NCBI GenBank assembly: GCA_002269645.1
Contig: NIVC01000074.1
Location: forward strand, 62,001-126,000
DNA: 64,000 nucleotides
Direction of reading: 5' to 3'
Source: Macrostomum lignano
Taxonomy: Eukaryota
This document shows positions 1 through 64,000 of the stretch, one piece after another. The translations under genes were made by a program, and so were the position numbers. The stretch's first letter is position 1; the number at the start of each line of letters is the position of its first letter. The notes beneath the pieces are model-generated. The model worked only from the letters and a program-made list of their open reading frames with translations, ran no database searches and was not told the origin of the DNA.

Positions 1-3000
1 GAGACTCAACCGCCTGTCGTGAAGGAGTCCTGCAAGCTGGACGGTCCCAGCTGCCGCTGGCGCATTGGTCCGTGGTCCAACTGTCGGCTGCCAGCCTCGG
101 CAATCTGCAGCGGCGACCGACGCGGCCACCGACATCGCTCAGTTGAGTGCCGTCTCGGAGCCGATGGACCCGTCCTGCCTGATGCACTCTGCATTCAGCA
201 GCAACGATTAGTCAGGCCGAGAAATCGACGTCGTTGTCGATCTTCGATTGCTGATTTGACTTTAGGTAAAAATAACAACACAGTTGCCTGCGGCAGACCG
301 AGGAAGCGACACGTCGGAGGCCACGTCGGAACAATCAGCGGCTTTGTCATCACATCGTCCGATCTGCGCCCAGCCTGGCGCGTCGGTCCTTGGTCCGCCT
401 GTTCGGCGAGTTGCGGCCGCGGCTACCAAATCCGTCGCCTGACGCCGTGCAACTCGACAGAGGCCAATACGCCGAGTGACTGTCGACAAAGTCGCCGACG
501 CCGCGCGAACGACGACGTTGCTTCCTTGCCTTCTGTCCGCATGCCTGGACGGTGGATCCGTGGAGCAGCTGCTCAACCAGCTGCGGTCGCGGCTGGATCA
601 GCCGGCAAGTCAGCTGTCAGCGCATCAGCCCGGAGGGCTGGCGCGACGGGCCCGCAGTGGACGCTGCCACCGCCTGCGACCAAAAACTACGGCCGGAGTC
701 GCGAATGGCCTGCAACCTTGGCGAATGTCGCGACGCTACGGACAGCCGTCGCAGTGTCGGCGGCTCTCCCTTCTGGGAGGTCGGAGACTACGGCGAGTGT
801 CGCTACGGCAGCGGCGGCTGTGGAGAGGGCGAGCGTCAAAGATCGGTTCGGTGCCGTCAGCAGCCGGGCCACTGGCCTGACGCAATGAGCAGCGTCGAAG
901 CTGGATGCAGACGCGACGAAATGCCGCCAGACAGGGACGCTTGCGCGCCGAGACGGTGCCGCGCTCGCACCTGCGCGGAACTGAAAAGCTCGACTCGGGT
1001 GAAACTGGACGGCCAATACCGGCTGAGCATTGACGGGCGGGATGTTCGGGTAAAATATTCGGTTTTTCATTTGAAATTTTACCGACAAATAGATCAAACC
1101 AATGTAGATAAATGACGCAAGGTAAAGATTTCACCACCGGCTTGCTGGTAAGAAAAAACAAAGTTGAAAAATGGTCCAAAAATTTCCTAAAAAGCTTTAG
1201 AATTCAGTACAGACATTTATTTTGTTAGTGACTAATGTGCTTAGCACAGCTTGTGGGCAGAGCAGCTCAGCGCGTCTGACTCTCGAGCCACGGCCCAGCT
1301 GGTTCTATTCCATACACGGACTCATTCATTTGGGGTTTGTGTGTGCACGAAAATTGCCCAGGTGGGTTGTCGTGCGATTCACAGCCATGAGGGCCAGCCC
1401 TAAAGGCTCAGAAAGTGTACATACCTGACGATTAGAAAGTCAGGGCCGATGTACACCCTGTGTGAGCGTGTGTGTGAGTGCGAGCCTGCGTACAGTATTG
1501 GTGCACTTGCGTGTGCTCAGGAGTCAGCGGAACGGGCAGAATCGCCGTCAGCACTGGTTGTGGGACGATGTCGCCGAAGGCGTTGCGCCACGGTGGCCGC
1601 GCAGACCTCCATCAATCAGGTTCCGCCTCTCCATGCTTCTCGCCGCGGCGCAGGTGTACTGCTTCGGCATGGAGAGTCGAAAACCACGCGAATTCATCAG
1701 CCTGCCAGCAGCCAGCGCCGCCTTCGACCGCTCAGCCGGATTGAACTACGCCGTGATGCACAACATCGGCCTGACCGACCCGGCACCATCGGCGTGTCCA
1801 CCGGCGGCAGCGGTGGCAGGCTTCAGTCGCGCCGTCTGCTCCCAGCCTGGCGCCCTGTGTCGGGTAACGCCAGACCGACCTGGCGCCTTCGTCAGCGGAA
1901 TGGCCGCGTTTAAAAAATACCGGCTGCTACTGTCGCCCAGGCTGGCACTTGATGGTAATCTCTTTACTGTATTAAAGCCTAATCTATTAGCTGTTTGACC
2001 TATTCGAAGCTTAATCCTCATTGACCTATTCGAAGCTTAATCCTCATGACCTATTCGAAGCTTAATCCTCATTGACCTATTCGAAGCTTAATCCTCATTG
2101 ACCTATTCGAAGCTTAATCCTCATTGACCTATTCGAAGCTTAATCCTCATTGACCTATTCGAAGCTTAATCCTCATTGACCTATTCGAAGCTTAATCCTC
2201 ATTGACCTATTCGAAGCTTAATCCTCATTGACCTATTCGAAGCTTAATCCTTCTTGACCTATTCGAAGCTTAATCCTTCTTGACCAATTCGAAGCTTAAT
2301 CCTTCTTGACCAATTCGAAGCTTAATCCTTCTTGACCAATTCGAAGCTTAATCCTTCTTGACCAATTCGAAGCTTAATCCTTCTTGACCTATTCGAAGCT
2401 TAATCCTTCTTGACCAATTCGAGGCTTAATCATCCTCCTTGACCTATTCGAAGCTTAATCATCCTTGACCTATTCGAGCTGAAATTCGATCCATTCTTTG
2501 TCGCAGCAACGGACGGCACATTCGCAATTTCCTGGAAAAGCTTCGTGCCCGCCGGTCGCGCCGGTGACTGCTTCAGCCGCCTGTCCGGCTGCTCGGTTGG
2601 CAGCTTTTCAATCGATCTGACTGGCACCGATTTCGTGCTGGATAGCGAAGCAAATGTCTGGCAGGGAGAAAATACAAGCACGGTGACTGTTAATTATTTG
2701 GTAAGCAGCCTTTTTCGGTTGATATTTTTATTTACTATTTTACTTTGAATACTCCACTCTAGTCCATCGATGTACATTTTCCGGGTTTAGACGACATCGT
2801 CATAGCTAATTTGTAGACAAATCCAATGCATTTTGCTAATCGATCGAGTAAATTTCAGGATGATCAAAGAGTTCACGGAATCTGCGGAGGCTATTGTGGC
2901 TATTGCAAGTTAAGGAACGACAGACTGTTGATAAGTACTGTAAAAGCAGACGCAGCTGGCATCGGAGACTCATCAACTACTTCAGAGTCGAAAAATTCAC

Positions 3001-3005
3001 CATAA
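1..3005 (+). CDS. ADAMTS9/gon-1: 3' part of ADAMTS9/20 (GON-1)-like metalloprotease: TSP1 repeats + C-terminal GON domain; 5'-partial; exons ~1-1049, 1654-1954, 2507-2700, 2859-3005; one apparent 1-nt frameshift at ~481-484
   Basis: TSP1 motifs WRIGPWSNC, WRVGPWSACSASCGRGYQIR, WTVDPWSSCSTSCGRGWISRQVSC, WEVGDYGEC. GON domain pieces RTCAELK..DGQYRLSIDG|VYCFGME..PREFISL, AGDCFS..GSFSIDLTGT and VHGICGGYCGYC, joined by GT-AG introns in matching phase. Stop TAA at 3003-3005 overlaps AATAAA. Confidence 0.9.
1995..2480. repeat. Intronic minisatellite, 26-bp unit TTGACCTATTCGAAGCTTAATCCTCA
   Basis: About 18 tandem copies visible inside intron 1955-2506. Confidence 0.95.
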
Positions 3006-3995
3006 TAAAATTTTAGATGATAAATATAGCCGCATGTTTATAAAAGTAGCTATAGGTTTGTATATTTACCATGCATTGGCATAGTTGTACAATCTCAGAC
3101 TTCTTGTTTTGTCTTATGGAGCCAATCTATATTACTATAATTATTTTTGTTATAATAATGTGCTTAGTTTAACAAAAACCATTTAAATTCAATAACTGTT
3201 ATTTTATAAATTTTGTCTTCAATCATTAGTTTAGTTAGTTTATCAAATTTGAAAATTTTACAATTTCTGGCTTAACAATATTTAAGCGCAAAGTTATTGC
3301 ATAATTAAACCGTCACTGCAAGTATAATTGTCTGGCAACGTATTCAAGTTCTCATAATATATTAACGATACTAAATATGTGTTTTTTGAAATGCTAAAAA
3401 CATTTAATAAATTTTAAAATCACATTTAACTTTCAGAAAATGCATGTCAATAATACTGATTATCTTTATTTGCTTTAAAATATCTTTTTATTTTGAATGC
3501 TTCAAACAAATATTTGCAAATCTGTTTCCTAGGAACGCGGGTATCATTGTGTTCAGCTAAAATCGCTGTAATTAAATTGAAAAAAAGTAGCAACGATCTT
3601 TTCTTCCTTAATTTTTCACGAGAGTGCTAATAGAAATAATGCGCCTAATGATATTCGATACCAGTGGCACTTATAATACTTAATTAGCCTGGATTAGTCT
3701 GGTGTTGTGTACATGTCTGTTCTCAGTTTGGTGCAGTTTCGACAGTGACGACAAGGCGGTCTTTATAAAATAAATGCACACCTGCTGTTGTTACGCACAT
3801 GTAGGACTCTTTTTCAAAATCAGGGGCGTAGCCAAGAGGGGCAGAGTGAGCCGCGCCCCCCCCCCCCAAGCATGTGGACGTCTCATTATCTTAACCAATT
3901 GTGAAAAATAGTGTCTATGTCTCTCAAAGCTACTGAGCGGCAGGGTATACGATGCCACAAACCTCCTACTGTGAGTATTATTTTAACTGCAAGTT

Positions 3996-4210
3996 GGAGG
4001 TTGTAGCCTAGTGGTTAGAGCGTCGGACGATCACGATTCACTTGGAAAAATTTGTTTCCTTGAGCAAGACACTTAACTCTGCATTGCTTCAGTTCATCCA
4101 GCTGTGGCTGGAGGGTAATTAAGAGTGTGTGGCGACCCCCGAGGCCTTAGACGCAGTCTTAAGATGCGGCGCGCAATGGCTGCGGCTGAGCTATCGGTTG
4201 CACATCTGCC
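3996..4210 (+). mobile_element. Probable tRNA-derived SINE (degenerate) with CORE-like central domain
   Basis: A-box-like TAGCCTAGTGG at 4004-4014, followed by TCCTTGAGCAAGACACTTAAC...CATCCAGCTGT, which resembles the conserved central domain of CORE-type SINEs; B box is degenerate. Confidence 0.5.
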
Positions 4211-4411
4211 CACTAGGCCAGTTATATTCAAATATTATTATATATTAATAATAATATTATTAAATATTACGTAAAATCGCTCGGTAATTCATCCGTAAAT
4301 ATTCGTATTCTTAAATAAGATCTATGGCACAGACTGGTTAGGTATTTTATTAAATATATACGAGGTAACCCATCAAGCCATTCAAGGAACGATTTTTTTC
4401 CCGCTAGCACG

Positions 4412-4660
4412 ATGACTTTCATTCTAGTAGCATTCAGCGCTAAAGTATTTTTGACCCTGTGGCTACTGTTTATTGCCCAGAATGTACATCTATACGCGAC
4501 GTCAGGCTCAAATGCTACTTACTTCTTCCCGAGCAACATATCTAAACAGTACGCGCGACTTCATAACAACTTCAGGGAGAGAGCATTGCCAACTGCTAGG
4601 GCGATGAACTTTGTCGTGAGTGACGCATTTTGTTTCTGCCTGCCTGCCTGCCTGCCTGCC

Positions 4661-4714
<54 letters not shown>

Positions 4715-7700
4715 GAGCAACACATCGAATTTCAGACATTGAGCGCCACACTGGAGGCGTTAGCTACGGTCAGGGCTAAAAGGCGCACTGTGAACAAGAA
4801 CTTTAAATCTCTCGGAGAATATAAAGGACTTGATCAAAATGTTTACCTTGGTCCAACAATGGATCCCAAAGAAATAATGAATCAATGGTTCTCAGAGGTT
4901 GACAACTTCGTGGCTAATTTCAGTTTGAGTCCAAGACCAAGATACTGCAGACGGAACTGCTCATGCATGCACTACGCTAACATAATGAGCTCAGAGTTGA
5001 CTCAAATCGGCTGCGGCGTTAGTAGGTGCAAAAACGACACCTTTCTAACGGTGTGTCTCTATTCACACTACTATAACGGGTATGTTGAAAATTTGGCGAG
5101 TGATAACTCATTTTTAAAAATCTACATCCATGTCTAATAATTTTCCCTAAATAAATGTACTGCAGAAACAGATTATCAAACCTGAATTTCAGCCAGGTAA
5201 TCTACAAAACCGGACGGCCCTGTTCGGAGTGCCCGCCTGATAAACCGTTTTGTTTTGACGATCTTTGTGTTAGCAGCGAGTTGGCTCTCTCACCGGAGAC
5301 ATCGAAAACTTACGGCGTGAATATGAAAGAACGATTAGGTAACATTCGTCGGGCTTCATTAATTCTCGTAGCTAACTGTACGCTCCAATGAATTGTATTC
5401 ATATCTGAGTTTCAGAATGCAAATTGACTTGCCAAAACTGCGGTCAGTTGGTGTCAGTGCTGACCGGTCCCAAGCTGAAATGTCAATGCAACTGCCAAGA
5501 CGCCTACGGAACTGGGCACCTGTGCCAAGGTGAGATTTCGATTGGTAGCCATGAAAATATTTGTAGAGAAACTTCAATCCAGCTACTGACAGTCTCCATC
5601 TAGCTACTGAAGTCTCCATCTAGCTACTGACAGTCTCCATCTAGTTACTGACAGTCTCGATCTAGCAACTGACAGTCTCGATCTAGCTACTGACAGTCTC
5701 GATCTAGCTACTGACAGTCTCGATCTAGCTACTGACAGTCTCGATCTAGCTACTGACAGTCTCCATCTAGCTACTGACAGACTCAATCTAGCTACTGACA
5801 GTCTCCATCTAGCTACTGACAGACTCAATCTAGCTACTGACAGTCTCCATCTAGCTACTGACAGTCTCCATCTAGCTACTGACAGTCTCGATCTAGCTAC
5901 TGACAGTCTCCATCTAGCTACTGACAGTCTCGATCTAGCTTCTGACAGTCTCCATCTAGCTACTGACAGTCTCGATCTAGCTACTGACAGTCTCGATCTA
6001 GCTACTGACTGTCTCCATCTAGCTACTGACAGTCTCGATCTAGCTACTGACTGTCTCCATCTAGCTTCTGACAGTCTCCATCTAGCTACTGACAGTCTCC
6101 ATCTAGCTTCTGACAGTCTCAATCTAGCTACTGACAGTCTCCATCTAGCTACTGACAGTCTCTATCTAGCTACTGACAGTCTCCGTCTAGCTTCTGACAG
6201 TCTCAATCTAGCTACTGACAGTCTCCATCTAGCTACTGACAGTCTCCATCTAGCTACTGACAGACTCAATCTAGCTACTGACTGTCTCGATCTAGCTACT
6301 GACAGTCTCCATCTAGCTTCTGACAGTCTCCATCTAGCTTCTGACAGTCTCCATCTAGCTACTGACAGACTCAATCTAGCTACTGACAGTCTCCATCTAG
6401 CTACTGACAGTCTCCATCTAGCTACTGACAGTCTCCATCTAGCTACTGACAGTCTCCATCTAGCTACTGACAGTCTCCATCTAGCTACTGACAGTCTCCA
6501 TCTAGCTACTGACAGTCTCGATCTAGCTACTGACAGTCTCGATCTAGCTACTGACAGTCTCGATCTAGCTACTGACAGTCTCCATCTAGCTTCTGACAGT
6601 CTCCATCTAGCTACTGACAGTCTCCATCTAGCTTCTGACAGTCTCAATCTAGCTACTGACAGTCTCCATCTTGCTACTGACAGTCTCCATCTAGCTACTG
6701 ACCGACTCAATCTAGCTACTGACAGTCTCCATCTAGCTACTGACAGACTCAATCTAGCTACTGACAGTCTCCATCTAGCTACTGACAGACTCAATCTAGC
6801 TACTGACAGTCTCGATCTAGCTACTGACAGACTCAATCTAGCTACTGACAGTCTCGATCTAGCTACTGACAGTCTCCATCTAGCTACTGACAGTCTCTAT
6901 CTAGCTACTGACAGACTCAATCTAGCTACTGACAGTCTCCATTTAGCTACTGACAGTCTCCATCTAGCTACTGACTGTCTCGATCTAGCTACTGACAGTC
7001 TCCATCTAGCTTCTGACAGTCTCCATCTAGCTACTGACAGGTTCGATCTAGCTACTGACAGTCTCCATCTAGCTTCTGACAGTCTCCATCTAGCTACTGA
7101 CAGTCTCCATCTAGCTTCTGACAGTCTCAATCTAGCTACTGACAGTCTCCATCTAGCTACTGACAGTCTCCATCTAGCTACTGACAGTCTCCATCTAGCT
7201 ACTGACAGTCTCCATCTAGCTACTGACAGACTCAATCTAGCTACTGACAGTCTCCATCTAGCTACTGACAGACTCAATCTAGCTACTGACAGCCTCCATC
7301 TAGCTACTGACAGCCTCCATCTAGCTACTGACAGACTCAATCTAGCTACTGACAGTCTCCATCTAGCTACTGACAGTCTCAATCTGAATTTTCACTTTGC
7401 AAATCGCCCACCAGATCGGAATGCCAGATTGCCAAAGCAGAATTGCGAGCCCTGCTCTCCCAGACCGAGTTGTTTAAATGGAGGAAAAGTTGGGCCCAAG
7501 TCGGATTGCACCTGCATCTGTCCCGATGGCTTCTCAGGACAGCGTTGCGAACTCGACGAGAATAGGTGGAATAACAGCATCAGCATGAGCCTTAAAAGTG
7601 TCGAAAATCAGTTCAAGCAAATATCGGCCCCAACAAAAGGCATGGTAATTTTTTTCGTCATAGTTAATTAGTAATTAGTAATTAATAATTATTTGGCTTA

Positions 7701-9006
7701 AAAACTTCATCATATTTCAATTTTTTGGTTTTTATTATCAACGATTACCAATTGCGGAAACATTACGACAAAGGAGCAAAGACTCCAAGGCGTACAGTGT
7801 AGATGCGATGGAGAACGGAGGGATTCTTTATTTGATGTTTTACAGCCACAACGCACAATGTAGGGTGACGCACTGCTGGGTGACAGCACAATGTAGGGTG
7901 ACGCACTGCTGGGTGACAGCACAATGTAGGGTGACGCACTGCTGGGTGACAGCACAATGTAGGGTGACGCACTGCTGGGTGACAGCACAATGTAGGGTGA
8001 CGCACTGCTGGTTGACAGCACAATGTAGGGTGACGCACTGCTGGGTGACAGCACAATGTAGGGTGACGCACTGCTGGGTGACAGCACAATGTAGGGTGAC
8101 GCACTGCTGGTTGACAGCACAATGTAGGGTGACGCACTGCTGGGTGACAGCACAATGTAGTGTGACGCACTGCTGGGTGTCAAAGCTACGCAGTGTCATT
8201 CAGGCCCGCCTTGCCCAGACAACCACAGCCACAGCAGCCGCGGAAGCAGTGCCAGCAGGGCTCGAAGGTTCCATATACGAGCGTTGGAGCGTAGTTCTGT
8301 CTAAACAAAGCTATAAGGCCAGATCAAAACTCGTGTCCAATCAGAATTGTTGAATGGAAAGCCAATCAGAAAACTCGTGTCCAATCAGAATTGTTGAATG
8401 GAAAGCCAATCAGAAAACTCGTGTCCAATCAGAATTGTTGAATGGAAAGCCAATCAGAAAACTCGTGTCCAATCAGAATTGTTGAATGGAAAGCCAATCA
8501 GAAAGCGAGTGGTCTGAAACGTGAGCGCAAAATTGGTAGAGTACAACACAGTTTAGACGCAACGGTCGATAACAAATAACATCCATATGGTTGGAACAAA
8601 GGAGCTTCAAAAACGCCAAATCTATCGTCAAAAATCACTTTACGAAGTCCCAGACATGCTCGACGGGGTTCATCGCTGCATCTGCCTTAATTTTTGTCTT
8701 TACAGTTCCACTCAACAATCTGGCCAATGCTGCAAAGTCAGATTGCCAGCTTCATGACGGCAGAGTGCGAAGTCAATGCGACCCACCTGGCGCTGTGCTG
8801 CTCCCGAGATGCCGCAGATTTCGGCAAGCCGAGAGGAGAGATCAAACCGACTGGAGTGAGACTAAACAGGAGCAGCGTAGAGCGAAACTGTGACGGATCG
8901 CTGCATTTCACTTTTGGTGTAGTCGCTACTGACAGCAGTAGTAGCTTATGCGAATTATCGTTGACTGCTGCCGCTAAGGCTGCCGGAGCAGGTGCATCAT
9001 CGGGAA
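4412..9006 (+). CDS. CAP-A: secreted CAP/SCP (venom allergen-like) protein + Cys hinge + 2 EGF-like + conserved unknown domain; exons 4412-4615, 4736-5079, 5193-5338, 5416-5529, 7415-7644, 8706-9006; terminal exon not resolved
   Basis: Hydrophobic N-terminus; HNNFRE..PTARAMNFV; QWFSE; HYANIMSSELTQIGCGVSRC..FLTVCLY; YKTGRPCSECP..C..DLC; EGF-like CQCNCQDAYGTGHLC and CLNGG..CTCICPDGFSGQRCE. All junctions GT-AG with phases 0,2,1,1,0,1. Confidence 0.85.
4635..4713. repeat. (CTGC)n/(CTGT)n microsatellite in CAP-A intron 1
   Basis: Directly visible. Confidence 0.95.
5576..7385. repeat. Intronic minisatellite, 21-bp unit CTAGCTACTGACAGTCTCCAT
   Basis: About 1.8 kb tandem array in CAP-A intron 4; source of the spurious RLSVARW ORFs. 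Confidence 0.97.
7850..8180. repeat. Intronic minisatellite, 33-bp unit CACAATGTAGGGTGACGCACTGCTGGGTGACAG
   Basis: About 10 tandem copies in CAP-A intron 5. Confidence 0.95.
8327..8504. repeat. 44-bp tandem repeat (4 copies), each with two CCAATCAG motifs
   Basis: AAACTCGTGTCCAATCAGAATTGTTGAATGGAAAGCCAATCAGA, period 44. Confidence 0.9.
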
Positions 9007-9067
9007 GTGAGTTGTAATTTTTTTAAATTTGAAATTTTTGAAAATTTTGAAAGAAAATGATTTTAGT

Positions 9068-9270
9068 ATGAAGTGTCGGAGATAGAAGTGTCGGAGATAT
9101 GAAGAGTCGGAGATATGAAGTGTCGGAGATATGAAATGTCGGAGATATGAATTGTCGGAGATATGAAGTGTCGGAGATATGAAGTGTCGGAGATATGAAG
9201 TGTCGGAGATTTGAAGTGTCGGAGATGTGAAGTGTCGGATATATGAAGTGTCGGAGATATGAAGTGTCAG
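9068..9270. repeat. 16-bp minisatellite GAAGTGTCGGAGATAT
   Basis: About 12 copies starting ~60 bp after the CAP-A exon 6 donor. Confidence 0.95.
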
Positions 9271-9534
9271 AGACCCAAGTGAAAACCGTTCTTTTGCTTT
9301 AGCTGTGTTGCTAGAGACAAACTTTATTTTTGCAACAACACTGTCTGGAAGCATTGATCAAAATGTCACTTCACGTTAATGTCCTCTGATTAATGACCAG
9401 TCATTGACTGTAAGACAAACGGCAATTTTAATTTAAAGGGCAAACCAGACAAACGAAGCAACAATTTATTTTAAACTAATTATGGTAAAGTCCTATGAAG
9501 TCATATTAAGCTTCATGTCATCAGCTGTCTTATT

Positions 9535-10560
9535 TATCAAACGAATTTGCATTCGGAGAAGGTGCAGTTGTTAAAGCTAAACTTCGCCGTCGCCAGATTT
9601 TCCTGATTAACGCCGGTGATTTGCGTGTTTGACACCACATTGACATTCAGCTCACTGGCCCCAGAATCGCTTGGTCCTACGTGTCCAGCCTGGTCACATT
9701 TAACTTCTTCTTCTTTAGTTTGCAGTGCCAATGCCGACGTCACAGCATAGCTGCTCGCTTGCAGAGATCGGTCCCAACGTTTTGTAAGTTGACACCGCGA
9801 TTCTGCTTCGTTGAATATGTGGGACTTCCGTTCGCAGAGTTTGCCAGTGGCTGTGGAAATAAATGGTTATCCTTGGTTTCAACTGGTAGAAGGTCTAGAT
9901 ACCGTCGTACCTTTTCAGTATCGTAAATCCTTGCCTGCTTGTTGTCGGGTTTTGCTTTACTTCTCACTGGATCCGCGGACTTATTCTTAGACGGAAGAGA
10001 CATCTCGTCGTGTCAGATGCTGCAGGTGCTCTTGGCCTCTTTCGCCCAAGCAATAAAGGACATAAAACAGAAATTTGTCCTGCTCTGCCACTGCCGTACC
10101 TCCCTCAAAGTAGCATGCGAGCTTTTGCATATCACCAGTCTCCAATCTCGATGTTTATGGCCTCCAATTTCGGCCATAGACAACTGCTTCACCAATGTTA
10201 TCTGCGGTACTGGCCATAGACATGAAGTGTACGCATCGATATTTTATTTCCCGCCTTTTCACCCATAGACAATTCAATCAATGCAGCTATACTATGAAGC
10301 ACGAATTCAAGTTAATGACCAAGGGCACGAGTGCGCGTAGTCATACGTTATATTAACCTACCATTAACTAAAAACTCATGCTTTTTACAGCAACGGCAAA
10401 GTACATTCCGCTCTCCTACCTGCTCCCCGCGGTGAAGAAGCGACATAGAGGACTCAATGGTCAGTTGCTTTCCCATAAGCGAGGCGTTGTCATTCAGAGC
10501 ATTGATCCAGCCAAAGAGCCTGACGTGCACGATTTCAATAGGAACAGCTCGAAGACTGCA
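9535..10560 (-). mobile_element. Degenerate Crypton-like (DUF3504 / tyrosine-recombinase-type) transposon remnant
   Basis: Frameshifted minus-strand fragments PLCRFF, GGHKHRDWRL, RRYLDLLPVETKDNHLFPQPL..YSTKQNRGVNLQNVGTDLCKRA and QAGH resemble, in the correct order, DUF3504-family motifs recalled from memory (F..R..G..Y; GLRG..EHR; YL..LP..FY.RP..WYS..P.G.N.L..M..LC..AG; GH). Confidence 0.5.
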
Positions 10561-11113
10561 GGAGACACTGGCGGGCAGTGCTTGAAGCCGGTGCAAAGTC
10601 GCAGTCAGGCATTGACAGCACCTGGCACTGTCATCGCGTGTACACTTGCATGCACCCTCTCTGCATCATTTTTTCTAAATTTTGTTCGCATCTTTTTTTA
10701 GTGCATCAGAAGACTATGTAGGCGGCTCTACTACGTAGTGAGAAACTTTTGCATGTGCGCAAAGCAGAATTGAGTAAAAATTTCTCGGCAAAATATACGA
10801 GCGTGCATCTACGCCACTAAACGCTGTTATGAAATACAGTTCCTGGCCTACTGAACTGATATAGTTAGGGCAATTTATTATTTGGGGATTGTGTGCACAA
10901 ACATGGGCCTAGGGGAGGGCCTAGGGGAGGACTTTAAATTAGTCAGAATTAGTCAGTCAGAAATTAGTCAGCTCGTAAGTTTCATCAATTCTAGGAAAGC
11001 CGTAAAATTTGACAATTCTTCTCATTTTAACACAAGCAGCAATAGAAAGTGTATTAAATTGTACGCTGTTTATTCTGTTTCAGTAGGAAATAAAATTCGA
11101 CATCAGAGTCGCA

Positions 11114-14100
11114 TCATTTTGTTAGCAATACGGACAGCAATGCTGTAATAAAATTAATAAATGGTGCAACCTTTAGCCTGGAAGAGTACGACTTCTCAGT
11201 AATATCACTTTTCCTATCAATACAGTCTGTAATGTTAGAATTGTCAACGTCATTGCGACTAGATCTAGCGGCATAAGACGTCCATATCCATCCGTAGTCC
11301 TTGCCAAAATCTGCTCGAGATTCCAAGAAATCAATGGCTCCAATGGCAACGCCTTGAGGCAAAGATTCGTCAATTTCCCGCTTGTACTGCTGTACAGCCA
11401 GTCGGATAACCGCAGAGCGGACGAACTTTGCTGGTTGCGCTGGCGTGGAAAATTGTTTACGAATTATGGATATTATGGATTTTATATTGATTGTATTTTC
11501 GGCAGTTCAGCTAAATAGCTAAGCAATGTGAGTGGCGATTTAGCAACGTGTGAAGAAACCACGAGAATGCAAAATTTCAGTCACCAGTAGTCGTGGCATT
11601 AGGGCGCATTCAGGAGCTCACATTTTTCTTTAACTGAGCTTTAGCACCGGGGGCTTTAGCACCGGGGGCTTTAGTACCGGGGGCTTTAGTACCGGGGCTT
11701 TAGCACCGGGGGCTTTAGCACCGGGGGCTTTAGCACCGGGGGCTTTAGCACCGGGGGCTTTAGCACCGGGGGCTTTAGCACCGGGGGCTTTAGCACCGGG
11801 GGCTTTAGCACCGGGGGCTTTAGCACCGGAGGCTTTAGAACCAAGGGCTTTAGCAGTTGCCACTGTATCTGTTTCACTACCTCAGCAAGTAAAAAGCAGA
11901 GCAGCACTAATCACTCACCTCGATCAAGCAGCAGTTTACGCTTCTGTACTTTTAATTTTCCCACCGAGCACAGGGTGCTGCTACCCGCCGGCACGCCAAT
12001 GTAGATCAGCAGCTGCAGACCGCCGCCAGCAACCTGGTTGATGGTGCCCTGCAAATAATTGACGTCTTCCGGGCCAACATAAGATGCAGAACCAACCTCG
12101 ACCGTGTAGCTCCTGCCTGAGCAGCACAACTCATAATTGTAATGGTTTCGGCAGAACTTTGTAACGGCTTCGGCAACCGCTGAGCGGAACTTTAGATTCC
12201 AAATCTCCATGTGGAACTGTAGGTTGAAAATGATATGGGCTTACAGGCTTTCAGTTCTGGATGCATGTAAGTAGTCAGTTCCAAAAAATATTATGTTTCA
12301 CTTAGGTATACTGGCGCCACACTGTTTATACTAGCGCCACACTGTTTATAATAGCGCCACACTGTTTATACTGGCGCCACACTGTTTATACTGGCTCCAC
12401 ACTGTTTATACTAGCGCCACACTGTTCATACTAGCGCCACACTGTTTATACTGGCGCCACACTGTTTATACTGGCGCCAAACTGTTTACACTGGCGCCAC
12501 ACTGTTTATACTGGCGCCACACTGTTTATACTGGCGCCAAACTGTTTATACTGGCGCCAAACTGTTTGTACTGGCGCCACACTGTTTACACTGGCGCCAC
12601 ACTGTTTATACTGGCGCCACACTGTTTACACTGGCGCCACACTGTTTATACTGGCGCCACACTGTTCATACTGGCGCCACACTGTTTATACTAGCGCCAC
12701 ACTGTTTATACTGGCTCCACACTGTTTATACTGGCGCCACACTGTTTATAATAGCGCCACACTGTTTATATTGGCGCCACACTGTTTATACTGGCGCCAC
12801 ACTGTTGATACTAGCGCCACACTGTTTATACTAGCGCCACACTGTTTATACTGGCGCCACACTGTTTACACTGGCGCCACAAAACTTACCTGAGCTTTAG
12901 CGATCGGTGGCAAGACAACCAGGGGCCCCGATCTGAACCAGGCCGCCGACACAAATGTCAGTTTCACACTATTAACATGCAGAATAGCCGAGATTTCGCA
13001 GTATTTACCAACAAATTCGAGCGGACATAAACAGCCGCAGTGCACTTTTGCCGGGAATACAAATGCCAAGTAGTTGACGCCACTGTTCAGACACTTGGAA
13101 GACTTCATTGACTCGCACTCTTTGCAGGCTTCGATGGACGAGCCCTCTGCGGGTTAGCGTAAATTCAGGCCTTAATAGCTACACAGTGCTCACACAGGGT
13201 GTACAGTGCTCACACAGGGTGTTCAGTGCTCACACAGGGTGTTCAGTGTTTAAACAGGGTGTACAGTGCTCACACAGGGTGTACAGTGCTCACACAGGGT
13301 GTGAAGTGCTCACACAGGGTGTAAAGTGCTCACACAGGGTGTTCAGTGTCTAAACAGGGTATACAGTGCTCACACAGGGTGTAAAGTGCCCACACAGGGT
13401 GTTCAGTGTCTAAACAGGGTATACAGTGCTCACACAGGGTGTACAGTGCTCACACAGGGTGTACAGTGCTCACACAGGGTGTTCAGTGCTCACACAGGGT
13501 GTACAGTGCTCACACAGGGTGTACAGCACTCGACCAGGATGTACAATAACCTAATGTAACGTGTACGCAAACCCTACTGTATTAAAATTTTCTGTTAATT
13601 TTCCATTTTTTATAATTCATAATTGCACTGCGTTGAACCACCTCTATCAATAACCAAGGCGCTAAAAAATTAGAAAACTTACTCTCGCAGTATTTTCCAC
13701 TGTTTGAAGGATGGCAAAGACACTCGCATTTGTGAACTGCAGTCGAAAAAGTACTGATAGAAGAACTCATCACGGTGGCTGAAAAATCTGTCCTTAATGC
13801 ACAATTCCTGCAATCGATTCTGCAAGCTGCAACAGGTTAATTACGAGTTATACATGTACATGTATTGCATGATGGGCGGAACGCACTGAGTGCAAGGTAG
13901 ATAAGGGAAATGACAGAAATGAGTGCCAGGTAGATAAGGGAAAGGACAGAACTGAGTGCCGGGTAGATAAGGGAAAGGACAGAACTGAGTGCCAGGTAGA
14001 TAAGGGAAAGGACAGAAATGAGTGCCAGGTAGATAAGGGAAAGGACAGAAATGAGTGCCAGGTAGATAAGGGAAAGGACAGAACTGAGTGCCAGGTAGAT

Positions 14101-16035
14101 AAGGGAAAGGACAGAACTGAGTGCCAGGTAGATAAGGGAAAGGACAGAAATGAGTGCCAGGTAGATAAGGGAATTGTCGGGCAGAATGAGTGAACTTCAG
14201 CAGGCAGCGGATCAAAGTCTGACATTTGTTCTGAACAGAGTCCAGCTCGTCGTGCTCTGGTCCTTTAGCCAAGTTGCCAGACGCACACAGACCGCCGAAA
14301 CAGGCTGAAAACTTCGCAGGACAGTCGGAGCAACTGCAGCCAAACTGGTTTTCGAATGCTCTGAAGAAATGTTACATTTTTCAATTTTAGATAAATAGCT
14401 GATGAGAAACTTAAAGTATATAAAAATATATGAGATACATACATGTACATGTATATACAGTGTGATTTATGCACACCCAGTGTGATTTACTGTATGCACA
14501 CCCAGTGTGATTTATGCACACCCAGTGTGATTTATGCACACCCAGTGTGATTTATGTACACCTTGTGTGATTTATGTACGCCCTGTGTGATTTATGTACG
14601 CCCGGTGTTATTAAGTACACCTTGTGTGATTTATGTACACACTGTGTGATTTATGCACACCCAGTGTGATTTATGTACACCCTGTGTGATTTATATGTAC
14701 ACCCAGTATGATTTATGTACACTCTGTGTGATTATGTACACCCTGTGTGATTTATGTACACCTAGTGTGATTTATGTACGCCCAGTGTGATTTATGTACA
14801 TCCAATGTGATTAATGTACACCCAGTGTGATTTATGTACATCCGATGTGATTAATGTATACCCAATGTGATTTATATACATCCAATGTGATTAATGTACA
14901 CCCAGTGTGATTTATGCACATCCAGTGTGATTTATGTACACCCAGAGTGATTTATGTACACCCAGTGTGATTTATGTACACCCAGTGTGATTTATGCACA
15001 CCCAGTGTGATTTATGAACACCCAGTGTGATTTATGTACGCCCTGTGCGATTTATGTACACCCAGTGTGATTATGTACACCCATTTGTGATAAATGTACC
15101 CCCATTTGATAACTGTACACCCATGTGAAAACTGAAGCCTGTGTAAGCTCTGCGGGTTAAGCCATAGGTGTTAAATTTCTTACATTCCTGCAGCCTTGCT
15201 GTAACCGCACACAACCATGCGAGTGCTATCTTTACAGTCGGTGAAACCGCAGCCAATGACACTCTGCGATTGTCGCATCATGTTAGAATAATTTCTGGTC
15301 GAACAACCTGGCTTTGGAATCCAGTTATCTTGCTGGCTAATGTTGAAGTGGCTCTTCTCCGCGTACCAGTGCAATATGACATTCTCTGGGCTGGCCGTAG
15401 CTTTTGATCCTTTGTACATGTTGAAGTCGTGTCCGTCAAGTTTGGGATAAAGTTTGCTGATATTAACACTGAGATTGCAGTGCTGGCTGATTTGGCTAGC
15501 AAAGTCCGCTATCGACTGGTTCCACTCCTGGGTTCAAGAGATCAAAGGTTCAAGAGTTCATGAGTTCAGAATTTCATGAGTTCGAGTTTGAGTTCAAGAT
15601 TTCACGAGTTCACGAGTTCAAGAGCTCAAGAGTTCACGAGTTCAAGAGTTCACGAGTTCAAGACTTCACGAGTTCAAGACTTCACGAGTTCACGAGTTCA
15701 TGAGTTCACGAGTTCAAGACTTCACGAGTTCAAGAGTTCAAGACTTCACGAGTTCAAGAGCTCATGGGTTTAGGAGTTCATGAGTTTTATGACACGAGTT
15801 TTATGACACGAGTGAGCAGGCTAGTGAGTAGCAGCTACTCAACTTCTCAAAGTTCAGCCAGCCAACTCACCAAAAGCAGCATGGCTCTGGCAGTAGGAAA
15901 AATCGCCTGTCTCAGCCGATTGTGAGTCACCACAAATGCTAACTTGTCTTTCTCAGAGATAGAGGCTAGAACCGGACTCAAACAGCAATTAAACACTGTC
16001 AAAAGGCAGCAAAAGATGTGTGCCTGATGCTGCAT
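11114..16035 (-). CDS. CAP-B: complete 7-exon CAP/SCP + hinge + 2 EGF-like + conserved unknown domain + GPI-type tail; exons 16035-15871, 15527-15184, 14360-14224, 13826-13683, 13146-12890, 12216-11919, 11439-11114
   Basis: Signal peptide MQHQAHIFCCLLTVFNCCLSPVLA; HNRLRQAIFPTARAMLLL|EWNQSIADFA; HWYAE; IGCGFTDC..MVVCGY; CSDCPAKFSACFGGLC; CECLCHPSNSGKYCE; CLNSG..CGCLCPLEFVGKYCE; FHMEIW..KFCRNHYNYELCC; C-terminus KVAPFINFITALLSVLLTK*. All six introns GT-AG, phases 0,2,1,1,0,1, frame continuous to stop. Confidence 0.88.
11638..11852. repeat. 15-bp minisatellite TTTAGCACCGGGGGC (CAP-B intron 6)
   Basis: About 14 copies. Confidence 0.95.
12308..12880. repeat. 20-bp minisatellite CTGGCGCCACACTGTTTATA (CAP-B intron 5)
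   Basis: About 28 copies, starting 9 nt from the exon 5 donor. Confidence 0.97.
13180..13530. repeat. 20-bp minisatellite ACAGTGCTCACACAGGGTGT (CAP-B intron 4)
   Basis: About 17 copies. Confidence 0.95.
13885..14175. repeat. 33-bp minisatellite GAGTGCCAGGTAGATAAGGGAAAGGACAGAAAT (CAP-B intron 3)
   Basis: About 9 copies. Confidence 0.95.
14458..15085. repeat. 20-bp minisatellite CACCCAGTGTGATTTATGTA (CAP-B intron 2)
   Basis: About 30 diverged copies. Confidence 0.95.
15531..15790. repeat. 8-bp-based repeat GAGTTCAC/GAGTTCAA (CAP-B intron 1)
   Basis: Directly visible; abuts the exon 2 acceptor. Confidence 0.9.
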
Positions 16036-16178
16036 TTATTGTCTGTTGAATCATTGAACGAAACTATTTTCTTTACGGTTGACCAGAGAATATCGAGCGC
16101 TCGATATTCCCTGCGGTTGACTTAAGCAACACCCAAATTGAACTATTGCAGTTCGTTTAAAATCTAAATCTATAATTC

Positions 16179-16600
16179 TGTCTATGGCCAAAACTCCGCT
16201 GACTGATGAGATCTACAGTATATGGCTAAACCAAGCTTATTTGCTGATTCAGATTCCAACACAGATCGTTGAACAACTTCTTATATAGAATCCCTAATTT
16301 TCTAGACCAAGGGAAACCAGGGAAGCCTCCCTGGCTTCCCTGGGAAAACATATCAAAAGATGAATATATACTTAGCCTAGGCGTGTTGAAACGGGGTGAA
16401 ACACACGGCATCCTACCCGCTGCAATAATCTATGGCCGACTTCAATAAGTAAAAAACCTCGTATGTATATAAGTATCTAGTTAATGTTTCTTCCACTTGT
16501 AGATTTCGGAAGTAAAGCTTTGTACTGCTAAATACATGTAATGCTTAGTATCAGTTACTATTTTTTCAATTCGCAAAATAAGGAGTTTTGGTCATAGACA
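16179..16600. mobile_element. MITE-like element with ~19-bp terminal inverted repeats, within a cluster of CCATAGAC-containing repeats extending to ~17050
   Basis: TGTCTATGGCCAAAACTCC (16179) versus GGAGTTTTGGTCATAGACA (16582-16600), 1 mismatch; further CCATAGAC motifs near 16730, 16790, 16970 and 17045; no clear TSD. Confidence 0.45.
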
Positions 16601-18135
16601 ATTTTTTTAGATTTCGTTCTTTCTTTCTTTGTCTAGAGTGCTGCAGGTGTGCAAATGTGGGGGCTCCGGCCTCAAACCCCCGCAAGGGGGCTCAGCGCCC
16701 TCTTGACCCCGCTTTCTTTTGACTTTGCCATAGACATTTTCAGCGGGCTATGAAACCAACTGAATGCATTGGAGTAAATGGGATTTTACCATAGACAGTC
16801 TCTATACTATAGACAAACACATAGCTCGTTTCTGCCCTTTGCAGCCCATCAATATTGGTATATTCAGTTTGCCTTTCTGCTTCCTTCCTTTTAGGCTTTG
16901 TCTATGTGACAATGGCGCCCGAGTGATTTCCCATTATCGCCCGCAAAGCCTGGGTAATACTGTGATTGTACCATAGACTATGTGGCTGAGCTGCATTGAT
17001 GAATATGGGCATGGGGGTGTGGGGGCGAAGCCCCACATTTCAACCATAGACATAATATGATTTAGTGAGAAACTATACAGTTCAATTAAAAGAGAAAGAA
17101 TAAAGAAGCGAAGAGAAGCTAAAAAAGAGAGAAAGAAGCGAGACTGCTGCCGTCATATTCAAGATCGACCATGCTCTCGCGGGACTATACACTAACCATT
17201 CGATCCGCGCAACAAAACAACCATTACAAGCCTGGCGTCTGATGGATTCAGTGCCGAAGCGATTCAAACCGTCTCCAGACACAAAAAGGTGGATAGTGTT
17301 GTCCGTTATACAAAGCGGACAACGGTGGCCCAGAAGCGAGCATTGTCTTCTGCTATCACAGATAGTCTACATGCCTCTACGTCGAGCGTGGTCAGTCATC
17401 AAGCACAAGAGTCAGTTGCACTGTGCGAGAACGGTCATCTTGCGTTCCAACTGCCGTCACAACTATTGGCCAGCCTGATAAATCCGGCCCGACGATCGTC
17501 TTGGAGAAAAACGGTTCTAAATGTTACGTTTTATATGTGAGTGCGAAAAGGACGCTTTGCAAAAGTTGAGTTCGGCTTTGGACTCTGACTGCTTTGTTTG
17601 ATTTGTTTTTTTTTGTTTTTTGTTTATTTGGTTGAAATACATGAAATGGAAATAATCCATTATCGGCCCGACTTTTCGGGCCAAAATGAAATCGTCTTTG
17701 GCAATAATTGAATACCAGCCCGCCCGATAGCCACGTAGTCATGGTACAAAAGTTTTTGTGCTGAAAAAATAATAACCTATTTCCGTAATCATTTTTACGG
17801 AGGCAGGTAAAAACTGGCTCGTTAAATTTTCGAAGAAAGTAAGTTTCCCGTCCTTATTACTTGGTAACTGAATGTACAATGTATCCAAGTGAATGCAAGA
17901 CGTAACTTGGCCTAGGGCCCTGTCTAGCTCAGCCAATAAGAGGGCAGCCAGGATCAGGTCAAAGTCAGACGGACGAAACTCAGATTAGCCTAGGGGCAGG
18001 CCCAATCTAGCTCAGCCAATGAGAGAACAGTAAGGAGAGGGATCAAAGTCAGACACAAGCGTGCCAGAGGAAAGCCAAACTAGATAAATAAAGGTAAATA
18101 TCAACATGAAGTTAGTTATTTATTTATTTGAGTTG

Positions 18136-18174
18136 CCGATGCATTTCGTCCATTGCATTAGGACATCGTCAGGG
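18136..18174 (-). ncRNA. Minimal type I hammerhead ribozyme motif (PLE pLTR copy 1)
   Basis: Minus strand reads CC-CUGACGA-U-GUCC-uaaugcaau-GGAC-GAA-AUGCAU-C-GG: catalytic core, 4-bp stem II, palindromic stem III, AUC cleavage triplet. Confidence 0.75.
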
Positions 18175-18362
18175 TCTTTTTATTTAAGAAACAATTTGAA
18201 CGAATATTCAGTATATATAGATAGTTGAGAGTAACAAGAGTAGTTGAATTGAGTTTTTAATTGATGGTTTAAAACTTGTACATAGTAATCAATTTTTTGA
18301 TGCAGTATTGGTTGGGTAAAGTGCATATCAGTTTCAAGCCAGTCCGGTCATTGACAAATCAG

Positions 18363-18737
18363 CTAAAAAATTCTGAGTTGACGGCTAGCCCCACCCATCG
18401 CAAGTTGGTTATTTAACGTGGGCTGTTTGGTCTTAATGTACAGGGCTTCTAATAGGCAGAGCATGTGATCTCTATTACAAAAATCAATAGCCTTTATCAT
18501 TTCGTGCGGTTCAGCCTCACAACAGGAATTGCAGGTTAGCAGGTGTTCGTTAATAGCAGAGTTTTTTAGCCAGTGCTCTCTGACCCTCGTGTATAAGTGT
18601 CGTTTAGTTTTTCCTATGTAGGAGATGCTCTGGTCCTCAGAGCAAACAAATTTATACTCGACACCAGCCGCGAGAGGACGTGGAACAATGGATTTCAACT
18701 TGCAGACAAACTTAGCAATCTTTTCGGTGCGAAACAA
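18363..18737 (-). pseudogene. GIY-YIG endonuclease fragment of a Penelope-like element (RT domain missing)
   Basis: GIY-YIG motifs as above; upstream sequence replaced by the inverted pLTR. Confidence 0.85.
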
Positions 18738-18865
18738 AACACGGATTTGAGTGTTTAAGTCTTTACGTAGTTTTTAAACCATCAATTAAAAACTCGATTC
18801 AACTACTCTTGTTACTCTCAACTACCTATATATACTGAATATTCGTTCAAATTGTTTCTTAAATA

Positions 18866-19525
18866 CACTCAGCAACATTTAAAACGCAACACTCTAACTA
18901 GAAGAAAAATCAACTCACTCAGAAGAGTCAAAGCGCATAGTCTATGGTTCAAATCGAGCTTCAGAAACGCGTGTAGCCTCCTCTCGCAAGTAACAGGGCG
19001 TTGACTCGACGTGGCATTCCCAGAACAAGGCGTCGAAAAAAGTCCTGGGGAATTTCCTGCCACGCGTTAGCAACAGCATTTCGCAGTTCAGCGACTGTCT
19101 GCGGCGGATTCTGCCGTTGAACACTCCGCTTGATAAAGTCCCAGACATGTTCAATTGGGTTCATATGGTGAAGCACCGTACCTTTTCTCGCGTGAGCCAC
19201 GCTTCCAGTGGCTCTGCTCTTCTGTAGCAGACGTAAAACTGTTGAAGGCGACCTCCCGAAGTGGTTCGCAACTGTTCGAAGAGTACAACCTGCTTCCAAC
19301 ATTCCGACTGCTCGCCATCTTTCCGCGTCTGTCATCTGTTGAACCATTCTCTCAGCTGGATCACTCTATCTGAAAACAGTCCATAGTCATCGCCCTGTTC
19401 CTTGCGAGAGGAAGCTACACGCGTTTCTGAAGCTCGATTTGAACCATAGACTATGCGCTTTGACTCTTCTGAGTGAGTTGATTTTTCTTCTAGTTAGAGT
19501 GTTGCGTTTTAAATGTTGCTGAGTG
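18866..19525 (-). mobile_element. Non-autonomous Tc1-family DNA transposon (660 bp, internal deletion derivative) nested in the PLE
   Basis: About 140-bp TIRs starting CACTCAGCAAC. TA duplication at 18864-18865 and 19526-19527; removing the element restores CTTAAATAAAAAGACCC as in the uninterrupted pLTR. ORF 19347-18961 has the Tc1 N-terminal HTH and the C-terminal MNPIEHVW..LVLGMPRRVNALLLARGGYT motif. Confidence 0.92.
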
Positions 19526-19533
19526 TAAAAAGA

Positions 19534-19572
19534 CCCTGACGATGTCCTAATGCAATGGACGAAATGCATCGG
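19534..19572 (+). ncRNA. Minimal type I hammerhead ribozyme motif (PLE pLTR copy 2, inverted)
   Basis: CCCTGACGATGTCCTAATGCAATGGACGAAATGCATCGG, identical to copy 1 on the opposite strand. Confidence 0.75.
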
Positions 19573-20241
19573 CAACTCAAATAAATAAATAACTAACTTC
19601 ATGTTGATATTTACCTTTATTTATCTACTCTTCATCAAGCGAGCCACTTTACCTGAAAGCCAAACTGTTTATAGGCCTGGCTGCGGCTGAAGCATCGATC
19701 ATCCTTGTTCTCTCTTGCACTCTTGAGAGATTTAGGGTGTTGATCGATCGACAATTTTTCCCCTCATCCAAAGAGCGGTCTGCTTAGCAATTAAATGTTG
19801 TTTAAGACAGTCGAGGAAAATAGAGAAAATAATATACACGGAATTTTTCGCAGTATTGCCTTTGTGGTACAACAATAAATATTCCTGGCCAAAAATTATA
19901 AATAAATAATGCTAAGCGCACGACGCTGTTGTGCATCCAGATGTATAAAGGTAAGTGGATAATTGTTGAAGTAAAGAACATCTAGGTCATCGCATACAAT
20001 ATCCAAGGTTCGGACTACCGAGCGTGTTTGTCGTGCCTAGTTGTCTGCCTATCTGCCTATCTAAAAATCTATACTTTAACTACGTGTTAACTAGCATTAA
20101 GCTATTCTATAGTACTGTCTATGTGTCTTATCTTTCGATTTCAACACAAAAAGTGCATAGATTCCAGGAATGGCTTGTCTTAGTGAATGTTTTAAGCTTG
20201 GTTTCCATTTAAATCGAGCTAATATAGTGTCTAATTAAGAT

Positions 20242-23200
20242 ATGCTCACCAAGATTATGAAGAACCTGTTTAGCATAGGAATCCTACTGTCGATTTTGAC
20301 CGTTGAGTTTATCGATGCCATTTTAGATCGTCAACAGCAGCTAAGCTTTCTGAATGAGCACAACCGATTCCGAGAATTGGCATATCCGACTGCATCAAGG
20401 ATGCTCTATTTGGTCAGTATTTTAGACGCTACGTGTCTAATCAGTGCTTATTTTATCAGATCATGATAGAATCAGTGCTTGTATCAGTGTCTAATCAGTG
20501 CTTGGATCAGTGTCTAATCAGTGCTTGGATCAGTGTCTAATCAGTGCTTGGATCAGTGTCTAATCAGTGCTTGGATCAGTGTCTCATCAGTGCTTGGATC
20601 AGTGTCTAATCAGTGCTTGTATCAGTGTCTAATCAGTGCTTGGATCAGTGTCTCATCAGTGCTTGGATCAGTGTCTAATAAGTGCTTGGACCAGTGTCTA
20701 ATCAGTGCTTGGATCAGTGTCTCATCAGTGCTTGGATCAGTGTCTAATCAGTGCTTGGACCAGTGTCTAATCAGTGCTTCGACCAGTGTCTAATCAGTGC
20801 TTGGACCAGTGTCTAATCAGTGCTTGGATCAGTGTCTAATCAGTGCTTGTATCAGTGTCTAATCAGTGCTTGGATCAGTGTCTAATCAGTGCTTGTATCA
20901 GTGTCTAATCAGTGCTTGGATCAGTGTCTCATCAGTGCTTGTATCAGTGTCTCATCAGTGCTTGGATCAGTGTCTAATCAGTGCTTGTATCAGTGTCTAA
21001 TCAGTGCTTGGATCAGTGTCTAATCAGTGCTTGGATCAGTGTCTAATCAGTGCTTGGATCAGTGTCTAATCAGTGCTTGGATCAGTGTCTAATCAGTGCT
21101 TGGATCAGTGTCTCATCAGTGCTTGGACCAGTGTCTAATCAGTGCTTGGATCAGTGTCTAATCAGTGCTTGGACCAGTGTCTAATCAGTGCTTGGATCAG
21201 TGTCTAATCAGTGCTTGGATCAGTGTCTAATCAGTGCTTGGATCAGTGTCTAATCAGTGCTTGGACCAGTGTCTAATCAGTGCTTGGATCAGTGTCTCAT
21301 CAGTGCTTGGATCAGTGTCTAATCAGTGCTTGGATCAGTGTCTAATCAGTGCTTGGATCAGTGTCTAATCAGTGCTTGGACCAGTGTCTAATCAGTGCTT
21401 GGATCAGTGTCTAATCAGTGCTTGGATCAGTGACTCATCAGTGCTTGGATCAGTGTCTAATCAGTGCTTGGATCAGTGTCTAATCAGTGCTTGGACCAGT
21501 GTCTAATCAGTGCTTGGATCAGTGTCTCATCAGTGCTTGGACCAGTGTCTAATCAGTGCTTGGATCAGTGTCTAATCAGTGCTTGGATCAGTGTCTCATC
21601 AGTGCTTGGATCAGTGTCTAATCAGTGCTTATTTTATCAGATCATGATATAATCAGTGCTTGGATCAGTGTCTAATCAGTGCTTGGATCAGTGTCTAATC
21701 AGTGCTTGGATCAGTGTCTAATCAGTGCTTGGATCAGTGTCTAATCAGTGCTTGGATCAGTGTCTAATCAGTGCTTGGATCAGTGTCTAATCAGTGCTTG
21801 GATCAGTGTCTAATCAGTGCTTGGATCAGTGTCTAATCAGTGCTTGGATCAGTGTCTAATAAGTGGTGGGATCAGTGTCTCATCAGTGCTTGGATCAGTG
21901 TCTAATCAGTGCTTGTATCAGTGTCTAATCAGTGCTTGGATCAGTGTCTAATCAGTGCTTGGATCAGTGTCTAATAAGTGCTTGGATCAGTGTCTCATCA
22001 GTGCTTGGATCAGTGTCTAATCAGTGCTTGGACCAGTGTCTAATCAGTGCTTGGACCAGTGTCTCATCAGTGCTTGGATCAGTGTCTAATCAGTGCTTGA
22101 ACCGGTGTCTAATCAGTGCTTGGACCAGTTTCTAATCAGTGCTTGGATCAGTGTCTAATCAGTGCTTGGATAAGTGTCTAATCAGTGCTTGGATCAGTGT
22201 CTCATCAGTGCTTGGACCAGTGTCTAATCAGTGCTTGGATCAGTGTCTAATCAGTGCTTGGACCAGTGTCTAATCAGTGCTTGGACCAGTGTCTAATCAG
22301 TGCTTGGATCAGTGTCTAATCAGTGCTTGAACCAGTGTCTAATCAGTGCTTGGATCAGTGTCTAATCAGTGCTTGGACCAGTGTCTAATCAGTGCTTGGA
22401 TCAGTGTCTAATCAGTGCTTGGATCAGTGTCTAATCAGTGCTTGGATCAGTGTCTAATCAGTGCTTGGATCAGTGTCTAATCAGTGCTTGGACCAGTGTC
22501 TAATCAGTGCTTGGATCAGTGTCTCATCAGTGCTTGGATCAGTGTCTAATCAGTGCTTGGATCAGTGTCTAATCAGTGCTTGGACCAGTGTCTAATCAGT
22601 GCTTGGACCAGTGTCTAATCAGTGCTTGGATCAGTGTCTAATCAGTGCTTGGACCAGTGTCTAATCAGTGCTTGGATCAGTGTCTAATCAGTGCTTGGAC
22701 CAGTGTCTAATCAGTGCTTGGATCAGTGTCTAATCAGTGCTTGGATCAGTGTCTAATCAGTGCTTGGATTAGTGTCTCATCAGTGCTTGGATCAGTGTCT
22801 AATCAGTGCTTGTATCAGTGTCTAATCAGTGCTTGGATCAGTGTCTAATCAGTGCTTGTATCAGTGTCTAATCAGTGCTTGGATCAGTGTCTCATCAGTG
22901 CTTGTATCAGTGTCTCATCAGTGCTTGGATCAGTGTCTAATCAGTGCTTGTATCAGTGTCTAATCAGTGCTTGGATCAGTGTCTAATCAGTGCTTGGATC
23001 AGTGTCTAATCAGTGCTTGGATCAGTGTCTAATCAGTGCTTGGATCAGTGTCTCATCAGTGCTTGGACCAGTGTCTAATCAGTGCTTGGATCAGTGTCTA
23101 ATCAGTGCTTGTACCAGTGTCTAATCAGTGCTTGGATCAGTGTCTAATCAGTGCTTGGATCAGTGTCTAATCAGTGCTTGGACCAGTTTCTAATCAGTGC

Positions 23201-26200
23201 TTGGATCAGTGTCTAATCAGTGCTTGGATCAGTGTCTAATCAGTGCTTGGATCAGTGTCTAATCAGTGCTTGGATCAGTGTCTAATCAGTGCTTGGATCA
23301 GTGTCTCATCAGTGCTTGGATCAGTGTCTAATCAGTGCTTGGATCAGTGTCTAATGAGTGCTTGGATCAGTGTCTAATCAGTGCTTGGATCAGTGTTTAA
23401 TCAGTGCTTGGACCAGTGTCTAATCAGTGCTTGGATCAGTGTCTAATCAGTGCTTGGATCAGTGTCTCATCAGTGCTTGGATCAGTGTCTAATCAGTGCT
23501 TATTTTATCAGATCATGATATAATCAGTGCTTGGACCAGTGTCTAATCAGTGCTTGGATCAGTGTCTAATCAGTGCTTGGATCAGTGTCTAATCAGTGCT
23601 TGGATCAGTGTCTAATCAGTGCTTGGATCAGTGTCTAATCAGTGCTTGGATCAGTGTCTAATAAGTGGTGGGATCAGTGTCTCATCAGTGCTTGGATCAG
23701 TGTCTAATCAGTGCTTGTATCAGTGTCTAATCAGTGCTTGGATCAGTGTCTAATCAGTGCTTGGATCAGTGTCTAATCAGTGCTTGGATCAGTGTCTCAT
23801 CAGTGCTTGGATCAGTGTCTAATCAGTGCTTGGACCAGTGTCTCATCAGTGCTTGGACCAGTGTCTCATCAGTGCTTGGATCAGTGTCTAATCAGTGCTT
23901 TAACCGGTGTCTAATCAGTGCTTGGACCAGTTTCTAATCAGTGCTTGGATCAGTGTCTAATCAGTGCTTGGACCAGTGTCTAATCAGTGCTTGGATCAGT
24001 GTCTAATCAGTGCTTGGATCAGTGTCTAATCAGTGCTTGGATCAGTGTCTAATCAGTGCTTGGACCAGTGTCTAATCAGTGCTTGGATCAGTGTCTAATC
24101 AGTGCTTGGACCAGTGTCTAATCAGTGCTTGGATCAGTGTCTAATCAGTGCTTGGATCAGTGTCTAATCAGTGCTTGGACCAGTGTCTAATCAGTGCTTG
24201 GATCAGTGTCTAATCAGTGCTTGGATCAGTGTCTAATCAGTGCTTGGATCAGTGTCTAATCAGTGCTTGGATCAGTGTCTAATCAGTGCTTGGATCAGTG
24301 TTTAATCAGTGCTTGGATCAGTGTCTAATCAGTGCTTGGACCAGTGTCTAATCAGTGCTTGGATCAGTGTCTAATCAGTGCTTGGATCAGTGTCTAATCA
24401 GTGCTTGGACCGGTGTCTAATCAGTGCTTGTATCAGTGTCTAATCAGTGCTTGGATCAGTGTCTAATCAGTGCTTGGATCAGTGTCTAATAAGTGCTTGG
24501 ATCAGTGTCTCATCAGTGCTTGGATCAGTGTCTAATCAGTGCTTGGACCAGTGTCTAATCAGTGCTTGGACCAGTGTCTCATCAGTGCTTGGATCAGTGT
24601 CTAATCAGTGCTTGAACCAGTGTCTAATCAGTGCTTGGACCAGTTTCTAATCAGTGCTTGGATCAGTGTCTAATCAGTGCTTGGATAAGTGTCTAATCAG
24701 TGCTTGGATCAGTGTCTCATCAGTGCTTGGACCAGTGTCTAATCAGTGCTTGGACCAGTGTCTAATCAGTGCTTGGATCAGTGTCTCATCAGTGCTTGGA
24801 CCAGTGTCTAATCAGTGCTTGGATCAGTGTCTAATCAGTGCTTGGATCAGTGTCTCATCAGTGCTTGGATCAGTGTCTAATCAGTGCTTATTTTATCAGA
24901 TCATGTATAATCAGTGCTTGGACCAGTGTCTAATCAGTGCTTGGATCAGTGTCTAATCAGTGCTTGGATCAGTGTCTAATCAGTGCTTGGATCAGTGTCT
25001 AATCAGTGCTTGGATCAGTGTCTAATCAGTGCTTGGATCAGTGTCTAATCAGTGCTTGGATCAGTGTCTAATCAGTGCTTGGATCAGTGTCTAATCAGTG
25101 CTTGGATCAGTGTCTAATCAGTGCTTGATCAGTGTCTAATCAGTGCTTGGATCAGTGTCTAATCAGTGCTTGGACCAGTGTCTAATCAGTGCTTGGATCA
25201 GTGTCTAATCAGTGCTTGGACCAGTGTCTAATCAGTGCTTGGACCAGTGTCTAATCAGTGCTTGGATCAGTGTCTCATCAGTGCTTGGATCAGTGCTTGG
25301 ACCAGTGTCTAATCAGTGCTTGGATCAGTGTCTCATCAGTGCTTGGATCAGTGTCTAATCAGTGCTTGGATCAGTGTCTAATCAGTGCTTGGATCAGTGT
25401 CTAATCAGTGCTTGGATCAGTGTCTAATCAGTGCTTGGATCAGTGTCTAATCAGTGCTTGGATCAGTGTCTAATCAGTGCTTGGATCAGTGTCTAATCAG
25501 TGCTTGGATCAGTGTCTAATCAGTGCTTGGATCAGTGTCTAATCAGTGCTTGGATCAGTGTCTAATCAGTGCTTGGATCAGTGTCTAATCAGTGCTTGGA
25601 TCAGTGTCTAATCAGTGCTTGGATCAGTGTCTAATCAGTGCTTGGATCAGTGTCTAATCAGTGCTTGGATCAGTGTCTAATCAGTGCTTGGATCAGTGTC
25701 TAATCAGTGCTTGGATCAGTGTCTAATCAGTGCTTGGATCAGTGTCTAATCAGTGCTTGGATCAGTGTCTAATCAGTGCTTGGATCAGTGTCTAATCAGT
25801 GCTTGGATCAGTGTCTAATCAGTGCTTGGATCAGTGTCTAATCAGTGCTTGGATCAGTGTCTAATCAGTGCTTGGATCAGTGTCTAATCAGTGCTTGGAT
25901 CAGTGTCTAATCAGTGCTTGGATCAGTGTCTAATCAGTGCTTGGATCAGTGTCTAATCAGTGCTTGGATCAGTGTCTAATCAGTGCTTGGATCAGTGTCT
26001 AATCAGTGCTTGGATCAGTGTCTAATCAGTGCTTGGATCAGTGTCTAATCAGTGCTTGGATCAGTGTCTAATCAGTGCTTGGATCAGTGTCTAATCAGTG
26101 CTTGGATCAGTGTCTAATCAGTGCTTGGATCAGTGTCTAATCAGTGCTTGGATCAGTGTCTAATCAGTGCTTGGATCAGTGTCTAATCAGTGCTTGGATC

Positions 26201-29200
26201 AGTGTCTAATCAGTGCTTGGATCAGTGTCTAATCAGTGCTTGGATCAGTGTCTAATCAGTGCTTGGATCAGTGTCTAATCAGTGCTTGGATCAGTGTCTA
26301 ATCAGTGCTTATCAGTCTAATCAGTGCTTGGACCAGTGTCTAATCAGTGCTTGGATCAGTGTCTAATCAGTGCTTGGATCAGTGTCTAATCAGTGCTTGG
26401 ATCAGTGTCTAATCAGTGCTTGGATCAGTGTCTAATCAGTGCTTGGATCAGTGTCTAATCAGTGCTTGGATCAGTGTCTAATCAGTGCTTGGATCAGTGT
26501 CTAATCAGTGCTTGGATCAGTGTCTAATCAGTGCTTGGATCAGTGTCTAATCAGTGCTTGGATCAGTGTCTAATCAGTGCTTGGATCAGTGTCTAATCAG
26601 TGCTTGGATCAGTGTCTAATCAGTGCTTGGACAGTGTCTAATCAGTGCTTGGATCAGTGTCTAATCAGTGCTTGGATCAGTGTCTAATCAGTGCTTGAAG
26701 TGTCTAATCAGTGCTTGGATCAGTGTCTAATCAGTGCTTGGATCAGTGTCTAATCAGTGCTTGGACAGTGTCTAATCAGTGCTTGGATCAGTGTCTAATC
26801 AGTGCTTGGATCAGTGTCTAATCAGTGCTTGGATCAGTGTCTAATCAGTGCTTGGATCAGTGTCTAATCAGTGCTTGGATCAGTGTCTAATCAGTGCTTG
26901 GATCAGTGTCTAATCAGTGCTTGGACCAGTGTCTAATCAGTGCTTGGATCAGTGTCTAATCAGTGCTTGGATCAGTGTCTAATCAGTGCTTGGATCAGTG
27001 TCTAATCAGTGCTTGGATCAGTGTCTAATCAGTGCTTGGATCAGTGTCTAATCAGTGCTTGGATCAGTGTCTAATCAGTGCTTGGATCAGTGTCTAATCA
27101 GTGCTTGGATCAGTGTCTAATCAGTGCTTGGATCAGTGTCTAATCAGTGCTTGGATCAGTGTCTAATCAGTGCTTGGATCAGTGTCTAATCAGTGCTTGA
27201 TCAGTGTCTAATCAGTGCTTGGATCAGTGTCTAATCAGTGCTTGGATCAGTGTCTAATCAGTGCTTGGATCAGTGTCTAATCAGTGCTTGGATCAGTGTC
27301 TAATCAGTGCTTGGATCAGTGTCTAATCAGTGCTTGGATCAGTGTCTAATCAGTGCTTGGATCAGTGTCTAATCAGTGCTTGGATCAGTGTCTAATCAGT
27401 GCTTGGATCAGTGTCTAATCAGTGCTTGGACCAGTGTCTAATCAGTGCTTGGATCAGTGTCTAATCAGTGCTTGGACAGTGTCTAATCAGTGCTTGGATC
27501 AGTGTCTAATCAGTGCTTGGATCAGTGTCTAATCAGTGCTTGGATCAGTGTCTAATCAGTGCTTGGATCAGTGTCTAATCAGTGCTTGGATCAGTGTCTA
27601 ATCAGTGCTTGGATCAGTGTCTAATCAGTGCTTGGATCAGTGTCTAATCAGTGCTTGGATCAGTGTCTAATCAGTGCTTGGATCAGTGTCTAATCAGTGC
27701 TTGGATCAGTGTCTAATCAGTGCTTGGATCAGTGTCTAATCAGTGCTTGGATCAGTGTCTAATCAGTGCTTGGATCAGTGTCTAATCAGTGCTTGGATCA
27801 GTGTCTAATCAGTGCTTGGATCAGTGTCTAATCAGTGCTTGGATCAGTGTCTAATCAGTGCTTGGATCAGTGTCTAATCAGTGCTTGGATCAGTGTCTAA
27901 TCAGTGCTTGGATCAGTGTCTAATCAGTGCTTGGATCAGTGTCTAATCAGTGCTTGGATCAGTGTCTAATCAGTGCTTGGATCAGTGTCTAATCAGTGCT
28001 TGGATCAGTGTCTAATCAGTGCTTGGATCAGTGTCTAATCAGTGCTTGGATCAGTGTCTAATCAGTGCTTGGATCAGTGTCTAATCAGTGCTTGTCAGTG
28101 TCTAATCAGTGCTTGGATCAGTGTCTAATCAGTGCTTGGATCAGTGTCTAATCAGTGCTTGGATCAGTGTCTAATCAGTGCTTGGATCAGTGTCTAATCA
28201 GTGCTTGGATCAGTGTCTAATCAGTGCTTGGATCAGTGTCTAATCAGTGCTTGGATCAGTGTCTAATCAGTGCTTGGATCAGTGTCTAATCAGTGCTTGG
28301 ATCAGTGTCTAATCAGTGCTTGGATCAGTGTCTAATCAGTGCTTGGATCAGTGTCTAATCAGTGCTTGGATCAGTGTCTAATCAGTGCTTGGATCAGTGT
28401 CTAATCAGTGCTTGGATCAGTGTCTAATCAGTGCTTGGATCAGTGTCTAATCAGTGCTTGGATCAGTGTCTAATCAGTGCTTATCAGTGTCTAATCAGTG
28501 CTTGGACCAGTGTCTAATCAGTGCTTGGATCAGTGTCTAATCAGTGCTTGGATCAGTGTCTAATCAGTGCTTGGATCAGTGTCTAATCAGTGCTTGGATC
28601 AGTGTCTAATCAGTGCTTGGATCAGTGTCTAATCAGTGCTTGGATCAGTGTCTAATCAGTGCTTGGATCAGTGTCTAATCAGTGCTTGGATCAGTGTCTA
28701 ATCAGTGCTTGGATCAGTGTCTAATCAGTGCTTGGATCAGTGTCTAATCAGTGCTTGGATCAGTGTCTAATCAGTGCTTGGATCAGTGTCTAATCAGTGC
28801 TTGGACCAGTGTCTAATCAGTGCTTGGACCAGTGTCTAATCAGTGCTTGGATCAGTGTCTAATCAGTGCTTGGAAGTGTCTAATCAGTGCTTGGACAGTG
28901 TCTAATCAGTGCTTGGATCAGTGTCTAATCAGTGCTTGGACCAGTGTCTAATCAGTGCTTGGATCAGTGTCTAATCAGTGCTTGGATCAGTGTCTAATCA
29001 GTGCTTGGATCAGTGTCTAATCAGTGCTTGGATCAGTGTCTAATCAGTGCTTGGATCAGTGTCTAATCAGTGCTTGGATCAGTGTCTAATCAGTGCTTGG
29101 ACCAGTGTCTAATCAGTGCTTGGATCAGTGTCTAATCAGTGCTTGGATCAGTGTCTAATCAGTGCTTGGATCAGTGTCTAATCAGTGCTTGGATCAGTGT

Positions 29201-32200
29201 CTAATCAGTGCTTGGATCAGTGTCTAATCAGTGCTTGGATCAGTGTCTAATCAGTGCTTGGATCAGTGTCTAATCAGTGCTTGGATCAGTGTCTAATCAG
29301 TGCTTGGACCAGTGTCTAATCAGTGCTTGGACAGTGTCTAATCAGTGCTTGGATCAGTGTCTAATCAGTGCTTGAAGTGTCTAATCAGTGCTTGGACCAG
29401 TGTCTAATCAGTGCTTGGATCAGTGTCTAATCAGTGCTTGGATAAGTGTCTAATCAGTGCTTGGATCAGTGTCTAATCAGTGCTTGGACCAGTGTCTAAT
29501 CAGTGCTTGGATCAGTGTCTAATCAGTGCTTGGACAGTGTCTAATCAGTGCTTGGACCAGTGTCTAATCAGTGCTTGGATCAGTGTCTAATCAGTGCTTG
29601 GACCAGTGTCTAATCAGTGCTTGGATCAGTGTCTAATCAGTGCTTGGACAGTGTCTAATCAGTGCTTGGATCAGTGTCTAATCAGTGCTTGGATCAGTGT
29701 CTAATCAGTGCTTGGATCAGTGTCTAATCAGTGCTTGGATCAGTGTCTAATCAGTGCTTGGACCAGTGTCTAATCAGTGCTTGGATCAGTGTCTAATCAG
29801 TGCTTGGATCAGTGTCTAATCAGTGCTTGGATCAGTGTCTAATCAGTGCTTGGATCAGTGTCTAATCAGTGCTTGGATCAGTGTCTAATCAGTGCTTGGA
29901 TCAGTGTCTAATCAGTGCTTGGACCAGTGTCTAATCAGTGCTTGGATCAGTGTCTAATCAGTGCTTGGACCAGTGTCTAATCAGTGCTTGGATCAGTGTC
30001 TAATCAGTGCTTGGATCAGTGTCTAATCAGTGCTTGGATCAGTGTCTAATCAGTGCTTGGATCAGTGTCTAATCAGTGCTTGGATCAGTGTCTAATCAGT
30101 GCTTGGATCAGTGTCTAATCAGTGCTTGGATCAGTGTCTAATCAGTGCTTGGATCAGTGTCTAATCAGTGCTTGGATCAGTGTCTAATCAGTGCTTGGAT
30201 CAGTGTCTAATCAGTGCTTGATCAGTGTCTAATCAGTGCTTGGATCAGTGTCTAATCAGTGCTTGGATCAGTGTCTAATCAGTGCTTGGATCAGTGTCTA
30301 ATCAGTGCTTGGATCAGTGTCTAATCAGTGCTTGGATCAGTGTCTAATCAGTGCTTGGATCAGTGTCTAATCAGTGCTTGTACCAGTGTCTAATCAGTGC
30401 TTGGATCAGTGTCTAATCAGTGCTTGGATCAGTGTCTAATCAGTGCTTGGACCAGTGTCTAATCAGTGCTTGGATCAGTGTCTAATCAGTGCTTGGATCA
30501 GTGTCTAATCAGTGCTTGGATCAGTGTCTAATCAGTGCTTGGATCAGTGTCTAATCAGTGCTTGGATCAGTGTCTCATCAGTGCTTGGATCAGTGTCTAA
30601 TCAGTGCTTGGATCAGTGTCTCATCAGTGCTTGGACAGTGTCTAATCAGTGCTTGGATCAGTGTCTCATCAGTGCTTGGACCAGTGTCTAATCAGTGCTT
30701 GGATCAGTGTCTAATCAGTGCTTGGATCAGTGTCTCATCAGTGCTTGGATCAGTGTCTAATCAGTGCTTATCAGATCATGATATAATCAGTGCTTGGACC
30801 AGTGTCTAATCAGTGCTTGGATCAGTGTCTAATCAGTGCTTGGATCAGTGTCTAATCAGTGCTTGGATCAGTGTCTAATCAGTGCTATGATCAGTGTCTA
30901 ATCAGTGCTTGGATCAGTGTCTAATCAGTGCTTGGATCAGTGTCTAATCAGTGCTTGGATCAGTGTCTAATCAGTGCTTGGATCAGTGTCTAATCAGTGC
31001 TTGGACCAGTGTCTAATCAGTGCTTGGATCAGTGTCTAATCAGTGCTTGGACAGTGTCTAATCAGTGCTTGGATCAGTGTCTCAGTGCTTGGACCAGTGT
31101 CTAATCAGTGCTTGGATCAGTGTCTAATCAGTGCTTGGATCAGTGTCTCATCAGTGCTTGGATCAGTGTCTAATCAGTGCTTATTTTATCAGATCATGAT
31201 ATAATCAGTGCTTGGACCAGTGTCTAATCAGTGCTTGGATCAGTGTCTAATCAGTGCTTGGATCAGTGTCTAATCAGTGCTTGGATCAGTGTCTAATCAG
31301 TGCTTGGACCAGTGTCTAATCAGTGCTTGATCAGTGTCTAATCAGTGCTTGGATCAGTGTCTAATCAGTGCTTGGATCAGTGTCTAATCAGTGCTTGGAT
31401 CAGTGTCTAATCAGTGCTTGGACCAGTGTCTAATCAGTGCTTGGATCAGTGTCTAATCAGTGCTTGGACCAGTGTCTAATCAGTGCTTGGATCAGTGTCT
31501 AATCAGTGCTTGGATCAGTGTCTAATCAGTGCTTGGACCAGTGTCTAATCAGTGCTTGGATCAGTGTCTAATCAGTGCTTGGATCAGTGTCTAATCAGTG
31601 CTTGGATCAGTGTCTAATCAGTGCTTGGATCAGTGTCTAATCAGTGCTTGGATCAGTGTCTAATCAGTGCTTGGATCAGTGTCTAATCAGTGCTTGGACC
31701 AGTGTCTAATCAGTGCTTGGATCAGTGTCTAATCAGTGCTTGGACCAGTGTCTAATCAGTGCTTGGACCAGTGTCTAATCAGTGCTTGGATCAGTGTCTC
31801 ATCAGTGCTTGGATCAGTGTCTCATCAGTGCTTGGATCAGTGTCTAATCAGTGCTTGGACCAGTGTCTAATCAGTGCTTGGACAGTGTCTAATCAGTGCT
31901 TGGATCAGTGTCTAATCAGTGCTTGGACCAGTGTCTAATCAGTGCTTGGATCAGTGTCTAATCAGTGCTTGGACCAGTGTCTAATCAGTGCTTGGATCAG
32001 TGTCTAATCAGTGCTTGGATCAGTGTCTAATCAGTGCTTGGATCAGTGTCTAATCAGTGCTTGGATCAGTGTCTAATCAGTGCTTGTATCAGTGTCTAAT
32101 CAGTGCTTGGATCAGTGTCTAATCAGTGCTTGTATCAGTGTCTCATCAGTGCTTGGATCAGTGTCTCATCAGTGCTTGTATCAGTGTCTCATCAGTGCTT

Positions 32201-35200
32201 GGATCAGTGTCTAATCAGTGCTTGTATCAGTGTCTAATCAGTGCTTGGATCAGTGTCTAATCAGTGCTTGGATCAGTGTCTAATCAGTGCTTGGATCAGT
32301 GTCTAATCAGTGCTTGGATCAGTGTCTCATCAGTGCTTGGACCAGTGTCTAATCAGTGCTTGGATCAGTGTCTAATCAGTGCTTGTACCAGTGTCTAATC
32401 AGTGCTTGGATCAGTGTCTAATCAGTGCTTGGACCAGTGTCTAATCAGTGCTTGGACCAGTGTCTAATCAGTGCTTGGATCAGTGTCTAATCAGTGCTTG
32501 GATCAGTGTCTAATCAGTGCTTGGACCAGTGTCTAATCAGTGCTTGGATCAGTGTCTAATCAGTGCTTGGATCAGTGTCTAATCAGTGCTTGGATCAGTG
32601 TCTCATCAGTGCTTGGATCAGTGTCTAATCAGTGCTTGGATCAGTGTCTCATCAGTGCTTGGATCAGTGTCTAATCAGTGCTTGGATCAGTGTCTCATCA
32701 GTGCTTGGACCAGTGTCTAATCAGTGCTTGGATCAGTGTCTAATCAGTGCTTGGATCAGTGTCTCATCAGTGCTTGGATCAGTGTCTAATCAGTGCTTAT
32801 TTTATCAGATCATGATATAATCAGTGCTTGGACCAGTGTCTAATCAGTGCTTGGATCAGTGTCTAATCAGTGCTTGGATCAGTGTCTAATCAGTGCTTGG
32901 ATCAGTGTCTAATCAGTGCTTGGATCAGTGTCTAATCAGTGCTTGGATCAGTGTCTAATAAGTGGTGGGATCAGTGTCTCATCAGTGCTTGGATCAGTGT
33001 CTAATCAGTGATTGTATCAGTGTCTAATCAGTGCTTGGATCAGTGTCTAATCAGTGCTTGGATCAGTGTCTAATCAGTGCTTGGATCAGTGTCTCATCAG
33101 TGCTTGGATCAGTGTCTAATCAGTGCTTGGACCAGTGTCTAATCAGTGCTTGGACCAGTGTCTCATCAGTGCTTGGATCAGTGTCTAATCAGTGCTTGAA
33201 CCAGTGTCTAATCAGTGCTTGGACCAGTTTCTAATCAGTGCTTGGATCAGTGTCTAATCAGTGCTTGGACCAGTGTCTAATCAGTGCTTGGATCAGTGTC
33301 TAATCAGTGCTTGGATCAGTGTCTAATCAGTGCTTGGATCAGTGTCTAATCAGTGCTTGGACCAGTGTCTAATCAGTGCTTGGATCAGTGTCTAATCAGT
33401 GCTTGGACCAGTGTCTAATCAGTGCTTGGATCAGTGTCTAATCAGTGCTTGGATCAGTGTCTAATCAGTGCTTGGACCAGTGTCTAATCAGTGCTTGGAT
33501 CAGTGTCTAATCAGTGCTTGGATCATGTTGTGTTCTAGTTGATTGATTAAATTCAATTCAGTTGGAGACACTTGAGTCTCGCTCAATATATTTATACTCA
33601 TGTGCACGTTGAAAACAGTGTTACGCAATCGAAACAACGATACCATGATTGAACGCACGATGCATATAAGGTAATTGAACAATTCTAGCCTCAAAGTTAG
33701 TTAGTTACAACACCTAGGCCCGATGCACAGTCACTACATTCTCCCCCTTCCGGAAGAGGATAACGCGCCGGTTGCCGTCGAGCTCGAGTTGACCTTCGAA
33801 GCTCAGGTGGAGGTGGCGGCTCGCCCGTCCGTGGGGGCGGAGCCGGCGGCAGCGGCAAATCGAACCAGTCGTCCTCTTGGTCGGCCGCGCCGTTGTCAGC
33901 CGGTGGGCTGTTGCACTTAACCAGCCGACTCGCTTGCCACTTTGTACCGTCGGACAGCACGAAGGTGTTGCGCCCTGCTTTGGAGGCGATCTTTAGCGGT
34001 TCCTTCAGTCGGGTCGCCAGCTTGTGCGCTCGGTGCGGCGTCTGTCGCCAGACCCAGTCTCCGGCCTGGAGCGTAGAGTCACGAGCCCGCCTTCGCTTGT
34101 TGGTGTAGTCGGCGTTCTTGGCTTGCCTCTCAATGATAGCGTCGCGCAGATCGCTGTCGTCCCGCTGTTGCACTGGAGTTGGCCTGAGCAGCTGCAGTCC
34201 GGACCGCAGCTTGCGCCCGATCATCAGCTCGGCTGGAGTCAGCCCGGTGAGAGCGTGCTGGCTGGTCCTGTAGGTCTTGAGCACCAGGTCGATGGCGTCC
34301 TCGAACTTCGCTCCCGCCCTCAGGTTCGCTGCCAGGCCCTCCTTCAGACTCCGGTTGAATCGCTCAACTCCGCCGTTGCCTTGCGGGTAGTACCGGCTCA
34401 CTCGGCTGTGCTTGATGCCCTCGGCTCGCAGGAACTCTTCGAACTCGTCGCTGACGAACTGGGGTCCGTTGTCGCTGATCAGCATCTTCGGGACTCCCAC
34501 CGGCCGAATAGCTTCCGAAGCGTCTTGATGATGTTGGCAGAGGTGACGGTTTCCATGGCTGCAATCTCCGGCCACTTGCTGTACAGGTCGTGGATCACCA
34601 GTAGAAACCGCTGGTGTCGAGGAGCCGCGGCGACCTCGCCGAAGATGTCGATCTCGACCTTGTCCCACGGTCCATCTGGCCACTCGATTGGTGTCACGAT
34701 CGTCTGTTGAGGCTTGCCGGACTTCTCCGCCAGAGTGCAGGCCGTGCAGTTCTTGACGTAGTCCTCCACCTGCCGGTCAATTCCAGGAAACCAGACCGTG
34801 TCGCGGCACCGCTGCTTTGACCGAACGACGCCCGGATGCCCTTCGTGGGCCTCCTCGATGACTTGAAGTCGCAGGCTCGTCGGGATGATCGCGCGTTCAC
34901 CACGACCGAGGCACTGACCGTTGTTCCAGCAGAACAGCTCGTCCCGGACGTTGAAGTACGGCTTTAGAGAGCTGTCCACCTTCGTTGGCCAGCCGCCCGA
35001 GATGTACTGCAAAACCGCCTGCAGCACTTCGTCCTCCTTGGTCGCCGTTGCCAGTGCGTCTGCCGTCAGCGTTGTCTTCGAGTCGACGACTGCGTAGACG
35101 TAGCCCTCCTCGTCGGTCTCCTCGGCTGGAACGCGCTCCGTCGTGGCCCATCTGGACAGCATGTCCGCGCACTTGTTGTCAGCGCCAGGGATGTGCTCAA

Positions 35201-38200
35201 ACCGGACGTCGTAGCCGCGAAGTCTCTCGACCCATCGATGAATGCGAAGAGGCCTGTGCCCCATGCCTTTCGAGTCGAGCAGAGTTGTCAGGGCCTTGTG
35301 GTCGGTGCGCAGCGTTACTCGTCTGCCGTATAGATAGTAGTGCCAGCGTTCGATGCTCCATACACAGGCCAGGGCTTCTCGCTCTCCGGCTGAGTATCGC
35401 TTTTCCGCTGGGCTGAGTGCTCTCGATGCGAACGCGATTGGCACCTCTTTTTCGTTTTGTACTTGGCTGAGCACTGCCCCCAGTCCGTCTAGACTTGCAT
35501 CGCAGGTGACGTACGTCTCAGCTTGGCAGTCAAAATGAGCTAACACTGGGCTGCTGGTTACGGCTGACTTGAGTGTACGGAAGGCTGTACGTTCCCGCTC
35601 ACCCCAGTGCCAGTCCGCGTCCTTTTTGAGCAGTTGTCTCAGAGGCTCGGCAATTGCTGAGTAATGTGGTATGAACTTGTGCAAAAAGTTCACTGCCCCG
35701 AGAAACGATTGAATTTGCGCGACCGTTGATGGCTCAGGAATTCTTAGAATTGCGTCGACGTTGCACTTGGTCGGTTTGATGCCGTCTGCAGAGATGACCA
35801 ATCCGAAGAAATCCACGCTCGCCTGCCGGAATTTGCACTTCTCTCGATTGAGTGTGAAGCCTTCGCGATGAATCCGCCCTAGGACTTCTCGGAGGTTCTT
35901 GTCGTGCTCAGTCTCGTCCTTGCCGTGCACCAGGATGTCGTCCACGATGTTGATGGCGCCAGGAGCTCCTCGAAGCACCGTCTGCAGGGCTCGCTGGAAG
36001 GCAGCTCCGGAGCTAGATAGCCCGAATGGCACCACGGTGAACTGGTACAGGCCGGCATCGGTGATGAAGCACGTCAGTCCTCGAGAGTCTGGATGCAGCG
36101 GAATCTGCTGGTAGCCTTGACGCAGGTCCAGCTTGCTGAAGCACTTCGAGCCGTTGATGCTGGCCGATAGGTCCTCGATTGACGGTACCGGATAGCGGTC
36201 CGCGATCACCGCCTTGTTGACCTGCCGCAGATCCACGCAGAGACGAACCTTGTTGGACTCCTTCTTGCGCGTCACGACAACGTTGCTAACCCACTCGGAC
36301 GCGTCGACCTTCTCAATGATGCCCTGTTGCTCCATCCGGCTGATCTCTGACGTCACTTCGTCCTTCAGGCCGATCGGCAGCTTCCGCATTGGCTGAGACA
36401 CTGGCTTGACCGAGGCGTCGATCTTTGTCCGGTGAATGAAGCTCTTGGACCGGCCCAGACCGTCGAAGATTCCGGGGAAGTCGCGCTCGATCGTAGTCTC
36501 GCTGATGCTCATCACTCTGTTGTCACCTTGGAAGATTTTGAATCCGAGGGCCTGAAACAGGTCGCGGCCCAGGATGTTCGCTCCTTTGTCGGCGACGTAG
36601 AATGTGGCTTCTGTCCTGATGCCGTTGAACGTCACTGGAAGCTCGACCTTGCCGATGGTCTTGATCGCAGATCCGCCGTATGCCTCCAGTTTTGTGCTCG
36701 TCGGAAGCAGCGGGTGCCTAGCGAAGGACTTCTTGAACGTCTCCATGTTGAGCAACGAAACGGCAGCACCGCAGTCGATTTGCAGTCGAATCAGCTGTCC
36801 GCCCAGACGGCATTCGCAGAATAAGCTGTCTGTGCTCTTGTTGTTCACGGCCAGGACCGTCAGACTGGACTCTGCAGGCTCTTTGGTGTCGATCGCAGAG
36901 ACCGCTTTCATGCGGCACATTTTCGCGAAATGGTTCGTCTTGCCGCATCGTCTGCATTTCTGGCCCATCGCCTTGCATTCGCCCTTGTGTCCGTGGTTGC
37001 CTCCGCATCGAGTGCACTTTGGACCTGCTGCTGCGGTCTTCTCATGGCGAGCAGCTGGCTTCGGCTTCTTGCTCAGCGCCTTCACGTGGAGCTCTGGGCC
37101 GCTGACCTGCTTGGCATCTCTGATGGCTGCTTCGATTCGCTCAGCCTTCTTGATGGCGTCATCTAGCGTCAGATCGTCCTCCTCCATCAGGAGTCTTTCC
37201 CTAATGCGAGGTACGCAGGTTTTCTCCACAAGTTGGTCTCGAATTATTTCGTCGTGAAAGGTGCCAAATTTGCAGTTTGTTGCCAGTTCTCTCAGGGCCA
37301 TCACGTAGTCTCCGATGCTCTCGCCGTCGTGCTGGGCTCGCTGCCGAAAGGCGAAGCGCTCTGCTATGACGCTTCTCGACGAGCTGAAAATCGCCTTCAG
37401 TGCCGTTTTGGTCTCCTGAAGCGACTTGCTTGCATCGACGTTTGCAGCTCGGCGGCGTCCTTCCTCACCAAGCAGATGCAGGAGGATCGCCTTTTTCCGA
37501 CTCTCTGATGCCTCTTCGAGAGCTCCAGCTACCAGGAAGTTCTCAAATGACTTGATCCACCTTGCCCATGGCACAGGAGGTTCGCCTGGTACTGGTTGAA
37601 ACTCCGCTGGGTACGGGAGTCCGCTCGTCGCCATTTGTTGTGTTCTAGTTGATTGATTAAATTCAATTCAGTTGGAGACACTTGAGTCTCGCTCAATATA
37701 TTTATACTCATGTGCACGTTGAAAACAGTGTTACGCAATCGAAACAACGATACCATGATTGAACGCACGATGCATATAAGGTAATTGAACAATTCTAGCC
37801 TCAAAGTTAGTTAGTTACAACACCTAGGCCCGATGCACAGTCACTACAGATCAGTGTCTAATCAGTGCTTGGATCAGTGTCTAATGAGTGCTTGGATCAG
37901 TGTCTAATCAGTGCTTGGATCAGTGTTTAATCAGTGCTTGGATCAGTGTCTAATCAGTGCTTGGACCAGTGTCTAATCAGTGCTTGGATCAGTGTCTAAT
38001 CAGTGCTTGGATCAGTGTCTAATCAGTGCTTGGATCAGTGTCTAATCAGTGCTTGGATCAGTGTCTAATCAGTGCTTGGATCAGTGTTTAATCAGTGCTT
38101 GGATCAGTGTCTAATCAGTGCTTGGATCAGTGTCTAATCAGTGCTTGAAACAGTGTCTAATCAGTGCTTGGATCAGTGTCTAATCAGTGCTTGGATCAGT

Positions 38201-41200
38201 GTCTAATCAGTGCTTGGATCAGTGTCTAATCAGTGCTTGGATCAGTGTCTAATCAGTGCTTGGATCAGTGTCTAATCAGTGCTTGGACCAGTGTCTAATC
38301 AGTGCTTGGATCAGTGTCTAATCAGTGCTTGGATCAGTGTCTCATCAGTGCTTGGACCAGTGTCTAATCAGTGCTTGGATCAGTGTCTCATCAGTGCTTG
38401 GATCAGTGTCTAATCAATGCTTGGATCAGTGTCTCATCAGTGCTTGGACCAGTGTCTAATCAGTGCTTGGACCAGTGTCTAATCAGTGCTTGAACCAGTG
38501 TCTAATCAGTGCTTGGATCAGTGTCTAATCAGTGCTTGGACCAGTGTCTAATCAGTGCTTGGATCAGTGTCTAATCAGTGCTTGGACCAGTGTCTAATCA
38601 GTGCTTGGATCAGTGTCTAATCTGCCTCCAACTAACCTACTTAGATATGGAGAGAACACCTGGCCCAATACGCGGAGAGGGAGGCAAACGAACTGTGCTA
38701 CATTGTGCACCAGACTGACACGGTCTGGTATATAAAAATGGGCGACTCTTGGCTAAGCTACCAGACAACAGAGAACGTGCTGCCCACCGCCTGGCAGATT
38801 GTGGACGCTTGGCACTCTACCGGACGAAGCTACCGTAGTACGGGCGCCTGCTCAGGCGAAAACACGAACTGCCAACCATATCTGCAGATCATGAGCGACA
38901 AATTGGATAGTCTCGGCTGCGCTTATTATCTTTGTCATGGAGTGCACACTTTTGTGTGCTATTATTCGCATAAGTTAGCTGGGGAGAAGTACTTCTTGAT
39001 TGTGGCTTGGCCTCAGTGTTTTTGGTTGGCAATGTTGATATTGGATTAGGATGATTTAAGGTTGGGTATAAGAAGTTAGGGGTTTTCGTAGGTGGTTGAC
39101 GTGTCTTAGGGGTGAGGGTTGGCGTGTTTTATAGGGGTTGGCGTGTTTTATAGGGGTTGGCGTCTTTTATGGGTTTGGCGTGTTTTTTGGGGGCGGGGGT
39201 CGTCGTGTTTTATACGAGCTGGTGCTGATGTGTTTCATAAGGTTTGGCGTGTTGTGTGGCTTTGGTGTGTTACGCCGGGGTTTTGTGTGTCTTATGGGAT
39301 TTGGTACGGGTGGTGTTTTTTATCGGCGTTGGCATGTTTTATAGGTTGTGTTTTACCGTGAGTTGACGTATTTTTTGGGGCAGGCGGCGTTTATTCATAG
39401 GTATTGTGAATTTACTATTTTTATATTTTTGATGAGTGATTCATGCAATTTGTTCATATTTACAAACTTTAATTACTTTAATTACTTTAGGGCCGCAGTG
39501 CATGGCAGTCGGGTCTACGCCGTAGGCGAGCCGTGCAGCGCCTGTCCCAACAGCTTGCCACTCTGCTTGAACAATCTGTGCATCGATAAAATGATAGTCA
39601 GAGACCCGACGGTACCGGTTTACAAAGGATCCGACTCTAGCCAGAGACCATGTAAGAATTTGTTTGCTTATCTTGTGATATAGTCCATCCGGAATCGCCA
39701 AGAAAACATGCTCAACACCACATAAAACACGCCAACCAACACGCGCACGCCAAACCCTCCCCCAACACGTGCAATTATGTCACCCCAGCTCCTCCCACAC
39801 GCGCACGCCAACCTTTCCCCCAACACGCGCACGCCAACCCCTCCCCCAACACGTGCAATTAAGTCACCCCAGCATGCCAACCCCTCCCCCAACATGTGCA
39901 AGTCACCCTTCTCCAACACGCGCACGACAATCCCTCCTCCAACACGCACACGCCAACCCCTCCCCGAACACGCGCAAGTCGACGCTTTCACTAAACAAAC
40001 ACACCAAAATTACCTAAAGCACCTAATTCGAAGTATAAAAATCGCCATAGTAGCGAAGGGCTTATTGGGTTAGCATAGTTTAAGGCTTGGTATGATTTTT
40101 AAAAGACGGTGTTTCATGGGTGGTTGGCGTTTATTATGGTTTTTGGTGTGCTTTATGGTGAGTTGTTGTGTTTTATTTATGGGGTTTAGCGTGTTGTATG
40201 GGTTTGGTGTTTGGGGGGTTGGTGTGTTGTATCGTGATTGGCGTGTTTCATATGGACGTTTGGCGTTTTACAGTGCGTTGACGTATTGTATGATGGGGCA
40301 GACGGCGTGTGTTGCTGGCCGAGCAACTGAGGATGAGGATCTGAGAGGCATGTACATGTACGTACCAGTTTCTCTAACATGTATATTCCATGCGTAACCG
40401 GCAGTCTGCACAAGAGACTGCGAAACCTGTGAGCAGCGTCTCATCGGTCAGTGTCGTAGATGCGACTGCAGCAACGGCGGCACCCGTCGGCCGGAGGCGA
40501 CGCCATCGAATTGCAGGTGCACCTGTCCGATCGGATACTTCGGCCGGCAGTGCCAGGTGACTTTGGCCCGGTATAAAAACAGCGTTGCGCTGCGACTGGG
40601 GGTGCGCGGGCCTGGCAAGCTGTCCATGTCGCTGGTGAGTTTACTTGGGCTTATTTTCTATTATTTTCTATTATTTTCTATTATTTTCTATTTTTTTATT
40701 TATTAGTTCGAGTGAGCCCATAATTTAGCATGCATAATGCATAGCCACCGTTTAGCTGGTACATTTAACTAATTCGGTTTGGTACCTCAAGATCTGAGAA
40801 ACTGACGATCTGAAAGGGGGAAGTGGCCCAGCAACTGAGGATGGAGTTGGGAGGCTGGCCCAGCAACGAGGATGGAGTTGGGAGGCTGGCCCAGCAACTG
40901 ACACTTTGGGAGGCTGGCCCAGTAACTAACACTCTGGGAGGCTGGCCCAGCAACTGAGGATGGAGTTGGGAGGCTGGCCCAGCAACTGACACTCTGGGAG
41001 GCTGGCCCAGTAACCAACACTCTGGGAGGCTGGCCTAGCAACTAAGGATCTGGGAAGGCCCAGCAACTGAGGATCTGGGAGGCTGACGATTGCCCAGTCT
41101 TATATATATGAATGTATATAAGTAGCAAATATTTTAATATTTATTTTAATCTCGTATGAGTTTCGAGTCTATACATAAAGAACTGCATGGCTTCTAACTC

Positions 41201-42614
41201 TCACGCCTGCCTACACAGTTTCACTCGGTGCTGTGGAGAAGTCTTCAGACCCTTCTATCGTTGTCGGTGAACAGCTTCTGCAGAAGCCACGCGAGTCGCT
41301 ACAAAATGTGCTGCCCAGACAAGAGTTACAGTTCCTTAGTATCCACCTCGACCGCTAAGTTTGTAGATACAAACTGGTTCATACAGGAACCGGATCTGCT
41401 TCAGCAGAATCAGAACGGCGAACTTATGGTGTACGTCCGGGCGGCTATGGTCAGTGCAATACAGGACCCTGTGCTCTGCTACCATTCGGATAAGCTGAAC
41501 CCGAAGACCAATCCGCCAAGCTGTGAGGAGTTGAAAGTTAAATTTCTGCTATTTTCTTGATTGTTGATTTAAAGATCAATGAGTATTAAGCGGCTTACTT
41601 AGAAGTCAAGGGGCATGGCGGCTCATTTAGAGATTAACGGGTATGTGGCCGGTTAATTAAAGGATCAAGAAGAGGATTACCTGTTGAAGACATTACACAG
41701 TGACTAGAATCGCAATTCGACGGAGAGGCGACCTACTGTTGAGTCACAAGCGTACATGTATTACGTGAGTTGTAGATTTGCAAGAGTCGCGAAATGTTTG
41801 TTTAAGAGTCGTCGTGTTGTATTGGCGCATAACTTACTTTCTGCTAACTCAAGCAGACGAAACGGAATTGTTATAGATGCGAAATGTGATTCTACAATAA
41901 TGCATACAGTGACGCAGATGCGCTTTAGAAGCAACTCCTGTGATCCTACAGTGACTCCAGTCTCCAGCACGCCATAGATACGACTCCAAGCCCATAGTCA
42001 CTTGGGTCGCCCCAGTCGCAGACAATAAAACGCCTCAAATTTACTCTTAGGCGACACTTTGACGACTAACCCCGCGACTTGTACCGTGATGCCCTCGTAT
42101 CTTGTCGTTTTAGAGTCGTCTAGAGACACATCTTTACCATTTTACGTATGTCATGTTACCTGGAACGACTCTGGGGCGACGCAAGTGACTCCAGGACGCA
42201 ATTTTGGCTAGGTACCGTTTTCATCGGATCGGGGTCCGCATTCTTATACATGAACTCTCGTTTTAAAAGAACACCGGGTTACCTTAATATAAAAAAACAA
42301 TTTCTTTAATTAAGTAAAACCTTGTAAAAATTGCATTCTAAATAAAGTTGCACAACCCATACCGTACTACAGCGGACAAAGACCCGGAGCACATTCCTCC
42401 CTATCTGATTCAAGAGGCCATTCGGAGTAGTAAAAGCTGGATCAATGAGCAGCTGTCTGCGTGTTGTGAGAACGCAGTTATAAAAGAATTTCATGTACTG
42501 GCAATCGTAACCGCTGGAGGGCCGAGAACTACAGGTGGCAACACAGGTACCGGATGGATGCGATCCATGGCCATGGCTGTAGTAACAGGATTAGTCACAT
42601 TTCTTTATATGTAA
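20242..42614 (+). CDS. CAP-C: 6-exon CAP/SCP + hinge + 1 EGF-like + conserved unknown domain + GPI/TM tail; exons 20242-20412, 38645-38973, 39491-39651, 40405-40634, 41219-41522, 42373-42614
   Basis: Signal peptide; HNRFRELAYPTASRMLYL|IWREHLAQYAE; DAWHS; YLQIMSDKLDSLGCAYYLC..FVCYY; YAVGEPCSACP..CLNNLC; CSNGG..CRCTCPIGYFGRQC; FHSVLW..SFCRSHASRYKMCC; tail SMAMAVVTGLVTFLYM*. Junctions GT-AG, phases 0,2,1,0,1. The start could be Met 20257. Confidence 0.82.
20430..33525. repeat. 23-bp satellite (ATCAGTGTCTA + ATCAGTGCTTGG), left arm, in CAP-C intron 1
   Basis: About 13.1 kb tandem array; monomer is a dimer of related 11- and 12-bp subunits. Confidence 0.99.
33697..34500 (-). CDS. Integrase catalytic core and C-terminus, separated from Pol by a 1-nt frameshift at ~34496-34498
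   Basis: PKMLISDNGPQFVS..YPQGNGGVERFNRSLK..YRTSQHALTGLTPAELMIGRKLR; adding one G to the run at 34496-34498 gives LFGRWGVPKMLISDNG. Confidence 0.9.
   Translation of the reverse strand: MGVPKMLISDNGPQFVSDEFEEFLRAEGIKHSRVSRYYPQGNGGVERFNRSLKEGLAANLRAGAKFEDAIDLVLKTYRTSQHALTGLTPAELMIGRKLRSGLQLLRPTPVQQRDDSDLRDAIIERQAKNADYTNKRRRARDSTLQAGDWVWRQTPHRAHKLATRLKEPLKIASKAGRNTFVLSDGTKWQASRLVKCNSPPADNGAADQEDDWFDLPLPPAPPPRTGEPPPPPELRRSTRARRQPARYPLPEGGECSDCASGLGVVTN
34479..37634 (-). CDS. Gag-Pol polyprotein (gag with two CCHC knuckles, aspartic protease, RT, RNase H, integrase N-terminal part)
   Basis: CTRCGGNH..C and CRRCGKTNH..C; LQIDCGAAVS; LCVDLRQVN, KLDLRQGYQQ, PFGLSSSG, IVDDILVHG; TCDAS..GLGAVL, YSAGEREALA, TDHKAL; H..H..C..C zinc finger; IDIFG. 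Confidence 0.95.
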   Translation of the reverse strand: MATSGLPYPAEFQPVPGEPPVPWARWIKSFENFLVAGALEEASESRKKAILLHLLGEEGRRRAANVDASKSLQETKTALKAIFSSSRSVIAERFAFRQRAQHDGESIGDYVMALRELATNCKFGTFHDEIIRDQLVEKTCVPRIRERLLMEEDDLTLDDAIKKAERIEAAIRDAKQVSGPELHVKALSKKPKPAARHEKTAAAGPKCTRCGGNHGHKGECKAMGQKCRRCGKTNHFAKMCRMKAVSAIDTKEPAESSLTVLAVNNKSTDSLFCECRLGGQLIRLQIDCGAAVSLLNMETFKKSFARHPLLPTSTKLEAYGGSAIKTIGKVELPVTFNGIRTEATFYVADKGANILGRDLFQALGFKIFQGDNRVMSISETTIERDFPGIFDGLGRSKSFIHRTKIDASVKPVSQPMRKLPIGLKDEVTSEISRMEQQGIIEKVDASEWVSNVVVTRKKESNKVRLCVDLRQVNKAVIADRYPVPSIEDLSASINGSKCFSKLDLRQGYQQIPLHPDSRGLTCFITDAGLYQFTVVPFGLSSSGAAFQRALQTVLRGAPGAINIVDDILVHGKDETEHDKNLREVLGRIHREGFTLNREKCKFRQASVDFFGLVISADGIKPTKCNVDAILRIPEPSTVAQIQSFLGAVNFLHKFIPHYSAIAEPLRQLLKKDADWHWGERERTAFRTLKSAVTSSPVLAHFDCQAETYVTCDASLDGLGAVLSQVQNEKEVPIAFASRALSPAEKRYSAGEREALACVWSIERWHYYLYGRRVTLRTDHKALTTLLDSKGMGHRPLRIHRWVERLRGYDVRFEHIPGADNKCADMLSRWATTERVPAEETDEEGYVYAVVDSKTTLTADALATATKEDEVLQAVLQYISGGWPTKVDSSLKPYFNVRDELFCWNNGQCLGRGERAIIPTSLRLQVIEEAHEGHPGVVRSKQRCRDTVWFPGIDRQVEDYVKNCTACTLAEKSGKPQQTIVTPIEWPDGPWDKVEIDIFGEVAAAPRHQRFLLVIHDLYSKWPEIAAMETVTSANIIKTLRKLFGRWESRRC
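37849..38622. repeat. 23-bp satellite, right arm
   Basis: Same unit; resumes in register after the TSD and ends just before the branch-point-like CTAAC and acceptor of CAP-C exon 2. Confidence 0.99.
39100..40300. repeat. Degenerate GT-rich / CA-rich repeats in alternating orientation in CAP-C introns 2 and 3
   Basis: GGTTGGCGTGTTTTAT-type units at ~39100-39400 and ~40100-40290; reverse-complement units (ATAAAACACGCCAACC, CCAACACGCGCACG) at ~39710-40010. Confidence 0.75.
40824..41090. repeat. 28-32-bp minisatellite GGGAGGCTGGCCCAGCAACTGA.. (CAP-C intron 4)
   Basis: About 8 variable copies. Confidence 0.9.
41996..42190. mobile_element. Possible small MITE in CAP-C intron 5
   Basis: AGTCACTTGGGTCGCCCCAG versus CTGGGGCGACGCAAGTGACT, 20-bp inverted repeat with 1 mismatch. 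Confidence 0.4.
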
Positions 42615-42707
42615 AGTAACCTTTTGAATACTTATTTTTTATCATTTCTCTCAAGTAAATTTATAACAAATCAGACTCTCTGTTAAGTTGTCGACGAAGG
42701 ATTAAAG

Positions 42708-43335
42708 GTGCGATTGTAGCCTCCAAATTAAGAATTGTCGGTCCGGTGAAACATCAAAGGGTAAGATTGTAGCCTCGAAATTTAAAATTGTCGGTCCGGT
42801 GAAACATCAAAGGGTAAGATTTTAGCTTCCAAATTTAGAATTGTCGGTCCGGTAAAACATCAAAGGGTACGATTGTAGCTTCCAAATTTAAAATTGTCGG
42901 TCCGGTAAAACATCAAAGGGTACGATTGTAGCTTCCAAATTTAAAATTGTCGGTCCGGTGAAACATCAAAGGGTACGATTGTAGCCTCCAAATTTAGAAT
43001 TGTCGGTCCGGTGAAACATCAAAGGGTACGATTGTAGCCTCCAAATTTAGAATTGTCGGTCCGGTGAAACATCAAAGGGTAAGATTGTAGCTTCCAAATT
43101 TAAAATTGTCGGTCCGGTAAAACATCAAAGGGTAAGATTGTAGCTTCCAAATTTAGAATTGTCGGTCCGGTGAAACATCAAAGGGTAAGATTTTAGCTTC
43201 CAAATTTAGAATTGTCGGTCCGGTAAAACATCAAAGGGTAAGATTGTAGCTTCCAAATTTAAAATTGTCGGTCCGGTAAAACATCAAAGGGTACGATTGT
43301 AGCCTCCAAATTTAAAATTGTCGGCCCGATGAAAC
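42708..43335. repeat. 53-bp intergenic minisatellite (GATTGTAGCCTCCAAATTTAGAATTGTCGGTCCGGTGAAACATCAAAGGGTAC)
   Basis: About 12 copies, period 53. Confidence 0.95.
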
Positions 43336-44189
43336 AACAAAAAAGGTTCATAAAAGTTAATTTAAGGCCTCCAATTTCTGAAACAGGAGTATGTAGACAA
43401 AGAAAAAGCTGGTTTTTGTCGCATTTTTTCTGCACACAGAAAAAAATATAGAAAGTTTGCTTAGCTTTTGGATGAAATGTCAATAACCTTATTATCTTAT
43501 TTGAAAGGTTAAATATAAACAAACAGGTGTGTGTGTACTTACCTTATTTACTTGATAAAGGTAACTCAAGAAACAAAAATAACTTCTGATTTTTGTTTTG
43601 ATTTTTTTAAAAGATCTTTTTTGCACCATCTGAAGTCTTCTGTGCGAGTGAAATTTCCAATTATATTTTATTTACATATCGATGAATGAAAAATCATTTT
43701 GAATTGTTTAGTTTTATCAATAAGATTATTTCAAGATAAGATTCGTAAGATTCTTAAGTCTAGAAATAAATTAGCTATCAAATACTTGCAGACACGCTCG
43801 TGTATAAGAGTACGATTCTATTTTTAACAAATTGATCAAAACTTAGCAGGCAAAGCTTTAATCACAGAAGCAATCGCTAGAAAAAATAGTGAAAATTGCT
43901 CATAATTGGCTTCAAATACAAATTAATACATAGAGTATATTGTAGACAAAAATAAATTGATTAAATAGTTTAACAGTACACGAATTGCTTCATTTGGCTT
44001 GAATATCATATTTGCGTGAATATTTAATACACAGGCTATTGAAAACTGATCAAAAACATATGGGAAGATCATCAGGATTAAAGACAGCTCAAGTAGGATG
44101 AGGAAACTCCGTTTCTGGAACTTATTTTTTTAGACAACTCTTCCAAGATACTCCCTAAGAGTATTCGACCTGCTTTCAGTAAAGACGTT

Positions 44190-44700
44190 TTGTTTTCTAA
44201 GGAACGAGGTTCCCGTGTTTCTACTAAACATTCTGTTTTCTAAGGAAAGAGATTCCCGTGTTTCTACTGAACATTCTGTTTTCTAAGGAACGAGGTTCTC
44301 GTGTTTCTACTAAACATTCTGTTTTCTAAGGAACGAGGTTCTCGTGTTTCTACTAAACATTCTGTTTTCTAAGGAACGAGGTTCCCGTGTTTCTACTAAA
44401 CATTCTGTTTTCTAAGAAACGAGGTTCCCGTGTTTCTACTAAACATTCTGTTTTCTAAGAAACGAGGTTCCCGTGTTTCTACTAAACATTCTGTTTTCTA
44501 AGGAACGAGGTTCCCGTGTTTCTACTAAACATTCTGTTTTCTAAGGAACGAGGTTCCCGTGTTTCTACTAAACATTCTGTTTTCTAAGAAACGAGGTTCC
44601 CGTGTTTCTACTAAACATTCTGTTTTCTAAGAAACGAGGTTCCCGTGTTTCTACTAAACATTCTGTTTTCTAAGAAACGAGGTTCCCGTGTTTCTACTAA
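44190..44700. repeat. 43-bp intergenic minisatellite (TTCTAAGGAACGAGGTTCCCGTGTTTCTACTAAACATTCTGTT)
   Basis: About 12 copies, period 43. Confidence 0.95.
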
Positions 44701-45599
44701 AATGTCCTTGATTTTTACACATACTAATTAAGCTATTGGATTACAATAGGAATCATTAATCTGAAATCTGTAACGACCGAATGATTGGTGAACTTGAAGC
44801 ATAAACTAAAAATAGCAGCACTTGAATATTTGATTAGAAAGTACAAAATGTTTTGTGGCACTAAGAAGTTTTCGAACAACTCGAATATTTTAATAACAAT
44901 AATAGGAACACAGTCAGTTAGCAGAACTAAAGCAGATTAAGCATCACAGACGACCGCCGAAGTACAATAACGGATAAGCCAAAGTTTTACTTCAAGAGTA
45001 CAAACAATTTTTTCTGTGCTAATCAAAACTCAGAAAATTAGTACAAAAAAACAAAAAATTCCGACATAAAAAGCACCATGAGGATAATAGATTTTTGGTA
45101 AATAATTTCTTTACAACATAACTGAAATCAAAATTACTGACTTTATTACGATTGTAGAAATAATTCATATGCCAAGTACAGAAAACACGATTGCAAATTA
45201 ATATTAATAGTAATCTTTTTATATATAAAAACAATTGTAGGATTTAGGATTTAGAAATAATACACTAATCGATAAGTGAAATAAAGCTAAAATAAAAATA
45301 ATGATCATAATCACTGCTGTTCGTTAGGATAGTGATCGTTTGTGTATAGTTTTTTACTACCGCATTGATGGGTATTACTTTTCTTAAAATTTGCCTACTG
45401 ATTAAGTGATTTGTATGGCATTTTGGGGGTCGCAAGGAGAAAGGCAGGGCCGTTGTACATCCAGTTCCTGAGTACAGTATCTCTGAGTACGTGTGTACTA
45501 TGGCCAGCGAATTGGACAGCTCCATGCCTTCTCTCTAGCTCACAGATACTAAAATAGCTGGATGGGCCACTCAGGCATAAACCTCGTAAAACAGCTTTC

Positions 45600-46168
45600 T
45601 ACTTTCAGTTCAGCAGCAAGGAAGAATACATAAGCTATTCTTATAAAAATAAAGGCAGCTGAAAAGACTTCGATAAGTTTAAAAGCCCGAGCTTGCAGGC
45701 GTAAACAACTTGCTAATTGATTCAGCAGAAGTGTACATTAGCCAGTCCACTGAATGTACATGGCAGCTTTAGGCTGGAATTCCGAGAAAGGCAATAAAAA
45801 TTGGGGCGGAGTAGTGTGGAATAGCACTGTTGGGGTGTTAAGTTGGGGGTAAGAGCCAATATGCCTTGGCTTTAAAAATACCATAAAATGCTTTTGTTTA
45901 ATTTACTACTGAGGCAGCTTTGATAATTTTAGAGGCTCAAAGCTTGCAGGCGTAAACAAATTGCTAATTGGTTCAGCAATAATGTACATTAGCCACTCCA
46001 CTGAAATGTACACGGCCGCTTTAGGCTGGAATTCCGAGAAAGGCAATAAAAATTGGGGCGGGGCAAGTGTGGAAAGGCGCGGTTGGAGGGTTTAAGCTGG
46101 GGGTAAGAGCCTTGGCTTTAAACATGCATTAAAATGCTTCTGTTTAACTTGCTACTGAACTGAAAGTA
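45600..46168. mobile_element. MITE-like element with 21-bp TIRs and an internal ~250-bp direct duplication
   Basis: TACTTTCAGTTCAGCAGCAAG versus CTTGCTACTGAACTGAAAGTA (1 mismatch); ~45690-45880 is duplicated at ~45940-46140. Confidence 0.55.
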
Positions 46169-46265
46169 GCTTACATGCAAATGTGCTGAGTGTCTTATTT
46201 AGTTATTCTGGTATCTGTCAACTATCAGCAGGCAAGTTCTTGGCAGAATAACAGAGAGTGCAGTC

Positions 46266-49200
46266 CTACAGATGCGTGGGATCCAACTGGCTAGTAAAAT
46301 CGGCGCCAACCTCTTTCAAATGATTGCGCAACAGTTCATCCACTATCTGGCCGGCGGACCAACTGAATGGACAGCCGTAGTGCGGACTAACCGACTGGTT
46401 GCCATAGTAACAAGCTAGCCGAGTTGGCGGCGACAAATTCGATCCGTTGCTATGCAGAAGGCGTTGCAAATTATTTACCGTAGGCGCAGTGTAAACTGTA
46501 TTCGGCATCAGCTTATCGGTTGAAGCGAACCGAGCATTCCTGCTATAATTCTCTGTCCAGAATTGCAGCTCGCACACTTGCCAACGATTCATAATCGGAT
46601 TAGAGATCTGTCGATAGAGAATATTAATAAATAATTCGCGCACGCCAGGATTAACATAGGCTTGCCAGTCGAATAAGCTGCCTAATTGAGCTGGGACTGC
46701 GGAGTCTCCGCTGCCGCCGCAGCCGCCACCAAACAGAATATCATCAATTGAGGCTGTTGCATTCTCCTGGAACACTGGCCACTGAATTGTGTCGTGCAGC
46801 AGAGTTAAGTAGACTGAACTCATCTCAAATGCTGCTGGGTAGCGCTTGGTTAACTGCCATACGCAGTCTAAGAACAGAAGGAACAGAGGGCCTCCGCCGC
46901 TGCCGCTGCCGGTGCTAACCCCGCCTGGACTGGGCACTGGGCCGCTAGCGGAGCCTGAAGCAACGGAACCCTACGGATTGTTGAAGGGGGGGGGGTGTCG
47001 AAAAGCGGGTAGGATAGTGGGGAGATGAGATTAAGGGAGATTAAGGGAGAAGATGAAGGGCGGTGAAAAGAGAAGATGAAGGGAGATAAAGGGAGAAAAT
47101 TAAGGGAGTTGAAAGGAGAAGATTAAGGGAGATAAAGGGAGATTTAAGGCAAAGATTAAGAGAGATAAAGAGAGACGAAGGGAAAAGATTAAGGGAGATT
47201 TAAGGCGAAGATTAAGGGAGATGAAGGGAGAAGATTAAGGGAGATTTAAGGCGAAGATTAAGGGAGATGAAGGGAGATGAATGGAGAAGATTAAGGGAGA
47301 TAAAGGGAGATAAAGAGGAGAAGATTAAGGGAGATGAAGGGAGAAGATTAAGGGAGATTTAAGGCGAAGATGAAGGGAGATGAAGGGAGATGAATGGAGA
47401 AGATTAAGGGAGATTTAAGGAGAAGATTAAGGGAGATGAAGGGATCAGACACGAGCTTAGAATGACTCAGATGGGAGAGATGAAGGCCGTCAGGAGTGCA
47501 TGAAAGGAAATGAAGTGAGCATGAGCAGAACATATGAATGGGCAATAGAGGACGAGCCAGATAGAGAGTGACAAGTTCGATTCGCTCACCTGATCAATCG
47601 CAGTGGCCGAATCGTCCACCTCGTCCATCTGTCCGAGATTAAGCAGCCTAGTCCTGAATGGATGCCTACTGACCCATTCAAGCTGGACGAGCTGTTGAAA
47701 ACCAGCCAGACTGCGCGATTCCGGACACAGCATTAGGCGAATCAAGCTGGCCAACAGACAGTTCCAGTCTCTGTCAGTGGATTCAACAAGCCAAATTGTC
47801 TTGTTTCGTTGTTGCACATCCTGGGCCAGTTGGGCCGCCGTGTCCAGGCACTGGTGCACCAGGCGTAACCAGCCCGTGGCCTTTTGAGCGGTTTTGGGGA
47901 GTGGCGGTATGAGATATAGCGGCTGTATATGCTGAAACTGCAGTCTCAAATGCATAGCTTCATATCCATATTTTATATTCTTAGTCACTGCTTTTATTCG
48001 TAACTTCCCATTTGTTTTACGAGTATTTGTCTCTTCTCAACTCACTGACTGACTCACTCTCTCTTCTCAAACTCAACTGGGTCTCTGTCTTTTCTCAAAC
48101 TCAATTGGGTCACTCCGTCTCTTCTCAAACTCAACTGAGTCACTCTGTCTCTTCTCAAACTCAATTGGGTCACTCCGTCTCTTCTCAAACTCAATTGGGT
48201 CACTCCGTCTCTTCTCAAACTCAATTGGGTCACTCTGTCTCTTCTCAAACTCAATTGGGTCACTCTGTCTCTTCTCAAACTCGACTGAGTCACTCTGTCT
48301 CTTCTCAAACTCAATTGGGTCACTCTGTCTCTTCTCAAACTCAACTGAATCACTCCGTCTCTTCTCAAACTCAATAGGGTCACTCCGTCTCTTCTCAAGC
48401 TCAATTGGGTCATTCTGCCTCTACTCACTGAGTCCCGCTGGCCCTACTCATTGAGATTCGCTATCTCTTCGCTTGTATGTGCTAAGGAGTCAACGGGATT
48501 GCCGTCAGCAGTGGTTGTGGGATCATATTATTGCGCCATATTATCATTACCACCCTATTTCTTCCTACTGTCCCCTCCGCCTGTTACTCTCCCGCAGACC
48601 TCCAAGCCGCTGTAGAAGCTGGCATCAGAGTCATTCTTCCGCAGCCGATCCAAGCTTATGCTATCAGAGCTGGTAGCCGCAGTGACGCAGTGCCGCAGAA
48701 GCCGCCGCCTGGCTTGAGCAACTATTCGAATTTGCTCCAACTTCTGATCGCAATTGAATATTTCCAAATTAGGATATAATTCTCTTAGCTGGGCTTCAAA
48801 TTCCACCGATTGTTTAAAAAAACTCGAAGACGATTCCGAGATTGAATCGTCTTTAGAACGGGCCGAACGAATCACGATGACGGTGGCCGAGTGGCACAGC
48901 ACTAGGCGCGGATAGCCGCCGTCACGATAGTACTCAATAGCCGCCTTGTCAACAGCTGGCACCGACTGCTGCTGCGAGCTGGTCGGAATCAGAGGTACAA
49001 TTATGCGGCTGCCGTTGGATAGGAGCTCGTCAGCGATGGGACCGGCTGCTGACCACTGCCTGACAATGGGATTATTGGGCATTTGTCTGTGGTATTTTGG
49101 GTATTTGACAATGGGATTATTTGGGCATTTGTCTGTGGCATTTTGGGTATTTGACAATGGGATTATTTGGGCATTTGTCTGTGGTATTTTGGGTATTTGA

Positions 49201-50445
49201 CAAGGGGATTTTTGGGCATTTGTCTGTGGCATTTTGGGTATTTGACAATGGGATTTTTGGGCATTTGTCTGTGGTATTTTGGGTATTTGACAATGGGATT
49301 ATTTGGGCATTTGTCTGTGGCATTTTGGGTATTTGACAATGGGATCATTGGGCATTTGTCTGTGGCATTTTGGGTATTTGACAATGGGATTATTTGGGCA
49401 TTTGTCTGTGGTATTTTGGGTATTTGACAATGGGATTATTTGGGCATTTGTCTGTGGTATTTTGGGTATTTGACAATGGGATTATTTGGGCATTTGTCTG
49501 TGGTATTTTGGGTATTTGACAATGGGATTATTTGGGCATTTGTCTGTGGTATTTTGGGTATTTGACAATGGATCATTGGGCATTTGTATGTGGTACTTTG
49601 GGTATTTGACAAGGGGATTTCTGGGCATTTGTCTGTGGCATTTTGGGTATTTGACAATGGGATTATTTGGGCATTTGTCTGTGGTATTTTGGGTATTTGA
49701 CAATGGGATTTTTTGGGCATTTGTCTGTGGCATTTTGGGTATTTGACAATGGGATTATTTGGGCATTTGTCTGTGGTATTTTGGGTATTTGACAATGGGA
49801 TCATTGGGCATTTGTCTGTGGTATTTTCGGTATTTGACAATGGGATTATTTGGGCATTTGTCTGTGGCATTTGGGGTATTTGACAATGGGATTATTGGGC
49901 ATTTGTCTATGGCATTTTGGCTATTTGGACTATTGGCTGTCTGTCAATGGGATCATGGGTCATTTGTCAATGGGAGTTTTGGGTCATTTGTCAATGGGAG
50001 TTTTGGGTCATATTTCAATGGGATTTTTAGGTCATTTCATTAAGAGGTGACACTTTTTGTGCTTGTTTCACATCCGATCGTAGGCTAAACGCAACTTCCA
50101 GTTCTGCACATACTACTCGGAATAATCTTGACCCAATCTTGGCCGCCATGTAAGCTTTTCGAGTCATACTCTATACTTTCTACTTGTCAGTAGACGAAGA
50201 CTGGCAAGTCGGTTTGCAGTTAAATCTGTACACCACAAAAATACTGTTTATAACGCTTTACGACGCTTAAAAAACCCCCTATATGCAGGTTTTTGCGTCG
50301 AAAATCCGCTCACTGAATCATGAAACTTCCGTAATCAATTCGCTTGCATGGAAACAAGCCGCTGCTGCTGCTCTCCGTGTCCTGACGGGAGCCGAAAGCG
50401 AATAGGCACAGATTGGACAACAGGCGACTGATTTCGTCTGATGGC

Positions 50446-50477
<32 letters not shown>

Positions 50478-50858
50478 CTGAGAAGCCGCATCCTGGCGCT
50501 CGTATCGATTCATTCTGCGACTGATTCCGTCTATTAGGGAGGCCCGCAAAGAGTCCGGGAATGTCGACAGCTGGCCCATGGAGCGGCCGCCGGCGCTGCC
50601 TCCACCGCCGCCGCCTCCTCCGCCGCCGCTGCCACTGGAACCTGCGCCGCTTTTCGAGAGGCCCTCCAGTAAGCTGCGGCGCTGCCGATGCTGCGAGTTG
50701 AAGCAGAATTTGTACCTGCAAAATGCATGTAGTATGCGGTGATTCATTAATCAAATAAGATTAAATGCACCAGGCACTGATGTACAGGGTCGAAGACAGA
50801 CAGACAGTCAGACAGGAAGCAAAAACAGACAGACAGACAGGCAGACAGACTGACATGC

Positions 50859-50897
<39 letters not shown>

Positions 50898-51062
50898 TAG
50901 ACAGGCAGACAGACAGATAGACAGGCAGACAGGCAGACAGACAGGCAGACAGGAAGCAAAAACAGACAGACAGACAGACAGACAGACAGATAGACAGGCA
51001 GACAGACAGACAGACAGATAGACAGGCAGACAGACAGACAGGCAGACAGACAGGAAGCAAAA

Positions 51063-51119
<57 letters not shown>

Positions 51120-51963
51120 TAGACAGACAGGCAGACAGACAGACAGACAGGCAGACAGACAGACAGACAGACAGGCAGACAGACAGACAGGCAGACAGAC
51201 AGACAGGCAGACAGACAGACAGACAGGCAGACAGACAGGCAGACAGACAGGCATGTAGACAGACAGACAGGCAGACAGATAGACAGGCAGACTGGTAGCA
51301 AAAACAGCCACAGACAGGCAGGTATAAAAAAACAGACAGACAGGCAGACAGACAGGCAGACAGGCAGGTAGCAAAAAAACAGACAGACAGGCAGACGAGC
51401 AGGTAGCAAAAGAGACACTAAGACAGAGTGACATGTCTCAATAAGCATAATGTTTATTAGTTCAGACAGCAAAACAGACAAAACTTACTGCAAGTATTGC
51501 AGTAAAAATCAAAATAAATTATTTGCAATCTGCACTTGACCTTTCCTAATTACCTGGTAAAATCGCAGCAATTAATCTCGAGTTTGTCTACTTTGCTAGG
51601 CAGACTGGAATTCTGCGCGGCACAACTGAAGCTGCGCACTTTAGTTTTCTTGCGCTGACTCTGCACCAGCACCAGGTGATCAATGCTAGGCAAATAGATG
51701 CTTAAATAATTTGCCCGATCTTTAATAAACACTTGAGGAAAGAAATTGCCCTGAATGCTGACAGGCAGAAATACGAGGCGCATGTTGGTTAGTACAAGTT
51801 TGCCATCAATGTACCACACTTTCTCTGGAAGTTGCAGGGACACCGTCATGCCAGTTTTGTCACCCAAGGCATATGACACCATCTCATCTTTGTAAAGGTC
51901 AATGCCATGCTCTTCTTGCTTGCCAGTGCTGCTAATGCTGGTCTTGTGAGACACAGTGTACAT
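46266..51963 (-). CDS. MTMR10/11/12: Myotubularin-related pseudophosphatase (MTMR10/11/12 subfamily); exons approx. 51963-51554, 50715-50314, 49059-~48588, ~47937-47590, 46970-46266; 5' end uncertain
   Basis: GRAM-like GKLVLTNMRLVF; YKFCF..LFAF; GWLRLVHQCLDTA; active-site position reads LVESTDRDWNCLLASL instead of VHCSDGWDRT; SLAGFQQLVQLEWV..PF..R; PLFLLFLDCVWQL..YPAAFEMSSVYLTLLHD. Confidence 0.88.
47030..47445. repeat. Purine-rich low-complexity repeat (AGATTAAGGGAGATGAAGGGAGA..) in MTMR intron
   Basis: Directly visible. Confidence 0.9.
48055..48415. repeat. 30-bp minisatellite TCTTCTCAAACTCAATTGGGTCACTCCGTC in MTMR intron
   Basis: About 12 copies. Confidence 0.95.
49061..49925. repeat. 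45-46-bp minisatellite GGGCATTTGTCTGTGGTATTTTGGGTATTTGACAATGGGATTATTT in MTMR intron
   Basis: About 19 copies. Confidence 0.95.
50793..51412. repeat. (GACA)n/(GGCA)n microsatellite in MTMR intron
   Basis: Directly visible; source of the spurious LSVC ORFs. Confidence 0.97.
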
Positions 51964-53694
51964 GCTTGTCTGCTTTTTTTCTCTTGATGCTCACTTAATA
52001 TTGCAGTAAGCCAGTTTATTGGTAATATCAATGACAATTATTTTATTCATTAAGTTTAGAGGCCATGCATAAAAAAATGTAAGCCAATATGAATAACAAT
52101 GTTATGATGATCTACTTGTTTAATTTAAATTATTATTCATGTTGTCCCTGTTGGAATAAATTCTAAAAATATACAGAGACTGAGGCATATCAAGGGTTCA
52201 CAGACAGATAGACTGGGAGGAGAAGAACTAAGGGATGATTATGCACATCAGAAATTGCACATGCTGAATATTATTTGACAAGGGCAATAACTATAGAAAA
52301 CTTGCCATATTGCCAGTTTACTTTGAAAATGCATCAATCAACTTATATTACAGATGCACTAAACTTGATATTGGCAATGGAGTTTGAAATGAAAAGCAGC
52401 AACAAGATTGCAGACATCACCTGCAAGATTTGTTCCAGTCATGGACCCTAACATTCACTCTACAGAAAGGTGGAGACATGCAGTTTTTACAATTTGGAGT
52501 CGTGGTCAGAAATGCCCTGAAATTCAGGAAAACCTGACCTACATTCATGGTCCCAATTTCATCAGTTGATGAACAGTTTACAGGTAGATCGAACAGTTCG
52601 AGGCTGGCTGAAGATGTTAAAGGCCAACCACCTTTGGGTAAGTTGGCAACACACTATGGTCAGCCTCAAACTGCTGTCTTGCGACTCTGTGCTTGATCAG
52701 CTCTACTTGTGGCTTTCTTCTGAGTGAGCATAGCACTATGCGGTGTGTATTTCTATGGCCAAGGGTATGCAAACAAATGCATGCTGCTTACAGCAGGAAG
52801 CACTTATAAAAATGGGACTTGCATGGCATGAAAGCTAAAATAAGCCACCCACTTTTAAGGCAAATGATTCTTTTAATACTTGTGGAAGCAAATGTGACAC
52901 TACTTCTGGGATACCCCTCATATTTTTGGCTTAAAATAGTGCCATAATAAAGTCATTGCTACCATAGCTGATAAGAATCATATTGTAAGATATAGGCCTA
53001 TTGTTAATAACTGACTTTTTTGGCATTTAATATATTAGTCATATTTCAACATTGCACACATAATAGCAAAAAATACTTTTGCAATGACCATTTTGTCTAA
53101 AGCTGACCATTTAAGATTTGTTCCAAGCTATGCTGAAGAGTTTTTGTTGTTTTAGAAGAAATTTAAAAAGAAAAATAAATAACTTTATAAAGGCTAATTT
53201 TATTGTGACATGGTTTTGTTCTGTCACAGTTTAATTTAGTTGTTTTATTAGATGCCATTCTGGCCATTATGGCAGGATTTCAAAGTACAATTTTAGGAAC
53301 AGGAAATCTGAAAAACCACATTGTCAATTGTCATCATCCATAATCTATCAACTGCATATATTGATAGATCACATGTACATAACATAGCTACAAGCTAAGT
53401 CATAAGTTTTTTAATTCTATAATTGCAAATAATTTGCAGCAATAAACAATTTATTAAAAGCTTCAATCACCAAAGTGGTATGTTTGCAATTATATATGTA
53501 GCCCATTTTTTGCCAAACTAGTCACTTTCTTTCGCCAAAATGTACATCTATTTAATGTGTACTAAAAATTTACTTTCGCTAAAGCATCTTTTGCAAAAAA
53601 TTCATTTACCAAAATGGGCTGCACCCAAAAGGTTATGAGTAGGGCCTAGTCAAAAAGCAGACAAATCAACTAGAAACCAACATTCCAGATCATA

Positions 53695-54485
53695 TAGGCT
53701 CATTCCATATAAGATGAACATTTTTGGAAAATAGAAAAAAGTCAATATTTTTGCTTGCCATTGCCTTATCAGCCAATTTTTTTACCAAATGTTTTTTATG
53801 TGTAATATCTACAATCTAAGAATAAATGAATGATAAAATGTTAGATTAGTATGCTATCAAGTGGCAAAAAGTCATTTTTGTAAAAATTTAGACATTTTTC
53901 TAAGCAAAAGACATCATTAAGTTTGTGTACCTTTTAAAAACAAATAGAAAGCTTTGGAAGGTTAAAACAAACTATAGATAAAAGTATAGTACTTGCATCA
54001 TCAGATAAAAGTATTGGTGACCAAATAATCTATTATATTTTTAATATATTGGTACCTCAAAGTTACTGAATTGACAGAAAAAAATATGTTACGACCATAA
54101 TGTTACGACCATAAGGCTGCATTTTCTTTTGTATCTTTGTTGCCTTTTTGAGTTTATATATTCTACAAAAAGAGTATGATTACTAAAGATGTTCTTAGTC
54201 AAATTTTAAAAAATGTATTGCAAAATATCAAAAATAAAAATGTTATAAGACTTTTACCTTTTAGTTTCTATATGTCAAAAATCCTGTTGTTACGACCATA
54301 AGTGCCATTCAAGGTTTAATAGCATCTATACTAATGATGATATCTACATGAAACTCTATAAAAATATTTTTGACAAAATTATCTTTCATTTAAAATATTG
54401 GTTTAGTATATTCTATTATTATATTTCATTTTATAAGTAAAAATAGCCTGTCATGTTACGACCATGCTTATATGGAATGAGCCTA
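53695..54485. mobile_element. Non-autonomous DNA transposon with 19-bp TIRs
   Basis: TAGGCTCATTCCATATAAG versus CTTATATGGAATGAGCCTA (perfect), flanked by TA on both sides; internal TTACGACCAT repeats. Confidence 0.7.
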
Positions 54486-55608
54486 TAGTATATGCCTGAA
54501 AATTTGGGTATCTATTGGCTTTGCATGCCAAAAATTAGGCATATACAGTTGGCACGCATTATCCTTAAGAAAATAATGTGCATGCACACCTGGTCTGCAT
54601 TTTATAGAATCACATAGAAAAGTTAATGTTAAGTGGAAAAATATTAAAATGTTTATTTTTAAGCATAAATTTCAAGCTTTCCAGTTTTTAAGCTTTTAAC
54701 CCCTCCTAAATCTTTTATATAAACTAGAAAATAACTAGACTAACCAGAAATTTTAGTGTACAACAGACCTAAAAGGGTTAGCATAAAGTATCCAATATAC
54801 AAAACATATCACTGGAAAGTTGAACCATAGAGCTGGCATATGGTATAAGAAAACTGAAATATTGTAATGTAAGTAAGGGTCTTATATTGTTATAATATAC
54901 AAAAAAGGTCCTTTATTGTTGCAATGATTTTTTGATAATGCTTGGCAAGTAAAGTAATAGTAATAGTAGTAGTAGTAGTAAATTTGGCTCAGGCTTAAGG
55001 AGCCTGTTATGCCAGTATGATCCGATTTATTTATTCAAATCTTAGTAAATTAAGTAAATTTAGTAAATAGTAAATTTAGTAAATTTGTTTTTCTGGTATA
55101 AATTGAATTTATAATGTTAGGGGTCATTTTTTCTGGCATACTGTATAATAGATTTGAGAGTGTATGCTTATAATAGGCCTAAAGCATTTAAATAGACAAA
55201 TGTTTATGCATATCAATTTTTTGCTGTAAAAAGTAGCAATAAAAAATAAAAAACAATCAACTGAATTATCTGCCAAAAGGGTTATTTTAACAATGCAAAA
55301 TGGTCATTTATAGTTGCATTGCAAAAAGGTCATCTATTGTCACAACACTAGGTGACTTAGTGACTAGCCTGCACTAGCATGCACTGATTAGCATGCACTT
55401 ACATTTTTTGGCATGCACTTGTGACCATTCAATTGTTGTTTAGGTGTGCACCAAACATGATCAAGACTATGGCTGGAAACCGCCCAAGCCTAGCTTTAAT
55501 TTTAAAGGCTAAATAAACTCAACCAACAAAAGTTAGGCCTACTTAAATCTTTTAGTTTTACTAGGCCCTATGGCTACTTGATGAGTAAATCTTGTCATAC
55601 TTTTCAAC

Positions 55609-55913
55609 GGGGTGCCGTCAAAACAGCCACACGCAGAACGGCCACACGATGTAATAATAAGAGATACGAGAAGTGGAGGGTTGAATGTACATTTAAGTAG
55701 AAAGATAAATGATGAACGATCGGGGGGGGGGGGTGGCGTACATGGGGGCCGAGGCACTGGTCAATTAAGAATAAAGGTGGATGGTCAATTATTTGATCTG
55801 CAATCGATCTGCAACCCTTTTTGTTTTATGTGGCCGTTTTGTCGTGTGGCCGTTTTGACGGTGTGGCCGTTTTGTCGTGGCCGTTCCGCGTGTGGCCGTT
55901 TTGACGGGCATCC
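55609..55913. mobile_element. MITE (~305 bp) with ~40-bp TIRs and a 9-bp TSD (Mutator-like; 8-bp reading also possible)
   Basis: GGGGTGCCGTCAAAACAGCCACACGCAGAACGGCCAC versus GTGGCCGTTCCGCGTGTGGCCGTTTTGACGGGCATCC; TSD CTTTTCAAC at 55600-55608 and 55914-55922. Confidence 0.8.
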
Positions 55914-57503
55914 CTTTTCAACACATACGTTTAATTATACTATATACAATAAAACTATGTATAGACTAGACGGACTACATTTTCACCAGTTAATTTGTCG
56001 CCTTCAGCTTAAGCTCAGGCTTCTACGTTTTACTACCGTGCCCATAACTAATAAGTACAAGTAATCAGTTCACAAAATGTAAGACTATTTTGCATCAAAC
56101 AAAAAAATAATTTTAATGTACAAAGAATAATAACGGAGAACAAAAAGCTGGCAGACGACACACACCAGTCACCGGAATGTACTCGAGTAGTTGACAACTA
56201 GCTAATTTAAGCAAGCGAACTTCTTAATGCTTCTTAGAATATTTTTGTTTTAAAATATAATAAATGGTAAAACAAAATACTTTATAGGTATAGTAGAAAT
56301 TGTGTTTTAAAGAAATTTAATCGATACAGCTCATCTTATGTTTTAATTTTTTTTAATATTCAATTGCAAAATTTATCTATTTGCTTCAAAACAAAAACAG
56401 AAGCACGCACGCTGAAGCCTGAATGATGATTTTTGACAATTATAGTCGGATCTGCTCAAAACTCTATGTAGTATATGTTAGTATATTAGATTATACAACA
56501 GTTCCCTAACAAAAAGTAGTAATTTAGTGATTGATTGCAAATTAATTAAAAACACTTACAAAATTTACTATATTTAATCGCCCATTTATCTCAGTCTCCG
56601 ACACAAACTATGACAACTATTAGGCCTTTTACTGCGAATGACTTGTTCAAAATTGCCAATGTGTAAGTATTTTTAAGTATTTGGTATCAAGTATTTGCTA
56701 AAAAACTTGCCTTTTGATTAACTAGGCCTATCTTAAAATGCACAGTGATAGATAGGATAGGGGCAGGGGTGGTAGGTTATTTCATTGACAAGTTTTTTTT
56801 CAAATGAACTGTCTGTCTCTAAAATTCCCAAGGACGAAATGAGCCAGAGTCTAGTTGTACTTTTAAAGTAAATGAATGGCTTATATATGGATCTATGTAA
56901 TTGTAAGTTATGCATTTCAATCAAATTATTTGATTTCATATTTTATAGGCCTATTATTTAGCCTATTTTATTATCAGATTTAATCCCTTCCATGTGCTTA
57001 TTCTATACCAGGATCAATAACTATGTTTAATCCAATACAGTGTAGTGATAGTTGCTCATAGGCTTAGTCTTTTTATATCCTTTTTCCTAGACCCAGGTTT
57101 ATATATTGACCCTGGCTGTATGTAGTCTTTCATTGGCATGTATATGACGTAGGGTTAGTTGGGACTAGCCTGCTTAAATGTATGATGCACAATAACCCAC
57201 AGTCTTATATAGGAGCTGCTTAGGGTGGGGCTGCTGTACAATGCGCTTCTTCTTTCTAAAGTGCCTAATAAAAATGTAGACTTTAGCTTTGTACTAGGCA
57301 AGAAGAACTTGCAGATTTAAAGCTTTATTAGCCACAATTTTTTAATAGTTTAAATCCCAAACAGTACCAATAAGGCAGCAGAAATCTTCTTATATTTGCA
57401 TTTTTCTAGTACTTTGTTTTACATATAGCTTTTAGTGGTAGAGACGCACAATTCGATGGGCATACAACATTAGTACAAGTCACTAGGGTCCTAGGGAGCT
57501 ATA

Positions 57504-58823
57504 CCCTATTGGAATAAGTTTTAAAAACCCGCGGACATGCAATATGAGTACCAAAATTGTGCCCTCAAAAGCACGACACAACAAAAGCGTTGACTAGGGG
57601 GGGGGCAATGCAATACCAATGTCTATTGACTAAATGACCAGGGGGGGGGGGAGAACACCATAGCAGCCACGTTGCACGTTGCCTAACTAGTCCCTATTGG
57701 AATAAATGTTGAAAACCCACAGACGCGCACTTTAGAAAAGAGTCAAACTATTTTACTGCTCTTTAGGATTATTAGAGATGTTCCTAAAGATCTGCAGTTT
57801 CGTCGAAATCAAAATTCGCTAACTTTCCAAAATCAAAATTAAAATTTCCCGAAATCATAATTCAGAAAAATAAAGTTTAGTATGATCAACACTCACTTTT
57901 TCACTTTCAATTTACTGCTTAAGCAAAAAGTAATACAGTTATATCTAGTAGAAATTAGTTTATTTTTAGCAACTTTTTAGACACTACCAAAATTTTCACT
58001 TCTAAATTTTTTTCAAAATTGAAATTTGCTCTAAAAAATTTCTAATTTTGGAAAATTGAAATTGAATTTTTGGAACATCTCTAAGCTTAATAAATTATGA
58101 GTGTATAAGCCCCTTCCACAGAGTTATTATACCCATTTCCTTATATATGTATTTGCTAAAGCAGCAGCCAGTAAGAAAGGGCAACGCGCGCGCAGGTGCT
58201 GCGCCTATGCGCGCACTGCACTTTAGAAAAATTCCAAAAGTGCGCCAGACACTGTCTGCAGTTTTAGAACTTTTTCCTATAGGGTAACTAGTCATCCTAA
58301 TTGTCCTCTGCCACTCACTCCCAAAACCAAGACCATGGGGTGAAGGACGAGAATATTCCTTTCAATTTCACAGAAAAGGAAATGAAATTTAAAAACAATA
58401 AAAAGTAAAACAACAAAGGTAAAGCAGCTTAAAAAACAGTGCACGCATTGTAACTAACAAGTAACATTTCTAAAAATTATATTTGAAGTATTAGTTACTT
58501 TACCATAAAAAAAACAATTCAATAACTTGTTATTATCAAACATGTTTAAAACATATAAATACCAAGAAACAACTGTGAACAGATTACAATTTACAATGAA
58601 ATGTAGTTTGCAAGGTTTTGGCTACAGATCCAGGCTGCAACACAACATATGCCAAGTTGCCACACTGTCACAATGTGCAACGCGATACATGACAACACCG
58701 GGTTGCCACAGTGTCGCGCGATGCGACACAATGCTAGACAGCACTGTCACGCAACGTGACACCAGGAGAATCTTAAAATGCTATGGACGGTTGTCCATGT
58801 TTTGTCAACTTATTCCAATAGGG
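57504..58823. mobile_element. Non-autonomous DNA transposon (1320 bp) with perfect 17-bp TIRs and an 8-bp TSD (hAT/P-like)
   Basis: CCCTATTGGAATAAGTT versus AACTTATTCCAATAGGG; flanks GAGCTATA / AAGCTATA. Confidence 0.75.
57772..58084. mobile_element. Nested MITE with 13-bp TIRs
   Basis: TTAGAGATGTTCC versus GGAACATCTCTAA; TSD degenerate. Confidence 0.55.
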
Positions 58824-59290
58824 AAGCTATAAGCTGACAAAAATGGGGTCTCATGGGGTCTAAATAAATGTATAGCAAACTAGAGTCAAGGGTACATCAG
58901 GAGAAAGTGGCTATAGGGGGCTTAAACAGCTTGGGACCAAGATGAGAAATGCCAGCCAATCACTAAGAGTATAGCATAGCAGACTGCAACTAGTAGCCAA
59001 TCAAAACTATAGGGGTAAGGCATGGCAGCTTGGCTTACAACAAAAATGGGAAGTTGTATGCAAATTATATAGGGGTTGAAAAAAAAATAGACAAGGGAGG
59101 CAGGGTATGCAAATGCAGGAATGAAAATGAGATAAGTCAAAAAACATTTGGGGGGAGAAAAGATAGCTAGATTAACTTGACATAAGAAAGTGCACTAATC
59201 TGCACAATCACTATCATATACTTATAACAATAGCTTTCTTGGGTATTTTAATTAGATATTGTCTTAAAATGCTTAATACTAAAAGCTTTT

Positions 59291-61252
59291 TGTTGTGTTT
59301 TATGCATTGATTCATCATTCAGCCGAAGGCTTTTATTAAAAGAGCATAGCTTAAGTGAAATATATATTTTGTTTATTAATATAAGTCAAGGCAAGCCTTT
59401 ATAGAGTCAGTCGGTAGCTGTTTGGGACATAGACAAAGTTAATGCTAGGGCAATGGCTAAAAATAAAAGTATGTTGGATTTGGATTGGTATATATGTCCC
59501 TTTCTAGGGAAAGAGAACTGCAACAGTAAAGCATTGGTGGTTATTGATTAGTGGGTTTGAATATGAATAGGTGAGCTTAGGGAGCTTGGTGCTTAACAAA
59601 GTTAATGGCAAATTCGTTAAAAGTTTAGGATTAATCTGCATCTATGCTATTCAGCAATTATGGCACAAATCAATCAGGGGCCTAACAATTTTGTGAGCTT
59701 CGGCGTGTTGGGTTGTTATTTGGTTGCTCTAGGGTATCCTGCTCATGGGTCGTTGGTACCTGCTCTTATCTAGCTATCATTTGCAGTGAGGGCTGTTGCC
59801 AACAACCTCCATGCAAGCTTTTATGCCTTTTATAGTAGGCAATGGCTTAACTAAGTGGGTATTGTTCTGGGGCACACATGTGGTGTGAAAGAGGCCCTCT
59901 GCATCCAATAGATTGCAGCCAAGCAAGCCATATGGTTTGTTCAAGTTGACCACAATGAGCTCTGCAGGGTGCAGATGACCTCGTAGTTCAACCATGGTTG
60001 CTAGCTTTCTGAGTGATTTCATCACGTGACTATTAAAGGCTTTTAGCTACCAAAAACACTTCTGCAGTGAGGGTTGACCCTGTCATTCCATTACAAACTA
60101 GAAAGCATGGAGATGGAGGTGCCTGTATTGATCTGTATGTTGATGGTCTTGCCATTGATAATAAGTGGCTCGATGGCTATGTTGACAGCTTAGACAGTTC
60201 CCATGTTGCTGAGATGCATAAGGGAAGTCTTCTCATGTGGCTCATTGTCTATTTCATGAGCTGATGGGTCAGTGACTTGGGGCAAATGCAGATGATAAGC
60301 AACATATGCTGGTGAAGTGATTTTTCTTACCACATTTCAAACAAAGCTTGCCAAAAGTCGGGCATTTTCCTTCCAAATGTGCTTTGCCGCAATAACAATA
60401 GTCCTTGATACCCCAATGTCCATTATGCCACTGCAAGTAATGCACAGAGGCTTTGTGTGTTTGGATCAAAGGAGCTGGCTGAGTCAAAAGCCGCCACCTA
60501 CTCTAGGTTGCAAATAAAGTCCACAATTTTGGGAACTAACTGGAATGATTTGATTTGAGTAGCCTCCAGAATGTGTTGTTGGTTTACATTGCTAAGCCCA
60601 GAAATTAGTGACATTTAGAACAATTCCTTGAGAGGACTGTTGGATATCTTCAAATCATCAAACTTACAATCCTTAGCGTCATGACAAAGTTGGCTAACAA
60701 AGTCAAAGATTGATTCATTTGGTGCTTGCTGCATGGCAAAGAAACAAATGCATTCAGCAATGACCAGCTTTTCCTTTGGCTTTAGGTATACTTGCATAGT
60801 AGTGTTGATTTCATCAAAGGTTAGGTTGGTCACAGATTTAGGGGCAATTATGCTTTGTATCTTCTCCAAGGCTATAAGCCCGCAGTGCACCAAAAATTGT
60901 CTGTGATGGTCTTCTTTCCAGCACTATCAGTCTAGTCTTTTGCTTGGGCCAGCACTTGAAAGGCAGTCATCCAGGTTTGAGCTCAATCGGGCTTTTCCTG
61001 TGGCAGTTCACCAAGCAACTGTGATACCATTGTTGTGTTTTATGCATTGATTCAGCATTGAGCCAAAGGCTTTTATTTAAAGAGTATAATGTACGTTTTG
61101 AATGAACATGAATGTATGTTTTGTTTAACGATATAAGTAAAGGCAAGCCTTCATAGAGTCAGTCAGTAGCTGTTTGGGACACAGACAAATAAGTTAATGC
61201 TAGGGCAATGACTGAAAATAAAAGTATGTTGGATTTGGATCAGTATACAACA
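59291..61252 (-). mobile_element. Old, internally deleted Ty3/gypsy LTR element (gag + protease remnant, no RT/IN)
   Basis: Diverged LTRs at 59291-~59495 and 61031-61252 (TG..CA); 5-bp TSD CTTTT; PBS TGGTATCA (tRNA-iMet type); purine tract AGAAAGGGA next to the 3' LTR; gag remnants KEKLVIAE..Q..ESIFDFV..DAKDCKF and CLKCGKKNHFTSIC. Confidence 0.85.
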
Positions 61253-62039
61253 CTTTTATCTAGAAAATAATCAAGAAATCAACCTTTATATACTAGCCAA
61301 TATGGCTAATATACTAGCCAATATGCTAGTATTGTGGTAGACCAAGGGTAATCACAAAATTGATTTCTCTTTATAAGTTAGGCATTATTTTATCAGTTTT
61401 ACTTCATTGAAAAAATTTATGAGGGCTGCTTCATAGAAAAAGACACTTCTAAGTTTGCTTTCGCCTTAGATTTTTTTGCAAATACCCTTACCTAATTAGA
61501 CTTCTCAACATAGTTTCTAGACAGATTGATGCATTTCTGCATCCTATGGAACCATGCTGCAAAATAGTCCCTCAATTCAACCTAAGTGACAGCTTCTAGC
61601 TCTGCTTTCAATGCCTCTTCAAGCTCCTTGCGCTAGTCAAAGCACTTTCCCTTGAGATTCTTCTTGATCTTTGAAAGAGAAAGAAGTCAGCTAGAGCAAG
61701 GTTGGGCAAGTAGGCTGGATATGGCAGCAGAGTCAGCTGAGTCAATGCTAGAAACTTCTGTGTCACCCTGGCTTGGTGAGCTAAGCATTGTCATGGTGCC
61801 TGAAAATGGCAGTCTCTGCTCTTTGGCCACTCTTGATAGAGGAACTCTAGCACCTAGGGCAAGCAGATACTTGAGTACTAATAACCAGTTAGTATGGCAC
61901 CTTCCTCAAGTAGAATGGGCAGCAGGATGCCAAACTGCCAGAAGAAGACTACTGTCTTGCCTTGCTATTTACTACCTTGCTTACACTTATCTCACATAAG
62001 AATTTGATTCCTATGTTCCTCTAAGGTATCCTCTTTGAT

Positions 62040-62430
62040 GGTAATCCTTTGTCTGCTCTGAGATTTTGTCTCTGGGTCATAAAAGTAAACCCAAGTTTCA
62101 TCTCCTATCAGAATATTGTCCACCAATTATGAAGCCTTTGCATCGAATTTGTTGGCATAAGGTTTGCAAACTTGACATGATCTTGCATTTGGGTTGAGTT
62201 CTAGTGATGGGGCAACCAGTGCAAACACTTTCCTCATGCCCAGATGATCCTGCAAGATGGAAATGGCACTTGAATCCAAAATCCCAATATGTTTCTTGAT
62301 TTCACAAACCATCACTTATTGATCTTCATCAAGCAGTCTTTAGACTCTGACCACTGTTGCATTCATTATGGCTGAATTCAGATGGCCTTTGCATTTGTCA
62401 TCATCCAGCTCCAGGCAGCCAGAATAAAAT
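62040..62430 (-). mobile_element. Degenerate mariner transposase remnant
   Basis: Minus-strand fragments ELDDDKCKGHL..EDQ*VMVCEI..ILQDHLGMRKV and GDETWVYFYDPETKSQS match mariner motifs (EDD.RSGRP, EDRR.TV.EI, HLG.RKV.ARWVP, GDETW.Y.YDPE.K.QS). Confidence 0.85.
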
Positions 62431-63446
62431 TGGCCAAACTAGTTTTACACCATCATCTAGAATGGGGCTTTCTTGGCCTAAGCCCAAGGCTTCTTGAAGC
62501 ATCTGCAAGCACTTGGAGGCAGATTGGCCAAGTCAAAGTTGGCCCATTTTGACTAAGCCAAAATCTATGTGATTTATTAGAGAAAAATAGCTCAATTGAT
62601 TTTCTTTAAACTTGCACTGTTTAATCAGAATTTTTTTACAAAAAAATATAAATAGTGGCTAGTGCTAAAATAATATGGGATAATATATATAAGCTAGAAG
62701 CACTCTATCATATCATAGATACCAGATACTAATAATAAGATAGACATCTTGAATACATCTTATAGAAAATAATCAAGAAATCAACCTTTATATATTAGCC
62801 AATATACAACTATAAAAGTATATATCACTTATTTATATAGTTTTAAGCTATTTAACTTAAATGCTATAGCCTACAGCTAAATTTGCACATTTTAGCACTG
62901 GGTTAGTTTACAAATACATTATGGATATACCAAAAACAAGTTATTTTTATCTATAAATCACATCAACAATAACTCACTTAACTAATGAACAGTAAATAGC
63001 CTATATATTTATTTTAAATTCTCAATAACAATTTTATTCCTTACTCACAATATAATATAGCATGAGTAACTCAAGCATAATTTTTGAAGAGTAACCATTA
63101 CTAGGTTAATGATTCAAACAGTTAAGAAATAAAACTAAAAAAACAGCAGTTAAGTTAATGAAGCTTCTCTTCATTCTTGCTATTGCATTACTAGTTTATT
63201 TTTAATGTATGGGAAGATGACCAAAGCATGTCTATAATCTACATATAGAAGTCATTGGATTATGATACTATTACTACTGCATGCTATAGTCTATAATGTT
63301 AATAAGCAAGTACTATAGTTTATTATTATAGCAGTTTCTGTGTGTGTTAACTGAGCTTTTTGATATCATTCTAACTGCTTTTTATTTCTACAATGCTTGG
63401 TCCCTATACCAAAGTTAAACAAAAACATCAACATTCAACATACTAA

Positions 63447-64000
63447 CTACAAGCTAGTGGTTTTCACAGTGGTTAGGGTCTCGCCCTGACTGCTTGGCTT
63501 GAGTGTTTCTACCTCCTCTGTGGAAGCCTTTGGCAACCTTACACGTTTCCGTCCCTGGTGCCACACGCCAGCCAGTCTGAAAAGCAATTCTAAGAATTCA
63601 AATGTACTTATTAGTGACACGCCTAGCCACAGTCCAAGAATGCCACCAATGTCTGAGAACAGATTCCTAGCTGGATAGGCCCAGTTCTCAACTACTATAT
63701 TGCCCATAGTTGAGTGGCTGTAGATGTTTAGCTTGAGAAAGCTGTGAATTCCATTGCTAGGCTGTTTAATGAGTAGTTGGCGCATTTCCATTAGTACACT
63801 GTCGTCCAGAGCGTCTTGTCGAGCCAGAGTAGCCGTCTCTTCAACCGACTTTAACAGAGCCAGTGTTGCTTCGCCGAAGTCGCTTGGCCAACTGTTTTGA
63901 GTTAGTCGCATCTCGTATTGCAAGTTTGTGCAACTAATCGAGCAGTTGGCTCGGTCAGCAGCTGTCAGGCTGTGTATTGTGCGCACAGCCCTATCGTGAC
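63447..64000 (-). CDS. C-terminal part of a DEG/ENaC (degenerin/ASIC-like) ion channel; 5'-partial, continues beyond the window
   Basis: CSISC..LQYEMRLTQNSWPS..LKLNIY..VVENWAYPARNLFSDIGGILGLWLGVSLISTFEFLELLF is the pre-TM2/TM2 signature of the family; stop at 63447. Confidence 0.9.
   Translation of the reverse strand, partial: HDRAVRTIHSLTAADRANCSISCTNLQYEMRLTQNSWPSDFGEATLALLKSVEETATLARQDALDDSVLMEMRQLLIKQPSNGIHSFLKLNIYSHSTMGNIVVENWAYPARNLFSDIGGILGLWLGVSLISTFEFLELLFRLAGVWHQGRKRVRLPKASTEEVETLKPSSQGETLTTVKTTSL

What the first reader, a model, noticed from the sequence alone, without database searches (positions are those of the whole stretch)
4412..42614. Cluster of three divergent CAP/SCP-EGF-(unknown domain) genes, two with GPI-type tails, sharing one exon plan
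Seen in sequence: three hand-assembled genes (+,-,+) share architecture and intron phases (0,2,1,[1],0,1), and CAP-A and CAP-B both have a 344-nt exon 2, yet the proteins are only distantly similar. CAP-B and CAP-C end in a hydrophobic tail without a cytoplasmic extension. Established: most CAP/SCP-TAPS proteins are single-domain or carry a CRISP, C-type lectin or LCCL extension. Inference: a lineage-specific family of surface-anchored CAP-EGF receptors or adhesins that may be undescribed. The automatic ORF track misses it because the exons are scattered among repeats.
Basis: partly seen in the sequence, partly recalled or inferred. Interest (0 to 1): 0.78.

Follow-up and report, generated by a model that had tools for sequence, protein, structure and literature searches.

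The report
Membrane-tethered CAP–EGF gene cluster, flatworm
Three neighbouring genes of the flatworm Macrostomum lignano encode very divergent surface-tethered CAP-family proteins with an EGF stalk and an uncatalogued membrane-adjacent domain; the genes are real and already annotated as hypothetical proteins, so this is a modestly new branch of a well-known protein superfamily, not a new kind of system.

Summary
The window is Macrostomum lignano contig NIVC01000074.1. It carries three tandem genes (+,-,+) with one exon plan: intron phases 0,2,1,(1),0,1, all GT-AG, and a 344-nt exon 2 in A and B. The proteins are only about 25% identical. All three are already in GenBank as hypothetical proteins from an RNA-seq-guided annotation (PAA91755-57), and my models reproduce A and B exactly.

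- Gene A also ends in a hydrophobic tail; its last exon (10391-10701) was missed.
- The family is not flatworm-only. A search of 1.84 billion proteins found one non-flatworm relative, in the nemertean Tubulanus.
- CAP-hinge-EGF-EGF is also the N-terminal layout of vertebrate CLEC18.

The 'unknown' C-terminal domain has no Pfam or PDB sequence match. Two AlphaFold models give a beta-alpha-beta-beta-alpha-beta fold whose best PDB matches are SEA-like membrane-adjacent domains (ACE2 neck, PCDH15 MAD12, Nup54), at weak E-values.

The likely product is a GPI-anchored glycoprotein that holds a CAP head with a degenerate metal site on an EGF/SEA-like stalk. Its function is untested. I rate it a new variant of a known kind, of moderate interest.

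The parts
4412..4615 (+). Gene A exon 1: start codon, signal peptide, first CAP helix with HNNFR (CAP3 motif). Ends in phase 0.
   Evidence: junction NFV|TLSA is in PAA91755.1
4736..5079 (+). Gene A exon 2 (344 nt): rest of the CAP domain. Ends in phase 2.
   Evidence: Pfam CAP E=2.3e-16
5193..5338 (+). Gene A exon 3: CRISP/GLIPR1-type 4-Cys hinge (CSECPPDKPFCFDDLC). Ends in phase 1. An in-frame alternative acceptor lies at 5166.
5416..5529 (+). Gene A exon 4: EGF-like module 1. It is a symmetric phase 1-1 cassette and is skipped in UniProt model A0A1I8HB64.
7415..7644 (+). Gene A exon 5 (230 nt): EGF-like module 2 (CICPDGFSGQRC) plus the first strand of the C-terminal domain. Ends in phase 0.
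8706..9006 (+). Gene A exon 6: core of the SEA-like domain (FH..IW helix, C...CC, beta hairpin, LC). Ends in phase 1.
10391..10701 (+).
15871..16035 (-). Gene B exon 1: start codon, signal peptide, HNRLR. Ends in phase 0.
15184..15527 (-). Gene B exon 2 (344 nt): CAP domain. Ends in phase 2.
   Evidence: Pfam CAP E=5.2e-12
14224..14360 (-). Gene B exon 3: hinge (CSDCPAKFSACFGGLC). Ends in phase 1.
13683..13826 (-). Gene B exon 4: EGF-like module 1 (CLCHPSNSGKYC), a phase 1-1 cassette. It is absent from UniProt model A0A1I8I925.
12890..13146 (-). Gene B exon 5: EGF-like module 2 (CLCPLEFVGKYC) plus the first strand of the C-terminal domain. Ends in phase 0.
11919..12216 (-). Gene B exon 6: core of the SEA-like domain. 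Ends in phase 1.
11114..11439 (-). Gene B exon 7: end of the domain, a linker, the hydrophobic tail (VAPFINFITALLSVLLTK) and the stop codon.
20242..20412 (+). Gene C exon 1: start codon, signal peptide, HNRFR. Ends in phase 0.
38645..38973 (+). Gene C exon 2 (329 nt): CAP domain. Ends in phase 2.
39491..39651 (+). Gene C exon 3: hinge (CSACPNSLPLCLNNLC). Ends in phase 1. The annotated acceptor is 39491; an in-frame alternative lies at 39509.
40405..40634 (+). Gene C exon 4 (230 nt): the single EGF-like module (CTCPIGYFGRQC) plus the first strand of the C-terminal domain. Ends in phase 0.
41219..41522 (+). Gene C exon 5: core of the SEA-like domain. Ends in phase 1. It is skipped in PAA91757.1 and partly used in A0A1I8I3K6 and A0A1I8GRF6, and it is intact in the second genomic copy.
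42373..42614 (+). Gene C exon 6: end of the domain (with ACC), a Gly/Thr linker, the hydrophobic tail (SMAMAVVTGLVTFLYM) and the stop codon.
20470..38622 (.). Contents of intron 1 of gene C: a 23-bp satellite (20470-33525 and 37849-38622, about 600 copies) interrupted by a 4.3-kb LTR retrotransposon (33526-37848). This is why exon 1 lies 18 kb from exon 2.
   Evidence: the same intron is 768 bp with 30 satellite copies in the other genomic copy

Best explanation
This is a tandem cluster of three old, strongly diverged paralogues of a CAP (SCP/TAPS) superfamily branch.

Each gene encodes, in order:
- a signal peptide;
- a CAP domain;
- a CRISP/GLIPR1-type 4-Cys hinge;
- one (C) or two (A, B) EGF-like modules;
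- a ~150-180-residue cysteine-marked domain with no Pfam family, which most likely adopts a SEA-like (ferredoxin-like, 'membrane-adjacent domain') fold;
- a short polar linker;
- a moderately hydrophobic C-terminal tail with nothing after it.

Inferred mechanism: the proteins enter the secretory pathway and the tail is exchanged for a GPI anchor. The mature glycoprotein then stands on the outer face of the plasma membrane, with the SEA-like domain next to the membrane, the hinge and EGF modules as a disulfide-rigid stalk, and the CAP domain at the tip.

In these three copies the canonical His/Glu/Glu/His cavity tetrad is reduced to 1-2 residues. It is complete in another M. lignano paralogue and in the nemertean relative. 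The head is therefore more likely a binding or recognition surface (lipid/sterol or protein ligand) than a metal-dependent site.

Shown: gene structures, domain order, homology, and the absence of a cytoplasmic tail. Inferred: GPI processing, the SEA-like fold, and any ligand or biological role.
For: Gene models:
- All junctions are GT-AG with conserved phases.
- B is identical to PAA91756.1 and A to PAA91755.1.
- The annotation is RNA-seq based.

CAP and hinge:
- Pfam CAP is above the gathering score in all three.
- The hinge aligns to GLIPR1 3q2r through ...C-x2-CP...C...LC.

EGF: EGF signature patterns are present in each protein and in fewer than 1% of shuffles.

C-terminal domain:
- It is conserved among A, B, C, further M. 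lignano paralogues and Tubulanus XP_074644855.1 (W, C, CC, LC, A, CC columns).
- Pairwise BLAST of B against Tubulanus gives 1e-10 over 140 aa.
- Two independent AF2 models (B: pLDDT 50, pTM 0.52; Tubulanus: pLDDT 77, pTM 0.77) show beta-alpha-beta-beta-alpha-beta.
- Both models retrieve the same set of PDB folds: only the ACE2 constructs long enough to include the collectrin-like neck, PCDH15 MAD12, CDH23 MAD28 and the Nup54 ferredoxin-like domain.

Anchoring:
- Hydropathy shows exactly two hydrophobic segments, the N-terminal signal and the extreme C-terminus (maximum KD about 2.0).
- The Tubulanus homologue instead has a strong TM helix (KD 4.05) plus a 43-aa cytoplasmic tail.

Tetrad status comes from alignment A8.
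Against: - No GPI or signal-peptide predictor was available, so anchoring rests on hydropathy and inspection of small residues upstream of the tail.
- The Foldseek E-values are weak (4e-3 to 7e-2, none at or below 1e-3) and TM-scores are 0.35-0.58.
- Ferredoxin-like folds are common.
- There is no Pfam SEA hit, and the G|SVVV autoproteolysis motif is absent.
- The B-domain model is of low confidence.
- For gene C, the only GenBank transcript skips exon 5 and would give a truncated 308-aa secreted CAP-EGF protein.
- No expression site, ligand or phenotype is known. The gene identifiers occur in no searched paper or supplement.
Confidence: 0.68

Rival explanations
1. The C-terminal hydrophobic stretch is a plain transmembrane anchor: a type I protein with essentially no cytoplasmic tail, not a GPI-attachment signal.
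For: - A's tail is 21-24 residues long and ends ...FVRIFF, long enough to span a membrane.
- The nemertean relative is a true TM protein.
- No GPI predictor was run.
Against: - The tails are only moderately hydrophobic (maximum 15-residue KD about 2.0, against 4.05 for the Tubulanus TM helix).
- They are 15-17 residues long in B and C and sit at the very C-terminus.
- They are preceded by small residues and a short polar spacer (…KSYSSRLK-, …GNTGTGWMR-, …SQALTAPG-), which is the usual layout of GPI signals (inspection).
Confidence: 0.2
2. The C-terminal domain is a new fold or family unrelated to SEA/MAD domains, and the structural matches only reflect the commonness of ferredoxin-like alpha/beta sandwiches.
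For: - There is no Pfam hit at E<=10 and no PDB sequence hit.
- No Foldseek E-value is <=1e-3, and unrelated ferredoxin-like proteins such as MoaC appear among the hits.
- The domain carries a six-cysteine pattern (C, CC, C, CC) that, from my own knowledge, classical SEA domains lack.
- The autoproteolysis motif is absent.
Against: - Two independent queries (B and Tubulanus) put the same membrane-adjacent domains at the top: the ACE2 neck, PCDH15 MAD12, Nup54 and CDH23 MAD28, with probabilities of 0.9-1.0.
- The position, directly before the membrane anchor and directly after EGF modules, is the typical context of SEA-like domains.
Confidence: 0.25
3. The cluster consists of decaying duplicates. 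At least gene C, and perhaps all three, are on the way to being pseudogenes, and the loss of CAP motifs reflects relaxed constraint.
For: - The CAP tetrad is reduced to 1-2 of 4 residues.
- The annotated C transcript skips exon 5 and frameshifts.
- Introns are flooded with satellites and a retrotransposon.
- Differences between the two C copies are 5 synonymous to 5 non-synonymous.
Against: - All 20 exons keep open frames, canonical splice sites and 19 invariant cysteines despite about 75% sequence divergence, which requires long-term purifying selection on the scaffold.
- Transcripts exist.
- The full 478-codon C reading frame is intact in a second genomic copy.
- A CAP protein lacking the tetrad can be functional: SmVAL4 binds cholesterol (PMC4118828).
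Confidence: 0.08
4. The functional products are soluble. The anchor or stalk serves only for transient tethering, and the CAP-EGF ectodomain is shed as a secreted effector, like the secreted group 1 VALs or secreted CLEC18.
For: - Most characterised CAP proteins act as secreted proteins (abstracts).
- SEA-like domains are frequent sites of cleavage (PMC11527881).
- The exon-5-skipping isoform of C would be secreted.
Against: - The SEA autoproteolysis motif is not conserved.
- All three paralogues and the nemertean relative retain a membrane anchor, which argues that tethering matters.
Confidence: 0.2

Closest known systems
Vertebrate CLEC18 (CLEC18A/B/C)
   Same: It has the same N-terminal order: signal peptide, CAP/SCP domain, a cysteine-containing linker, an EGF domain, then an EGF-like domain. 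In human CLEC18A these are CAP 45-190, EGF 232-261 and EGF-like 264-292 (PMC11103991).
   Different: [quoted passage not shown] The flatworm proteins have no CTLD (no Pfam Lectin_C hit), and instead carry a SEA-like domain plus a membrane anchor. I could not test direct sequence relatedness or shared intron positions, because no CLEC18 sequence was on hand.
GLIPR1 / GLIPR1L1 / PI16 (membrane-bound mammalian CAP proteins)
   Same: GLIPR1 (PDB 3q2r) is the best solved-structure match for A's CAP domain plus hinge (E=9.5e-11), and the alignment runs through the 4-Cys hinge. From my own knowledge, GLIPR1 is a type I membrane protein and PI16 and GLIPR1L1 are GPI-anchored, so a membrane-tethered CAP head is a known arrangement.
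   Different: The mammalian proteins have no EGF modules and no SEA-like domain between CAP and the anchor. PI16 instead has a long low-complexity stalk. The tetrad is degenerate in the flatworm copies.
Tubulanus polymorphus LOC141901485 (XP_074644854-57, uncharacterised)
   Same: It was the only protein outside Macrostomum, among 1.84 billion representatives, that matched the C-terminal domain profile (E=4.4e-4). It shares CAP, hinge-like cysteines, EGF modules and the same domain with the W/C/CC/LC/CC columns. This makes it a true family relative.
   Different: It is longer (670-694 aa). It has an extra cysteine-rich insert and a Thr-rich stretch, three EGF signatures, a full CAP tetrad, and a strong TM helix with a 43-aa cytoplasmic tail in place of a GPI-type tail.
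SEA-like / membrane-adjacent domains (ACE2-collectrin neck, PCDH15 MAD12, CDH23 MAD28, Nup54, EpCAM/TROP2)
   Same: The predicted beta-alpha-beta-beta-alpha-beta sandwich sits immediately before the membrane anchor, and these domains are the top Foldseek hits for both models. [quoted passage not shown]
   Different: There is no detectable sequence similarity, no G|SVVV cleavage motif, and a family-specific set of up to six cysteines. The structural scores are weak.
Platyhelminth venom-allergen-like (VAL) proteins
   Same: They belong to the same superfamily in the same phylum. M. lignano VALs were already noted to form species-specific clades (PMC3435950), and SmVAL4 likewise lacks the CAP tetrad yet binds sterol (PMC4118828).
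   Different: The 2012 survey of platyhelminth VALs (PMC3435950) never mentions EGF, GPI or transmembrane segments (0 occurrences).

Membership tests
CAP / SCP-TAPS superfamily | Match to Pfam PF00188 above its gathering score (21.1 bits) | tested here: met
   A scores 61.1 bits (2.3e-16), B 47.1 bits (5.2e-12) and C 38 bits (3.4e-9).
CAP / SCP-TAPS superfamily | CAP3 motif HNxxR | tested here: met
   HNNFR in A, HNRLR in B, HNRFR in C. Motif definition from PMC4118828.
CAP / SCP-TAPS superfamily | Cavity tetrad His/Glu/Glu/His and CAP4 G[EQ]N[ILV] | tested here: not met
   Alignment A8 against GLIPR1 gives A = K,Q,E,H (2/4), B = V,F,E,N (1/4) and C = H,E,T,P (2/4). There is no CAP4 match in A-C. 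Paralogue A0A1I8HYU9 and the Tubulanus protein have 4/4 and GENI/GENL. The fold family is not in doubt, because SmVAL4 shows the same loss.
CAP / SCP-TAPS superfamily | PROSITE CRISP family signatures 1 and 2 (patterns written from memory) | tested here: not met
   No match in A, B, C, nor in the paralogues or the Tubulanus protein.
CRISP/GLIPR1-type hinge | Four cysteines, C-x2-C...C-x4-C, directly after the CAP domain | tested here: met
   CSECPPDKPFCFDDLC, CSDCPAKFSACFGGLC and CSACPNSLPLCLNNLC. The region aligns to the GLIPR1 hinge.
EGF-like domain | Six-cysteine module with the C-x-C-x5-G-x2-C signature | tested here: met
   The signature is present once in A, twice in B and once in C. It occurs in 7-14 of 2000 shuffles.
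EGF-like domain | Match to a Pfam EGF model above its cut-off | tested here: inconclusive
   Only sub-threshold hits were found (EGF_C8A_B_C6 at 0.003-2.5; EGF_laminin at 1.2).
SEA / SEA-like (MAD) domain | Beta-alpha-beta-beta-alpha-beta ferredoxin-like sandwich next to the membrane anchor | tested here: inconclusive
   The AF2 topology fits. Foldseek top hits are the ACE2 neck, PCDH15 MAD12, Nup54 and CDH23 MAD28, but E is 4e-3 to 7e-2 and TM is 0.35-0.58.
SEA / SEA-like (MAD) domain | Sequence match to the Pfam SEA family | tested here: not met
   No Pfam family matches the last ~200 residues of A, B or C even at E<=10. There is no PDB sequence hit either.
SEA / SEA-like (MAD) domain | G|S-V-V-V autoproteolysis motif in the beta2-beta3 turn | tested here: not met
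   The pattern is absent. The turn reads DGSLHF (A), GGGLQL (B), NGELMV (C) and GNGLKI (Tubulanus).
GPI-anchored proteins | N-terminal signal peptide plus a C-terminal hydrophobic stretch with no cytoplasmic extension, preceded by small residues and a polar spacer | tested here: met
   Hydropathy shows only those two hydrophobic segments. The tails are 15-24 aa with maximum KD of about 2.0.
GPI-anchored proteins | Positive call by a trained predictor (NetGPI, PredGPI, big-PI), or PI-PLC release | not testable with these tools
   No such predictor or experiment was available.
CLEC18 family | C-terminal C-type lectin-like domain after CAP-EGF-EGF-like | tested here: not met
   There is no Lectin_C or other Pfam hit in the C-terminal region. 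These proteins are therefore not CLEC18 members, although the N-terminal layout is the same.

The most novel reading that the evidence does not exclude
The cysteine-marked C-terminal module is a previously uncatalogued SEA-like domain family. It defines an old spiralian branch of the CAP superfamily, shared by flatworms and nemerteans: CAP-hinge-EGF(n)-SEA-like-membrane anchor. In Macrostomum this branch expanded into at least five paralogues. In this cluster it differs from the nemertean relative by having a GPI-type tail in place of a transmembrane helix, and it has lost the CAP metal-binding tetrad. This would be a new CAP subfamily alongside CRISP, GLIPR, PI15/16, CRISPLD and CLEC18, possibly used for fast-evolving cell-surface recognition.
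Probability: 0.5. Interest if true: 0.45.

Novelty: new variant of a known kind. Interest (0 to 1): 0.33.

Why it matters
CAP/SCP-TAPS proteins are abundant in flatworms, where the parasite forms are vaccine candidates, yet their modes of action remain unclear.

A branch in which the CAP head is fixed to the cell surface on an EGF/SEA-like stalk, in a free-living flatworm amenable to transgenesis, gives a tractable setting to ask what a tethered CAP domain binds. The tetrad-complete and tetrad-degenerate paralogues offer a natural comparison.

The finding also adds an uncatalogued juxtamembrane domain shared by flatworms and a nemertean.

It does not reveal a new mechanism, and the genes are already in public annotation.

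Tried and rejected
1. Word-indexed protein searches with C, with the A/B/C alignment and with a six-sequence domain alignment returned only M. lignano proteins. The third search added nothing new.
2. Spliced C sequences could not be handed to the structure or HMM tools, because no annotated protein contains those junctions. I used exon-contiguous fragments instead. MAFFT misplaced one fragment, so I dropped that piece.
3. Pfam at E<=10 and a profile search of PDB sequences gave nothing for the C-terminal domain.
4. The first AF2 model (B domain, 4-row alignment) had pLDDT 50, so I use it only as corroboration.
5. The gene identifiers Mlig024536, Mlig003617, Mlig016489 and Mlig005532 occur in no full text and in none of three papers' supplements. 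I therefore obtained no expression data.
6. I first modelled A with the upstream exon-3 acceptor (5166) to reach 558 aa. The annotated 558 aa instead come from 9 residues of 5' read-through plus the acceptor at 5193.
7. For A's tail I first considered exons near 9303-9560. I rejected these because of in-frame stops and phase mismatch, in favour of 10391-10701.
8. tblastn found no further family members elsewhere in the window.
9. Pei & Grishin 2017 (PMC5326570) is not held in the library. I cite it only through PMC11527881.

Full report
**Origin and context.** The window is Macrostomum lignano (free-living flatworm), assembly Mlig_3_7, contig NIVC01000074.1. Window coordinate + 62000 equals the record coordinate. 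The region is rich in minisatellites (30 TRF rows). This fits the published description of the genome, in which more than half is repetitive and 15% is simple or tandem repeats (PMC5730564).

**Check of the observation.** I rebuilt the three genes from the sequence.
- Every intron is GT-AG.
- Intron phases are 0,2,1,1,0,1 in A and B and 0,2,1,0,1 in C, which lacks the separate first EGF exon.
- Exon 2 is 344 nt in both A and B and 329 nt in C.
- A's exon 5 and C's exon 4 are both 230 nt.
- The proteins are 25-26% identical with 60 invariant columns, 19 of them Cys.

**Independent support for the models.**
- My 556-aa B protein is exactly GenBank PAA91756.1 (BOX15_Mlig003617g3).
- A equals PAA91755.1 (BOX15_Mlig024536g3), which adds 9 residues of 5' read-through.
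- C exons 1-4 equal PAA91757.1 (BOX15_Mlig016489g1).
- The C exon 5/6 junction and the tail are in UniProt A0A1I8GRF6.
- The GenBank models come from a genome-guided RNA-seq assembly (StringTie plus TACO).

**Two corrections to the observation.**
- Gene A has a seventh exon (10391-10701) that encodes a hydrophobic tail, so all three proteins end this way.
- No annotated transcript contains the whole of C exon 5. The GenBank isoform skips it and frameshifts to a 308-aa product. The exon is still in phase and homologous to the family (tblastn hits from B, A0A1I8HYU9 and the nemertean protein). It is also intact in a second genomic copy on contig NIVC01000660.1, where all splice sites and the 478-codon frame are kept.

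**Domain anatomy.**
- Exon 1 encodes the signal peptide and the first CAP helix (HNxxR).
- Exon 2 encodes the rest of the CAP domain. Pfam PF00188 gives 2.3e-16, 5.2e-12 and 3.4e-9 for A, B and C.
- Exon 3 encodes a four-cysteine hinge. It aligns to the hinge of GLIPR1 (3q2r, E=9.5e-11), the closest solved structure.
- Next come two EGF-like modules in A and B and one in C. Pfam EGF models stay below threshold. The classical EGF signatures are present, and rare in shuffles.
- The first EGF exon is a symmetric phase 1-1 cassette. It is absent from alternative UniProt models of A and B.

**The CAP cavity tetrad.** The alignment to GLIPR1 shows that the His/Glu/Glu/His cavity tetrad is reduced to 2, 1 and 2 residues in A, B and C. 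A fourth M. lignano paralogue (A0A1I8HYU9) and the nemertean relative keep all four. Loss of the tetrad does not preclude function: SmVAL4 has one tetrad residue and binds cholesterol (PMC4118828).

**The 'unknown' domain: sequence evidence.** The last ~200 residues match no Pfam family even at E<=10 and no PDB sequence. A profile of this region was searched with HMMER against 1.84 billion representative proteins and found only seven proteins. Six are M. lignano models: isoforms of A, B and C and two further paralogues, A0A1I8HYU9 and A0A1I8FKH7. One is from another phylum, XP_074644855.1 of the nemertean Tubulanus polymorphus. The nemertean protein aligns over the whole domain with the conserved W, C, CC, L-C, A and CC columns. 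Pairwise BLAST against B gives 1e-10 over 140 residues. Its architecture is signal peptide, CAP, hinge-like cysteines, EGF, a cysteine-rich insert, a Thr-rich stretch, EGF, EGF, the same domain, a strong TM helix and a 43-residue cytoplasmic tail.

**The 'unknown' domain: structural evidence.**
- AlphaFold2 on B's domain (4-row alignment) gave pLDDT 50 and pTM 0.52.
- AlphaFold2 on the nemertean domain with a 7-row alignment gave pLDDT 77 and pTM 0.77.
- Both models show beta-alpha-beta-beta-alpha-beta.
- Foldseek against the PDB returned the same set at the top for both models. The set is ACE2 (only constructs of 698-751 residues, which include the collectrin-like neck), protocadherin-15 MAD12, cadherin-23 MAD28 and the ferredoxin-like domain of Nup54. 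TROP-2 appeared only for the B model, at E about 2.
- These are the membrane-adjacent domains that the literature treats as divergent SEA domains (PMC11527881, citing Pei & Grishin 2017).
- The scores are weak: E is 4e-3 to 7e-2, and TM is 0.35-0.40 normalised to the query and up to 0.58 normalised to the target.
- The SEA self-cleavage motif is not present.

I therefore call the domain 'probably SEA-like', not a proven SEA domain.

**Membrane attachment.** Hydropathy finds only two hydrophobic segments in each protein: the N-terminal signal and the extreme C-terminus. The tails are 15-24 residues long and moderately hydrophobic (maximum KD about 2.0, against 4.05 for the nemertean TM helix). 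Nothing follows them, and small residues with a short polar spacer precede them. That is the layout of a GPI-attachment signal. No trained predictor was available, so this step is inferred.

**Most likely working model.** The proteins are probably GPI-anchored surface glycoproteins. A has 9 and B has 7 N-x-S/T sites, and C has none. The SEA-like domain would sit on the membrane, the hinge and EGF modules would form a rigid stalk, and the CAP domain would be presented distally as a binding surface. The deep divergence of tandem paralogues on a conserved cysteine scaffold, together with the loss of metal-binding residues, points to recognition or ligand binding, not to a conserved catalytic or metal-dependent role. 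The ligand, tissue and phenotype are unknown. The rival explanations are a plain TM anchor, a non-SEA fold, decaying duplicates, and shed soluble effectors.

**Comparison with known families.**
- CAP followed by EGF and EGF-like modules is the N-terminal plan of vertebrate CLEC18, which ends in a C-type lectin domain and is secreted. The flatworm proteins lack that domain and are not CLEC18 members.
- Membrane-bound CAP proteins are also known. From my own knowledge, GLIPR1 is a TM protein, and PI16, GLIPR1L1 and yeast Pry3 are GPI-anchored. Eimeria SAGs are membrane-anchored CAP-superfamily surface antigens (PMC7979774; title, abstract and term counts).
- What I could not find described anywhere is the combination CAP-hinge-EGF-SEA-like-anchor, or the C-terminal domain itself.
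- The 2012 survey of platyhelminth VALs does not mention EGF, GPI or transmembrane segments.
- No searched paper or supplement contains the gene identifiers.

**Verdict.** The finding is real and correctly located. Its interpretation is partly right: surface-tethered CAP-EGF proteins, not described in the literature searched. It is overstated in three respects: the genes are annotated, the family reaches at least the nemerteans, and CAP-EGF has a vertebrate precedent. I rate it a new variant of a known kind, of moderate interest.

Noticed in passing
window 20470-33525 and 37849-38622 (intron 1 of gene C); L002 10228-10917: A 23-bp satellite (AATCAGTGCTTGGATCAGTGTCT) fills about 13.8 kb of intron 1 here (about 600 copies). 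The other assembled copy of the same gene, on contig NIVC01000660.1, has only 30 copies, and its intron is 768 bp. This is a roughly 20-fold difference in array length between gene copies that are 97-100% identical in their exons. It could be real expansion or assembly collapse.
   Followed up: partly
window 33526-37848 (minus strand): A 4.3-kb LTR retrotransposon is inserted inside the satellite. Its two 213-nt LTRs are 100% identical (33526-33738 and 37636-37848), which suggests a very recent insertion. One ORF of 1051 aa (34479-37634) has zinc knuckle, RT, RNase H and integrase zinc-binding domains. The integrase core lies in a second, overlapping ORF (33697-34683), so pol is interrupted by a frame change near 34480-34680.
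   Followed up: partly
window 5577-7385, 7853-8179, 9067-9273, 11638-11855, 12307-12881, 13183-13545, 13887-14173, 14458-15128, 40824-41085: Nearly every intron of genes A, B and C holds its own distinct minisatellite (periods 15-33 bp, up to 86 copies). Several give long spurious ORFs in the mechanical ORF list.
   Followed up: no
M. lignano contigs NIVC01000074.1, NIVC01000660.1 and a 1.5-Mb contig: The A-B(-C) cluster is present three times in the assembly with consecutive protein accessions (PAA91755-57, PAA78916-18, PAA93681-82). This is consistent with the known large-scale duplication in this genome.
   Followed up: partly
window 19-1115 (+): A GC-rich (59%) stretch upstream of gene A encodes thrombospondin type 1 repeats (Pfam TSP1_ADAMTS, 3.7e-17 and 5e-12) in two overlapping frames. 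These are probably the last exons of an ADAMTS-like gene that runs off the window.
   Followed up: partly
window 46266-51963 (-): The downstream neighbour is annotated as a 755-aa protein with no Pfam hit on record. ORF pieces nevertheless match the myotubularin-like phosphatase domain (3.8e-14 and 8.6e-9). The stretch aligned to the catalytic region reads VESTDRDWNC, which by eye lacks the CX5R motif, so this may be an inactive myotubularin-related protein.
   Followed up: partly
window 18363-18737 (-) and 18961-19347 (-): Between genes B and C lie two mobile-element remnants. One is an ORF with a GIY-YIG nuclease domain (6.2e-7). The other is a 128-aa ORF with a transposase-type helix-turn-helix (HTH_38, 9.9e-9) fused to what looks like the C-terminal end of a Tc1/mariner-type transposase.
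   Followed up: partly
window 63447-63986 (-): The last ORF of the window matches the C-terminal part of an amiloride-sensitive sodium channel (Pfam ASC, 8.9e-18). This is a DEG/ENaC channel gene running off the window.
   Followed up: no
proteins A, C and relatives (alignment behaviour): Within the C-terminal domain, the hairpin of the first half (...NGELMVYVRAAMVSAIQDP in C) resembles the strand region of the second half in A (...NGQLLSHKRGVVIQSIDP). MAFFT aligned the two to each other. The domain may have arisen by duplication of a helix-hairpin unit.
   Followed up: no

Follow-up and report, generated by a model that had tools for sequence, protein, structure and literature searches.

The window, a 64,000 nt stretch of Macrostomum lignano contig NIVC01000074.1, harbors three paralogous genes that carry a common domain, A and C on the + strand and B on the minus strand. 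The encoded proteins share one order: signal peptide, CAP/SCP domain, Cys-rich hinge-like stretch, EGF-like modules, the domain and a GPI-type hydrophobic tail. This tail terminates all three proteins, with at most one residue beyond the hydrophobic stretch (the final Lys of B). In A, the last 20 residues have a mean KD hydrophobicity of 1.58, and the NCBI gene model ends near 10701, about where the last exon ends. The membrane anchor of the three M. lignano proteins is predicted from sequence to be of the GPI type.

The domain is encoded by three exons. The last EGF-like module and strand 1 are on one exon, helix 1 and strands 2-3 form an exon that begins with F-H (FH exon), and helix 2 and strand 4 are on the last exon. 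The segments and the basis for each, including profile (HMM) matches and AlphaFold2 (AF2) models, are listed below.

7546..7644, + strand: A, domain part 1, 3'-terminal stretch of the exon of the last EGF-like module, from the final Cys of this module on, with beta1 (NNSISMSLKSV) and a linker; translation, GTAATT donor at 7645, HMM positions 1-37 (E=3.9e-6), AF2 strand at residues 11-18.
8706..9006, + strand: A, FH exon with alpha1 (FHSTIW...), C-x9-CC, a loop, beta2-beta3 (DGSLHFTFGVV) and LC, phase 0 in and 1 out; HMM E=2.5e-35, AF2 H30-57, E84-93, E99-107.
10391..10701, + strand: A, last exon with alpha2 (TAKYIPLSYLLPAVKKRHRGL), beta4 (GVVIQSI), a linker, the GPI-type tail and the stop codon; splice in models P0003/P0004, HMM positions 132-179 (E=1.2e-10), AF2 H141-161, E166-173.
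12890..13000, minus strand: B, domain part 1, terminal stretch of the exon of the last EGF-like module, holding beta1 (VNSVKLTFV) and a linker; HMM positions 1-37 (E=2.9e-10), AF2 E12-18.
11919..12216, minus strand: B, FH exon with alpha1 (FHMEIW...), C-x8-CC, beta2-beta3 (GGGLQLLIYIG), LC and a basic loop (QKRK); HMM E=6.9e-42, AF2 H32-60, E89-99, E103-111.
11114..11439, minus strand: B, last exon with alpha2 (QPAKFVRSAVIRLAVQQYKREI), beta4 (GVAIGAIDF), a linker of ~55 aa, the GPI-type tail and the stop codon; HMM E=6.1e-9, AF2 H145-162, E167-174, tail hydrophobicity.
40551..40634, + strand: C, domain part 1, terminal stretch of the exon of the last EGF-like module, holding beta1 (KNSVALRLGV); N-S-V motif aligned with A and B, this short piece alone being undetected by the HMM.
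41219..41522, + strand: C, FH exon with alpha1 (FHSVLW...), C-x9-CC, beta2-beta3 (NGELMVYVRA) and LC; E=7.5e-12 with an HMM built without C.
42373..42614, + strand: C, last exon with alpha2 (DPEHIPPYLIQEAIRSSKSWINEQL), a second CC, beta4 (AVIKEFHVLAIV), the GPI-type tail and the stop codon; splice in model P0001, HMM E=8.5e-4, tail hydrophobicity.

All six introns flanking the domain exons are of the GT..AG type, and their positions and phases are the same in A, B and C: a phase-0 intron immediately 5' of F-H and a phase-1 intron past the fourth Cys. This bears out the phase-0 exon starting at FH that the initial annotation had described for the three copies. The motif peptides that it quoted are also all present, namely FHSTIW (8706), ECEVNATHLALCC (8763) and DGSLHFTFGV (8892) in A and FHSVLW (41219), FCRSHASRYKMCC (41276), NGELMVYVRA (41414) and DPEHIPPYLIQEAI (42381) in C, on the + strand, and FHMEIW (12216), FCRNHYNYELCC (12156), GGGLQLLIYI (12027) and QPAKFVRSAVIRLAV (11437) in B, on the minus strand. 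The coordinate 12216 was right, but its strand had been left unstated, and the + strand translation at this position is nonsense. The hexamer FH...W is unspecific on its own, with chance occurrences at 40246 and 54384. The last-exon motif ascribed to B and C does occur in both, and A has one too (TTAKYIPLSYLLPAV, in the exon from 10391; models P0003/P0004). The proposed size of ~150 aa has to be revised. The first strand (N-S-[VI]-x-[LM]) lies in the 3'-terminal part of the EGF exon upstream, and therefore the domain comprises ~165-175 aa on three exons and, in A, starts before 8706.

A domain common to the three paralogs is confirmed. Its copies show 21-23% pairwise identity, and BLASTP from the FH exon to the C-terminus gave 2e-7 for B-C, 5e-5 for A-C and 5e-5 for A-B. 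The HMM built without C recovered C among the 2005 ORFs of the window, with the FH exon (7.5e-12) and the last exon (8.5e-4) at colinear profile positions, while no fourth copy was found by the HMM among these ORFs. By sequence, the segments of A, B and C are clearly homologous copies of one domain, and the best explanation is that these genes are anciently diverged paralogs, clustered on this contig.

When 1.84 billion representative proteins were searched exhaustively with the profile (HMMER), 7 matched, comprising M. lignano paralogs and one protein of Tubulanus polymorphus (Nemertea). All relatives with the N-terminus present have CAP and EGF-like modules upstream of the domain; P0001, an N-terminally truncated model, has an EGF-like module only. 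The Tubulanus gene has two introns in common with M. lignano, one of phase 0 at exactly the same site, before W-x5-W, and one of phase 1 within the same loop. Its protein has a Thr-rich mucin-like stretch and a TM helix ~20 residues past strand 4. Across six sequences at 14-29% identity, W, C, CC, LC and one Ala of helix 2 are invariant. The domain is unnamed in Pfam, as the initial annotation had stated: Pfam-A gave nothing at E<=10 for the domain sequences of A, B and C. For five relatives (full-length or partial) it gave CAP, sub-threshold EGF-type and chance-level matches only. PDB sequence-profile searches likewise gave chance-level matches only. These Pfam and PDB sequence searches revealed no sequence-level link to the SEA, MAD or collectrin families or to any other known family.

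AF2 models were built for A and B from shallow alignments of 5 rows each. Both have the order E-H-E-E-H-E, with pLDDT 65 and pTM 0.60 for A and pLDDT 72.5 and pTM 0.74 for B. The core elements of model B reach pLDDT 80-92, and the long loops of the models fall below 50. The models thus agree with the SEA/ferredoxin-like fold with a disulfide-rich insert suggested initially; helix 1 is followed by a long loop of low confidence that contains the CC motif, as would fit an extra insert. For both models the best PDB matches in Foldseek are ferredoxin-like, although E-values are marginal (6e-4 to 3e-2) and query-normalised TM-scores are 0.3-0.43. ACE2, PCDH15 MAD12, CDH23 MAD28, Nup54 and CELSR1 are neighbors of both models. 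ACE2 chains (E=1.9e-3) come first for model B and at ranks 2-3 for model A. This match is presumably through the neck domain and not the peptidase domain, an assignment that we infer because the Foldseek output carries no target coordinates. PCDH15 EC9-MAD12 has E=4e-3 and 3e-2 (TMq 0.40-0.43), and the MAD-type matches 6eet_A, 6c10, 6bxz and 8tri were obtained with both models, 8vy2 with model A only. The best single match of model A is the Nup54 ferredoxin-like domain (5c2u; E=6.4e-4, TMt 0.54). No classic SEA structure of the MUC1 type is among the best 50 Foldseek matches, and the SEA self-cleavage motif G|S[VI]VV is not conserved in the family.

Three other readings of these data were weighed. 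It is extremely improbable that there is no autonomous domain at all, only a variable linker and a GPI signal, alike merely through gene paralogy. The loops are long and poorly conserved and the paralogs have diverged to the low identity given above, but the W, C, CC and LC residues and the hydrophobic periodicity are kept from flatworm to nemertean together with common introns, the HMM is highly specific in 1.84 billion proteins, and the core of model B is predicted with pLDDT 80-92. An independent, lineage-specific Cys-rich domain without a SEA-like fold seems unlikely. In that case, AF2 would have returned default beta-alpha-beta guesses and the Foldseek matches would be generic ferredoxin-like noise, as might be suspected from the shallow alignments with pLDDT of just 65-72, the weak E-values (1e-3 to 1e-2), the missing sequence link to known families and the many unrelated ferredoxin-like proteins next in the lists (ACT, MoaC, ribosomal protein S6, BMC shell proteins). 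However, two separate predictions, whose alignments share the A and B rows only, yielded the same element order, which equals that inferred initially from the sequence alone. Both models also have the same specific top neighbors, and most of these (PCDH15 MAD12, CDH23 MAD28, CELSR1, ACE2) are extracellular with membrane-adjacent ferredoxin-like domains, matching the position of the domain. The pTM of model B argues in the same direction.

We also consider it very unlikely that the domain has genuine, if highly diverged, homology to classic SEA (Pfam PF01390) and works like MUC1 SEA, with strain-driven self-cleavage in the beta2-beta3 hairpin and a force-separable non-covalent heterodimer. The topology, the place beside EGF-like modules and membrane, and the mucin-like stretch of the Tubulanus protein would suit it. 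So would the small residue (G or N)-x-L conserved at the beta2-beta3 turn, which in A reads D-G-S-L-H-F, like G|SVVV. Yet it is in A alone that a nucleophilic Ser follows Gly (G-S); P0007 has N-S, and the turn is GGL in B, G-EL in C and NGL in Tubulanus; in addition, neither Pfam SEA at E<=10 nor canonical SEA structures among the best 50 Foldseek matches were retrieved.

Therefore, the reading that we favor, and regard as probable, is a homologous membrane-proximal extracellular domain with a predicted SEA/MAD fold and a putative stalk role. Judging from the models, it holds that the domain is SEA-like in fold class and position and not a member of Pfam SEA, and both hedged parts of the initial interpretation are supported. 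Our verdict is that the family is new in sequence, whereas its structural kind is a familiar one (the "divergent SEA" class). The predicted fold is a ferredoxin-like sandwich of two layers, in the order beta-alpha-beta-beta-alpha-beta, and falls into the SEA/MAD class. Family-specific additions would be a Cys closing helix 1 with CC 8-9 residues on, an invariant L-C past strand 3, and a second CC ahead of strand 4, which was probably present in the ancestor and then lost from A and B. Many surface proteins of animals have SEA/MAD-class domains beside the membrane. Here, the domain would close the ectodomain of all three paralogs as a disulfide-braced stalk, probably keeping the CAP domain and the EGF-like modules at a distance from the membrane, and it may mediate cis-dimerisation, by analogy with PCDH15 MAD12 and the ACE2 neck. 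A basic loop occurs at the same position in B (QKRK), P0008 (RRRR) and Tubulanus (GRRR) and is missing from A, C and P0007. In the three proteins that have it, the strand 3-helix 2 loop would expose a di- or tetrabasic site that a proprotein convertase could cut, releasing the outer protein part or making it separable. Since A, C and P0007 do not have this loop, such cleavage is no general mechanism. Family-wide self-cleavage of the SEA type is not expected.

Similar arrangements are found in several known systems. The CAP superfamily includes CRISP-like sperm proteins with a GPI anchor, among them ascidian Urabin and mammalian GLIPR1L1, in which the CAP domain is likewise held on the cell surface by a C-terminal anchor; we know of no such protein described with EGF-like modules and a SEA-like stalk between CAP and anchor. 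Nup54 shares the ferredoxin-like domain, which Pei and Grishin reportedly grouped in 2017 with divergent SEA domains, but it is an intracellular nucleoporin without this Cys pattern and in an unrelated context. Classic SEA domains (MUC1, enterokinase, agrin, transmembrane mucins) have the same secondary-structure order, the typical neighbors (EGF-like modules, the membrane and, as in Tubulanus, mucin-like sequence) and the small residue at the beta2-beta3 turn; however, the M. lignano and Tubulanus domain is not matched by the Pfam HMM and has extra, predicted disulfide-forming cysteines and long loops. The MADs of PCDH15, CDH23 and CELSR1 differ in having cadherin repeats instead of CAP and EGF-like partners, a TM helix instead of the predicted GPI-type anchor of M. 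lignano, and no detectable sequence similarity. The signature C-x8/9-CC ... LC ... (CC) also sets our domain apart and, to our knowledge, is absent from MADs. The neck of ACE2 and collectrin (TMEM27) has other loops and another Cys pattern, again without sequence similarity, but is ferredoxin-like and directly links the membrane to an ectodomain that is enzymatic or binds a ligand; in ACE2 (residues 616-726) it lies between peptidase domain and TM helix and contributes to dimerisation (PMC7164635). MAD12, described as "also SEA, PICA or EL", dimerises as well (PMC11212938) and is termed SEA in the literature (PMC11212938, PMC11527881). Like our predicted domain, the MADs, which are among its best Foldseek matches, are beta-alpha-beta-beta-alpha-beta ferredoxin-like sandwiches that form the last folded extracellular module ahead of the membrane anchor.

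The domain observed in the initial annotation as common to three paralogs was confirmed. Our results show that it is a genuine extracellular module, conserved and encoded by three exons, which lies nearest to the membrane in the CAP/EGF-like proteins of genes A, B and C. It has about 165-175 aa and is referred to here as the FH domain; its middle exon (the FH exon) starts with F-H...W and encodes helix 1 and strands 2-3. BLASTP from the FH exon to the C-terminus matched B with C at 2e-7, A with C at 5e-5 and A with B at 5e-5. In addition, an HMM built from A, B and three outside relatives, with C left out, was run against all 2005 open frames of the window, and it matched the FH exon of C at 7.5e-12 and its last exon at 8.5e-4. 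The exon pieces of A and B match HMM positions 1-37, 37-136 and 132-179, in this order; C produced matches with its FH exon and its last exon only, at colinear positions. No fourth copy of the domain was detected among these open frames. Identity among A, B and C over the domain is 21-23%, which argues for an old duplication and not a recent tandem one.

Exons that encode the FH domain
A, plus strand: last EGF exon ends at 7644; FH exon, 8706-9006; last exon, 10391-10701
B, minus strand: last EGF exon ends at 12890; FH exon, 12216-11919; last exon, 11439-11114
C, plus strand: last EGF exon ends at 40634; FH exon, 41219-41522; last exon, 42373-42614

All peptides quoted in the initial annotation were recovered by a six-frame motif search of the window and their positions were borne out, while B required a correction of strand and the domain corrections of its boundaries. 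FHSTIW at 8706 (A) and FHSVLW at 41219 (C) are on the plus strand. FHMEIW at 12216 (B), for which no strand had been named, was assigned to the minus strand because the plus-strand reading gives a nonsense translation. The FH...W hexamer has additional chance occurrences in the window at 40246 and 54384, so the evidence must rest on the whole segment. Codons and splice sites verified that the FH exon is in phase 0 in A, B and C, as had been stated, beginning immediately 3' of a CAG/AG acceptor; its 3' end is in phase 1 with a GTGAG donor in the three genes, and all six introns flanking the domain exons are GT..AG. A last-exon motif had been described for B and C. This is correct, but the motif is not limited to them: A carries TTAKYIPLSYLLPAV from 10391, as revealed by the database gene models P0003 and P0004. 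Public M. lignano models mis-splice the FH domain in two of the three genes, which gives these exon structures practical value for annotating this model flatworm. In C, model P0001 uses an internal acceptor (FIQ|EPDLL), so that helix 1 and the CC motif are missing, and P0002 lacks the FH exon and has the last exon in a wrong frame. The A models P0003 and P0004 splice out the hydrophobic tail, while the NCBI model reads into it.

The window belongs to contig NIVC01000074.1 of the Macrostomum lignano assembly GCA_002269645.1. Genes A (plus strand, about 4.3-10.7 kb) and B (minus strand, 16.0-11.1 kb) are convergent, and gene C spans 20242-42614. The three proteins share one order: a signal-peptide-like N-terminus, CAP/SCP, a Cys-rich stretch, EGF-like modules, the FH domain and a hydrophobic C-terminal stretch. 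CAP/SCP membership is above the gathering score for B, C and the truncated A model P0003. Against PF00188 (cutoff 21.1 bits), P0002 (C) scored 38.8 bits, P0005 (B) 44.5, P0007 (another M. lignano paralog) 47.8 and P0009 (from the nemertean Tubulanus polymorphus) 59.7, and the N-terminally truncated A models P0003 and P0004 scored 24.4 and 20.6. EGF-type Pfam matches are all below cutoffs (EGF, E=0.022; EGF_C8A_B_C6, 1.7e-3 to 3.5e-3), and the modules upstream of the domain are EGF-like by eye from the Cys spacing C-x-C-x-C-P-x-G-[FY]-x-G-x-x-C. A P-C-S-x-C-P ... C ... L-C stretch is present right after CAP (5155-5388 in A, 14294-14359 in B and 39474-39650 in C); it had no Pfam match, and we take it to resemble the CRISP 'hinge'. 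In A, B, C and Tubulanus the FH domain is the last extracellular module beside the membrane anchor. The hydrophobic tail of A, B and C begins about 15-55 residues past strand 4 and reaches the C-terminus (within one residue in B), with a mean KD hydrophobicity of 1.2-1.6 over the last 20 residues, and is a putative GPI-attachment signal.

Repeats and mobile elements are abundant in and around these genes. Intron 1 of C (20416-38644, about 18 kb) is nearly all 23-bp satellite, with roughly 570 copies of the consensus AATCAGTGCTTGGATCAGTGTCT. It also holds a GC-rich retroelement with a 1051-aa ORF encoding RVT_1, RNase H and Integrase_H2C2 domains; these domains and the interruption of the satellite indicate that the element appears to be inserted into the array. 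Minisatellites occur in almost every intron of A and B, each different (periods of 15-44 bp, 4-86 copies), and several yield long spurious open frames, such as 5611-7668. Two ORFs between B and C, with Pfam E-values of 7.8e-7 (GIY-YIG) and 1.1e-8 (HTH_38/HTH_23), are probably mobile-element remnants. Positions 1-2000 have a GC content of 0.59, unlike the rest of the window, and 46000-52000 shows strong alternating AT and GC skews and more tandem arrays, including (AGAC)n at 50794-51396.

Repeats and mobile elements associated with genes A, B and C
20470-33525 and 37849-38622: 23-bp satellite, C intron 1
34479-37634, minus strand: GC-rich retroelement within the satellite
5577-7385, 7853-8179, 8326-8504, 9067-9273, 11638-11855: minisatellites in A/B introns
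12307-12881, 13183-13545, 13887-14173, 14458-15128: further minisatellites in A/B introns
18366-18773, minus strand: ORF with GIY-YIG nuclease domain
18964-19365, minus strand: transposase-type ORF, HTH_38/HTH_23

The statement that this is not a named Pfam domain agrees with our searches, as Pfam-A had no match at E<=10 for the A, B and C domains. In the database proteins P0005, P0007, P0008, P0009 and P0013, Pfam-A detected CAP, weak EGF-type and chance-level matches and nothing else. SEA (PF01390) had no match in the A, B and C domains (E<=10) or in those same proteins. GPR128_N, matched where the EGF module of P0004 meets beta1 (E=0.099; 13 bits, cutoff 27), and Baculo_PEP_N in P0008, another M. 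lignano paralog (E=0.01, below cutoff), were rejected as sub-threshold. Against the full set of PDB chain sequences, profile searches yielded chance-level matches only, with E of 0.14 or more, and PRPP synthetase (0.14), a coronavirus replicase domain (0.41) and an Rh protein (1.7) were dropped as chance. Word-indexed searches of 5.8 billion proteins returned M. lignano gene models only. When 1.84 billion cluster representatives were searched exhaustively with an HMMER profile, seven proteins matched (E<=1e-3). P0001 and P0004 to P0008 belong to M. lignano, as gene models or paralogs, and the seventh, P0009, is an uncharacterised Tubulanus polymorphus protein (XP_074644855). All matches with the N-terminus present carry CAP and EGF-like modules ahead of the FH domain, and P0001, which is N-terminally truncated, keeps the EGF-like module alone. 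At HMMER sensitivity the FH domain, unnamed in Pfam, is thus found in M. lignano and one nemertean only. Nothing relevant was found in the literature on these Macrostomum genes.

The Tubulanus gene lies at 2001-15031 of the locus extracted from OZ123228.1 (10496221-10513251). A phase-0 intron is found directly before W-Q-N-S-M-L-W, which is the place and phase of the M. lignano intron before F-H-x-x-x-W, and a phase-1 intron in the strand 3-helix 2 loop is 2-4 residues or less from the flatworm position; the helix 1-strand 2 loop of Tubulanus is split by one additional intron, of phase 2. The C-terminus has no GPI-type end, with a TM helix about 20 residues past strand 4 followed by a cytoplasmic tail of about 45 aa. 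The protein also has additional EGF-like modules and a Thr-rich mucin-like stretch (TGTNVTTGTTT repeats), the part in which its four isoforms differ.

Conservation was assessed in an alignment of six sequences (A, B, C, P0007, P0008 and Tubulanus). Invariant in all six are the helix 1 Trp, a Cys that closes this helix, a CC 8-9 residues further on, an L-C that follows strand 3 and one helix 2 Ala, and the strand 2-strand 3 turn is conserved as [GN]-x-L. Directly ahead of the last strand, C (LSACCENAV, 42460-42470), P0007, P0008 and Tubulanus have a second CC; it is absent from A and B, where the aligned positions are about 10490 and 11340. The alignment suggests that it was lost together in A and B, which, with four Cys remaining, would leave these two with one disulfide fewer or a repaired pairing. 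The strand 3-helix 2 loop has a basic cluster in B (QKRK), P0008 (RRRR) and Tubulanus (GRRR) that is absent in A, C and P0007. The helix-then-CC pattern occurs twice per domain and, along with a MAFFT misalignment, had prompted the idea of an internal duplication, (beta-alpha-beta) x 2, which is not supported by hhalign, with a probability of 3.3% for the N-half against the C-half.

AlphaFold2 (AF2) models were obtained for A and B from alignments that are shallow because the family is small.

Predicted structure of the FH domain in the AF2 models
A: pLDDT 65, pTM 0.60; E11-18, H30-57, E84-93, E99-107, H141-161, E166-173
B: pLDDT 72.5, pTM 0.74; E12-18, H32-60, E89-99, E103-111, H145-162, E167-174

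The core blocks of the B model have a pLDDT of 85-92. Both models are predicted to be beta-alpha-beta-beta-alpha-beta, the order of elements proposed in the initial annotation, and the suggested disulfide-rich insert fits as well, since the CC motif is located in a long, low-confidence loop; the basic loop is likewise long and of low confidence. Foldseek searches against the PDB with these models gave weak but coherent matches, with leading E-values of 6e-4 to 3e-2, TMq of 0.30-0.43 and TMt up to 0.54.

Foldseek matches of the A and B models in the PDB
Nup54 ferredoxin-like domain, 5c2u: A, 6.4e-4, TMt 0.54; B, 6.6e-2
ACE2 chains: A, from 1.9e-3; B, 1.9e-3 to 2.7e-2
PCDH15 EC9-MAD12, 6eet: A, 4.4e-3, TMq 0.43; B, 3.1e-2
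PCDH15 EC11-EL, 6c10: A, 8.9e-3; B, listed
PCDH15 MAD12, 6bxz: among the top matches of A and B
CDH23 EC25-MAD28, 8tri: A, 1.5e-2; B, up to 0.2
CELSR1, 8vy2: A, 8.4e-2; B, absent among the matches listed

Generic ferredoxin-like proteins follow in both lists with E above 0.1. The closest structural neighbours of both models, with weak scores, are therefore members of the divergent SEA/MAD (membrane-adjacent domain) class, which takes in PCDH15 MAD12, CDH23 MAD28, the collectrin/ACE2 neck and Nup54, and none of the classic SEA domains (MUC1, MUC16, enterokinase, agrin) is among the best 50 PDB matches of either model. The ACE2 matches probably fall on the neck domain, a placement we infer since Foldseek lists no target coordinates. 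The fold is thus predicted to be of the ferredoxin-like SEA/MAD class with family-specific cysteines.

The FH domain is probably a stalk, braced by disulfides, that displays the CAP and EGF-like modules at a distance from the membrane. By analogy it may also dimerise in cis, as do MAD12 of PCDH15, also called a 'SEA, PICA or EL domain' (PMC11212938), and the ferredoxin-like neck of ACE2 (residues 616-726, which link the peptidase domain to the TM helix), which contributes to dimerisation (PMC7164635). The beta2-beta3 hairpin of the FH domain reads DGSL in A, GGGL in B, NG-EL in C, DNSL in P0007, VGLL in P0008 and GNGL in Tubulanus. In many but not all SEA domains this hairpin carries the autoproteolysis motif G|S[VI]VV, which is not conserved in the six-sequence alignment. 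SEA-type self-cleavage (mechanism background in PMC10327162) is unlikely as a family property, judging from the aligned residues, since a Ser follows the turn Gly in A only. Where the basic loop is present, a proprotein convertase might cut there, in analogy to the proposal for the MAD-like domain of PKHD1L1. A broader reading, which we consider improbable, is that of a new spiralian-restricted family (so far Platyhelminthes and Nemertea): a SEA/MAD-like juxtamembrane module with up to three family-specific disulfides (C-x8/9-CC ... LC ... CC), whose basic strand 3-helix 2 loop would be a convertase-operated release switch for membrane-tethered CAP proteins. If this were true, neither the architecture (CAP, EGF-like, SEA-like, anchor) nor its regulatory logic would have a precedent among the descriptions of the CAP superfamily.

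For surface-tethered CAP/CRISP members, both ligands and functions are poorly understood. We found no description of the architecture CAP, EGF-like, SEA-like and anchor for the CAP/CRISP superfamily, to which the order CAP, EGF-like modules, SEA-like stalk and membrane anchor is here added. The family is outside Pfam (2025 copy) and has no sequence-detectable relative among solved structures. It adds to the known divergent SEA/MAD juxtamembrane domains, a group that attracts interest in connection with mechanosensing, shedding and cis-dimerisation. Many animal surface proteins have SEA-like stalks, and nothing is overturned; the family should be useful to domain databases and flatworm annotation and would not surprise a specialist in surface-protein architecture.

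The cautious SEA-like interpretation of the initial annotation is supported at the level of the fold predicted for A and B. Compared with SEA (PF01390), the FH domain has in these models the same beta-alpha-beta-beta-alpha-beta sandwich, but it fails the family HMM and is without the cleavage motif, and thus it was not filed under PF01390. To the divergent SEA/MAD class it is alike in predicted fold and in its membrane-adjacent position, while profile searches against PDB sequences found no sequence link to that class. The FH domain is therefore best regarded as a sequence family that is new but belongs to a structural and positional kind already known, related by resemblance to the divergent SEA/MAD domains.
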